Shown here: positions 1-64,000 of the stretch, in pieces
Position numbering within the stretch: the first letter of the stretch is position 1
Layout of the letters: each line of letters begins with the position of its first letter
NCBI RefSeq assembly: GCF_036588685.1
Contig: NC_086377.1
Coordinates: 13,702,001 to 13,766,000 of the forward strand
DNA length: 64,000 nt
Source: Mytilus trossulus
Lineage: Eukaryota
Direction: 5' to 3'
Notes under the pieces: generated by a model
What the model was told of the DNA's origin: nothing
Database searches by the model: none
What the model saw: the letters and a program-made list of their open reading frames with translations, nothing else
Position numbers and translations under genes: made by a program

Positions 1-2350
1 GATGAGCAGTACTATTGTCAGTATGATCTCATGATTGACAGTGCTATTATCAGTATGATCTCATGATGAGCAGTACTATGGTCAGTATGATCTCATGATG
101 GGCAGTACTATTGTCAGTATGATCTCATGATGGGCAGTACAATTATCAGTATGATCTCATGCTGGGCCATACAATTATAAGTATGATCTCATGATGGGCA
201 GTTCTATTGTCAGTATGATCTCATGATGGGCAGTACTATTGCCAGTATGATCTCATGATGGGCAGTACAATTATCAGTATGATATCATGCTGGGCCATAC
301 AACTATCAGTATGATTTCATGATGGGCAGTACAATTATCAGTATGATCTCATGATGGGCAGTTCTATTGTCAGTATGATCTCATGATGGGCAGTACTATT
401 ATCAGTATGATCTCATGCGGGGCAATACTATTATCAGTATGATCGCATACTGGGTAGTTCTATTGTTAGTTTGATCTCATGATTGGCAGTACTATTATAA
501 GTGTTTCATGTTGTGTAGTGCTATTATCAGTATGATCTTGTGCTGTGGATGGTTACATTGTTTATTTGATCTCCTGCTCTGCAGCACAATTGTCATTATT
601 ATTTTTGGTTGTTTATAAAAGAAAACCATTATAGGTCAATGTACGGCCTTCAACACGGAGCCATTGCTAACAACGAACAACAAGCTATAAAGGGTCCCAA
701 AATTACTGGTGTAAAATCATTCAAACGGGAAACCCAACGGTCTAATCTATATGAAAAAAACATAATCGAGAAACCCGTATAAATAAAATAAACAAACGAC
801 AACTACTGTACATCAGATTCCGGACTTAGAACAGGTGCAAACATTTGCAGCGGGATTAAACGTTGTAAGTATGATCTCATGCTGGACTGTACTATTGTCA
901 GTATGATCTCTTGCTGGACTGTACTATTGTCATTATGATCTCTTGCTGGACTGTACTATTGTCATTATGATCTCATGCTGGACAGTACTATTGTCAGTAT
1001 GATCTCATGCTGGACTGTACTATTGTCAGTATTATCTCATGCTGGACTGTACTATTGTCATTATGATCTCATGCTGGACAGTACTATTGTCAGTATGATC
1101 TCTTGCTGGACTGTACTATTGTCATTATGATCTCTTGCTGGACTGTACTATTGTCATAATGATCTCATGCTGGACTGTACTATTGTCAGTATGATCTCTT
1201 GCTGGACTGTACTATTGTCAGTATGATCTCTTGCTGGACTGTAATATTGTCAGTATGATCTCTTGCTGGACTGTACTATTGTCAGTATGATCTCTTGCTG
1301 GACTGTACTATTGTCATTATGATCTCTTGCTTGACTGTACTATTGTCAGTATGATCTCTTGCTGAACTGTACTATTGTCATTATGATCTCTTGCTGTACA
1401 GTACTATTGCCACTGTGATTTCTTGCTGGGCTGTACTATTGTCAGTATGATCTCATGCTGAACTGTACTATTGTCAGTATGATCTCATGCTGGACTGTTA
1501 AATTGTCAGTATAATCTCATGCTGGACAGTACTATTGTCGTTATGATCTCATGCTGGACTGTACTTTTGCCAGAATGATATCCTGCTGGACAGTACTATT
1601 GCCAGTATGATTTCATGCTGGACAATACTATTGCCAGTATGATCTCATGCAGGAGTGTACTATTGCCAGTATCTCATGCTGGACTGTACTATTGTCAGTA
1701 TGATCTCATGCTGGACTGTACTATTGTCAGTATGATCTCATGCTGGACTGTACTTTTTCAGTATGATCTTATGCTGGATTGAACTATTGTTAGTATGATC
1801 TCATTCTGGAGTGCACTTTTGCCAGTATGATCTCATCTGGCTTGAACTATTGTCAGTATGAACTCATGCTGGACTGTTCTATTGTCAGTAGAATTTTATG
1901 CTGGGCAGTGCTTTAGTCAGTATGATCTATTGCTGAGTGGTTCTATTTTTATTTTGATCTCATGCTTATTATCATTTCTGGTTGAGCAGCTCTATTGTCA
2001 GTATGATTGCATGCTGTGTCGTACTATTATCAGTATGATCGTGTGCTATGGATGGTTCTATTGTTAGTTTGATCTCATTCTATGCTGTACTTTTGTCAAT
2101 ATGATCTCATACTGGTTACATGTAGTTCTGTTGTTAGAATGATCTCATGCTGGACAGTACTATTGTCCCTATGTTCTCTTGCTAGGGAGTTCAATTGTCA
2201 ATATGATCTCATCCTAGGCAGTTCTATTGTCTTTTTGATATCATGCTCTGCTGTAGTGTCGTTAGTATGATATCATGCTAGTTTGTACTTTGGTAGTATG
2301 ATCTCATGCAGTGCGGTGTCTTCACCAGTATCGCACTATGAACTCATGCT
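1..2350. repeat. 32-bp tandem satellite (consensus gtatgatctcatgctggactgtactattgtca) in intron 1 of lectin gene A
   Basis: Clear 32-nt periodicity. The left block has the variant gatgggcagtac and the right block gctggactgtac. An interspersed repeat at ~600-868 interrupts it, and it degenerates toward 2350. Confidence 0.95.
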
Positions 2351-2455
2351 AGGCCTCCTACAGTGTTTCTACCGTCTGGATTTAATATTTACGAGGAAAA
2401 TGAAAGAAGCCAATGAAAAGATATGTTATTTGCAGTATTCATCCCATTATTTCAG

Positions 2456-5400
2456 TATGTGAAGCAGGACAGAGTTGTCTGTCATGTACCGGAATTCAAA
2501 ATCGATCCAATTGTCAACACGTAGAAAATTGTACAAACGATGAGGTATGGATAATAATATGATAATGTGTAATGAACAAATGATATGTCCATGACGATAG
2601 GGTATGGATGATATATCAATGACGATAGGGTATGGATGGTATACCAATGACGATAGGGTATGGATGATATATCAATGACGATAGGGTATGAATAATAACA
2701 TGATAATGTGTTATGAATGAATGATATGTCCATGACGAAGGGTATGGATGATATATCAATGACGATCGGATATGGATGATATATCAATGACGATCGGATA
2801 TGGATGATGTATCAATGACGATAGGGTATGGATGATATATCAATGACGATAGGGTATGAATAATAATATGATAATGTGTAATGAATAAATGATATGTCCA
2901 TGGCGATAGGGTATGGATGATGTATATCAATGACGACAGGGTATGGATGATATATATCTATGACGACGAGATATGGACGATACTGAAATGCGATGTGAAA
3001 TTATGTCTTTAGTACTGGACAGAATAAAACTTTACATATGCAAAGTAATTCTTTATTTAAAACAAAGATAAATTCTGCACATTTTCTTTTAAAAGTGCAA
3101 AGGAGTAAGGCCGATTTTGGCGTCAAATTTCAAGTTCATCAAACGAAAGTTTTTGGACACTTTTTAAAAACTAAAGTGTCTATATCAATTGATGTGATTA
3201 GTTTATTAATGTGAAAGATCTTAACTGATTTAGTCATTAAAAACGCTCTGATTTGAGCTTAAATATGAAAAATCTATCAAATATGTCAAAACACGTCACT
3301 TTTCGGATGGTTTTGTGTCAAAAATGAAAGTGGCCGCATCTGTGTTCATCCTCAACCTTTATATACATTTTGTATTATCATCAATTACAACTTACATTTC
3401 AATATTATGAATCAACACGAGTGCGGCCACTTTCATTTTAGACGGAAACCGTCTAAAAATTAACCAAAATGCTGATTTCAGTAATTTAGCATGACCTAAT
3501 GATGCTAGTACGCGATGTTTGGGCATTGTATTGTAAAAAAACCCAGCTGATATTTATGTAGCAGAAGCATTTGAATTTCCCAAATATAGCTTTTAGATTA
3601 CATTTTCACAGTTTTCTAAAACTGCTATATTTTCGGGCCAAAAGGGGTCTTTCTGAACCTTCTCCTTTAACAAGGACTCATAGGGAAAAATCAATGGTGG
3701 CATTACACCTGGATGGAGACAGAAGTTCTATTTAATCTCAAAATAATTTACAACTTACAAAATCAGATGGTATGAATCTATTTGTATTTAATTGAGAAAT
3801 TGTATTAGTAGTATAAAAAAGGTTTAAAAAATGAATCACTGTACATGAACTTTGAATTGTCTAGTGATAGAGATTAATGTAAAAATTCCAAACAAGTCAA
3901 CTATGGTATTTTCCCCCTATATGTAATAGAGAAATCCATCTATATCGTTCAATTTTAACTGGATGTCAATATGAAATTAAAGACATGTGGTTTGATTGCC
4001 AATGAGACAAATATCCACCTGTGTTCAAATGAAGTACAAATATTGGTACAAGCAATTATAAGTTTTCAAAAATGAGAAAATACCGGAAAGTCGGCTTTTT
4101 CTTGTTTTATTTCAGGTATGTTTTGTACAGAAGCACACCACAGATTCGGGTTCACTTTTGTATGATTTAGGATGTGCATATGAGCAGGTATTTACAATAT
4201 ATACTATAATGATACAAATTCCATTGTCAACTAAGCATTTAATATGGAAAATTTCTTAAATTGTCGTTCACTTATTGTTTTTGCAAATAGTACACACCTT
4301 GAACTGGTTAAGCTGGATGTAACTATTGAAAAATATTATATGAAACATATATACAAACTTTCAGTGATACTGAACATTTAAATTAAATTGCATTTATTGA
4401 TGAATAGAACGAACTCAAAACGCATTGACGCATATGAATAGTATATAATATTTATCAAAGGTACCAGGATTATAATTTAGAACGCCAGACGCGCGTTTCG
4501 TCTACATAAGACGCATCAGTGACGCTCATATCAAAATATTTATAAAGCCTAACAAGTACAAATTTGAAGAGCATTGAGGATCCAAAATTCTAAAAAGTTG
4601 TGCCAAATACGGCTAAGGTAATATATGCCTGGGATAAGAAAATCCTTAGTTTTTTTTCTCGAAAAATTCAATGTTTTGTAAGCAGGAAATTTATAAAAAT
4701 GACCACATTATTGATATTCATGTCAACACCGAAGTGTTGACTACTGGGCTGGTGATACCTTCGGGGACGGAACGTCTACCAGCAGTGGCATCGACCAAGT
4801 GGTGTAAATAGTTATCAAAGGTACCAGGATTATAATTTAGTACGCCAGACGCGCGTTTCGTCTACATAAGAGTCATCAGTGAGGCTCATATCAAAATATT
4901 TATAAAACCAAACAAGTACAAAGTTGAAGAGCATTGAGGATCAAAATTCTAAAAAGTTGTGCCAAATACGGCTAAGGTAATCTATGCCTGGGATAAGAAT
5001 TTTTAATCCTTAGTTTTTTTTCGAAAAATTCAATGTTTTGTAAGCAGGAAATTTATAAAAATGACCACATTATTGATATTCATGTCAACACCGAAGTGTT
5101 GACTACTGGGCTGGTGATACCCTCGGGAGACGAAACGTCCACCAGCAGTGGCATCGACACAGTGGTGTAAATAGTTATCAAAGGTACCAGGATTATAATT
5201 TTTCAGAAATATTTTTTTTTAATATTCAGATGTATTTTTAAATAAATCCAAGTTTCACCAAACAATTACGTATATTTTACCTTCACGCATTTGGTTACGA
5301 ACTTCAGATTATTATCGTAATTATCTTAACCCGTGTTTTTATCAATCCGTGTTATTTTAGTTTTGTAGGTACAATATCGGTGGGACATTTGGTCGTCGAA

Positions 5401-8400
5401 ATGATGCTCATCGTATTTTGTGTACATCATGTTGTAACAAAACAAGAACTTGTAATACTGATTTGAAATGCGAACACGATTATGTTAAAGGTAACTTTTT
5501 AAACTTAGACTCAAAAATCAACTAATCAAAGTACAGGCTTTGCGGTATTAAAACGTTCGAGTACCACATTGACGACTATCGTACTCAGATTCAAAAATGA
5601 ACCAATAACAAAAGCAGATTTGGTCTTCGAGTTCAACTTTTGTAATCCAAATATTGTGTATTGTTTTATTTTATTTATGTATTACCGAAAACCAATGCAT
5701 GTTTCATTCTTGGAAATATTCGTTTCGTCTACAAAAGTCTCATCAGTGACGCTCGAATCAGACACATTTTAAAAGAAAAAATAAAGTACGAAGTTGAAGA
5801 GCATTAAGTACCAAAAATTCCTTAAAGTTTTGCCAAATACAGCTAAGGTAATCTATTTGTGAGGCAGAAAAGCCTTAGTTTAACAAAAAATCAAATTTTG
5901 TTAACAGTTAGTTAAATATAGATTCTTACACTGCAACAAGTGTATTACGAAATTTCTACACTCTAGACAGTTGAATATTATTATTTAAAGCGCGAGGTAT
6001 GCCGAGCTTTTTAAGTACTTCAAATTTAACTGTTGAGAGGAGAAATATCGTAATACACAAGTTACAGTGATGGAATCTGTTTCTCTAATGATTTTTATCC
6101 TCCCTTTTCAATGATTTTGGAAAGTTGTGTATTGTTTGATGTGACGTCATCAGGCATGTCGCCTTTTTCATGACGTCACGATAAGAAAAGTCAGAAGGAA
6201 ACAAGAAAATTTATCGTCACAATTAAAGTTCAACCAATCATTTGCCGAGAACAGATTTTTCCCTAGTGAGGAGAAATATTTTTCTCACACCGGTCTGGAA
6301 ATGTGAAATTAGCACAAAAAATAGAAAATGTATAATTATGAACTAATCAATGATAACTCATGTCAACACAGAAGTGCGGACTAATGGGCTGGTGATACTC
6401 TCGGGGAAATAAATCTCCACCAGCAGTGGCATCGACCCAGTGGTTGTTAAGAAACTCATCATAGATTCCAGGATTGAAATTTTATATTTACGCAAGATGC
6501 GCGTTTCGTCTACAGGCCGGAGACTCATCAGTGACAAATCAAACAATGTTAAAATGTTAAACGGTAGAAATATCGCAATCCACAAAAGATATAATAAGAT
6601 CTTATAAAATAAAAAAAAAAAACTTGGGGTATTAACACACGAAGACGTGCCACTGAAAGATATGCATGATTAGAATCCGTTGCGTTTTTTTGTCTCTTGG
6701 ATAGGAGAAGTGGAAATATAAAGATTCTTCTGGTGGGAATAAATCGTTCAATAATTATCTTTGTTTTGATTTTTTTGTTTGACATACATACGATAAAGAT
6801 CTAATGCTTGTACTTTAATATCAAATTATTCATAGAATACAATCTCAAGCTTTATATTTATTCACATGAGAACTGTCGGTTGAATTTTGAGTTATTATAA
6901 TATAAATTTCTACCGCTTTAAACAGGTTTACCAAGAGAATGTTCTGATATACCAGGACATCATCCAGATGGTGTGTATAAGATATACCCTGATGGAATAT
7001 CAGCAGTTTCTGTATATTGTGATATGCATACCGAAAACGGAAAATGGACGGTAAATTAACATTCTATTTTATTATATAATATTGATGGGCTTAAGTTGAG
7101 ACGAATAACATAATATACATACATGAAATGGTATAAGTCCTGTATAACCTCGTGTTATCCGATAGAGAATGTAAAACATTAAGTTGTCACATGTGTATGA
7201 TCGTGTATTTTATGTAGAAATATCACAATCAACATAAGATACAATATGAACATATATATCAGGCCTCAGACAGGTAATATAATGTGGCATATACCATATA
7301 TGAAACATGAATTACACATATACAACGGAACTATCCCTGTCTAATGCATTTGTAGAACCAGGTATTTTCTAAACGTACACACAATGCAGTATATATATGT
7401 AGTGAAATAAAGCACAAAGCACAGCCTAGGCAGTAAGCTAATGCCGAAACACTAAAACATTAACACACGACTACATGCGGTGCTGTTGGTTGTACATGCT
7501 GGGATTGCCTTTCATACCGCTGTAAGCAGCTGGGTATGCACATTCTGCAGGATAATATGAACGGACAGACGTGCTAGGACTTAATGCTTAGCAACATTGT
7601 AGTCCCTCATTTTGACAACATCCACTTGAGTCAATAACCTTGTACATGCAGGACGACAACGCTAGACAAGAAAGGACAAGGATCGTAGCCGAGTACAAAG
7701 AGCAAGAAGCCTTTGGCTTGCCATGTCTTCAAACGGCACCCAATTGGATATGACTGGGACGCCATTTTTAGCCATGGCGTTATCAGTTTATTTTCGATTT
7801 ATGAGTTTGACTGTCCCTCTTGTATCTTTCGCCCCTCTTTTAATGATATTGAGTGATTGGGTGATTTTTTTGTAATTGGTGTAATAAAATAAATTATAGT
7901 AAACCTTAATTTCGTTCCTGGTATGTGTAATAAGCACTATTTCTATGAAAGCAAAATTATAATGTATAAAACCTGCATACGTGACCAAACTTATGTGTTT
8001 ATGGTATATGTTAGCAAAATTGTTACATGATTGTTTAGTCTTTTTCAAGGAATGACTGATTTTTGAATTGAGAAATTTCAATGCAATAAAAATAGGGTTT
8101 AAAAATGCTTAACTTTTGTCCGCGATTTTATCAATGTAACACCAGTATCGTGCGACATTTTTCTGAAGTATATTGCCAGTATTTTAGCAAATATTTGACT
8201 GTCGAATTTTAGAGCCGATATTTCTTTTGATAAATGGTAAATACATTGTAACTCATATGTCAAAAATATGTTCCATTGCTTTTCATTACGGGTTCATGTT
8301 AAACATAAATCAATTATTTACTATTGCAGAGGCGGATTTCAGGGTGGATTAAAAGGGGATCCACCCCCTTATGATTCATTTATGTATTGATATTGTGTTT

Positions 8401-11400
8401 CAACATCCTGATCCACACCCGAATTGTGCCTATCTTGACACTGGTTTATATTGAATTTCTTTAATAAATTGCAATTGACTGTGTGGTATACATTTTATAT
8501 ACTAGTAATCGCCAAATGATTCATGTTTAACTTCGTTAGGTAATACAAAGACGTTCCAATGGATCTGTGGACTTTGAACGGAATTGGGAGGCATACAAAG
8601 AGGGCTTCGGTAACCTAAACGGGGAATATTGGTTAGGTAGGTTATTATAATTTATAATTCTTTCTTTTATAAGACATTTTTTTCAAAATTTCTATTGTTC
8701 ATTTGATCACACTTGAAAGGATGTACGATGTTGACTGCTATATGTTTGACGTTTGTACCTAGTATGTCTCATTGTTTTGTTCGCTTTTTAATTGAATTTA
8801 ATGCGACTGTCATACAAGTGAGAGGAGAGGTTTAACTAGTTATAAAACCAGGTTAAGTCAACCATTTTCTACATAAGAAAATTTCTATACCATTGTCCCA
8901 TGTTATTAGAGAGTTAGGAACTAACATATATGTTTAATCCCACCACATGCTTTATGTGCATACTCCAAGTCAGAAGCCTGTGTCCAGTGCATGTTGTTGG
9001 TTTATGTCTGTCATCTTTGTTATTCGTAAACTATTATGATATAAATTAGACAGTTAATTTTCCTGTTTGATTGTTTCACATTTGATTTTCAAACTTAACG
9101 TTCTTGTTTTTTTATTCTATCGGATTGATGTATGCCTTAATTGCTTATATTTTTATCATTTGAACTGTAGAATGTTGCCTCATTGCGCATATCATATCTC
9201 CTTATTCTTGTTTATGTTTTTAATATGAAATTATTCATTCGTCCCAATACGTCTGTAAATGAGGAATCCAAAGTCCAAAATTTAAGAAAGAACGAAATGA
9301 CAACAACAACAAACAAAATCCTTGAAAGGAATAGAAACAAAGCCAAAAACAACATTACATGTAAATTGTCGAGAGAGCAAAACATACGCGAAATCATGAG
9401 TTTCGCATTCGACTGCGGCTGTCAGCTTTAGAGTCTATGGATGACTCACTTTGTTTATTCATGTTATTATTCAAAATATACATTTCTTCCCAGGGTGTTT
9501 TCTTTCGAATTTGAAGAATGTTCTGTAAAAGTTGTTTGCAATTGCATGATGAATTTTTTAAGGGTACCAATGTTTTAATTTTTTAACTCAATTTGATTGT
9601 GAACTTGAAAATAAAGTATATTAGTCAGTTCTAAACATTTATTTTCGTTTCACGTCAGATGCCACTATCACTAAAAAGGGTATCATCATCGTTCATTTCA
9701 AAATGTTCGAGTTTTTATTGATTAATACGAGGATGATAATTTACTCTATCATCAGGGTCAACGGGAGACATTTTTGTGAATGTGACCCTATCGTGCAGAC
9801 CATTCATCATTGATGAATTTCTACATTACGACCTGTTTCATATACTGTCAACAACAAAAAAACATAGTGCATTGCATTTGGATTTTTTTCCTTCTGTAAC
9901 ATTGTTATGTTCATGACTTTAAAGCTTAATTTTCAACTTAATAACACGTTCAGTAATAGAAATATAATGCATTAAATAACACACAGCAGCTTGAATGAAA
10001 TATATATTTATTACACTTTAAGCAAATTTAACTCTAATCAGGACTTTGTTATAACATAAACAAAATCCACAATCAAAAGTTTCCATTCAATTCATGTAAA
10101 AAGTAAAATCACAAAAATACTGAACTCAGAGGAAAATCAAGTAGGAAAGTCCATAATCACATGGCAAAATCAAATATCAAAACGCATCAAAAACGAATGT
10201 ACAAGAACTGTCATACTCCTGACTTGGTACAGGCATTTTCGAATGTAGAAAATTGTGGATTAAACCTGGTTCTATAGCGCTAACCCTTTCACTTTAATGA
10301 CAGTCTTAATATCGATAAAAGTCTGAAAAATGGATGATGCCTACAAATATCTTTAGTGAGCAACCATATTTTATCTGAGTCAGGTTTGTTTTGCACGAAG
10401 CGCGAGCATTTTCTTCTAACTTTTAGACGCAATCAATGAATCTTTTTTCTACAAAATTTTAGAACCCCCCTCTCCTTCCCCTGTGATGTTAAATGGCCGT
10501 TCCATTAACACTTACGCCTACATAATTACGAAACCAACGTTGCAAGCGACCTAATTTTCTATTACTTTGTTTCACCTTCGAGATTTTTGTGAAGCAATCA
10601 TTGAGATGAGCATTGGCACGGTACTTGTCTATCCCAAATTCATGTATTTGGTTTTCATGTTATATTTGTTATTCTCGTGGTGTTTTGTCTGGTGCTTGGT
10701 CCGTTTCTCTGTGTGTGTTACGTTTCGGTGTTATGTCGTTGTTTTCCTCTTATATTCAATGCGTTTTAGTTTGTTACCCCGATTTTGTTTTTTGTCCATG
10801 GATTTATGAGTTTTGAACAGCGGTATACTACTGTTGCCTTTATTTTTTGATCCATTTATTGTTTGATGTCAGATAAGGGCTATATCATCGAAGAGGCGTA
10901 TAATAAAGGCAATAGTAGTATATCGCTGATCGAAAGTCATAAATCGATTGAGAGAAACCAAATATGGGTTAATAACTAAAACTGAGCCAAACACGTCAAA
11001 TATAAGACGAAAATCTATATAGATTAGATGAAGTAAAAATGTGAAATAATAATTCATTTTTATAAACAATTAGGTTAGTTCAATTTGAATTAGTCAATAT
11101 AAGTCAGGAAACAACGCGGATGAAAATATTCACTTTAAAAGTGAATAATTCGACTTCATTGAATCCATAGTCATGTGTCCTCCAATTAGACCCTTTAACA
11201 AGTTACGCATGCAGTAGCCTTGTTCGGTTATTTTAAGAAAAAGACTGTCAAGATTGAAAGTGAAATTTGATTGACTGATTCCATCAACACAAACTCATTA
11301 TTATATAGGTAAACCCGATGATTAACCTATAAAAGAGGGGTGAAAGATACCAGAGACAGTCAAACTCATAGATCGAAGATAAACTGACAATGCCGTGGCT

Positions 11401-13206
11401 AAAAAAAAAATTACAAAGTTAATAGTACACAAGACCCAACATAGAAAACTAAAGACTCAGCAACATGAACCCCACCCACATGTGACACCCTTCGTGCTAC
11501 TCATGTTATTACAAACCCGGTCAACTGTCTAATTTAGTAGGTCACATTTGTAGTTATATATATCATCTGTGAAACGGATATTTCATAACGGTCAACCAAC
11601 TCGTGATAGCATCCGTAACATTTACAAAGGAATGAGTTTAATTTCACCATTAGAAACTTTTGGTTCAATAGCCTTCTTGTAAACCAACTCTCTATCAACA
11701 TGTTGAAGGAAATCATGGTAGAAAATACAGGCCCGAGAATATCATATCAATATGATATTAAATAAATCAGACCTAGAAAAAACAAATTGCATGAGTTCGT
11801 TATCTATCAATATCTGGAATTAATCTAGATTGAAATACACATGGAATGCAGATACATATTATCGAGCAGATGGTCGTAAATTGTTTATTTGAATTATTTT
11901 GTTAATTGGATAATCGTTTAAGTATGCTATGAATCAAATATCAAAACTTGAATCAATTCGGTTAGCATAATTATGAAAGCTTTTGTCCCTTTGAGAAATG
12001 TATATCTAAACTATCCGTTTTTTGTGATTATTCCATATACTATTGATATTTGGCAGGAAACGATGTCATTCACGAGATAACTATTCATACCCGCCATGAA
12101 TTAAGAATTGACATGCACGATTTCGAAGGTCACGCCAAATACGATAAATATGCAATGTTCATGGTTGGGGATGAGAAAGGTGAATATGAGATGACAGTTC
12201 TTGAGTACAGCGGTAATGCAGGTATATTTGTTATCAACTATTTAAATATAACTTATAATTGTATAAAAGAAAATGAATGAATTCAGGAAATAACATTATC
12301 AAACATTTCGTACTAATATGTACGGTTTTTGCATGACCAATAATAGCCGGAAGTCAATGTTGGTATCAGCCTACGATCTCCAATTTTGTTAACCCTGTGT
12401 GATTTTTTTTATTTATCAACTAGAAGCATTTACTGACAATAGCCAAACATTTAGTCCTACAAATAAACAGGGATATGACTTACTTAGTTCAATTTCATGC
12501 GGGGATTGAAAGAAATAACTTTAATTTTAAAGATAAACAAACAAAATAAGCGTGTAAAACATATAGTTTACAGACATCGAAAATATTTTGTGTTTAACAT
12601 ATATTAGGAAATAGAAATTCGATACAGAAAACATTAGAAAATACTGTTTATGAACTTTTGAATCAAGGAACTAGAAACAGAAAACCTGAATCGCTTGAAA
12701 ATAAGGATGTTGCATTTAGAGAATTCATTTTAACACACATCTTTTTGAAGAAAAATACAATCACCAATTTGCAAAAATTAATTTTCAAATTCATTATAAT
12801 AACTTATTAGCTAAGTTTGCTTGGTATCAGCGAACATGATCAACAGTTATTCTTTCCCAGAACCGCACTACGAAGTTATCTGGACACATTATTTTGTCAA
12901 ATAACATCTTATTATTCTACTAAAATCATTGAATTAATGAACGCAAATTAAATTTTAGGAGATTCGATGACATATCATAGTGGTAACCTGTTTTCAGCCT
13001 TTGATAGGGACAATGACAAAGATACCAGGAATTGTGCTACACTATATCATGGAGGCTGGTGGTACAAGCATTGTCATGATGCTAATTTGAATGGACGGTA
13101 TCTTTCGGGAACCTGTCCGTCTGGACAAGGCATTAATTGGCCAGCATGGCATGGCTTGGACTACTCACTTAAATCGGTGAAAATGATGATCAGAACACTA
13201 TATTAA
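2456..13206 (+). CDS. Gene A: secreted three-finger (Ly6/uPAR-like) + fibrinogen C-terminal domain (FReD) lectin; leader exon upstream of the window
   Basis: Exons 2456-2544, 4116-4187, 5361-5490, 6926-7050, 8540-8636, 12057-12221 and 12959-13206 all have AG/GT borders and compatible phases, giving one open frame: [10 protein letters not shown]...[12 protein letters not shown]...PRECSD...YCDM...WTVIQRR..GSVDF.RNW..YK.GFG...GEYWLGN...DRDND...GGWWY..CH.ANLNG...MMIR. AATAAA at 13355. Confidence 0.92.
2560..2985. repeat. 28-bp minisatellite (caatgacgatagggtatggatgatatat) directly after the 2544 splice donor
   Basis: About 14 degenerate to perfect 28-mers. Colinear with the 28-bp arrays in the same intron of gene B. 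Confidence 0.9.
3100..3670. mobile_element. Putative non-autonomous DNA transposon (Kolobok-like ends AGG...CCT-TTAA)
   Basis: Left end aaaggagtaagg and right end ccttctcctttaa form degenerate inverted termini; no ORF. Confidence 0.4.
4452..5201 (-). mobile_element. Retrozyme-like tandem repeat, ~2.1 units of 360-363 bp, each full unit with a type I hammerhead motif
   Basis: Unit starts (ttatcaaaggtaccaggattataattt) at 4452, 4812 and 5175. The minus strand near 4482-4525 and 4842-4885 reads stemI-CUGAUG(A/C)-stemII-GAAAC-GCGC-GUC-stemI'. Each copy carries a core or stem mutation. Confidence 0.85.
5721..6535 (-). mobile_element. Diverged retrozyme-like unit with two degenerate hammerhead motifs, interrupted by a palindromic element at ~5920-6330
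   Basis: gtttcgtctac...ctcatcagtgac occurs at 5722 and 6503. The rest of the unit (gaagagcatt, gctaaggtaatct, tgtcaacac, ctggtgatac...caccagcagtggcatcgacccagtgg) matches 4452-5201. Confidence 0.75.
5929..6069. repeat. Long imperfect palindrome (hairpin end of a non-autonomous element)
   Basis: cactgcaacaagtgtattacgaaatttct pairs with agaaatatcgtaatacacaagttacagtg around a central gcgcgaggtatgccgagc. Confidence 0.7.
7479..7760 (+). mobile_element. Decayed Tc1/mariner transposase fragment
   Basis: Translation across stops and frameshifts gives ...ILQDNMNGQ...IVVPHFDN...[18 protein letters not shown]...PIGYDWD, matching the Tc1 DDNARPH...NPIExxWD region. Confidence 0.75.
11330..11720 (-). mobile_element. 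Penelope-like retroelement 3' fragment
   Basis: The minus-strand peptide [39 protein letters not shown] resembles the C-terminal part of bivalve Penelope-like RT ORFs (recognised from memory). It ends in the common aaaagagggg.gaaagatacc repeat also seen at ~7765, 14280, 18485 and 29742. Confidence 0.6.
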
Positions 13207-13424
13207 AGATTGATATAATCATATTTTCTATTTCAATACATTCTTTTACAATGCTTATTTAATTGTTTATTGTGGTTCTCTAGATGTGTTTTTGTTATAT
13301 TGAGTCGTTTGATTATGCTGTTTCAAAGACGTATAATACTCATATTCGTTAATTAATAAATAAAAACCAATTATATTCGATGACACCAAAATCCAACATT
13401 TCCGACAACTACAAAAACTTGAAT

Positions 13425-13508
13425 ACAATTACATGCATACACGAACAATTACATGCATACACGAACAATTACATGCATACACGAACAATTACATGCATAC
13501 ACGAACAA
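13425..13508. repeat. 20-bp minisatellite x4 (acaattacatgcatacacga)
   Basis: Four perfect tandem copies. Confidence 0.95.
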
Positions 13509-13579
13509 GTGCACATCAAAAACTAAAACTAACAATAATGTTAACCATGATAAGTATGTTCATCACATCTTTAATCAGG

Positions 13580-14140
13580 GATGTACAAAAGCATTATAGT
13601 AAGGTGCAGGATTTGCAGTTGCTCCGAAACCAATTGGGACAATATCCCTAATGCGCCTCCGATGGAGGAACAGAAAAGTTTTTGTAAACAAAATATATTG
13701 GACATGTTTCAATTTTTAACAAGTGACTGAGCTTTACCATTTGTGTTGATCTGGAAAGTATAGGACCTTCGAATAAATGTGTAAAAAACTATAGAAAAAC
13801 TATCAGACATATAATTATATGAAAAAAAGATTTGCCTACCATGCAGAGCTGCATCACGAAAGGATTTTCGGGGTATGCTAATTTACGGGAAAATGAATCA
13901 CACTTTGAACCCCGAAAATTAAACCACATATGTGAAAATGTATCATCGTCGAAACAAGCCATCATACATATACAAGATTACGATATGGGCTGAGCAAGAG
14001 AAGAAAACGTTACCATTACGGCCTATGGAGAAACAATTGCGCATATTGCCCCAATTAGATGTGATTTTTCACTCACAGATACAGTATACACGGTACAGTT
14101 TGTTGCCCATGTGTCTGATAATGTGCCCTTGCAAAATTGA
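13580..14140 (-). pseudogene. Decayed paralog of the 56172-57844 membrane-protein gene, split by a MITE
   Basis: The minus strand gives ...AHYQTHGQQTVP... (14090-14130) and IGFGATANPAPYY (13595-13635). The intact gene has AHYQTHAQPTAP and IDFGATANPPPYY. Confidence 0.8.
13632..14056. mobile_element. MITE inserted in the membrane-gene remnant
   Basis: Inverted termini aattgggacaatat / atattgccccaatt (13 of 14 match) lie where homology to the intact gene stops and resumes. Confidence 0.6.
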
Positions 14141-16831
14141 CATCTAGCATTCTAATTACTGAAGTATTGAGTGCTGAAGTTCTTAATACATTAGATCGTG
14201 TTGTTTATTCGTGTTGTTTATTCTTTAGTTTCTATGTTGTGTCATGTGTACTATTGTTTTTCTGTTTTTCTATTTTATTTTTAGCCATGGCTTTGTCAGT
14301 TTGTTTTAGATTTATGAGTTTGACTGTCCCTTTGGTATCTTTCGTCCCTCTTTTATACACATGGTAAACTTGTGTTAGGATAAGAAAAATAACAAAATTA
14401 CCGAACTCCGAGAAAAATTCAAAAGGGAAAGTCCGTAATCAAATGGCAAAATCAAAAGCTCACACACATTAAACGAGTGGATAACAACTGTGATATTCCT
14501 GACTTGGTTATCTTTTCTGTCCATCGTATAGACCATGGCTGGTTAGGGATGTCCCTTCGGCTGTTGAATATACAAATGCAAGTATGGATGGGGCCTTTTT
14601 GAATTCTTTCTTTTTGTTAACCATTTTTATGTTCTTTATATATTTTCACCTTTTATACTTTCTATATTTATACCGCGTTTTCTCCATTTTATTTTATTTT
14701 CTGTTTTGTTTATTTAATTGTAAATTATCTGTAGTATATGCCTATATTCTTTATTCACAGTCAAATACCCTCTTTACCAAAGTCATTTTCAAACTTGATA
14801 CCAATCAAGCTATATTGTTGAATCTTTCTAATTGATAGATTGTTTAATTAGTTCGTGTCTTGCATATGCATGTAAAATTTGACAATGAATATGAAATAAA
14901 GGGCAATACAAGAACCATAGTTTAAGTCGATAATGCAATTGTTTAAAAATTCAGCTTAGTGAATAAAATAGTCTTTATTTAGAATGAGTTACTTGGAACA
15001 TAAACAGATTCTTGTGTTAAAAAAAAATAAACGTTAGTTTTCCTGTTTGAATGGTTTTACACTAGTCATATTTTACTAGCCCTGTTTAGATTGCCGTTCG
15101 GTGTGAACTAAGTACCCGTTTTGAAGACTGTTCTTTGACCTACTCGTTGTAACTTGTATGGAGAGTTGTCGCATTAGCTCTAATATCACATCTTATTAGA
15201 AATTATAGGTGTCGCTGAATGTAAGACAGAAACTATGATTAGTTGGTATATAGACGAGCAAATCAGCGTATGCAGTGTGTGACTGTATGCTTAATTATTA
15301 CATTCAAGATGTTACTTATAATCAAAGAGGTTCATCAACATTTAAGTGTGTTATATCTCTGCTTGAACTGTTGGTTTTAGTTGTTGTTGTTTTTATTCAG
15401 TGGGAAGGGGGTTTAAAACATATAATTTTGTATATCCAACGGATTTCATAGCGGCACTTTTTTTTTTGTTCTTTGTAGATTTTCTCTTTTTTTCTAACCA
15501 GTATTCTTTCTATATAAAATAATGAGATGTGGTACGATAGCCAATTGCAACTATCCATCAAAGACATAAACACCATGGATATGATTAGTTCTGTTTATAT
15601 AATTTTTAATTTTCTTATATGTATATTGTTCTTTACTTTTTCAAGAAGATGAAAATACTTGTACAAATAGTAGCCTGAATAACAGGCTCCTGACTTAGGA
15701 CAAATACAAATAAATGCAGCAGGTGCCCCCCCCCCCCACCCTTACATGGCACAAGAAAAGAATAAACTATGCAAAACAATATAAGAAAAACATATATGAG
15801 AAATAGCAAAACAACAACAACCACTCAATTACAGTTTCCGGACTAAAAACAGGCATATATGGAAGCCTATTATACAGCAATCTATCAACACACAACTATC
15901 AAACCAATCATTCAGACAATCACAAATTTAGTGGACCTTTGGTTTTGCCTTTTTAAAACCATACAAACAATGGATGTGTAGAAGCTGAAAAAAAGTGTAG
16001 TTATTTAGTAAAGGTTATGACCACTTTCGTGTGATATGATCAGGGTTTTTTAACAAGTTAGTGTGCGCCCAATGGTTAACACTATATTTGTCCACAGTGA
16101 GGTCTGTCTTCCTGTCAGCAATTCTATATATTATACCAGGAGTTGAGATTGCCCCTACTCATTTCCCAAAAAGTGTAGTGCACAGTTCTAATATATATGA
16201 AGGAAGGTTTCTGTTGATATTTTTTTTTGAATTTTAACAAGATATGGGGTAAAAAAAACTTACATTAATTTAAAAAAAAAACCCATCTTTTTGAGCTGGA
16301 ATTTATGGAAGTTTTTTTTTGTGAATTGTTTTCCTATGAAGAAACGAATTGTGTAAATTGATTGACTTTATTCAGTTCTTGATCTATCTTTTTCTGTAGG
16401 AATCAATTATGCTAGCTTCTATTTTCCAATATTTTTAAGAAAGAGGACTCAGCATGCTCAGGAGGGTTATGTATAGTAAGTCAAGGTTGTTGAAACTTCC
16501 ATGTGTTGGGTTATTCATTAAATTGTTGGACAGTAAAAAGTAACAATCAATTTTGATTTCTTACAGATAAAACTAAAATAAAAAAGGGTACATAAATAGA
16601 ATAACATCACAACAATATTTTAATTACAAAAAAGTTTACTAAATCAAGTTTCATCATTTATATGATGCACAATACTAACAAACTGGAAAAACTGACATTA
16701 TTGCTTCAAAAGCAAAACACAAAAGTGATGTGAAAAATAAAGGAACTAAAAAAAGAAATGAAACCAATCAACAAAACATCAATAATCCTTTACAAGGTAA
16801 ACCAAAATCTTCACTAAACATAATAGTTGTT

Positions 16832-17103
16832 AACAAGAATGTGTCCCAAGTACACGGATGCCCCATCTGCACTATCATTTTCTATGTTCAGTGGACCATG
16901 AAAATGGGATAAAATCTCTAATTTGGCATTAAAATTAGAAAGATCATATCGTAGGGAACATGTTTACAAAGTTTCAAACTGATTGGACCTCAAATTCATC
17001 AAAAACTACCTTGACCAAAAACTTTATCCTGAAGTGGGACGAACGGACGGACGGAAGGGCGTACAGACCAGAAAACATAATGCCCATAAATGGGGCATAA
17101 AAA
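16832..17103 (+). mobile_element. Helentron-associated (HINE/DINE-like) non-autonomous element
   Basis: 5' aacaag, internal (gacg/ggac)n microsatellite, and a 3' hairpin gcccataaatggggc followed by an A-tract. Related ends lie back-to-back at 61283-61462. Confidence 0.6.
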
Positions 17104-17240
17104 TAATTTTCGCATATGAAAAACACAATTGTACAAATACATTAAATGTAACGTTGCCTTTAATTTGTCTGAATACTGGTATTAAATACAAATGAGGAGA
17201 AATACATGAAGAGAAAAATGTTTTCAATAGTCGTGAATTT

Positions 17241-20233
17241 TTATTTCTTTTTGTGAAACATGAAGCAAGCACAGTGTTGAAGGTCCATCAAAACAATTAA
17301 GGTGCAAATCACCACTAAAACAACAATACCAATGGTGCCGATGTACTTTGAGGATGGCCTGTCATCTGATGCTGATGTAAGGGATCGTTTGTACTTGTTA
17401 GTTTGTTTCCTATCTACAGCCAATTCTAATTTTAACAGTGCAATCTTTCTGATGAGTTCATCCTCGGTCATGGTGAAGTTGTTACATGGACATGTGCACG
17501 GAGTTTTGGTTGGTGAACGTTCTGTTGGTTTATCAATTGGTGTTGTTCTGGTTGTTGTTGTTGACGTGCTGATGGTAGAGCTTCTTCTTGTCTGATCAAA
17601 TCCTGATGTAGTTGTTTCTGTTTTGCGTATTCCTGTCAGATCTAATTCTGGTGTTGTTGTATCGGTTGAGCTTATTCCTGTCAGATCTAATTCTGGTGTT
17701 GTTGTATCGGTTGAGCTTATTCCTGTCAGATCTAATTCTGGTGTTGTTGTATCGGTTGAGCTTATTCCTGTCAGATCTAATTCTGGTGTTGTTGTATCGG
17801 TTGAGCTTTTTTTTGTCGGATCAAATATTGGTGTAGTTGTTTCTGTTGTGCTTATTCCTGTCAGATCTAATTCTGGTGTTGTTGTTTCGGTTGAGCTTTT
17901 TGTTGTCGGATCAAATTCTGGTGTTTTTGTTTCTGCTGTGCTTATTCCTGTCAGATCTAATTCTGGTGTTGTTGTTTCGGTTGAGCTTTTTGTTGTCGGA
18001 TAAAATCCTGGTGTAGTTGTTTCTGCTGTGCTTATTCCTGTCAGGTCTAATTGTGGTGTTGTTGTATCGGTTGAGCTTATTGTTGTTGGGGCAAATTCTG
18101 AAGTTGCTGTATCGGTTGAGCTTATTGTTGTTGGAGCAAATTCTGAAGTTCCTGTATCGGTTGAGCTTATTGTTGTTGGAGCAAATTCTGGTGTTGTTGT
18201 TTTAGTTGTTCTTATTATTGTTGGACCGGATCCGGAACCAATATCTAATTCATCCGGTGCACAAGCTACAAAATGAAAGAAGTTTAAGCTTAAAACTGAA
18301 CTGATTGCAAGAACTACTGTGTTAGAAATAAGAAGATGTGGTATGAGTTCCAATGAGGCAACTCTCTACCCAAGTTACAATTTATCAATAAGAATAGCAG
18401 GCGTGAATGAGTATTTATCCTGACATCTAACTATCAATTGAATATAACTATTGGTCTTTTTTTTCTTTTTTATCAACGAGGTTGTCAGTTTATTTTCGGT
18501 CTACCAGTTTGACTGTTCCTTTGGAATCTTTCGTCCCTCTAATATATAAATTAGCAAATAAGCACGTGAAAGCTCTCTCACAGACAAACAAGTTATTTTT
18601 GAAAAGTATATTAGCATTACTAATACATATTACAAAGAAGTCCCATTTATCGCACCCAAAATAAGAATCAAACACTATACTTCCTTACATGTATAATAAA
18701 GTTAAAAAAATATTCATCATAAAAATTAGATTTCTTAAAAAAACAAATTTTAAAATGAAAAATGACCGAACTCAGCGCAGAACTTTACCTGATTTTGTAT
18801 TTTTCGGAATATAAAATAGCCAGTGTGCAGTAATATAGGACATTACTGAAATATCAGTTACATCAGTATAAATATTATGTCTCCTAGTCCAGTCCCTGTT
18901 GAACTTGTCATGTCCAATGCAGATACCTACTCCCGCTTCGAGGGTTCCATTAGTCCAAGAAACCCAATAGGGAACGTTATGGTCACAATGATATGTTGGC
19001 CAGGTTGTGTTGTCTATATCTAGAACTGATTCTGGATTTTCTATCAGATATATTTTCTCTCTTCCAAAATGCACTCGATAGAACTGAGATACACTACCAA
19101 AACTATTGCTAACTAAGTCCATAAACGTTTCTTCACAGGGTTTGACCTTGAAATATGTTGACATTGAATCTCGAGTATTAATTCCGTGTTCACGTAGGGA
19201 TTTCCGCTCTCTATTTCCCGTAGTAATATTGAAAGCTACAAGAGAAAAATAGTTATTATATTACAATTAAATTTACTTTTACAATTTGTGTTTTGTCGAT
19301 TTTTCAGTAATCTAACGAACTATAGGTGTCAGACCACCAATTAAAAATCCCTATCTGTTCAACCAAATTTTGCAATTTTCACAGCTTTATAAATATTTAA
19401 CCTTAAGTTTAACTTCATAGAAACCAGGTATATCCTTAGTTGTGCATGTATCAGCTTTCTACATGCCACTTTTCACCATACCTTTAAAGCCTTCTAACAA
19501 AACAACTGACCTTCAAACAGAGGTACTAAAAATTAAAAAAACTGGTTTTCTGGAAATCTAAAATTAGTATACTATGGAGCGCAATAATCCTCATTAACAA
19601 GTAAATTTTGGCTCAAAATGATCTAGATATATTTCTCTTTCGCCAAAAGTTGCATGTATGCAAATGTGTTGCTTAGTTTAAGTAAACAAGGACATCAACA
19701 AGCACTATTTTGTGTCAGAGTAGGACTACTTTTACATACATTTGTTTATACATTATAAATTGGAGTGAGTAATTGTTGGTCTGACACCTACTATACCAAT
19801 TTTCTTGACCTACGAATGTGTTTGAAGATCTTTTAACGCATTAATTTCGGAATATACTGTTTCATCCTGTTTTGGGCAAGATTGCAAGTTCTTGCCAGAC
19901 CAGGATATTCACAAACACCCTCGAAACAATTGGTCATAAGCTGAACACGCTTTATAATTTGCCATCTTTATACTCGATAATTAACCGCAGAAAAAACTAT
20001 TAAATAAAAGTTTGAAAATTTAAAGACAAAGTTTAGAGCATTTTCAGTTGCTTTTGTGTGCTTCCTATCGAAATTGGTTCCTTTTTTGAAAGAATTCAAT
20101 GAGCACTATTTCAGAAAAAAAGAGATAAAGAGATTGGTCTAAATTAAACAAAAATGCTTAACCAATTTTTAAAGAGTATATTTTGCTCGAAAATTCCTTT
20201 TTTCAGTGTAGTGTTCTATATACCTACTCCTCA

Positions 20234-20264
<31 letters not shown>

Positions 20265-20875
20265 AGAAAAGAAAATAATAAGAATAAAGGGATTATTTGA
20301 CTAAACACAGCAACATAGGTGTTAAACGTAAGTATAGGGGGAATACTTTATATAATCTTTTACAATCAGTTTACACCCTAGTCAAAAAGAAGGGGAACGT
20401 TTCCTAAGAACTATTTGTAGCATGGTTTCATCAGCGGTGTATGGAATTTTACACCAGTGCGTAAAATTCTGTGATTCTGTACAAACTAAGACGCTCTTGT
20501 AGTAGGAAGCATGTTAAAATGAGGCTTAATTACATGAAAGGATTATTTGACGCCAGCAGTTGCGAAGTGGTGTGTTGCCGCTTTATGACCATAGAGAGTA
20601 TTCTTATTCCTACATGTATATAAGAAGATTTAAACTGAGTGCAGCAGAATCAGAAATCATATATATATATTTTCAATCTGTTATGTTATGTCACATACTA
20701 TAAATATTCAGTTTTATAGCAATACAGATTTGAATTGAATTGAACTATAAAGGACACCATAAACATTATTAATTAAATTCTCACTGGAAAATAACTATAA
20801 TAACAAACTTGTTTACGTACCAGAATTTACGGAAAAAACACAGAAACCAAAAAATAGGTCCACTTTCAATATCAT
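17241..20875 (-). CDS. Type I membrane protein: signal peptide + farnesoic acid O-methyltransferase-like (Methyltransf_FA) domain + Thr/Ser mucin stalk + CxCxC/coiled juxtamembrane module + TM (508 aa)
   Basis: Exons 20875-20821 (MILKVDLFFGFCVFSVNSA), 19235-18789 (FKVKPC...C..NVPYWVSWTNGTLEAGVG...W...W.F) and 18265-17241 have GT/AG borders, both introns are phase 1, and the joined frame is 1527 nt. The domain was recognised by motif only. Confidence 0.85.
17590..18200 (-). repeat. Coding 45-bp (15-aa) tandem repeat, TDTTTPELDLTGISS / TETTTPEFDPTTKSS variants
   Basis: About 13 units, partly alternating between two types, in frame within the last exon. Confidence 0.92.
19323..19790. mobile_element. 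MITE with 21-bp terminal inverted repeats
   Basis: taggtgtcagaccaccaatta / taattgttggtctgacaccta (1 mismatch); the TSD reads as TA or CTA. Confidence 0.8.
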
Positions 20876-21228
20876 TATATTTACTTAATCCTTACTGAAT
20901 TACCACAAACGAGCATGCACATTGAAAAAAAATATATATCAATATCTTAACGATGTCTACATATATAGATTTAGAAAGTTCATGTGATTCATACGCCGTC
21001 CAATCAGAACGAGTTGTTCAATAAGGATCAATAAGGGAGATACAATGGTTAAGCCTTGTTTCGTAAAAAAGATTCAACGAATCTGTGAGTGCGAATGATT
21101 TCTTAAACAATTCGATAACTATACATTGTAGAACCCACGATAAATGAACAGACTGATGTTGCAGTAAATAGAATAATAATCTTAAAGTATCTGCGACAGG
21201 GGGACATGTCATGTAATGATTGCCACTA

Positions 21229-21434
21229 CTGTGAATTCATTTATGTTCGTGGGTACCAATTTTAGGGCATTAAGGAAATCATACATGTTAGTGGATATTT
21301 AATTTCGTGGTTTTGTCGAAGCCTGCATTCAAGCCTATAGACATTTTTTTTCGTTGATCATTTGATTTCGTGTTTTACCTGTTCCCCCGAAATCCATAAA
21401 AATTGGTATCCAACGAAAAATAGTGAATCCACAG
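21229..21434. mobile_element. MITE (Tc1/mariner-type ends)
   Basis: Imperfect TIRs ctgtgaattcat...gtgggtaccaatttt / aaaattggtatccaacga...tgaatccacag. Confidence 0.65.
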
Positions 21435-23129
21435 TTTAGAATAGTACAGAGACTTGTATGGTTGAATAGTGAGGACCTATTAAGAATCAATTATTCCGAG
21501 AAAACTATTCATGCATTTTGCATTGGAACCTTGCTGGGTTATATATAAAAACCTGAATAAAAGGATATATGGGACGGCATCAATTGATAGTTTTATGGTC
21601 GCAAATACCAGATGTTAATATCCATAATACATGTGTTATGCAGCTCTTTGCTTTACATATGCAAAAAAATCACATCACAACTGTCCTAGAGTAAACATCT
21701 ATAGCGGTAGATTAAATATCTACATCATAGGCTGATCCAGGAGGGGCCTTTGGAGGGAAAAAATTGGTTGATTATAAAGGGAATCATTGAAGCATGACTG
21801 GAGCGCCCCCCCCCTTTAGGAAAAGTTCTTGATCCGCCACTGTACATCGACGAACTTAATAGCATCTGCAGCACTAGAGTTAATTTTGATTGTTTCGTTG
21901 TAATACTGTATTTTTTCTTATGCGTGCAAACATAAAATCTACGACACTGAATTGTTGTAGCTTAATGGTTTGTACTGATTGAAAGAGTTGATCCCTTTTC
22001 AAATATTCTCTTTAGTGTCTTATGTTGTGCAGTTACACCAATGTACAAGCTAAAAGGGAGAAGTGGACACCCGCAAACATGTTAAAACCACCACAATATG
22101 TTCTTATTCAGGAGCATGTAATTCAATAGTAGTCGTTTGTTGATGTACAGTACCTGGCCAAAAGTATTCGTCACCTGCATTTTTTTGCTATTATTTCATA
22201 CAAAAACACATTTTTTTTTAAAATATTTTGAGGGCATTTATGGTTGGATTTTTATCGACAAGGCCTTAAAAGATGTAGAATTGTCTTAAGTTTGTTTTTA
22301 ATGTATATCATATTTGTCTTTTGTTTATTGTTTTAGATCTTAAGTTTACTCGATTGAAATATTTTACATTATTTAAGGTTTTTAATAGCTTGCTATGTGT
22401 ACTAGGTTTACTCATTGAGGAAGGAAGTGTTGTACCCTATAGTTTCTAACGTCGACGTCATTTAGACTCTGGCATAGAATTGTCTCTGCGGCAATCATAC
22501 AACAGCTTTCTATAATTCATAATGAATCGGTTTACTTTAACTCAGTATGCCTAAAACGAAACGACTGCATAGTTTGTACTTATATAAAATGTCATTACAC
22601 GCGTTGAATCCGGAAGCAGGTGCATTTACAGACATACACCTTTAGTCAATATTGCATATACTTTTTAAAATATCTATGAATTTGAGCATTTTCATACAGA
22701 AAGGAAATGATAACAATTTTTATTTTTTTTTGCGAAGTCAACATTTTATAAATCAGCTGTGAATTGATAGAATTGCTATCTTGAATAGCTACACGGAAAA
22801 GATTTTATGTGAATGACTTTTTGTGTAAATATGTAATATCGACTAAAGATCTATGTCTGTAAATGCAACGTTCATGATTCTTTTATGTAATAAACTTTAT
22901 TCAAATAAATCCGGATCTTCCCTCATCTGATCACCAGCATGTCTTAAGGTATTACTTCCAAAGGTATTGTGAGTGGGTGAAGTGACACGTCCAGGTATTC
23001 AAGCGATTTCCTGTCGGGCTTGCAAGTTCATGCATCGTTTCACTTCTGAGGGTATTGATCCGTGTACACGGCCGATAACTTATAACTTTTCATTTTGAAC
23101 TATCAGGTGTAATACTATGATAGACAAAC

Positions 23130-26100
23130 GGACAAAAACCACAGGACTAAAAGTCACAGGACTTTAAGTCACAAATTTGGTAGGACAAAAAGTCACAGGA
23201 CTTAAAGTCTCAAATTTGGTAGGACAAAAAGTCACAAGACAAAAAGTCACAAATAATATGTTGACAATTATTTGAATTTATAAGGGAAATATCTTAAAAT
23301 ATTTACTTTTTAATACATATTTTCATATCAAAGTTTAGGAAATGTGTCATTATACTTCAAAAATGAAAATTTATTTAATTTTAATCATGCAAAAGAAAGA
23401 TTTCTTGGCACCATGAAGCCGTTTAAGGGCCAAGCCGCAATCAGACATTCTGTTTTTTTAACAAAAAAATATTATTTATATATATCTTTATTCTCAATAA
23501 ACCATCATTTTGACAAGGTATAGAGAAATACACAATATTATGTACAATATTTACAATATATACAATATTCAATAAATACATTTAGTAAAAGACATGTTAC
23601 AAAAATAATTAATAGGGTGGGGTCACACTAGATAAAGCCAGGAGTTCACACAGATTTATTTATAATTTTGATAATTTTGCAGAGTTTACTCAACTTAACC
23701 TTCTTTTTTGATGACATTAATAATTTATATTTTGAAATATTTGGCTTTGTGTAGCTATAATTTTCAATGTATTTTTTTCCTCTCCTGTTCAAAAAATTTG
23801 CATTCCAAAATAAAGTGAAATTCATCCCCGAGTTCATTGTTTTTACACAGAGTACAGTTTCTATTTTGTCTGCTGGTGTTTAGCCATCTACTAGCTTCAA
23901 TGGGTAATTTATGATTAGTCGTTCTAAATCTGCAAAATTCTACAATATTTTTGTTATCTAAAATATCTAAATAAGCTTCAGAACTAAAACTATCTTTAAA
24001 TACTTTGTAATTTATAGCTTTTGGTGATTCTTCTAACAGTAAGTGCCAATTCTGTTCAAATTGATCTTTAAGTTTTCTACTAACTGTCAGACGTAGCCAA
24101 TTCAAATTAATAAAAGTTTGTGAATTCCAAATATATGTTAAGCCACATTCATTCAAAATATTTTTTATGTTATCTAACCATAAAAATTTATCTCCATTTA
24201 CAAATGACAATTGAAAACATAAGTTATAGACAACTTTTGACAATTTTGACTCCTTTCAAGAAAGAATTTTACCCCAGAATGATATCATTCTATTTTTTAT
24301 GTCAATTTCTAGAGGATATCTTCCAAGTTCGCCATATATCATATACGATGGTGTAGAAGATTTTAAATGTAAGAGCAATTTGCAAAATTTTAGGTGGACT
24401 TTTTCGATTATTTCATTATTGCTAAAACCCCATACTTCCCACCCATATAATAAAATAGGCTTTATCATCTTATCGAATAATTCTAGTTGCGTTTTGATTG
24501 AAAGCCCGTGGTTTCTGCCTAATTTTAGAACCTCGTAGAAAGCCTTCGTAGCTTTATTAGCTATGGACTGTTTCGCTTTCTTAAAATTCCCACTTCTAGC
24601 TAAGTCTATTCCTAGATAATTAATACTATTCACTATTTCTAATTCTGTTCCCTTCAAATTGAAATGTAGGTTTCTTGGAAGTGTTCCTTTAGAAAATATC
24701 ATGATTTTACTTTTATCTGTATTTACTTTCAGTTTCCATAAAGTACAGTAATCTTGAAATGAGTCAAGTTGCTTTTGAAGATCTGCAGCTGATTCTGCCA
24801 TTTAGTTTAAACAATATTTTATTCAAATAAATTGAATTGGATTGGGCAACAGGCACAGCCTATGTAAGCCCTCTCCACAAAACAAGGTACAATATATTAC
24901 ATTCAAACAAAGCAACACATGCACAAACATAAAGACAAAACAGAATTAATTTTTCAAAAATACCCCTTAGCTGACTGGAATGATGTTTCAAATAGTTAAC
25001 TCAGATCAAAAGTATGACTATTTTCAAAATACTTCAAATGTAAACTCAGAAAAATTAATTAAAAAATATACTATGAAGAAAAGTTTAAGTTTTATAAACT
25101 CCAACATTGATTTAGAGGTCTCATATTAAACTAAATGGTCTCCAGTCAGCTATCTAAAATAATAAATTTAAATTAATAACTCATTTTTAAAACAACATGT
25201 TTGATATCATGTACTTATTTTTACTAAATTATTGCACCTGAAGAAAAACAATGAGACAACTATCCACAAACGACAGCGAGTAGTAACCATATTGATACAT
25301 TAGAGAATTATTATTTGATTTACTTTGATATTTTTGATATTTTTTTAATAAATTTTGTTTTCAATGTTAGATTATATACAATAGTTCAAGAGAAATACAA
25401 CAATGTTTTTTGTAGAAATAAACGTTTTGTATTCAAAGAAAAGAATTAGAAAACATGAAGTTGTGATTTTTTTGTCCTGTGACTTTTTGTCCGTGACTTT
25501 TTATTTGTGACTTAATTTAGTTCCGTTGACTTTCTGTCCTATATACATCTCTGACTGTCTTGCGTGTCCGAAATGGATATTGTAAATTGGGGTAACATTT
25601 TTGTAAATAGACTAGTCCGGCAATTATTTGAATTTATAAGGGAAATATCTTAAAATATTTAATTTTTAATACATATATTCACATCAAAGTTTAGGAAATG
25701 TGTCATTATACTTCAAAAATGAAAATTTATTTAATTTTAATCATGCAAAAGAAAGATTTCTTGGCACCATGAAGCCGTTTAAGGGCCAAGTCGCAATCTG
25801 ACATTCTGTTTTTTTAACAAAAAATTATTATTTAGTTTAAACAATATTTTATTCAAATAAATTGAATTGGATTGGGCAACAGGCATAGCCTATGTAAGCC
25901 CTCTCCACAAAACAAGGTACAATATATTACATTCAAACAAAGCAACACATGCACAAACATAAAGACAAAACAGAATTAATTTTTCAAAAATACCTCTTAG
26001 CTGACTGGAATGATGTTTCAAATAGTTAACTCAGATCAAAAGTATGACTATTTTCAAAATACTTCAAATGTAAACTCAGAAAAATTAATTAAAAAATATA

Positions 26101-26653
26101 CTATGAAGAAAAGTTTAAGTTTTATAAACTCCAACATTGATTTAGAGGTCTCATATTAAACTAAATGGTCTCCAGTCAGCTATCTAAAATAATAAATTTA
26201 AATTAATAACTCATTTTTAAAACAACATGTTTGATATCATGTACTTATTTTTACTAAATTATTGCACCTGAAGAAAAACAATGAGACAACTATCCACAAA
26301 CGACAGCGAGTAGTAACCATATTGATACATTAGAGAATTATTATTTGATTTACTTTGATATTTTTTGATATTTTTTTGATAAATTTTGTTTTCAATGTTA
26401 CGGATTATATACAATAGTTCAAGAGAAATACAACAATGTTTTTTGTAGAAATAAACGTTTTGTATTCAAAGAAAAGAATTAGAAAACATGAAGTTGTGAT
26501 TTTTTTGTCCTGTGACTTTTTGTCCGTGACTTTTTCTTTGTGACTTAATTTAGTTCCGTTGACTTTCTGTCCTATATACATCTCTGACTGTCTTGCGTGT
26601 CCGAAAGGGATATTGTAAATTGGGGTAACATTTTTGTAAATAGACTAGTCCGG
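23130..26653. mobile_element. Non-autonomous element with (ggacaaaaagtcaca)n subterminal repeats; ~1.03-kb segment tandemly duplicated (23265-25620 including LINE; 25621-26653)
   Basis: Forward motifs at 23130-23250 and inverted motifs at ~25460-25540 and ~26490-26572. The two copies are nearly identical base for base. Confidence 0.8.
23479..24801 (-). mobile_element. 5'-truncated LINE (CR1/L2-group-like) ORF2 C-terminus with 3' UTR
   Basis: RT thumb region (LQKQLDSFQDYC..WKLKVNTDKSKIMIF, NYLG, YGELGRYPL) and C-terminal CxxC...DEFHF..EC. One in-frame TGA at 24256 and a frameshift near 23780; the last frame ends at 23646. Confidence 0.9.
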
Positions 26654-27795
26654 CCGGCGTTTAACGTTTCCGCAAATTGGCATTACTTTTCCGGAAAAAA
26701 AAAGATGACGTTTCCGGAAAAAAAAGTTTACGTTTCCGCAAATATATATCTTACTTTTCAGGGAAAAAAGTAACTATTTCGCAAAAAATAATTATTACTT
26801 TTCCGCAAATAATTAAGGAATAAATTATACCTGTTGATCGAAAGCAAAGTCATAATAAAAAAATCAATATTTATTAAGTTAAAGGTCATCAAAACATGCA
26901 AGTAAAGTTCATGAAAATGTCGTACAAAGTCCACAGTAGTATATTCACCGTTTACAAGTTTTGTATTTTGTTCAAGAAGGAAGTCCATCTTCTCCTTTTC
27001 ATATTTCCGAACGGGGGCTTTAACAGTTAGAATTCTCATGTTTATGTAACATGTGTAAGATGTTGTTTGCAGATTCAATAACACATCGACAAAAAAACAT
27101 AGACAAAAATGTAAAGATGGAAAGCGTCACTCGTGCTCGTTCTGTGAGGCATGAAAAGACTCGGCACCATTCGTTGTTCTCTTTTGCATGATCGGGGTCA
27201 GGAGGTGATGCCCAAATGGTTGGTGGAAATCCGAGTCGAATTACTATCTATATAAAATTCCATCACTCATATAATCTACCAATTAATTTCATTTATTTCT
27301 CGTCAGATGAAGAATCGGCTATCAATTCAACAAATATAACAAAAAGAAGATGTGGTATGATTGCCAATGAGACAACTATCCACAAAAGACCAAAATGAAA
27401 TAGATATTAATAACTATAGGTCACCGTACGGCCTTCAACATTGAGCACTGAAGCCCATACCGCAGAGTCAGCTATAAAAGCCGATGATATGCTTTAATCA
27501 TGTCAGTTGGCAAGTAAGACACACCAAAGAAATGTGTTCGCCATTCACCAAAGTCCTTACCAGAGTCAACTAGTTATATCTAATATATTGAAGATATAAG
27601 ATCATAATCTTTTCTTTATTTAACAATTAAAATGAAATACTTATCTAATATAATTATATTCAAATATTTATAATTTACTAGGTAAATTTCCGGAAAAGTA
27701 ATTAATACAAATTGCGGAAACGTATACTTTAAATTTGCGGAAACGTAGTATTGGGACTATGAAAAATTAGCGGAAATGCAATACGCTCAGTCCGG
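26654..27795. mobile_element. Non-autonomous TIR element with (tttccg[c/g]aaa)n subterminal repeats and a nested short repeat at ~27340-27481
   Basis: Forward motifs at 26665-26810 and inverted gcggaaa motifs at 27685-27780; ccgg at both ends. Confidence 0.6.
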
Positions 27796-30365
27796 CACGT
27801 ATGCCAACAGTATGTAACCATCGAATGTCGATAAACTTTGTATACCAAAAGAAAAAAAAGAAGAAGAGAACCACTTTGATTTATATACAGGTCGCTATAT
27901 AACTTGCTTTGGTTCGTCGAAGTTATGGACATAGTATTAAAATCACAGATTTATACATCAATTAGATTGTTCTCGAATGATGGAAGAAATTCGTCATCAT
28001 CACAATTGTTCCGACATGCATGTAATATATATGCAACTGATCGTACACTAGTAATAATCCCCAAGGGATGTGAATATTTTCCAAGAAAACTATTGAGAAT
28101 CAAAGTTTTAAATCAATTTCGGGATTTATTTTCTTTCTTGATATTCAACGACAACAATTTAAAGAATAAACTGCCTTTCCGCTTTAGGGGTTTCCTTGCT
28201 GGTTAAAACAGACTTATAATTACATTCAAAAATAGGGAAAGATGAAATTAAATTCGATCTGTCTATTGTTTTTAAAATTGTTGGTAAAATAGCTAAAGTA
28301 TTATACGTTGTGAGACGAAGACTATTTTAATAAGGACAGTCTCGCGATCGATTATGTATAGATTTTGTTAATGTTTTTCAAAGAATGTCTGTTCGTAATT
28401 TTTCGATTCATTTTCAAGGAGATCCAGTACGTTAAAGTATGATGTCATTCGTCTATGTACTAGTTAACATTTTATCTCATCGGAGTCACCCGATGATTGC
28501 CAATTGAGTATAATGTATTCTTAGCAGGAAACTGTTGGTGTTACTCAAGTTATCTCTAACTTTATCAAAATATTGAACCCTTTTCATGATTTTGGGCCTA
28601 TTGTAAGAATTTTCTCATTAGATTCCAAACAAAAATAAAAGTTTAAATAATTAGAGGGTGTTCATAGACCTCAAATATGCCCGCATGTTAATTTGCATGA
28701 GTCACATACAAATTTTGTTGGTGCTGTGATTATAGTGGGTCATTATAAGCATTGTGCATTAGAAACATAAACACAAGGACAGATCTATCTATTTTCCTTT
28801 TACAAATCGGCCTAACTCCTGCTTAATAATTGGTTGCTGCGTACAAGCATTAAAAAATTAGCGAGTTAGAGATTTAATATTTTAATTACGAGGCAAACTA
28901 AAGTTAAAGAACGAACACGGAAAATTCAGCTACTTTTATGTAAACACAGAGGCATAACTCTAGAACAGTTGAAGAGACGATCCCTAATCATGAATTTGAA
29001 CTGTGTTTTGCGAAAATTGCATTATGTATATTAAGTTTGATATATTCCTTCTTTTCAATTTCGATACCATTGATTGATATTTTGATCTCTTTATTTTTTT
29101 TTTCTTTTTTGAGTTTTTTCTAAACAAATCTGCACTCTTTGTTTTCTCCTATTTTTTTTTCTTTTCTTTATAATAGCAATTTGCCTTTCCTTGGGTATGT
29201 CTTTAAGTTTTCCATTTTTTATTTTTATCAGTACTAAAGTTTTCTTTTTCTTTCGTCGTTATTTCTGTACGATGATATTAAACAAAATAATATAAAAACT
29301 TGCTTTGATATTTTGACATTCACGACATATACAATCACATCTATAATTGGCCTAAAACTATAACAAACTTAAAACATGTGAAACAAAGTTACCACATATT
29401 TGGCCTTATTGCTATGTTAATTTAACTGTTCCTGGTAAGTAGTGGTGTTATGCATAAATTATCAAACTGTGCATAACATCTCCGCATGTGATTATGCTTT
29501 ATTCTTGACGAATAATTTTACTTGTTCATTACATTTTTCAACTGATTTTTATAGTTTGTTCTTACGTTGTACTGTTTGCCACTGTTTCAGGTTAGGGGAG
29601 GGTTGGTATCCCGCTAGAAAGTTAACTTTTAATCCCGCCACATTCTGTATGTATGTGCCTGTCCCAAGTTGGGAACCTGTAATTCAGTGGTTGTCGTTTG
29701 TTTATGCGTTACATTTTGTTTTTCGTTCATTTTGTGTACATAAAAGAGGGACGAAAGATACCAAAGGGACAGTCAAACTAATAAATCTAAAATAAACTGA
29801 CCATGCCATGGCTACAAATGAAAAATACAAATTACGCCGTTAGTTTTCACGTTTGAATTGTTTTACAATTGTCTTTCCGGCCATTTCATAGCTGCCTATG
29901 CGGTATGGGCGTTGCTTTATGTTGAAGGCTGAACAGTGACTTTATTTGCTAATTTCTTTTTCATTTTGGTCTCTTGTGGAGAGTTGTCTTATGGCAATCA
30001 TACCACATCTTCTTTTTTTGTTTGGAAATACAATATTGAATAAATCCATCTGAGGTTAGCTTTTGAGTAAAGTGGGATTTTATCTTGCCTTTAAAATAAT
30101 AATTAATTGGTACTTTGAATCTTTGCAAGATTTACATTGTACCTGTCCGTGTTCACTTGAACTTTATGCCCTTATGTCGTTATGTATCCGTGATGAACAT
30201 TAACTTTTTTTACGGAATTGGCTAGATTAGTGTCCGTCTTGAACCAGAATTAAGGTGACAGAAATATATTTTTGTATATAAAATATTAACATATTAACCT
30301 CGAAATCTTGTTTATAATTTGTCGTCATACTATTTCCAAAGTGTATGTTGTACATGTATGTGCAT

Positions 30366-30416
30366 GTATAGATAAGAAATGTAAATGACGTAATCAAACT
30401 ACATGCTGTTAAGATA
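30366..30416 (+). promoter_or_regulatory. Conserved proximal promoter/5' UTR block of lectin genes B and C
   Basis: B reads tatagataagaaatgtaaatgacgtaatcaaact...gttaagataATG. C (45582-45635) reads tatagatgagaaatataaacgtcgtaattaaact...gttaagagataATG. It includes a TATA-like element and, in B, a CRE-like TGACGTAA. Confidence 0.5.
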
Positions 30417-33400
30417 ATGACTTTGTCATTTAACGATATAGTTTTGGCTTGTTTTGTGTTTGGATGTTGCATTTATGTAAACCGTAAGTCTTTTATTTGA
30501 GAATTGAATGCTTCTTTTTGTAACCTTATTGGGGTGTAAAAGCGTTGACCGAAGTTCATTTTGGATGACGCGCAGAAGCGCTTCATTCTAAAAATGTACG
30601 CACGGTCAACGCTTTTGCAACCCTATGAAGTTACAAAAAGATGCATTCAATACTTATAATTACATTTTTCAGCTATGATCATGAAAACACGAGTATATTT
30701 TTTTTATTTAATTCACCTGTGCACTTTTTTGTGGAACCACGTCTTATCATGAATGATATGTTTTATATTGAGTGACGCAATTGCTTAAAGAATAACACGT
30801 GGTGTGCAGTTAGCCAATTAGAATAAAGTATTATAATGAAACATACATCTAATGTTATTATTAAAAAAAAAACAATATTATGTCCATATCTCCTTCATTT
30901 GTCCTTTTCCCTATTTAATATTGACCAAAATAGTTGACTTGTCACACGTGTTTTTTTTTATTGTCGTCAACGACATCACGGTTGGTTCAGCTTACAATTT
31001 TTAAGGAATCTGAATTTTGTTATGTTATTCAGTCTGTCGTTTTCTGTGTAGAATGTTCTTGTTGTTTTGTTATTATGTTGTAAGCTTTTCTTTGACATGC
31101 CATTTTAATGGTATCTTTGCCATTGTACACGAGTTTCAAAACTTTCTGGTTTCTGTATGCATTGATCTGTATTTTTAAATGTGTTTTTATTATCATTCAG
31201 GTTAAAAAATTATGGGTTTGCTCCGAGACTCTTATTGACAGCTTTCACATATCATTAGTAGGATTCATCCGTTACAAACTTTTCTTCGATATCTTTATAA
31301 TTTAAAAGTTACAGCTCTCTCATGACTTTTTAAATTTGTATACAAATTTGCTAATTTCATTATGATCTCATGCTGGAATGTACGATATTTTTTATTATAA
31401 CTCGTGCTTGGCGAAAACATTGTTAGAATGATCTCATATTTGGTCTCCTTTATTGGTTCTATCTTGTCATGTGGCTAGTTTCGAGGTATATAGAAATGAC
31501 AATGTGCACTATTTGCAGTTATCACCTCATTATTTCAGTATGTGGGCAGACTTGTTTGTCATGTACCGGAGTAGAAACCCGATCCGACTGTCAGCACGTA
31601 ACAACTTGTTCAAACGATGAGGTATGTATAATATGACGATGGTTAATTGTTGATTTAGCAATGACGATAGAGTATGGTGGTTGATATGGCAATGGTAATT
31701 AGGTATGGATAACATGTCAATGAAGATGAGGTATGAATGATATGTTAATGAAAATACGGGAATGAATGATACTATTAGTTACAAAGTGTGCTAGTGACCT
31801 AAAACGGTATATATGGGGTTAGTAAATTCCATATGGGTTTAGAGCGAATGTATAGGAGGTAAAATAAATGTCAATGACGAAGGATGTGAATATGTCTATG
31901 ACGATTATGTTTGGATAACTTGTCAAGACGAGTCGATACGGATGATATCTAATAGAGAATGATTGATATATCAATGACGATGAGGTATGGAAGATATGTA
32001 AGTAACGAAAGGTGTGAATGAAGATGAAGTATGAATGACATGTCAACGACGAGTCGATAAGATGATGTTTTGGTATAGATGAAATGTAAATGATTTTTTT
32101 GTATAGATGAAATGTAAATGATGTTTTGGTATAGATGAAATGTAAATGATGTTTTGGTATAGATGATATGTAAATGATGTTTTGGTATAGGTTATATGTC
32201 TATGATGTTTTGGTATATATGATATGTAAATGATGTTTTGGTATGGATGATATGTAAATGGTGTTTTGGTATAGGTGATACGTAAATGATGTTTTGGTAT
32301 AGATGTTATGTAAATGATAATTTGGTATAGATGATATATAAATGATGTTTTGGTAAAGGTGATACGTAAAAGATGTTTTACTATAGGTGATATGTAAATG
32401 ATTTTTTTGGTATAGATGATATGTAAATGATGCTTTGGTATCATAGATGATATGTAAATGATGTTTTTGTATAGATGATATGTAAATGATGTTTTGGTTT
32501 AGATGATATGTAAATGATGTTTTGGTATAGGTGATATGTATATAATGTTTTGGTATATATGATATGTAAATGATGTTTTGGTATATATGATATGTAAATG
32601 AAGTTTTGGTATAGATGATATGTAAATGATGTTTTGGTATAGGTGATACGTAAATGATGTTTTGGTATAGATGATATGTAAACGATGTTTTGGTATCATA
32701 TATGATATGTAAATGATGTTTTGGTATATATGATATGCAAATAATGTTTTGGTATATATGATATGTAAATGATGTTTTGGTATATATGATATGTAAATGA
32801 TGTTTTGGTATAGATGATATGTAAATGATGTTTTGGTATCATAGATGATGTGTAAATGATGTTTTTGTATCATAGATGATATGTAAATGATGTTTTGGTA
32901 TCATAGATGATATGTAAATGATGTTTTGGTATCACAGATAATATGTAAATGATGTTTTGGTATCATAGATGATATGTAAACGATGTTTTGGTATCATATA
33001 TGATATGTAAATGATGTTTTGGTATCATAGATGATATGTAAATGATGTTTTGGTATCATAGATGATATGTAAACGATGTTTTGGTATCATAAATGATATG
33101 TAAATGATGTTTTGGTATCATAGATGATATGTAAACGATGTTTGGTATCATAGATGATATGTAAACGATGTTTTGGTATCATATATGATAAGTAAACGAT
33201 GTTTTGGTATATATGATAAGTAAACGATGTTTTGGTATATATGATATGTAAACGATGTTTTGGTATATATGATATGTTAACGATGTTTTGGTATCATAGA
33301 TGATATGAAAACGATGTTTTGGTATCATAGATGATATGTAAATGATGTTTTGGTATCATAGATGATATGTAAATGATGTTTTGGTATCATAGATGATATG

Positions 33401-36400
33401 TAAACTATGTTTTGGTATCATAGATGATATGTAAATGATGTTTTGGTATAGATGATATGTTAACGATGTTTTGGTATCATAGATGATATGTAAATGATGT
33501 TTTGGTATAGATGATATGTAAATGATGTTTTGGTATAGATGATATGTAAATGATGTTTTGGTATCATAGATGATGTGTAAATGATGTTTTTGTATCATAG
33601 ATGATGTGTAAATGATGTTTTTGTATCATAGATGATATGTAAACGATGTTTTGGTATCAAAGATGATATGTAAACGATGTTTTGGTATATATGATATGTA
33701 AACGATGTTTTGGTATATATGATATGTAAACGATGTTTTGGTATCATAGATGATATGTTAACGATGTTTTGGTATCATAGATGATATGTAAATGATGTTT
33801 TGGTATCATAGATGATATGTAAATGATGTTTTGGTATCATAGATGATATGTAAACGATGTTTGGTACCATAGATGATATGTTAATGATGTTTTGGTATCA
33901 TAGATGATAAGTAAACGATGTTTTGGTATATATGATAAGTAAACGATGTTTTGGTATATATGATATGTAAACGATGTTTTGGTATAGGTGATACGTAAAT
34001 GATGTTTTGGTATAGATGATATGTAAACGATGTTTTGGTATCATATATGATATGTAAATGATGTTTTGGTATATATAATATGCAAATAATGTTTTGGTAT
34101 ATATGATATGTTAACGATGTTTTGGTATATATGATATGTAAACGATGTTTTGGTATCATAGATGATATGTAAATGATGTTTTGGTATCATAGATGATATG
34201 TAAACGATGTTTTGGTATATATGATATGTAAACGATGTTTTGGTATCATAGATGATATGTAAATGATGTTTTGATATATATAATATGTAAACGATGTTTT
34301 GGTATCATAGATGATATGTTAACGATGTTTTGGTATCATAGATGATAAGTAAACGATGTTTTGGTATATATGATAAGTAAACGATGTTTTGGTATATATG
34401 ATATGTAAACGATGTTTTGGTATATATGATATGTAAACATGTTTTGGTATCATAGATGATATGTAAACGATGTTTTGGTATCATAGATGATATGTAAATG
34501 ATGTTTTGGTATCATAGATGATATGTAAATGATGTTTTGGTATATATGATATGTAAACGATGTTTTGGTATCATAGATATATGTAAATGATGTTTTGGTA
34601 TAGATGATATGTAAACGATGTTTTGGTATCATAGATGATATGTAAATGATGTTTTGGTATAGATGATATGTAAATGATGTTTTGGTATCATAGATGATGT
34701 GTAAATGATGTTTTGGTATCATAGATGATGTGTAAATGATGTTTTTGTATCATAGATGATATGTAAACGATGTTTTGGTATATATGATATGTAAACGATG
34801 TTTTGGTATCATAGATGATATGTAAACGATGTTTTGGTATCATAGATGATATGTTAACGATGTTTTGGCATATATGATATGTAAACGATGTTTTGGTATC
34901 ATAGATGATATGTAAATGATGTTTTGGTATCATAGATGATATGTAAACGATGTTTTGGTATCATAGATGATATGTAAACGATGTTTTGGTATCATAGATG
35001 ATATGTAAATGATGTTTTGGTATATATGATATGTGAACGATGTTTTGGTATCATAGATGATATGTAAATGATGTTTTGGTATATATGATATGTAAACGAT
35101 GTTTTGGTATCATAGATGATATGTAAATGATGTTTTGGTATCATAGATGATATGTAAATGATGTGTTGGTTTATATGATATGTAAATGATTTTTTTGGTA
35201 TCATAGATGATATGTAAATGATGTTTTGGTATATATGATATGTAAACGATGTTTTGGTATCATAGATGATATGTAAATGATGTTTTGGTATCATAGATGA
35301 TATGTAAATGATGTTTTGGTATATATGATATGTAAACGATGTTTTGGTATCATAGATGATATGTAAACGATGTTTTGGTATCATAGATGATATGTAAATG
35401 ATGTTTTTTTCTATCATAGATGATATGTAAATGATGTTTTGGTATCATAGATGATATGTAAACGATGTTTTGGTATCATAGATGATATGTAAATGATGTT
35501 TTGGTATCATAGATGATATGTAAATGATGTTTTGGTATCATAGATGATATGTAAATGATGTTTTGGTATCATAGATGATATGTAAATGATGTTTTGGTGT
35601 TTTAGATGATATGTAAACGATGTTTTGGTATCATAGATGATATGTAAACGATGTTTTGGTATCATAGATGATATGTAAATGATGTTTTGGTATAGATGAT
35701 ATGTAAATGATTTTTTGGTATCATAGATGATATGTAAATGATGTTTTGGTATATATGATATGTAAATGATTTTTTGGTATCATAGATGATATGTAAATGA
35801 TGTTTTGGTATATATGATATGTAAACGATGTTTTGGTATCATAGATGATATGTAAATGATGTTTTGGTATCATAGATGATATGTAAATGATGTTTTGGTA
35901 TCATATATGATATGTAAGTGATGTTTTGGTATAGATGATATGTAAATGATGTTTTTGGTATCATAGATGATATGTAAATGATGTTTTGGTATATATGATA
36001 TGTAAACGATGTTTTGGTATCGTAGATGCTATGTAAATGATGTTTTGGTATAGATGATATGTAAATGATGTTTTGGTATAGATGATATGTAAATGATGTT
36101 TTAGTATAGATGATATGTAAATGGATGTTTTGGTATATATGATGTGTAAATGATGTTTTGGTATCATTGATGATATGTAAACGATGTTTTGGTATCATAG
36201 ATGATAAGTAAACGATGTTTTGGTATATATGATATGTAAATGATGTTTTGGTATAGATGATATGTAAATGATGTTTTGGTATATATGATATGTAAACGAT
36301 GTTTTGGTATCATAGATGATATGTAAATGATGTTTTGGTATAGATGATATGTAAATGATGTTTTGGTATAGATGATATGTAAATGATGTTTTGGTATAGA

Positions 36401-39400
36401 TGATATGTAAATGATGTTTTGGTATATATGATATGTAAATGATGTTTTGGTATCATAGATGATATGTAAACGATGTTTTGGTATCATAGATGATATGTAA
36501 ATGATGTTTTGGTATCATAGATGATATGTAAATGAATACGGATAATAGATCATATTTCAAAGAAGATGGTCAAGAGATGATACAGCAATGTCGAAGATAT
36601 ATTTGGAAGATATATCAATGACCATATGAATACTTGGTACAGACGATTTGTCAATGACAAAGGTGTATGGATCATATGTCAATTGGAATTGGTTATAGAT
36701 GTTTTTTCAAATAAAGATTGGATATCATCATAATCAATGGTATGTCATTTATGATGAGATATAGTTGATATGTCAACACAGATAGAGTATATTTCATATT
36801 TGCCAATGAGGAATGGTGTATGGATTATTTGCCAATGAGGATGGTGTATGGATTATTTGCCAATGAGGATGGTGTATGGATTATTTGCCAATGAGGATGA
36901 TGTACGGATTATTTGCCAATGAGGATGATGTATGGATTATTTGCCAATGATGGTGGTGTATGGCTTATTTGCCAATGAGGATGTTGTAGGGATTATTTGC
37001 CAATGAGGATGGTGTGTCGATTATTTGCCAATGAGGTTGGTGTATGGATTATTTGCCAATGAGGATGGTGTATGGATTATTTGTCAAGGAGGGTAGTGTA
37101 TGAATTATATGTCAATGGGGATGGTGTATGGATTATTTGCCAATGAGGATGGTGTATGGATTATTTGTCAATGATGATTGTGTATGAATAATATGTCAAT
37201 GAGAATGGTGTATGGATTATTTGCCAATGAGGATGGTGTATGGATTATTTGCCAATGAGGATGGTGTATGGATTATTTGCCAATGAGGATGATGTACGGA
37301 TTATTTGCCAATGAGGATGATGTATGGATTATTTGCCAATGATGGTGGTGTATGGCTTATTTGCCAATGAGGATGTTGTAGGGATTATTTGCCAATGAGG
37401 ATGGTGTGTGGATTATTTGCCAATGAGGTTGGTGTATGGATTATTTGCCAATGAGGATGGTGTATGGATTATTTGTCAAGGAGGGTAGTGTATGAATTAT
37501 ATGTCAATGGGGATGGTGTATGGATTATTTGCCAATGAGGATGGTGTATGGATTATTTGTCAATGAGGATTGTGTATGAATTATATGTCAATGAGAATTG
37601 TGTATGGATTATTTGCCAATGAGGATGGTGTATGGATTATTTGTCAATGAGGATGGTGTATGGATTATATGCCAATGAGGATGGTGTAAGGATTATTTGC
37701 CGATGAGGATGGTGTATGGATTATTTGTCAATGAGGATGGTGTATGAATTATTTGTCAATGAGGATGGTGTATGAATTATATGTCAATGAGGATGGTGTA
37801 TGAATTATATTTCAATGAGGATGGTGTATGGATTATTTGCCAATGAGGATGATGTACGGATTATTTGCCAATGAGGATGATGTATGGATTATTTGCCAAT
37901 GAGGATGGTGGATGGATTATTTGCCAATGAGGATGTTGTAGGGATTATTTGCCAATGAGGATGGTGAGTGGATTATTTGCCAATGAGGATGGTGTATGGA
38001 TTATTTGCCAATGAGGATGGTGTATGGATTATTTGTCAATGAGGATAGTGTATGAATTATATGTCAATGAGGATGGTGTATGGATTATTTGCCAATGAGG
38101 ATGGTGTATGGATTATTTGTCAATGAGGATGGTGAATGAATTATATGTCAATGAGAATGGTGTATGGATTATTTGCCAATGAGGATGGTGTATGGATTAT
38201 TTGTCAATGAGGATGGTGTATGGATTATATGCCAATGAGGATGGTGTAAGGATTATTTGCCGATGAGGATGGTGTATGGATTATTTGTCAATGAGGATGG
38301 TGTATGAATTATTTGTCAATGAGGATGGTGTATGAATATTATGCCAATGAGGATGATGTATGGATTATTTGCCAATGAGGATGGTGTATGGATTATTTGT
38401 CAATGAGGATGGTGTATGGATTATATGCCAATGAGGATGGTGTATGGATTATTTGCCGATGAGGATGGTGTATGGATTATTTGCCAATGAAGATGGAGTA
38501 TGGATTATTTGTCAATGAGGATGGTGTATGAATTATATGCCAATGAGGATGGTGTATGGATTATATGCCAATGAGGATGATGTAAGGATTATTTGCCGAT
38601 GAGGATGGTGTATGGATTATTTGCCAATGAGGATGGTGTATGGATTATTTGTCAATGAGGATGGTGTATGAATTATATGCCAATGAGGATGGTGTATGGA
38701 TAATATATTAATGGTGTAAGGATTATTTTTTCGATGAGGATGGTGTATGGATTATTTGCCAATGAGGATGGTGTATGGATTATTTGTCGATGAGGATGGT
38801 GTATGAATTATATGCCAATGAGAATGGTGTATGTATTTTTTGCCGATGAGGATGGTGTATGGATTATTTGCTGATGAGGATTGAGAATAGACGACTTGCA
38901 ATGGTGATAAGATTGCTCACAAAAGAAAAATATTTTTCTTTTTTTGATTAAAAACTTTTTTTTATTCAATAAGTTTGATTAAGGGGAGTGGGGGTTCAAT
39001 GCCAAACGTATCTTTCGTAAAACCTAAATTAACTTTGATTATTTTTTGAGGAAATAAAAACCTTATTCTAATATGCTGTACCCAAAAGGTTCTTGCAATG
39101 ATGGTAGTACAGGCTTATTCTCTTTTACAAACACAATCTATTTGTATTATTTTCTGGTATTTCATTTCACATATCTTGTACTGTACACGTTCTTTGCATG
39201 GGGCGAAAATCAGATGTAATTAGTCACTCAAACATGTAAATTATGCCAGTTATTTTGTTATAGAGATTTCCATTTCGATCGTTTAATTTTATCTATATAT
39301 CAATATGAAAATAAGGAGATGGGGTATAATTGTCAATGATGCAACTATCCAAAAAATAAAATGGACGTAGGCAATAACGCATTTCACATAGAGAACAAAA

Positions 39401-42400
39401 CAATCACCGTATTGCGTTTTTTTTCACGTTTTCTATTTATTATGAATTATTTCAGGTATGTTTTGTGCAAAAACAGACAACAGAATCTGGTTCAGTTTTG
39501 TATGATTTAGGATGTGCATATGAGCAGGTATTTACAAAATACAAGATGTGTACTAAATATTCTGGACTGATGTAAAATTCGTTTTCATATCAGCAGTTTT
39601 TCTTATCTCTTTAACGGATTTTTACCTTTAAATACACATTTTTTAATATGCAGATGCAGGTCAACCATGATTTAATGCATCGTGATAAAATATCATCAAA
39701 ATCGAAAATAATGCATTTTGATTCTTACATCAATGAATCTTCTGTTTATTGTATCGCCTTATCCAACAATTTGTCAGTTTTGTAGACATAGCGTTGGCGG
39801 GATTTTAGGACGTCGAAGTGAAGGACATCACGTGTCTTGTACATCTTGTTGTAACGATACTTCAACTTGTAACATTGGTTTGAAATGTGAAAGTGATCAT
39901 CATGGAACAGGTAAAAGACAATCCGTCTTGACCGATTTATTCGTAGTAAAATATGTATTCGATGTTATATCAATATCACTGACATCCAACCAATCGATAT
40001 GCTTCTATCGTCTCCTCGATGCATGTTCACGTTGTGTAATGCTCGCCATGAGTGCGCAATGTCAATGGATCAAACTAAATAAATAAACTTGGTATATGCT
40101 CTTTTTTGGTAAGCACGCTGCATTTCGGAATTATCATGTGGTCCGATAAAGTGGCATATTTTCCCTGTTTAATACAAAGCAAGGTTGCTGTTCATGTTAC
40201 TTATACATGTTATCGTTCATAATTTGCGTTACATTTGTCATTAATTTGGTCAATAAATCGCAATATTGCAAAAATTTCAAAATGAAGATATCCTTTGAAA
40301 AGTGAGGAAATAACATGAAAATCTATCTACAGATCACGAAGATGTAAATAAATACTTCAGGTTGATGAAACTAGCATAATATATAATTTCTTTAAATAGA
40401 AAATACATGTTTTTTTTGTAAAGGTTATATATTTAAAGACGGATTAAACAAATTCGATGCAACTTTTATAGCATTATATTTCTTTACAATGTATATGAAT
40501 GCTTATATGTTTCGTACTGAATTTTGATTGTGTATGTACATTTTTTTTCAAAACAGGTTCCACCATGCCACGTGAATGTTCTGATATACAAGGACAGCAT
40601 CCTGATGGTGTTTATAAGATATACCCGGATGGAATGTCAGCAGTTTTTGTCTTTTGTGATATGCATACTGACAATGGAAAATGGACGGTAAATTTCAATT
40701 TATCATGTTTATTATGATCATAAAAACTAAAAATGATAACCAAATCCAAAACAATATCCCACTGATGCAAAACACGGAAAAACTATCCAGCATGTAAAAC
40801 AAAACTCCAGAAAATTTTCATTTGTATATCTTTCATGTTCTAGTAGCCTAATGTTCCAATCCTTTTGAAATATATTTATATTTCATATGTAAACTATGCA
40901 TCAATTGTGTGTTTCTTACGTGATCAATACAATTACAGACATTAAAATTATTGGTTTATCTTGAAGTATATCATATTTAAAAAGATAACCTTCATATAAA
41001 ACTAAAACAAATTAGTAAAATTCGATACTTTGATATGTCATCACGATAAACGTCATAGATTAAAACATTCGATTTAAACGTATTGCTTAAACATAATTAA
41101 GCCTTCTATATAGTCTGAAAATTTTGATAGTTACCATGTTTTCTGAATAAACAAAGTAGTTATGTAATTTACTGATGGCACTAATATGTATTTTGACATT
41201 CCCTCAGCAAAGATTTGGCTAATACATTTTGATTTTTGATTGCTTTCGATAAACTCAAATTCAAAATAGTTCCATCTCTTTTTTATCCGGATACATTCGT
41301 TCCATATGATATCAACCAACTTGCAACAGCGGATTTAAAGAGGATAGGGCGGGAGCCTCCCCTATTGAGCTTCATTTGTGATAAATGCATAGACATTTTA
41401 AAAGTTACAATCCAAACGTTGGCTTTCCAGGCCCCCTTTTCAAAATCCTGAATAAGCATATTTGTATCGACATCCTGACACCTCTACCAATAAATGCTTT
41501 GATTTACTAGAATAATTAGACTGTTGGTGCATGTATATAACCACCAACATACATAACCTTTTTATTGTGTTAGGTTATTCAAAGACGTATAAACGGATCG
41601 GTGAACTTTGAACAGAATTGGAAGACGTACAAAGAGGGCTTCGGTTATGCAAACGGTGAATATTGGTTAGGTAGGTTCTCTTTTATACTTCTTTCATTTG
41701 TAACACATAGTCAGATAAATGGCTATATAGATTTCATAACTAAGTCTTTTATACAGAGTATAGACGCTAATTATTGTGGACCAAATAAAGGCAACAGTAG
41801 TGTACCGCTAATCCAAAGTCATAAATAGATATAGACAAAACAAATTAGGTTTACAAACTAAATCCGAGGGAAACACACCAACCTTAAGAGAAAAAACAAA
41901 GGAACAACAAAAACACTGAAGTGAACAAAAACAAACGAGTACGCCTCACACACAGAAATGAAATATTAGATAACAACTGCCATTTTCATGACTTGGTAAA
42001 GGACATTTTAAGAAAAAGATGGTTGGTTGAACCTGTTTGTTTTGCCTTGCACATTTATGGCAATATTAAATATAACACTAAAATGACACCATAGCATGAC
42101 ACCATAGCATGACAGTAATACAGTAACAATATATGAAGGAACATTAAGAATTCGAACAAAATCGATCAAAACCATCGCACGTTTACTTCAGTAAAGTCTG
42201 AACAGCCAACCAACCTAGCAATCCCATATATTTCTTCTGCAATTAATTTTTAAAATTTTTATATACTAGATACGGACTATTATTTATAAAATATGTAACA
42301 CCTAACTGAACAGTTGTTTCATTGGCACATCTTCTTTTTTATTTATAATTCATGTTGACGACGGAATGTACATCATGTATGACCCTACGTTTAAAGGTTG

Positions 42401-43820
42401 TAAATTTATTGGTTGTATTTAACGTCCTAACACATCTGGAGTATTTTGCGGTGACAATTAAAAAAAAATTAACAACACTTCTTCAATATGTGCAATTATA
42501 TTCATCCCATTATATGCTTTTGTTTCATACACTTACTATTTCAGGCAATGATATAATACATGAAATAACCGTTCATAACCGACATGAATTAAGGATTGAC
42601 ATGGGTGACTTTGACGGTATCACTAAATACGCTAAATATACATTATTCAGTGTTGGGGATGAGACTAGTGAATACGAGTTGATGGTACTGGGATACACTG
42701 GAAATGCAGGTATATGTTAGCTCCGTTGTGTCCTTTGTTACATTCACATTACTTTATAACGTGTAACAGTACTTTTCTATCCCAAATTCCTGTAACTGTT
42801 TTGATGTTATATATGTTATTCTCATCGGAATTTGTCTAATGCTTAGTCCGTTTCTGTGTGTGTTACATTTTAATGTTGTGTCGTTGTTCTACGCTTATAT
42901 TTAATGCGTTTCCCTCAGTTTTAGTTTCTTACCCCGATTTTGTTTTTGTCCATGGATTTACGGGTTTTGACCAGAGGTATACTGTTGTTGCCTTTATTTA
43001 GCAACAACTTAAATATAATCTACAACAATAACATCCATGGACAATGAAAAGAAACGGCGCCTATGTTGATATTATTTCTTCATGTTAAAATCACAATGAA
43101 GCCTCTTGGGACGTTTGATAAAGAAACCCTAATGTGCAGTATGATACAGAGCTAAATAGGAAGTGAACTTACTACGATTAGCTTCACTGCAGACATTGAT
43201 ATGAATAACTCAAATCTTTAACAAATGTGTAAAACATATATAAATCGAAAAGGAATCTTATTAAAGGGTATTTAAAAAAAATCATTATATAATCACGAAA
43301 TTTATTTACAGATAATCTTTATAAAGAATGAACAAGAAATTGAACTTTGTAGTATCTGTGAAAACATTAGTCAATGTTTATGTTAAATCTAGAGACACTG
43401 TATGTAATACCTTCAAAATAATAGTCAAATAATCAAAATGTGGGAATTAATGGAAGAGCTGGTAATATCTAAATCTGGAAAACTGTTTTGTCAAATAACA
43501 TCTCCCTTCTCTATTTTATTTTATTTCAATCCAATTTATAAATTGATAGGGTAAAATTCAATTAAATTTCAGGAGACTCGATGGCTTATCATGATGGTAT
43601 GCTGTTTTCAACTTTTGATCGGGACAATGATAAGGATGTCAATAACTGTGCCAAGGCATGTCATGGAGGTTGGTGGTTCAAAGCTTGTCATCATGCTAAC
43701 CTAAACGGCCGTTACCTTTCGGGAACTAGTCCATATGCAGATGGAATAAATTGGTATGCATGGCATGGATTCTACTACTCTCTTAAATCCGTGAAAATGA
43801 TGATTAGAAAACTCCATTAA
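30417..43820 (+). CDS. Gene B: intact secreted three-finger (Ly6/uPAR-like) + FReD lectin, 331 aa
   Basis: Exons 30417-30483 (signal peptide [23 protein letters not shown], then CG|Q), 31539-31621, 39456-39527, 39778-39910, 40557-40687, 41574-41670, 42545-42709 and 43573-43820. All introns are GT/AG, the 996-nt frame is open, and the exon structure matches genes A and C. Confidence 0.93.
30503..30651. repeat. ~150-bp imperfect palindrome in gene B intron 1
   Basis: attgaatgcttctttttgtaac...aaaagcgttgaccg pairs with cggtcaacgctttt...gttacaaaaagatgcattcaat. Confidence 0.8.
32040..36535. repeat. 28/31-bp satellite (aaatgatgttttggtat[cat]agatgatatgt) in gene B intron 2
   Basis: About 4.5 kb of homogeneous monomers, mixing forms with and without the CAT insertion. 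Confidence 0.97.
36800..38880. repeat. 28-bp satellite (caatgaggatggtgtatggattatttgc) with higher-order blocks, gene B intron 2
   Basis: About 2.1 kb. Diagnostic variants recur at 392-bp and 560-bp spacing. Confidence 0.97.
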
Positions 43821-44004
43821 AGATTCATAAAAAAAATGTCTAGTATCTTATAACTTGTATAAGGAAGAGGAAAGTGATGCCTTTTATTTACGTTAAATAG
43901 TTTAATAGTAAAATTGTTGGCGGTATAAATATGAAACTTGTAAATGCAGGTGGGAAATGTTTATTTGATCAACCTACTGATAGTAGTCTATTGTTGTCCT
44001 ATAT

Positions 44005-44366
44005 AAAAAAGAAGATGTGCTATGATTGCCAATGAGACAACTATCCAGAAAAGACCAAAATGACACAGAAATTAACAACTATAGATCACCGGGTGGCCTT
44101 CATCAATGAGCAAAGCCCATACCACATAGTCAGCTATAAAAGGCCTCGATGAGACTATGTAAAACAATTCAAACGAGAAAACTAAAGGCCTTATTTATGT
44201 AAAAAAATGAACGAAAAACAAATATATAACACATAAACAAACGACAACCACTAAATTACAGGCTCCTGACTTGGGACAGGCACATACATAAATAATGTGG
44301 CGGAGTTAAACATGTTAGCGGAATCCCAACCCTTCCGCTAACTTGGGATAGTGGTATAACAGTATA
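44005..44366 (+). repeat. Abundant interspersed repeat (aaaaagaagatgtggtatgattgccaatgagacaact... family)
   Basis: Related copies or fragments at ~620-868, 27340-27481, 29560-30020 (-), 56750 and 62750-62910 (-). Confidence 0.8.
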
Positions 44367-44719
44367 GACGTCTTTTAATTGTTGTTGTTGAACCAACATG
44401 CCCAATAATCCACAAACTGAAACCAATAATTTTCGATTGTTATAAAAATCCGGCATTGTATTGTTTCCTTTTGATAATAAATATGCCATGAAAGAAATAT
44501 ATGTGAAAAAAATACTTTATGAAGAAGTCAGGAAACATAAAATGTATTTGACGCGTTTACTGTATATATAGCTATATTCATAATAAATTTAAAAAAAAAT
44601 ATTCTCATATCTTTATCATGGTTATACACCTGTTATGTAGAGTTGTCTTTGATCGTTTTTTAGGGATTATCTTCATAATGTAAATCGTGATAACTCCATT
44701 TCCAATGAAATATATGAAC

Positions 44720-44985
44720 CTATATATATAAGTACGTCTGAGTCAGTGACAACTCTACAACAGATTTATCCATCGGATCGCCATCAATGATGGTGATACA
44801 TGGCTGTGTACATAATGTATATACAACTCGTCTAAACATCAACCCAACAATGTTAGATCTGTAAATTTGCTTTCGCAAATTTTTGGTTCTTCCCTCGCCG
44901 GGATTCGAACCCATGCTACTGTGATATCGTGACACCAAATCGCCTGCACTGCAGCCGTCCCGCTAGACCACACGACCACCTGGGC
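44720..44985 (-). mobile_element. tRNA-derived SINE-like element
   Basis: Minus-strand head gcccaggtggtcgtgtggtctagcg (A box) followed by gggttcgaatccc (B box); no canonical cloverleaf. Confidence 0.7.
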
Positions 44986-45069
44986 TTCACAAAAGTGAAG
45001 CTTTCGGTGGGCATGTGTTACCTTTCCACGTCAGTTTTAATCTAGCGGCGTACTACAGTACATGATATA

Positions 45070-45270
45070 CCGTATAGCGGGTTATTTTCGCGATTTTCAT
45101 TGAATAAGGTATACGAAATATTTTTGCGGTTATTATTTTGGCGGTTTCGAAACTTTTATCAATACCTTTGCATGTACACTTTTAAATTGGCGGAATTTAT
45201 TTTGGCGATTTTGTTCTATCCGCGAAAATAAGCGAAAATTTACACCCCGCGAAAATAACCCGCTATACGG
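45070..45270. mobile_element. MITE with perfect 23-bp TIRs and TA TSD
   Basis: ta|ccgtatagcgggttattttcgcg ... cgcgaaaataacccgctatacgg|ta. Confidence 0.9.
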
Positions 45271-45904
45271 TATAAGGCATGTAGATGTTATTGTTACAGA
45301 TCAGCTAAATTATCTATAGTAATGGATCCTACAAATTCATGTAAGATACAGTCACAGAAAATAATTATATTCATAAGTACGTCTGAGTCAGTGAGACGGC
45401 TGTGTTTCTCAGTGTTCTTTGAATGTTTTGTTTTGTAGACAATTTTTGCTTGACTTTATAATATTTGCTTATTTCTACACCATTTTAATGGTCTCATGTG
45501 GCGATTGGCCGTATTGGCAATCATTCCACATATTGATCGTATAGTTTGTCGGCTCAATATTTTCGAAGATAGCGCTGTATCTATAGATGAGAAATATAAA
45601 CGTCGTAATTAAACTTTACGTATTGTTAAGAGATAATGTCATTAAACGGTGTACTTTTATCTTGTTTTATATTTGGATTTTGCATTCATGTGCACCGTAA
45701 GTCACTTAATATTAGTACGATATAAAGAATTTCCATATCGATTTTGATTTTACCCATACAAGGAAATGCTGTTGTAGAATATATATATACAAATATTGAA
45801 TTTCATTATTCATCAGAATAAAACATTTGCAAATGTATTTCAAATCAAACACAATATCACGCAAAACCATATTTCAACACATACTGTTGACCAAGAATGC
45901 TACA

Positions 45905-46705
45905 ATATCATCGTAAAAACTATCGGATAAACTTTATAAGTTACTTTGGTACATGTATGAGCATGAAAGTTGTAATTTTAAGTGGTTTAATTATGTAAAA
46001 TCTGTGTTTAATGATTGTGGCTTTTGTGAACTATATAATTTTCCGGAGCAAGTTGATTATAATTATAATTATATTAAAATTAATGTAAGGCAGCGTCTCC
46101 AGGACCAGTTTATTCAAAAATGGTTCTCAGATATAAACAATTCATCAAGGGGGGAATTTTATCTACACTTTAAAGAAGAGTTTTGCTTGGAACCATATCT
46201 GTTAAAATTAAGACGTGGTCATAGAGTAAACATATGTAAATTAAGGGTATGTAATACAAAGTTTCCCATCGAAACAGGAAGATGGAGAAATGTACCACGA
46301 AATGAAAGGATTTGTCCACTCTGTAAAGCTGGTCTTGGAGATGTATACCACTATATATGTAAATGTACCAACTGTGAAGTTAAGGATTTAAGGGGGAAGT
46401 TCATACCTCCATATTATTTAAAATATCCAAATGAAAAAAAAGTACTTGGCATGCTTAAAAATAGTAAAAGTAATGTGCTGTCTAAGCTGTCAATTTTTAT
46501 TCAAAAGGTAGAAAAGATGCTTGTCTAATTTAAAACTGTAATAAACACAAACTTATTTTTGAAGATGTATAATTTAAAAATGTATTCTGTTTGTATTATG
46601 AACTATGTTGTAATTAATATTGTGTATATAAATATGCTCCTGTTACGCAGTCTTCTGCGGCTGAGTGTTCTCTAAAAAAACTAAAAACTAAACTAAAACA
46701 AAAAA
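45905..46705 (+). mobile_element. 5'-truncated LINE ORF2 C-terminus with (ctaaaa)n tail, in gene C intron 1
   Basis: ORF 45953-46528 has QRLQDQFIQKW...FPIETGRW...RICPLC...DVYHYICKC, the same region as the 23479-24801 element. Confidence 0.88.
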
Positions 46706-48663
46706 TGTCAAAAAGCTTAAAGTGCACTGTTATTTGAACAGATATATTCCATGGCAATATGCACACCGTATTGCCGTCGTCGGAAGTAGGTTTTGTATCA
46801 GCTCGACTGCGTCCGTCATAATTTTCTTGGCCTCTATGAAAGGGAATTATTTAATATTTGGTCTCCAACTTTTAATGATGTATTGTAGCGAGTCCGCAAT
46901 TTATACATCTCTTATGTATCCACATTGTTTGTCGATAGCTTTTTGCAGTTATATCATCATTATTTCAGTATGTGGACAGATTTGTTTGTCATGTACCGGA
47001 GTAGAAACCTGATCCGATTGCCAACACGTTACAACTTGTACAAATGATGAGGTATGCATAATATAGCTTATGACAAAATAATTGAACTTGTCTGAATGAA
47101 AAAGAAATACAAATTATGCGCTGCTTGAATTTTATTTGCTGGATCGAAAAACAACTATGAGACAGGGCAACTTTCATCTGGATATAAAAAAAAACACAAG
47201 GAGATGTAGTATGATTGTCAATGGAACAAATATCCACAAGACTTCAAATGAAGTGAATGTAAGCAACTATAACTTAACTACCGAAAAACTTTCAACAGGA
47301 GAAAATCCATACCGTATCATCAGCTTTGTCATGTTTTCTATTACTTCAGGTATGTTTTGTCCAGAAGCACACCACAGAGTCTGGTTCAGTTTTGTATGAT
47401 TTAGGATGTGCGTATGAACAGGTATCTATAAAATACAAAATGTATATAAAAGAATCTGGACAAATGAAAAATTCATTCTCAAATTAGTATAACGGTATGA
47501 CATTACAATGCTTGCAAGGAGGTTATTGTTCACTTACTTACGGCGAATTATGCTCGATATTACGGATTTTGATGAAAAACGTGAACACCTACAATGCTTT
47601 GAACTACATCAAGCTATCCAAAGTCTTATATTAAGCTTTTACACTCACAGAGATACAGGCAATTAAGATAAAATTGTCAAATCATCTATAAATGTATTGA
47701 ATAAACTTTAAAAACATCCAAAAGTTACAAATATATTATTTTTGATATTCAGATGCAGTTTAACTACTTCTTACTTCATACATTTAAAAGAAAAAGAAAA
47801 ATTTCGCCCAATTACGTATACCTTGCTTTAATACATTCGGATTCTTAACATACCTTTTATTATTCAATCCATGGTAGTATTTTTAACACACATCTTTGTT
47901 AAGTTTTGCAGACACAGTATTGGAGGGATATTTGGAAGTCGAAGTGAAGGACATCACGTGACTTGTGAATCATGTTGTAATAACACAAGAACTTGTAATA
48001 TTGATTTGAATTGTGAAAGCGATCATCATGTAATAGGTAAATCTCACAAACCTTTGAGTACTCGGACTGATACAAATTATCTAATTTAATTAGTGGTTTT
48101 GCATTCATCAAAAGTTTGACTACGATTTCCGTACTCAGGCAGAAAATCATCCAATCAAAATACTAGAATTGATTAAATTACTATAACATCATATATATTT
48201 CAATGAATAAAAATATGTTAGATTTCAAAAGTATACCTGTTTTTTTGGTACTGTCAATATTGTTTATACAATTTAAACAGAGAAAAGATAAAAAGAGGAT
48301 AGAGGCATAGTTCAATGACATTGTGTCTTCATCAAATTGTCACTCGCATATCAGAGACAAACTAGTCACTGAATCCTGAAACTAAGCATACACGTATTTG
48401 TAAGCGAATTGTTTTTAAATATGAACTTATACATTCTACTGATAGTGATGTCTTTTGATCGCCTTTTAAGTGAAGCTATATAGTTTAATTGATAATACTT
48501 TTGTAAATTAAATTATCCATGAAATACAAAAAAATCTTAAATTGTCCGCTAATAAATTTTGAAAATTAAAATGAAACTAAATGTTTTAACTCTCTCAGAC
48601 AAAGATGACTTTCGATGGATTTGCTTTTCGAAGAGATTTTCGGTACCAGGACTATAATTTTGT

Positions 48664-48707
48664 ACGCCAGACACGCGTTTCGTCTACATAAGACTCATCA
48701 GTGGCGC
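48664..48707 (-). ncRNA. Type I hammerhead ribozyme (intact core) in a retrozyme fragment (~48640-48810)
   Basis: GCGCCA-CUGAUGA-GUC uuaugua GAC-GAAAC-gcgu-GUC^UGGCGU; stems I and II pair fully. Confidence 0.8.
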
Positions 48708-50425
48708 TCATATCAAAATATCTATAAAGCCAAACAAGTACAAAGTTGAAGAGCATTGAGGATCTAAAATTCCAAAAAGTTTTGACAAATACGGATAAGG
48801 AAATATATGACAACTCGTTCAGGTTTTAGGCATCCTTGTCTTTCAAATAAATGGCTTTGGTGAGGGTAAAACCAGAAAAGCGCTTCTTGGCATTACATTT
48901 TTAGAGTATCTTTTTCACATTTTTTGTACATGTCCAATTTTTAACATATACTTATTATTTACACAATTATTAAAAAAATAAATTATTCAGCTTAATTTGT
49001 GCTGATTTTGTACATTTCTGCCGGTTTAAACAGGGTCCACGTTGCCACGTGAATGTTCTGATATACAAGGACAGCATCCTGATGGTGTGTATAAGATATA
49101 TCCAGATGGAATATCAGCAGTTCCTGTGTTTTGTGATATGCATACCGAAAATGAAAAATGGACGGTAAATGTATACTCAATAATTACAAACAACACAGAC
49201 TATGATAGACTGACAATGAATATTTGTACAAAATAAAGTTTCAAAATAACAAGCTTCTAAACACTGTTATAAATTGATAATATATAACTTAAAAAGCATA
49301 ACAAATGTAGGTCCGTGTGCTTATTTTTGAGATATAAGCCATTGAAAATTTGGCGAGGAAAAAAATTCTCTAGACTTTTCGTACATTAAGCATTTGCACC
49401 CTTTTTCTAAATAAAATATATGAAAAAATAACCAAGATTTTAAACCATATTGTAATAACATTATGAAAATTAATTGGGAAAGTATTTAACGACACTACAT
49501 GGATAAAACCAGAGAATTCCAGATAGCTTGCAAACATCTGTAAGTGTGACAATTAGTTATTTTATTTCTGAGTCAAATTTTACCAATGCAATTTTAAAAA
49601 TTCATATTCTCCGTTCATTTGATTTATCTTGAAGAAGAGTCGAGATAACTTGTATTGCCTAAGCTGAAATAAATTGTAGGCACCATAATTACTACAATTT
49701 TGTAGACATTAAATCATGTAACATCAATTAATGTTTACCTTTATAATTGTTAGGTTATACAAAGACGTTTAAACGGATCGGTGAACTTTGAACAGAATTG
49801 GGATACGTACAAAGAGGGTTTCGGTTATCCAAACGGCGAATATTGGTTAGGTATATTTTGAATGAATAATATTGCATTGGTTAGACAGAATTAGTATGTA
49901 TTTCTTTCCTTGTACGACATATTCAGTTATCATGTGTTGTAGATTTCATCCCTTTTGCACAAGGGAACGGTCTATTTATGTAAGTTAAGCTAGCAATGGT
50001 TAATATTACATCGAATGCTATCAAACATGTACTCAATTTTTATTTTGAATGACGTTTCCGGAGTACCTGAGATTCTCCCGTTTTTTTAGTGGGCTAAGTA
50101 TTGCTCAATCTAGTTTTCTATATTGTGAGTCTGAATGCCCTCTTGGTATATTTTGTTTTTCTTTTACAGTCGACGTTAACGGGACATTTGAAATGTTTAA
50201 TTTGATCATCAAAAACGTATTGCATTAGCATATGGATAACATAACTGTATTTAAAGAGTTGCCCCCGTTAATTTTGGATTTGACGGTTGCAAATATTCGT
50301 TTGATGGGTCTGCTTTGCGCCGCATGTAAAATTGCATTTGTGACCGCCAAATCGCTAGTTGGCGATGAATAAATCTACAAATACATCTCTGTTATTTCTT
50401 CAGTTTAAGGCTTATGCTAGGTATG

Positions 50426-50668
50426 CTTATTATTTACACAATTATTAAAAAAATAAATTATTCAGCTTAATTTGTGCTGATTTTGTACATTTCTGCCGGT
50501 TTAAACAGGGTCCACGTTGCCACGTGAATGTTCTGATATACAAGGACAGCATCCTGATGGTGTGTATAAGATATATCCAGATGGAATATCAGCAGTTCCT
50601 GTGTTTTGTGATATGCATACCGAAAATGAAAAATGGACGGTAAATGTATACTCAATAATTACAAACAA
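50426..50668 (+). repeat. Exact 243-bp copy of gene C exon 5 with intron flanks (source 48951-49193), between 21-bp direct repeats
   Basis: Identical sequence at offset 1475. aaggcttatgctaggtatgct occurs at 50407-50427 and 50667-50687. Confidence 0.93.
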
Positions 50669-53600
50669 GGCTTATGCTAGGTATGCTCGTTGCCTTTATT
50701 TAGCTGTCATATCGACAGAATATCACATACTTCTACTACAATAGTCAGCTTTGAAATTTTAGTCATAGGAAACAATACGAAGGTGTGCCAAAATGTATTC
50801 AAATAAATGATACAAGTCTTACAGAAAGATGTGGTTTTTAAAGATTTTTTTTTTTATAACCTTTATAAGTTTTGATTAAAATAAGTAATTCTATTTCAAA
50901 ATATGTCTTGTACCTTCGACTATACTATTATACTGTTCCAAGCATACACCTGTACAAAAAAAAAATATCAAATCCAACAGAATACTCCAAAAACCTATTT
51001 TTTATATAATCCTTCCGATGTTTATTTTCAAAATTTTCAGGCATTAAGCTTATTTCCTGAAATCTGATGATGATTATTCATTCTATTGCCAAACATAATT
51101 TTAGGCAATAAGTAAACTCTGGAATTTATGCATATTGGGTAATTTTTTCTTGATATAGAGTCGTTTCTTAATAATATTTCTAATTCTACATTTATGAACA
51201 TACATTCATTTGACAGATCTTCGAATTTAGTAAGTTTATTTAGTAATTTGCATTTGAAAAACAGAATTAACTCATACTTTTTTTCTTGTTTGTGTGGTAT
51301 TACCAAGTATCAAAAAGACTTAAAAAATGTAATTGTATCAAATTGAAAAAGAATAATTCTGTAGAATAATAATAATTATATTTCTTTAAAAATTTGTACA
51401 CTTCATTAGACGAGCTGGTTTGAACTGGTCAAAAGTAGACCAAATTAAGATATTATTTTTTTTATCACATCATTTTTCTTTATTTTATTGGATACGTAAA
51501 TTATCTTTGTTTATAGTTCCACAATTTTTGATAACAAAATGATTTTCTAACACTAATTTCTATCAAGTTTTTATATTTCTAAAATATTATTTGATGCACT
51601 TAAATATAAATAACAAATTTTACTAGGTAATTTATTTCTGGTCTCTTGTGGAGATTTGTTATATTGGCAATCATGCCACATCTTTGTTTTTTATATTTAG
51701 GATGACACTGGGCTCTGTACTTTTGCATCGTTAAAATCGGTGAAACTCGAGTTTGTTCTTCTGCTCATTTTCAAACGTAGGTTATTTTTTGCAGTAATAA
51801 AATAAAATAGTTGAAGTATTCAGTATTTATATGAAAGATGCACGATATTTTCCTATGATCTTTTAAGTACGAAACCGTGACGTTTCGAATTCAGGTCCCT
51901 CAAAACATAAAATGATTTTACCGATTACATATTTAATTTCAATTATTTACAATTCTAATATAAAACGTAGTCATATTTTTTTACTTATATTTTGTTTCAA
52001 AAAGTTTAAATCTACAATTATAATATAAACATTATTTATAACTGTTTATTTAAAACTAATAATTATTTTCTAATAATTAATTAAAATTTTCGGTTGAATT
52101 TGATACAATATATATTTTTTTTCATTTGCTATTTTTTTTACGCCAATACTTAGGACATCCCAGCTATTAAAATCCTCTGATAACTTCGATATGCAGCATG
52201 TTGAGAAATGTCGTAATTCGATCCTAACTACTAATATGTCATCATTTCTGTCCTAAAAATATCTCACAAGACTAATCTTGGGACAGTGTCGATAAACAAG
52301 CCACAGTTTTGATAATGTTATGTATGTTATTTACTCGCATTTACATTTTAGGTAATAAGCTTAATGCCTGCACACATTTTTCAGGATATAAGCTTAAATC
52401 CTAGGAGTTAATACTAATGCATAACATCATTTAGGCAATGGACTTACTGCCTAGGCGTTAGCTTATTGCATAGGATTTAAGCTTAATGCCTAATTTCACT
52501 TATTGCCGCTAACATATATTATAACGCAATTTCCAGAAACTTCCAATCAAATTGTGAACAACTCCATTTTTATTTTTTGATTTCTACAATACTTTTAACC
52601 AGAAAATCAACCTTTACGGTTTACGGTTAGTTATATATCAATTGAGGTTGATAAACGTCTTTTGTCAGAGTGATAACATTTCTTTTTTGACATCAATTTT
52701 CATAAATATTTACACATACCACCAATTATTTGAGATTCTTCATACATAATTTATGATATATTTTATTAGGAAATAATATTATTCATGAGCTAACCGTCCA
52801 TAACCGCCATGAACTGAGAATTGACATGGAAGATTTTGAAGGTCACACCAAATACGCTAAATATTCATTATTTAGTGTTGGGGACGAGGCAAGTGAATAC
52901 GAGATGACAGTGCTTGGATACAGTGGTGATGCAGGTATTTATATCGCTAACAAATCTTATTTATAATTTAAAATAAATAAAACTCTTGCAATCAGTGTGT
53001 ATTTAGCAGTGACATGACTTATACTATGCTTGCTTTTGTTGCATTAATGCAAATAAATGACATAAATGCTGACATTGAACTTATACAAACATATCAAGAA
53101 ACTAGACTAAAGTATAAACAAATCGAGAAATTATTTACAATATTACAATTTAGTACACATTTTCCCTATGAAATTATCTTTCTAATTCTAATGGAAAATA
53201 CGAGTTTTTATCCAAATTTCACGATCCACTGAACATAGAAAATGGAACTTTTCCGCTATAGGTTAAAGGTCAATTAAGGAAGTTTCAGGTAACGTCTAAC
53301 CAATTTAAAACTTAGTTCACATGTTTCCTATGATATTATCTGTTTAATTTTAACTATAATGATAGTGCGAGTTGGCAATGCTTGTACTATGGGCACATTC
53401 GAGTTACAACATAGACATAGTTTGCAGAAGTCATATGAGGCATATCCTGTTGTAATATTTGGTATATTCACATACCAAATGATCTTTAACTTCATAATTG
53501 ATTGGTATTACAACTTTTTGATTTAAGTATCCAGTGTCATATGTGTATGTCCATGGATAGGAGTCTTCAGTCAAATGTTGCCATATGTTGGTGTTTGCAA

Positions 53601-54464
53601 TCATTGTTTATTGTGGTATTACGATCAGCCTGTCGTGTTTCGCCTTGACTTATTTCACATTTTTAATCCGTTTTGTTTTTATCAATTTACTATATACAGT
53701 ATTACAATTTTAATTGTGATCTGGAATTGATTTTAGCAGAAGTTTTTTTTCACATTGGAAATAAATCCAGATTTGATTGCTTTTATTATAATAAATCAAT
53801 TATAAATTCTAATTTTAGGAGACTCGTTGTCACATCATGATGCTATGCTGTTTACTACGTTTGATAGAGACAACGACAAGAGTTCTGCTAACTGTGCTAA
53901 GGTATACCACGGAGGCTGGTGGTACTTAAATTGTCATATTGCTAACCTGAATGGACGTTATCTTTCTGGAACCAGTCCATACGGAGAGGGGATCAATTGG
54001 TATACATGGCATGGCTTCCATTACTCTCTTAAATCAGTGAAAATGATGATTAGAAACTACATTAAAGATTCATACTATCATATTTTGTTCTGTCAAATAC
54101 ATTTCTTATTGCATTGTCATTTGTCTACTACTATATTATGGTCCTCTAGATGTTGTTTGGTTTTTATTCGGTCGACATGTCGTTGTTGCATGTCATAGAC
54201 GTCTTTTATTCATGAATTCAAAATGTCTTGATGCTAAGAAAAATATAACTCGTACTATTTCCAAACAAATACAAATAAGTCATAGAAGATATAAGTAATT
54301 ATACCACACTTTACTGATTAAATCAATGCATATCTGTATTTTTGTGTTAGCTGTTTACATAACAAATGTTTAATGTATAATCAATTAAACCCTTACCCTA
54401 ACCCTAATTCGTATCTTGGGAAAAACAAAATTGTAAAACACTTACGTCTTATGATCTCATCTAT

Positions 54465-54720
54465 AATCAGTGATTTTCGCTTGCAGTATAGTAAGGGGAT
54501 GAATTACAGAAGCTTCACAATCATTGAGATGAAACTGTTCAGTCAATGGTTCAGTTCAGTTCCGTATGCTTCTGATAATGTGCCCTTGTGAATTGTGGGA
54601 CGGTTGAGGTAATCCGTTTGAAGCAGTTGGTTCTTAAGGAAGTTTTGTTTCATCATACCTTTTGCAAAATCATGAAATATTCACCATCTGGTCTTTGCAA
54701 CACAACAACACTAGTTCAAT
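54465..54720 (-). pseudogene. Second decayed paralog of the PTAP/PPPY membrane-protein gene
   Basis: Minus strand VVLQRPDGEYFMILQ / YDETKLP*EPTASNGLPQ / RAHYQKH / SSPYYT aligns to 56172-56435, with a stop and frameshifts. Confidence 0.85.
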
Positions 54721-54844
54721 AAAGTTAGGACCTATAGGTGTTATCTTTTATTTGGTCTCAAGTGGAAGGTTCTCATCGGCAATCAAACCATTTTTTTTAA
54801 ACCACAAAACTCTTGATAATAAAATTAACGGTACCAATTTTCTT

Positions 54845-54888
54845 GCACCAGATGCGCATTTCGACAATACATGTCTCTTCAGTGATGC
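54845..54888 (-). ncRNA. Type I hammerhead ribozyme, second sequence variant (intact)
   Basis: GCAUCA-CUGAAGA-GACA uguau UGUC-GAAAU-gcgc-AUC^UGGUGC. All stems pair and stem III is the palindrome AUGCGCAU. Confidence 0.85.
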
Positions 54889-55186
54889 TCGTGGCCAAAA
54901 TATTTGAAATCCAAAGCTTATATAAAAGATGAAAAGCTATAATCCAAAAGGTCCAAAAAGTACAGACGAAACATATCACCATTTTAACAGTTCTAGTTGT
55001 AGAGTTTATCAATTAAATGAAATTTAGACTGATTTTTTCCGAATTTGACTATAAAATGTGACATATCGATACAGAAACAAGTCTCAATTATTGCATGGGG
55101 ACAATTGGTGACCGTAGGAAATACATGATACAATCTGTCGATAAACTGTACGGTCGAAACGGAAATCACTTGTTAAGGAGAAAATT

Positions 55187-55535
55187 GAGAGCCGTGTTGT
55201 AGTGGTTAGTGCATCGGACTACTAACACAAAGGTTCCTGGTTCGATTCCCGTTTGGGATGAAAATTTCAGGAACTCAATTTTCGGCTCTCCCTTGACACC
55301 ATTTGCGAGTATGGTCTTGAGGAAACGATGATAGTCCGTCGGAAGGGGACGATAAATGGCTGACCCGTGTTAAGAGAGAACCATATCTCTTGCACGTTAA
55401 AGACACCCTTGTAGATTTCGAAAAAGAGTAGGCTAATGCCGCTACAAGGCAGCACTCGCACCCGCAAAGTGGAAAGGGATTAATATAAGTTGCAAAACTT
55501 GTTTCCTAATCCACTATAAATAAATATGTTTAAAC
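55187..55535 (+). mobile_element. tRNA-derived SINE with Deu/Nin-like central domain and 13-bp TSD
   Basis: A box tagtggttag (55201) and B box ggttcgattcc (55239). The core reads gacgataaa...cccgtg...gcacgttaaaga. TSD taaggagaaaatt at 55174-55186 and 55536-55548. Confidence 0.88.
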
Positions 55536-55707
55536 TAAGGAGAAAATTTACACATTTATTCATCCCATTACAATTCCATTAGGTTTATCAAGCATTTTTA
55601 CCTGTTTTATTAAAGAAGAAAAAAAACTTTATATTAGTAATAGCAATAGTATTTGCAATATGAGTTGTTAAAGGACCATTTATTTAAATAAGTAATGTTT
55701 AGTTTAA

Positions 55708-55885
55708 ATGGCTACCTTTACTATCTTAATTCAGCGAAAATGATAATCAGAACACTACATTTAAGATTTGTATTATCATGTATCTTTTTTATATATTTTT
55801 CATTGCATAATCATTTGTCAATTACGGTCCTCAAGAGGTCATTAATTTGCATTGGGTCGTTTGGTTGCTGCGTCATTGACGAATA
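55708..55885 (+). pseudogene. 3' stump of a fourth FReD lectin gene
   Basis: NGYLYYLNSAKMIIRTLH matches [18 protein letters not shown], and the following ~120 nt align with the 3' UTRs of genes A and C. Confidence 0.75.
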
Positions 55886-56171
55886 GCCAACGTCACTTTT
55901 TATACATGAAATGAAATCACATGGTATCAATTCCCGATAATAATAAATAAGACGTTGTATGATTTTTCCAAAGTATACAAATAATGCATAATAGATATAA
56001 GTAATAATTCCAAAATGTAATGCTAAAATCAATACATCACTGTATATTTTGTAGATTGTATATATATGATACATAATAAATGTGTACTTTATTATCAATT
56101 ATATGAAACTTTGCATATTCGAAAGAAACACAAATACTGTAAAAAGCTCAAATCCTATATCTCAACTTAAG

Positions 56172-57844
56172 TCAATGATGTACGCCTGGAGTGTAGTACG
56201 GTGGAGGATTTGCAGTTGCTCCAAAATCGATGAGATGTGATTGCTCAGTCGATGGTGCAGTTGGTTGCGCATGCGTCTGATAATGTGCCCTTGTAAATTG
56301 AGGGACGAAATGTAAGGGCTGTGGTAATCCGTTAGAAGCAGTTGGTTGTTTAGGAAGTTTTGTTGCATCATACTCTTGCAAAATCCGGAAATATTCACCG
56401 TCAGGACTTTGAAGCACAACAAGTCCTGGTTCGATCTCATGGGCATAGCATGGCACTAACGGAATTTGTTGTCTTGCTGGAGTTATCGTCGTCCCCGGCG
56501 AATCTTCGTCACATTTACAACACCTCCATAGGTATACCAAAAGTACAATAATCATAACGAAACCAATTAACACGACTAACACGTTCTGGTTATTGTACTC
56601 CTCCCATCTGAAATGGACATTAATTTGTAAATATTTGCACAGTTACTTTTCCGACATCTAGCATTCTTTTAATTAATTTGTTTTAATAATAAAATTGTAT
56701 TTTAAAAATGAATCAAACCAACGGTAAAGTTGGGGTTAGGAATATATAAAAATAAGAAGATGTGGTATGAATGAGACAACTATCCACCAAAGTTGGTGTT
56801 CATTATGACAAGTATACTTATTCCTTTAACTCTTAAAGTCTGAAATATAGGATAGAAATGAATGATATTCATGACATGAAAGCAGTAAGGTTTGTTACGC
56901 CAAATTTTGTTTTCTAAATGCTAGTATTCATTGTATTAATTGTGCCAATATTCGGAACTCATTTACGTCAATTTTCCTGTACACATACATGTATCTATCA
57001 TACATATTAATGATTAATAAATATTTATTCTTATTTTTGGCTTATAATGAACCATTCATGCAATAATTGTTACACTAATCTCAATACTGAAGGAATGTAT
57101 TCAAACACAATACAATAATCCGCGTATAATTTATTCAGTTCATCTTCAACACATTATGAAACGTATACAATTTCCTGTAAGTTTTAAAAACCAAACTAAC
57201 ATGAAAACCAATGAGTGATGGAAATCGATTTAGTATAAGAAAATGTGGAATTTTTCATTATAATAGTTTGATTTCAAACAAGAGCATTATGGTTTAAAGT
57301 CTTTATTTGAGATTTACCGACCGTTTTTGCTAAGTACTGTGGAGCTTGACAGAAACTGAATGGATTTCTCTCTTATTTTTTGAAGATATTTTCAAAGGCA
57401 ATTTCAATGTCAAATATAGGCTCCAAGATATGTAAGTGTCTCCAATAATATGCATAAAGAAAACGATATGATAGAGATTAAATTATTGTGTATGAACAAT
57501 GTATATGTGGTCCGATGGTAGATTTTTTTAAAAAGTATTCTATTAAATGTATAAAAATGAAGGAAGAGATTAGTCATTTTCCTACTATTTGGCGTAATCT
57601 TAAACTAGTATTTTAAATTTTACGCATATGATATTATGTAATTTTAAAACAAGTGCCGCAAACGTAGCATTAGCGAAAAATGTTGTGGCGCAAAAGGACG
57701 CATTTTTGGCGCAAACTGATTTCTCCCCCTAGTATTTTGTTCGCTTTAAAATTCCAAAACAATTTCAAAAAGATGAAAATTGAAAAGAAGAAAAAATGTA
57801 AACTAATCTAAAAACACTTACGAATCAAGATAGTAATCTCCCAT
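56172..57844 (-). CDS. Small single-pass membrane protein (152 aa) with juxtamembrane CCKC and cytoplasmic PTAP and PPPY motifs
   Basis: Exons 57844-57822 (MGDYYLDS; in-frame TGA just upstream of the ATG; donor gtaagt) and 56607-56172 (acceptor tttcag), 459 nt in total. TM segment VLVVLIGFVMIIVLLVYLW. Two decayed paralogs in the window. The true N-terminus is less certain. Confidence 0.75.
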
Positions 57845-57971
57845 TCTTCACTTTTTTTCTTCCTGAATAATAAAAATGCAAGTAAATGTTTTTTTTTTTT
57901 CAGAAACAATACATCTGTGCTGCTTATTATTATTTTTAATTAAAAATTGAAAAATACCGTCAAAATATAAC

Positions 57972-58253
57972 CACTGGTGTTAAACTAATAATCGTAACTA
58001 AAATTACGACGATCCCAATATGGCGACAGCAGAAATTGGTAAATTATTTTCAGTATTTTTTTTCTCAAATATAGCCTGTTCTTGTCAAGAATTACTCAGC
58101 TGCAAGGGTTTTCTATACCATAACCATCATATTTGAAGCGTATCGGTGCACTATAATTGTCTAAGCGCTCAAGAAAATGATTTTACCAATTTCTGCCGTC
58201 GCCATATTGGGATTGTCGTTATTCAAGTCACGATTATCAGTTTTACACCAGTG
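57972..58253. mobile_element. MITE with ~80-bp TIRs, CAC...GTG ends and 5-bp TSD (Transib-like)
   Basis: ataac|cactggtgttaaactaataatcg...cccaatatggcgacagcagaaattggtaaa ... tttaccaatttctgccgtcgccatattggg...cgattatcagttttacaccagtg|ataac. Confidence 0.85.
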
Positions 58254-61200
58254 ATAACTGAACAATCACATCTATTTAATAATCCATAACTAGAAGTATT
58301 AACATACCATTAAAATTCATCACTGTACTCGTGAGGGTTAATGCAACAATGTATCATTAAACAACTCGCTTTCAAGATAAGAGTAAAAACAGAATGTTTA
58401 CCATCTATGGTTCGACAAATAGTCCAGCAGTACATAGATGAGTTTTATTCAAGTCAATAGTTTTCTTTTCTTCTATCCTCTTCCTGAACATGCATGAACT
58501 ATTTGCCACTGGACGTTAAGCAACCAACAATTAATCAATCAATCGTAATATATTCCATAGTCAATAGTTTTTTTTAATTTTAATTAGTATTTTGTCATTG
58601 AGTACATTCAGATGATGTATCTGTCAAAAAAAGCATGAACACCATCAGTGGTTGTCTTTGTTTGCTAATTCGCTGTTTCATCTAGAAATGTTTAGGTTCG
58701 AGTGTTCCTGATCCAGAAATAGCACTTCGTACGCAAACAAAAATATCAAGTGTTTATTTTCGTTCAGGGTAAAGACTATTGAGTCTTTCATTATTCTATC
58801 ATTGTTCTTTCTACGAAATGAAAATAGTGTCAAGTCAGTGATCTTATTTCTATTGTTTATGACATTGTAAGCTGATTATAATCAAGACTTTTTGAAATAT
58901 TACCCATAATGCTTTAGATAGGGTTGTGTAGCTAATTTTGGTACATTTGGGGACTATAGTTTGACTGCGAGAATAGCGAACAGAATCACAACAAGTTCTA
59001 TTATGTCTTAGCTATTGTCTTCTCTGCATTAAAAAAATACCTAAGTAAAATCTCAAAACACCACTGTTTCATAAAAATTCACATTATCAACATTTTGTAA
59101 TATCAAAACCGCTTACTACAGGTGAACATTTAAATATTATTGTTTTGACAGCTGTTCTATCATTTTCACCTACTGAAATATCGATTGCTGTACTGTTTCT
59201 TATCACCATCACGACCTTCTAAAACTGATTTTAACAAAATATCAAAAAATGGAGGGTGACGTTTGTATTTTAAGGAAATGAAAAGTATCGATGTGCTAAA
59301 AGTGCTTAAATAACAAACGGAATATGAAAAATAATCCTTTATTTTATTTTTAGGCCAATGCAGATTAACCGTTGTACATCTCTAAAAAGTTATTTTTTAA
59401 ACATTAAAACAATGCATCCATGTTTGATTTTACAAAATTTATAAAGGTATGTCATGAAAAAATGATCGGAAAACTAATTAATGAAAAAAATAACTTACTT
59501 TCTATACATGTACGTTTACTTCACCATTAATTTATGTGATATGTATTGAACGAGAACACATGTTGCAGATGAAATATACAATTCATTATTACAAAATCAA
59601 TGAGGGAAATATTTGTCGAATTAATCATTGATTTGAGCATTTAGTTTGTTTTTCTTTTATATCATTATGGTGTTTTTTACTAAAAGATTGCAAAAGTACT
59701 TTTTATCATTACTTATTGAACTTTTTGAAATATATTACGTGTTTAATTCAAAGGTTTCTAGTTATACTTTTGTTTTTTATACTTTATATGATTCATCATG
59801 TTAACATTGCTGTTTAATCCATATGTATAAATTCAATAAACGCTGACGAAAAGGAAACACATTTAAAACTATGTTCGATATTAGGTATGTCAGAGATCGT
59901 CATAACATACTAAACACATATAATATCCCCCTTCCCCCCTTTCCCCTAAACTTATAGCCTTAAAAGGCTCTAAATTTAATCAGCCGGGCTCATAATTCGA
60001 GTGTATAAGCTGAAGTCAAATCGAGCTTTAAGATATTTTGTCATATCAAACCGAATTTTGTCCGTTTTTTTACTCCTCCACAATAATGATTAACTTTCAA
60101 ATTGTTTGCGAAACATCGCAACCGTTCAAAAAAATAAGCATAAATTGCATCATTAAGACGCTTACACATAATCTCGTCAACCAGTAGTTGTCAATTTTAA
60201 GCCAGTTAGCTTTCACTTGCAGAGCGTAGCGAGCCTTCGACAGAGAAAAAAATCGCCTGTTTTATGGCGCATACGCTTCAAGCTATTCAAGCTAAAAAAA
60301 AAAAGGATTAGCCAAGCTGAACAAGTTTTTTATCAGCTGCCAAATGCCATTTTTCAGAAAAACTTTGAAATCTTTTAATTTAAGAATATATATCACCAAT
60401 ATGGCATTAGGGCAATGATAATAGCTACAAATAAAAAACTATATACATTTGTATCAGTTATTCTTTGAAATATTGTAGTTTACTTCTTAAATTGGATTTT
60501 ATAAAATTTAGAATTGAAATGGGGTTGTGTCAAAGAGACAACAACCCGACCATAGATCAAATAACAGCAGAAGGTCACCAACAGGTCCTGAATGCAGCGA
60601 GAATTCCCACACTTGGAGGCGTCCTTCAGCTGGCCCATAAACAAATATAAAAATATTTATTGTTTCTGTGTTTATATAAAAAGTTATTATATTTAACCGT
60701 GCATTTAATAATTTATAAATTTGGTGCGTCCGAAGCGCCGTCCTTTATCGGTAATGTTCACACCCAAACAGTTGAAAACCAACTCACAGATCTCTATATG
60801 TGAATATGCTAGGAGCTGTATGACTAAAAGGGACATAAAAAGAATACTTCTAACCAAGACCGCGAAAGTCAACTTTATCTGTTTTATTTTAATCTTTTTT
60901 ACAAGGTCAATGGAAATATAGTTAAAAAAGACAACTTAGATTAAACTGGCTCCACCGTCATTATTCTTTTTTTTAAAGCTGAACCTTCGTTTCTCTTGAG
61001 CGTAACGGCCACTTCAAACTTCAAGTTAATAAGTGTAGTATATTATATAGCACTAGGACAGTGTACTAAGTCTAGTAGTTACAGTACGTACATTTCAGTT
61101 CATTAGATGAACTTTTATTTCATTGATAGCTTTCATTAAGGTATGAATGAGTGGGTACTTTATTTATTCTTTTTATAATTCTTTTAGTTCTTCTCTATTC

Positions 61201-63842
61201 TTTATTTATTTTTGCGCCTATTCCTCTATTCATTATATTTAAGCACCCAATCTCAATTCTATTACTATATATATTGACCTATTTTTACGCCCGATTTATG
61301 GGCATTATGTTTTCTGTTCTGTGCGTCTGTTCGTCCGTATGTCGTTTGTCCGTTCGTCCGTTCGATAATGCGTTATTTCGTCCGTCTGTCCTCTTACGAA
61401 CGAACGGACGGACATACTAGAAAACATAATGCCCCTGTACTATCGTAGGTGGGGCAAAAAAATACCAAGGTAACACATTAGGCTGTTCTGTAAATACTAA
61501 TAACAGTTTTTATTGATTGTCTTGATTCATTGTTTGATTGTGTTGTTATTGTTAATTTAGAGATAAGTTAACAGTTTTAACTGAGGTCATATATTATAGA
61601 AAAGTATTTACAAAACTGTTTATGTATCTCCCCTAATCTCACACATGTTATTGTTATTTATTTTTTACCGATTTTTCTATATTCTTTAAAGATTTTGCCC
61701 GTTTTATTCTTCTCCTACTTTGGTCATTTTGAACCATATTTCTGTAGACCCTTTCTCTCAATAATATTACAAATTCTAAAACATATTAGTTAAAACATAG
61801 GCTGTACTGTAAACAATATTTTTATTGATTATTTTGATTCACTGTTTTATTGTATTTTTATTGTTGATTTAAATATAACTGAGGTCAAATGTTATAGAAT
61901 ATCATTGACAAAAACTGTTACAGTATACATCCACCCTACTCTGACACATACTATGGGTGTTATTGCTATTCGTTACTGCCTTTAGATAAAGATGAAAAAG
62001 GCGTTTTATAGCCTTGTTTACAAAGTTTCAGTCTTCAAAATTAGCTTTGGGTCGTAACTGGGATTTTTTTTTAATTCCGTTTACAATGTTTTGTCTACGA
62101 CCAGCTACGAACTTAAATGTTCAGGTAAATCGGTCAGTTCATATTTGATCATATCTATGGACTATTATTGTACTTTAAAGTACGTAGACGTTTATAATAT
62201 TCTAGCGGTTTTTATTACTTTTTCAACTTTTTCATAATTATATTTTTGAAAATTAGTTTTTAACGTAATCAGAGTTCAATAGTTTTATGATATTGTCTTT
62301 AGTTTTAATTTGGTCTTATAGTTTTGATTTACATTTTGATGTCGAATTTCAGCATTTAAAACTTTCAAGTGATAAAATATTTGAGGTTTGCTTTACGTCC
62401 AGTCGCAAATATTTCACACGATGAATATAAACAAACGGAATTGAAATCACTTACGGACCCTAAGATAACAGATAAAATGAGTCCCTTTCGTGCTGAGATC
62501 GTCGCACTGTCTGTACACGATTCATCTCTAATTTTTCCCTTTTTAACGGACGTGTGCGTTCTTAAACATACAATACAGACACATGTTTTTACTGTCATTC
62601 GGGAGAAGACCTTTAGTGACCAAATTTATATTCCTAGTCACCCAAGGGGGGGGGGGGGGATAAAAAAAAGTTGCATGATGCTATCCACATTCTTATGTAA
62701 TGATTATGCATTCTGTACCAAGGAAAGTGTATAGCAACTAATTGCTTTTACATTATCTTATCGGGGCCTTTTATAGCTGACTATGCGGTATGGGCTTTGC
62801 TCATTGTTGAAGGCCGTACGGTGACCTATAGTTGTTAATGTTTGTGTCATTGTGGTCTTTTGTGGATAGTTGTCTCATTGGCAATCATATCACATCTTCT
62901 TTTTTATAAGTTTTCTATCGAAACTGTCAAGAAAGTAAACGATTCCGTGCTAATAGGGTAAACTTGTACCTCGTACAAATAAGTTCAAAATTTTTATGAC
63001 ATTGTACTAAGTATAATAAAGAGACGATTGTCAATATGATAACTATCTACAAACAAATCAAGAAAGTTCTATATACATATCCGGGGTTCAACGACCACCC
63101 GTAAAAGTACGAATTGCGTGTACTGCATTATATAGCCTTGGAATGCACTGGTAAACAAAAATATAAAAAATCAATTTATAGTCAAGATTTATCCGTCTTG
63201 CAGACAGTTTTCTTCAAATTTGAATAGTAAATTACTTAGTCATAATATGCTTCCCGATTTTTACGAACCAAAAAAATGGCATTGACGTATTTCAGAAAAT
63301 TCCAAACAGTCCTCGTGGTCTTGTTTACCATATAATTAGACAAATTTCGTCAACAAAATTATGCCAGGAGGTAATAGTTTACAATATCAGACCGCAAAGA
63401 TAGTGAATAATCCCCGGGCAATAATACGATTATCCGTAAATATCAATAAATTTACAAATGTTTACCATAGCCGAAATCTGAGACGATATGAGCAGTTTAT
63501 AATTTGTAATTTCACAAAACCGCATGTAAAAATTTAAATTTTACATTGTTCTTTAACACTAGTAGATGCTATTATAGTTTTTACTGCTAGCATATTCTTG
63601 ATATATTGTAAACACAGTCTGCAGCGTTTTGCACTCGCTATATATACTCCAGTGATTTGTAAATCAAAAGTTGACCAGAAGATTTATATTTCAAGTACTT
63701 TTATACTGAAGCATCCAACAGAGTAAACGATCGGGAGCAAAATTATTACTCGTATCTGGATAAACAAGAAGACCACGTGATGTAAAGAGACCACCTAGCT
63801 CAATCTCTATTTGTGTGCAAAAAAAATAAGTAAAAATAATCA

Positions 63843-63933
63843 ATGAGACTAATAACATTGTTAGGTTGTGTTATGCTGGTGTGTATGCTTGAGGCAGCGC
63901 CATCTGGAAGTGTGGACGGTAACAAACAAAATG
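63843..63933 (+). CDS. First coding exon (signal peptide) of a secreted protein continuing beyond the window
   Basis: MRLITLLGCVMLVCMLEA|APSGSVDGNKQN followed by a phase-1 donor G|gtaaga; TATA-like tatatata at 63639. Confidence 0.7.
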
Positions 63934-64000
63934 GTAAGATTTACTATATTTTTTTCAACTATTTTTTTAACCGGATTGTACCATAAGCATTTAGTATTAC

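Follow-up and report, generated by a model that had tools for sequence, protein, structure and literature searches.

A tandem cluster of Mytilus trossulus genes joining a predicted LU/three-finger-like domain to a fibrinogen domain

The window analyzed here, a stretch of 64,000 nucleotides of the Mytilus trossulus genome, is located on the chromosome-scale contig C5 (13.70-13.77 Mb) and carries a tandem cluster of three paralogues (genes A, B and C), all on the + strand. These genes are most probably members of a Mytilus-restricted family in which a Ly6/uPAR-like (LU) domain, adopting a three-finger fold by prediction, is joined to a fibrinogen domain (FReD). The plan per gene is a signal peptide, one LU domain with 12 Cys and the FReD, with about 10 linker residues between the two domains. 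Three short exons encode the LU domain and four exons the FReD, at the following positions of the window:

2456..2544, + strand: gene A LU exon 1 (Cys 1-5; phase 1 start, phase 0 end), 100% to XP_063436189.1 (P0165)
4116..4187, + strand: gene A LU exon 2 (C-x17-C)
5361..5490, + strand: gene A LU exon 3 (finger 3, CxxCC-x5-CN-x4-C; phase 1 end)
6926..7050, + strand: gene A FReD exon 1, 100% to P0165
8540..8636, + strand: gene A FReD exon 2
12057..12221, + strand: gene A FReD exon 3
12959..13206, + strand: gene A FReD exon 4 including the stop codon, 100% to P0165
30417..30483, + strand: gene B signal-peptide exon (22 codons and 1 base; GTAAGT donor)
31539..31621, + strand: gene B LU exon 1
39456..39527, + strand: gene B LU exon 2
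39778..39910, + strand: gene B LU exon 3
40557..40687, + strand: gene B FReD exon 1 (Fibrinogen_C E 2.6e-7)
41574..41670, + strand: gene B FReD exon 2
42545..42709, + strand: gene B FReD exon 3 (Fibrinogen_C E 2.7e-12)
43573..43820, + strand: gene B FReD exon 4 including the stop (Fibrinogen_C 101 bits)
45636..45696, + strand: gene C signal-peptide exon (16/20 residues identical to the P0160 N-terminus)
46969..47051, + strand: gene C LU exon 1, interrupted by an in-frame TGA
47350..47421, + strand: gene C LU exon 2
47904..48036, + strand: gene C LU exon 3 (sub-threshold Pfam CD59 match, E 0.011)
49034..49164, + strand: gene C FReD exon 1, copy at the normal position
49754..49850, + strand: gene C FReD exon 2
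50505..50645, + strand: gene C FReD exon 1, second copy, downstream of FReD exon 2
52770..52934, + strand: gene C FReD exon 3
53819..54198, + strand: gene C FReD exon 4

Gene B alone looks fully intact. Its eight exons total 996 nt, corresponding to 331 codons and a stop, and its signal exon is similar to the N-terminal end of P0160, an orthologue from M. galloprovincialis. The two other copies are damaged or incomplete. Gene A corresponds to the M. trossulus RefSeq protein XP_063436189.1, to which its exon pieces are 100% identical; its LU and FReD exons are intact and LU exon 3 shares 97.7% identity with the M. galloprovincialis orthologue P0047. An initial annotation of this DNA had placed a signal peptide upstream of the Cys-rich exons; such an exon was found for genes B and C, while none was recognizable for gene A within the window. 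Gene C is decaying: LU exon 1 contains a nonsense codon (TGA at 47010-47012, where gene B has CGA), FReD exon 1 is present in an extra copy, and a 1-nt deletion just 5' of the ancestral stop in FReD exon 4 adds about 47 residues, with the frame running to 54198. Inclusion of the extra copy would shift the frame, since its phase 0 end does not match the phase 1 start of the exon that follows.

LU/three-finger domains are recognized by a CxxC start and a CC-x(4-5)-CN end. In genes A, B and C the three short exons encode CxxC-x8-C-x5-C-x5-C-x17-C-x5-C-x18-CxxCC-x5-CN-x4-C at the coordinates listed above, confirming the observation of the initial annotation; the pattern indeed occurs in all three paralogues, with the qualification that gene C carries its TGA within it. 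All three copies show the LU framework of an N-terminal CxxC and a C-terminal CC-x(4-5)-CN with its invariant Asn, although CC and CN are separated by x5 instead of the usual x4 and a further Cys pair is present. The window copies share the full set of Cys (12/12), and in 29 copies of the domain from databases the Cys spacing is always 2-8-5-5-17-5-(17 to 20)-2-0-5-5; C-C-N and C-N form invariant columns of the family alignment (A3). The dN/dS values of the LU exons (0.13-0.30) are similar to those of the FReD exons (0.17-0.20). Given the retention of 12 Cys, the invariant spacing in 29 copies and the low dN/dS of the LU exons, the pattern is not the product of chance. An additional Cys found immediately N-terminal to CxxC (VC/LC|GQ) probably closes the signal peptide; in the relatives P0038 and P0012 its place is taken by Gly or Tyr. 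Because this residue lacks conservation among relatives and probably lies outside the mature domain, 12 is the right Cys count. The best-conserved non-Cys motif of the family, G-[KR]-R-x(1-2)-[ED]-G-H-H, is located on the long third finger.

The reading of the Cys-rich module as a divergent LU/three-finger-like domain with one extra Cys pair, put forward in the initial annotation, is supported by fold searches with two independent predicted models and by a profile link to Pfam-recognized LU domains. The models are an AlphaFold2 prediction of the tandem-LU homologue P0010, which matches LU/three-finger structures only, and the ESM Atlas prediction of the gene A protein. For P0010, the domain cores are modeled at pLDDT 77-85 and the third finger poorly (pLDDT <50); a full-length AlphaFold2 model of P0003 reached a pLDDT of 41.5 only. 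In Foldseek the top matches of the P0010 model are all LU proteins, including uPAR (1.2e-4) and GPIHBP1 (TM 0.68, rmsd 3.2, 86 columns). With VIA-align, the top 38 rows all belong to the three-finger superfamily, among them GPIHBP1 (Z 9.4, rmsd 2.8, 79/83 aligned), LYPD6B (Z 7.6), PSCA (Z 7.5) and CD59 (Z 6.9, rmsd 2.3), and unrelated rows have Z <=3.3. Residues 31-127 of the gene A model (pLDDT 0.78) match uPAR/Ly6, PSCA, LYPD6B and muscarinic-toxin clusters with TM 0.60-0.78. Snake toxins are also found among the structural matches of the domain models.

Judged by its sequence, the FReD is of the standard type of MFAP4, FIBCD1, tachylectin-5A and ficolin. Pfam Fibrinogen_C (PF00147) scores 101, 47 and 31 bits on single gene B exons (cut-off 22) and 235-248 bits on the orthologues, and among solved chains MFAP4, FIBCD1, tenascin-R, tachylectin-5A and ficolin-2 come closest. 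DRDND, NCA...C-H and GRY are present in genes A, B and C. Lectins of the ficolin, tachylectin-5A and FIBCD1 type bind calcium through a DxDxD region and acetyl groups in a Cys-Cys-His/Tyr pocket, to which DRDND and the Cys-Cys-His region of the window genes may correspond; at the position four residues past the first Cys of this putative pocket, a Cys in gene B stands against Tyr in genes A and C. No Pfam collagen match and no Gly-X-Y run was found, with about 10 residues separating LU and FReD, and none of the family members scanned has an Ig-family Pfam match. The LU-FReD products carry no TM or GPI signals and therefore look soluble, in agreement with what the initial annotation had claimed.

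We tentatively propose, with somewhat less than even confidence in the mechanism as a whole, that these proteins are secreted glycan-binding lectins in which the LU domain serves as a protein-binding adaptor. The proteins would be secreted into hemolymph or mucus, where the FReD would bind acetylated or other glycans in a calcium-dependent manner. The LU domain would stand in for the stalk that in other FReD lectins is formed by collagen, coiled-coil or IgSF parts, and may bind a hemocyte receptor or another humoral factor, most likely through the long third finger with its conserved motif. Alternatively, the LU domain could be no more than a structural cap or a module for self-association that substitutes for an N-terminal oligomerization region and has no external partner. 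Other FReD lectins multimerize via their N-terminal region, whose site the LU domain occupies at about 10 residues from the FReD, and tandem LU copies occur among relatives. We nevertheless consider this reading rather unlikely: the 12 Cys can all be accounted for inside the domain pattern, which would leave no free Cys for interchain bonds, binding modules of the LU type are generally monomeric, and the conserved finger-3 motif suggests a specific contact.

It is less probable still that the LU domain is an active effector which the FReD delivers to glycan-marked targets, either blocking pore formers as CD59 does or acting on membranes or channels in the manner of three-finger toxins. The Cys spacing of the window domain is very close to that of CD59, and the structural match to CD59, the snake toxins among the matches and the sub-threshold Pfam CD59 match on one window exon (15.8 bits vs a cut-off of 33.9) all point in this direction. 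Yet the structural matches are spread evenly across the three-finger subfamilies, so that none is favored, and no sequence similarity with the functional loops of CD59 or the toxins is seen.

The adaptor, self-association and effector readings all take the domain to be an LU homologue. A convergent small disulfide-rich beta domain, which predictors biased toward three-finger folds would have misread, is very improbable. Such a reading could draw on the moderate confidence of the models and on the sequence searches: the window-type domain falls below the curated thresholds of Pfam clan CL0117 (UPAR_LY6, Toxin_TOLIP, CD59, Activin_recp). In the Pfam scan UPAR_LY6 reached E 0.038 in 2/17 relatives and P0003, P0047 and P0046 gave no LU-clan match; PDB sequence searches with the domain returned no matches. 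Against convergence, the domain starts with CxxC and has an invariant CC...CN at its end, and two different predictors agree on the fold, with unrelated folds clearly set apart. Furthermore, a family HMM built from 44 window-type domains yields 31-41 bits for the four LU domains contained in MgFREP10 and MgFREP12, the fibrinogen-related proteins 10 and 12 from M. galloprovincialis (AJQ21506.1 and AJQ21508.1; UniProt A0A0C5PT78 and A0A0C5PW19), compared to <=9.7 for 2000 shuffles. Both are LU-FReD proteins with three-finger Pfam matches; Toxin_TOLIP scores 33.9 bits on LU1 of MgFREP12 (cut-off 21.2).

Splicing of the Cys-rich exons to the FReD exons, another claim of the initial annotation, is supported by the exon phases and by RefSeq models in which these exons are joined, as for gene A. 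All LU exons of genes A, B and C have canonical splice sites (AG acceptor and GT donor), the LU module is phase 1-1 and its phases are compatible with the four FReD exons, a Gly codon being split between the last base of LU exon 3 and the start of FReD exon 1. Matches to LU exon 3 put the number of LU exon copies in the genome at 54 or more, with at least 14 LU-FReD loci, and FReD exons directly follow the LU exon in 11 of 20 sampled loci. Database searches identified 37 proteins that combine the LU pattern with the FReD motif, all named ones being from Mytilus; the M. galloprovincialis orthologues XP_076081602.1 and XP_076081603.1 have LU joined to FReD, signal exons included. Complete SP-LU-FReD paralogues of 328 and 331 aa are encoded on Logan contigs of 1181 and 1160 nt, which must be intronless as they are only this long, and which thus provide transcript evidence for paralogues rather than for genes A-C themselves. 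That the two sets of exons come from separate transcripts, with the fusion a gene-prediction artefact, is therefore barely credible, given the fitting phases, the collinearity in three paralogues and 11 more loci, the intronless contigs carrying the full fusion and the agreement of RefSeq models from three species.

The LU-FReD architecture is real but not new, having been in public databases since about 2015. The initial annotation overstated its novelty: MgFREP10 and MgFREP12 were already deposited, and a 2026 survey of invertebrate Ly6/uPAR proteins lists it (PMC13719153). The survey describes a mollusc three-finger plus fibrinogen-like domain as an architecture not previously observed and shows one example in a figure, with no function given (PMC13719153). 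The survey used Pfam clan CL0117 profiles (PMC13719153); because these barely detect the window-type domain, its example may be of the FREP10/12 type. We found no functional study of LU-FReD proteins in the literature searched, in line with the initial annotation, whose interpretation overall is partly supported, the effector or receptor-binding role it suggested for the finger domain being conjectural.

MgFREP10 and MgFREP12 resemble the window genes in having a signal peptide, LU and a C-terminal FReD, and are homologous to them by profile. They share the N-terminal half spacing 2-8-5-5-17-5, and their LU1 also has 12 Cys. Unlike the window genes, which have one LU domain and almost no linker, they have two LU domains, and their linker is Thr-rich and ~40 residues long. 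Finger 3 spans 12 residues in MgFREP10/12 and 18 in the window genes, the latter with G[KR]R..GHH. MgFREP10/12 end in the canonical CC-x4-CN and are recognized by Pfam, whereas the window genes have CC-x5-CN and are missed.

Vertebrate LU proteins with a single domain (CD59, GPIHBP1, PSCA, LYPD6B, Lynx) have the same predicted fold (Z 6.9-9.4) and likewise start with CxxC and end with CC...CN, but contain 10 Cys instead of 12 and share 16-20% identity with the window domain; these proteins are GPI-anchored or free and small, with no lectin fusion, whereas the window proteins combine LU and FReD. Conversely, ficolins, tachylectin-5A, FIBCD1 and MFAP4 have the same FReD (the last exon alone, in which DRDND and the Cys-Cys-His region lie, gives E 1e-22 to 1e-28), with N-terminal parts that are collagen-like, Cys-linked, transmembrane or RGD and in no case LU. 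Gastropod FREPs form expanded families of presumed immune recognition proteins that pair the FReD with an N-terminal accessory binding domain. In Biomphalaria glabrata this part consists of one or two IgSF domains, in place of which the window genes have LU.

We identified three paralogous genes (A, B and C), all on the + strand, within the 64-kb window. Its DNA is AT-rich (GC ~0.32) and corresponds to C5:13,702,001-13,766,000 in a genome of 1.30 Gb. In every gene three short exons are placed after the signal-peptide region and before the four exons of the fibrinogen-related domain (FReD), and their joint translation gives exactly the pattern described in the initial annotation for a Ly6/uPAR-like three-finger (LU) domain, CxxC-x8-C-x5-C-x5-C-x17-C-x5-C-x18-CxxCC-x5-CN-x4-C. 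Across the LU modules of genes A-C every acceptor is AG and every donor GT. Because LU exon 1 begins in phase 1 and LU exon 3 ends in phase 1, the LU module is a symmetric phase 1-1 cassette, and the last G of LU exon 3 together with the two opening bases of FReD exon 1 makes up a Gly codon. The eight exons of gene B total 996 nt, corresponding to 331 codons and the stop. The dN/dS ratios between paralogues (Nei-Gojobori, summed exon by exon) are 0.17-0.20 for the FReD exons and 0.13-0.30 for the LU exons, indicating that the latter are coding and constrained.

Window exons were used singly as search queries, and the full-length evidence comes from the database proteins found, among them the gene A model of RefSeq. 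This M. trossulus model (XP_063436189.1, also P0165 among our relatives) has exon pieces 100% identical to the window and fuses LU exons 1-3 with the FReD exons through the very junctions that we derived. Two M. galloprovincialis models likewise combine LU and FReD, namely the A-type XP_076081602.1 (98% identity over LU exon 3 and FReD exon 1) and the B/C-type XP_076081603.1; their N-termini are similar to the predicted signal exons of genes B and C. Furthermore, the relatives P0035 and P0052 are complete signal peptide-LU-FReD proteins of 328 and 331 aa, and the Logan contigs on which they are recorded measure just 1181 and 1160 nt. Such contigs must be intronless and are most simply explained as transcript assemblies of paralogues. 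The RefSeq models and these intronless contigs argue strongly that the LU exons of the window are spliced to the FReD exons, as predicted from the sequence.

The two M. galloprovincialis models belong to a set, XP_076081601-604 (P0163, P0047, P0160 and P0161), annotated by RefSeq as isoforms X1-X4 of one gene. These isoforms mix signal and LU exons of the A type and the B/C type with differing downstream exons, which could mean that tandem LU exon sets are used alternatively, that read-through joins tandem paralogues, or that the annotation is artefactual.

At its curated thresholds, Pfam does not recognize the window-type domain, and full-length relatives give Fibrinogen_C only. The CD59 family reaches 15.8 bits on one window exon against a cut-off of 33.9, and UPAR_LY6 reaches an E-value of 0.038 in 2 of 17 relatives. 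Sequence searches of the PDB with P0010 (the tandem-domain homologue XP_071138523.1) and with a 15-sequence exon-3 profile returned chance matches only (reelin EGF and ribosomal protein eL37, E >= 0.3). Language-model features indicate the three-finger clan, at scores low enough that we treat them as a lead only.

An AlphaFold and Foldseek check of the kind proposed in the initial annotation for gene B was run on the homologue P0010. Its AlphaFold2 model has a mean pLDDT of 63, with 77-85 for fingers 1-2 of each domain and a poor third finger. All top Foldseek matches are LU proteins, comprising uPAR, TEX101, C4.4A, GPIHBP1 (TM 0.68, rmsd 3.2 over 86 columns), PSCA, LYPD6B, TGF-beta receptor II and snake toxins. 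VIA-align, which is independent of Foldseek, places the three-finger superfamily in all of its top 38 rows, led by GPIHBP1 (Z 9.4, rmsd 2.8, 79/83 residues), LYPD6B (Z 7.6), PSCA (Z 7.5) and CD59 (Z 6.9, rmsd 2.3), with the first unrelated chain at Z 3.3. The ESM Atlas provides a separate model of the gene A protein (pLDDT 0.78), residues 31-127 of which match uPAR/Ly6, Toxin_TOLIP, PSCA (TM 0.63/0.60), LYPD6B and muscarinic-toxin clusters. A full-length AlphaFold2 model of another relative, P0003 (13-sequence alignment), was discarded ahead of any fold search, its pLDDT being 41.5 with even the FReD poor.

A sequence link is provided by two M. galloprovincialis proteins, MgFREP12 (AJQ21508.1) and MgFREP10 (AJQ21506.1). 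The first LU domain of MgFREP12 scores 33.9 bits with Pfam Toxin_TOLIP against a cut-off of 21.2, and an HMM built from 44 window-type domains gives 31-41 bits on each of the four LU domains of the pair, compared with 9.7 for the best of 2000 shuffles. The three-finger reading is thus upheld by the fold searches with the P0010 and gene A models and by the HMM link to a Pfam-recognized LU domain, and we conclude that the window-type Cys-rich domain is, by predicted fold, a divergent LU domain.

The cysteine spacing 2-8-5-5-17-5-(17 to 20)-2-0-5-5 is fixed across 29 database copies, the third-finger loop alone varying in length. The count of 12 Cys in the mature domain stands, as does the extra pair, made up of one Cys two residues ahead of CC and one four residues past CN. 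We considered the Cys right before CxxC (C followed by GQxCLSC) as a 13th structural Cys and rejected it; the residue lies at the predicted end of the signal peptide and is Gly or Tyr in relatives. The best-conserved non-Cys positions are in finger 3, with the motif G-[KR]-R-x(1-2)-[ED]-G-H-H, and 20 of the 29 copies contain a CCNx[ST] sequon.

The paralogues and the other features of the window are located as follows.

1-2300: minisatellite of ~32-nt units filling the region upstream of gene A
2456-54198, + strand: genes A, B and C
17241-18353, - strand: 370-aa mucin-like ORF
23764-24801, - strand: ORF fragment
32062-36535: minisatellite in gene B intron 2, 31-nt unit, ~151 copies
36797-38881: minisatellite in gene B intron 2, 28-nt unit, ~75 copies
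43650-43670, + strand: CAKAC in FReD exon 4 of gene B
45953-46528, + strand: ORF fragment between the signal exon and LU exon 1 of gene C
47010-47012, + strand: in-frame TGA in gene C, CGA in gene B
~50505-50645, + strand: extra copy of FReD exon 1 in gene C, downstream of FReD exon 2

Gene B is intact from ATG through stop. In gene C, the in-frame TGA is accompanied by the extra FReD exon 1 copy, inclusion of which would break the frame, and by a 1-nt deletion just 5' of the ancestral stop, so that the frame runs on to 54198. The low dN/dS between genes B and C suggests that this decay is recent. The LU and FReD exons of gene A are intact. No gene A signal exon was found within the window, and a genome search with the gene B signal exon as DNA query returned its self-match only. 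The first coding exon of XP_063436189.1 starts inside the ~32-nt minisatellite (~1639-1729) and lacks a convincing signal peptide. The true first exon of gene A either lies upstream of the window or has been lost. In genes B and C the ~32-nt unit occurs only about once, near 31351-31437, and expansion of the array may have displaced or destroyed the gene A signal exon.

Intron 2 of gene B measures 7.8 kb and contains both large minisatellites, with a strong GC skew that reaches 0.73. We rejected the numerous - strand ORFs of 80-140 aa at 32043-36487 as genes, since they are artefacts of these repeats. The mucin-like ORF has ~15 Thr-rich repeats (…TTTPELDLTGISSTD…), a CxC motif and a C-terminal transmembrane segment. 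The two ORF fragments are mutually similar (…NWLRLTVSRKLKDQFEQNW… at 23764-24801 and …INVRQRLQDQFIQKW… at 45953-46528), each continuing into CxxC…HxxxC, and look like C-terminal parts of a non-LTR retrotransposon ORF2.

The FReD of the window genes is ordinary, the last exon alone matching solved structures at E-values of 1e-22 to 1e-28. The solved structures nearest to it are those of MFAP4, FIBCD1, tenascin-R, tachylectin-5A and ficolin-2, and it contains the DRDND and Cys...Cys-His regions. The CAKAC of gene B corresponds to CATLY in gene A and to CAKVY in gene C. Gene B thus carries a Cys in place of the aromatic Tyr four residues past the first pocket Cys, a substitution that may alter the binding pocket or leave an unpaired Cys.

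An LU exon-3 profile searched against 1.84 billion representative proteins gave 25 matches, of which the named ones are all from Mytilus. A word-based homologue search with the LU region of P0003 returned only 2 proteins, and the non-Mytilus matches to a full-length query cover the FReD only. The LU-FReD family is apparently confined to Mytilus. The genome contains 54 LU exon-3 matches, about ten of which form tandem pairs; the matches are concentrated on C5, the sequence to which the window belongs. We sampled 20 loci, all on the + strand and 10 kb each. One LU exon set is followed directly by four FReD exons in 11 of them, which together with the window genes amounts to at least 14 LU-FReD loci in the genome. 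The others have two LU domains with EB-like repeats and a FReD (2/20), LU with EB repeats extending past the 10 kb sampled (2/20) or LU only, within 8 kb (5/20). Among database relatives, P0007 and P0040 also combine two LU domains with EB and FReD, XP_076111663/4 combine two LU domains with EGF and C-type lectin domains, and 37 retrieved proteins show the LU pattern together with the FReD motif. Our analysis shows the LU-FReD fusion to be a real, constrained multigene family.

A mollusc 'hemicentin-1-like' cluster in the ESM Atlas (TSP_1 and C1q, 454 aa) matches the LU model with a TM of 0.70 over 80 residues. This modelled match suggests that LU-TSP1-C1q proteins exist, consistent with the LU-C1q combination mentioned in a recent survey (PMC13719153). 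In P0025 (VDI58105.1), residues ~60-100 form a Cys-rich, ShKT-like-looking stretch ahead of the first LU domain. One LU exon-3 copy of a tandem-LU, EB and FReD gene (L019:1980-2099, G000:C5:45163199-45163297) has an in-frame TAA, marking another decaying family member.

Bivalve innate immunity depends on very large, diversified lectin families. FReD lectins bind acetylated glycans in a Ca-dependent manner and act as opsonins in molluscs, and the LU/three-finger domain is a classic protein-binding module. A protein that unites a FReD head with a three-finger domain is a candidate adaptor for coupling glycan recognition to effector cells in bivalves. By analogy with FReD lectins and LU domains, the LU-FReD products would be soluble lectins whose LU domain takes the place of a collagen, coiled-coil or IgSF stalk and works as a protein-binding adaptor, with finger 3 as its probable contact surface; we regard this reading as possible rather than probable. 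Alternatively, the LU domain could have a structural or oligomerization role, or could be an effector of the CD59 or toxin type. A broader version of the adaptor reading, which we consider unlikely, would have the LU domain in Mytilus replace the collagen/coiled-coil stalk as effector recruiter, with the finger-3 motif G-[KR]-R-x-[ED]-G-H-H docking onto, or being cleaved by, a specific haemocyte receptor or humoral protease. A single lineage-specific pathway from recognition to effector would in that case comprise the LU-FReD, LU-EB-FReD and LU-EGF-CTLD proteins, the phase 1-1 LU module having been shuffled onto different lectin heads.

A 2026 survey of invertebrate Ly6/uPAR proteins describes the mollusc combinations of a three-finger domain with a fibrinogen-like domain and with C1q as previously unobserved architectures, with no function stated (PMC13719153). 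MgFREP10 and MgFREP12 are already in GenBank and UniProt with three-finger Pfam matches. The initial annotation knew of no functional description of the architecture; the architecture itself is thus on record, and a literature search for functional studies of LU-FReD proteins found none. Standard domain annotation misses the LU domain, hence the label 'MFAP4-like', and since Pfam is blind to the window-type LU, Pfam-based surveys will undercount LU-FReD proteins. What our analysis offers is improved annotation and a hypothesis that can be tested, not a new kind of system. MgFREP10 and MgFREP12 share the 2-8-5-5-17-5 spacing with the window domains, and their first LU domain also has the extra Cys pair, but they carry two LU domains ahead of the FReD whereas the window genes carry one. 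The window genes therefore represent a single-LU, Pfam-invisible subfamily of a recorded architecture, annotated so far only as 'MFAP4-like'.
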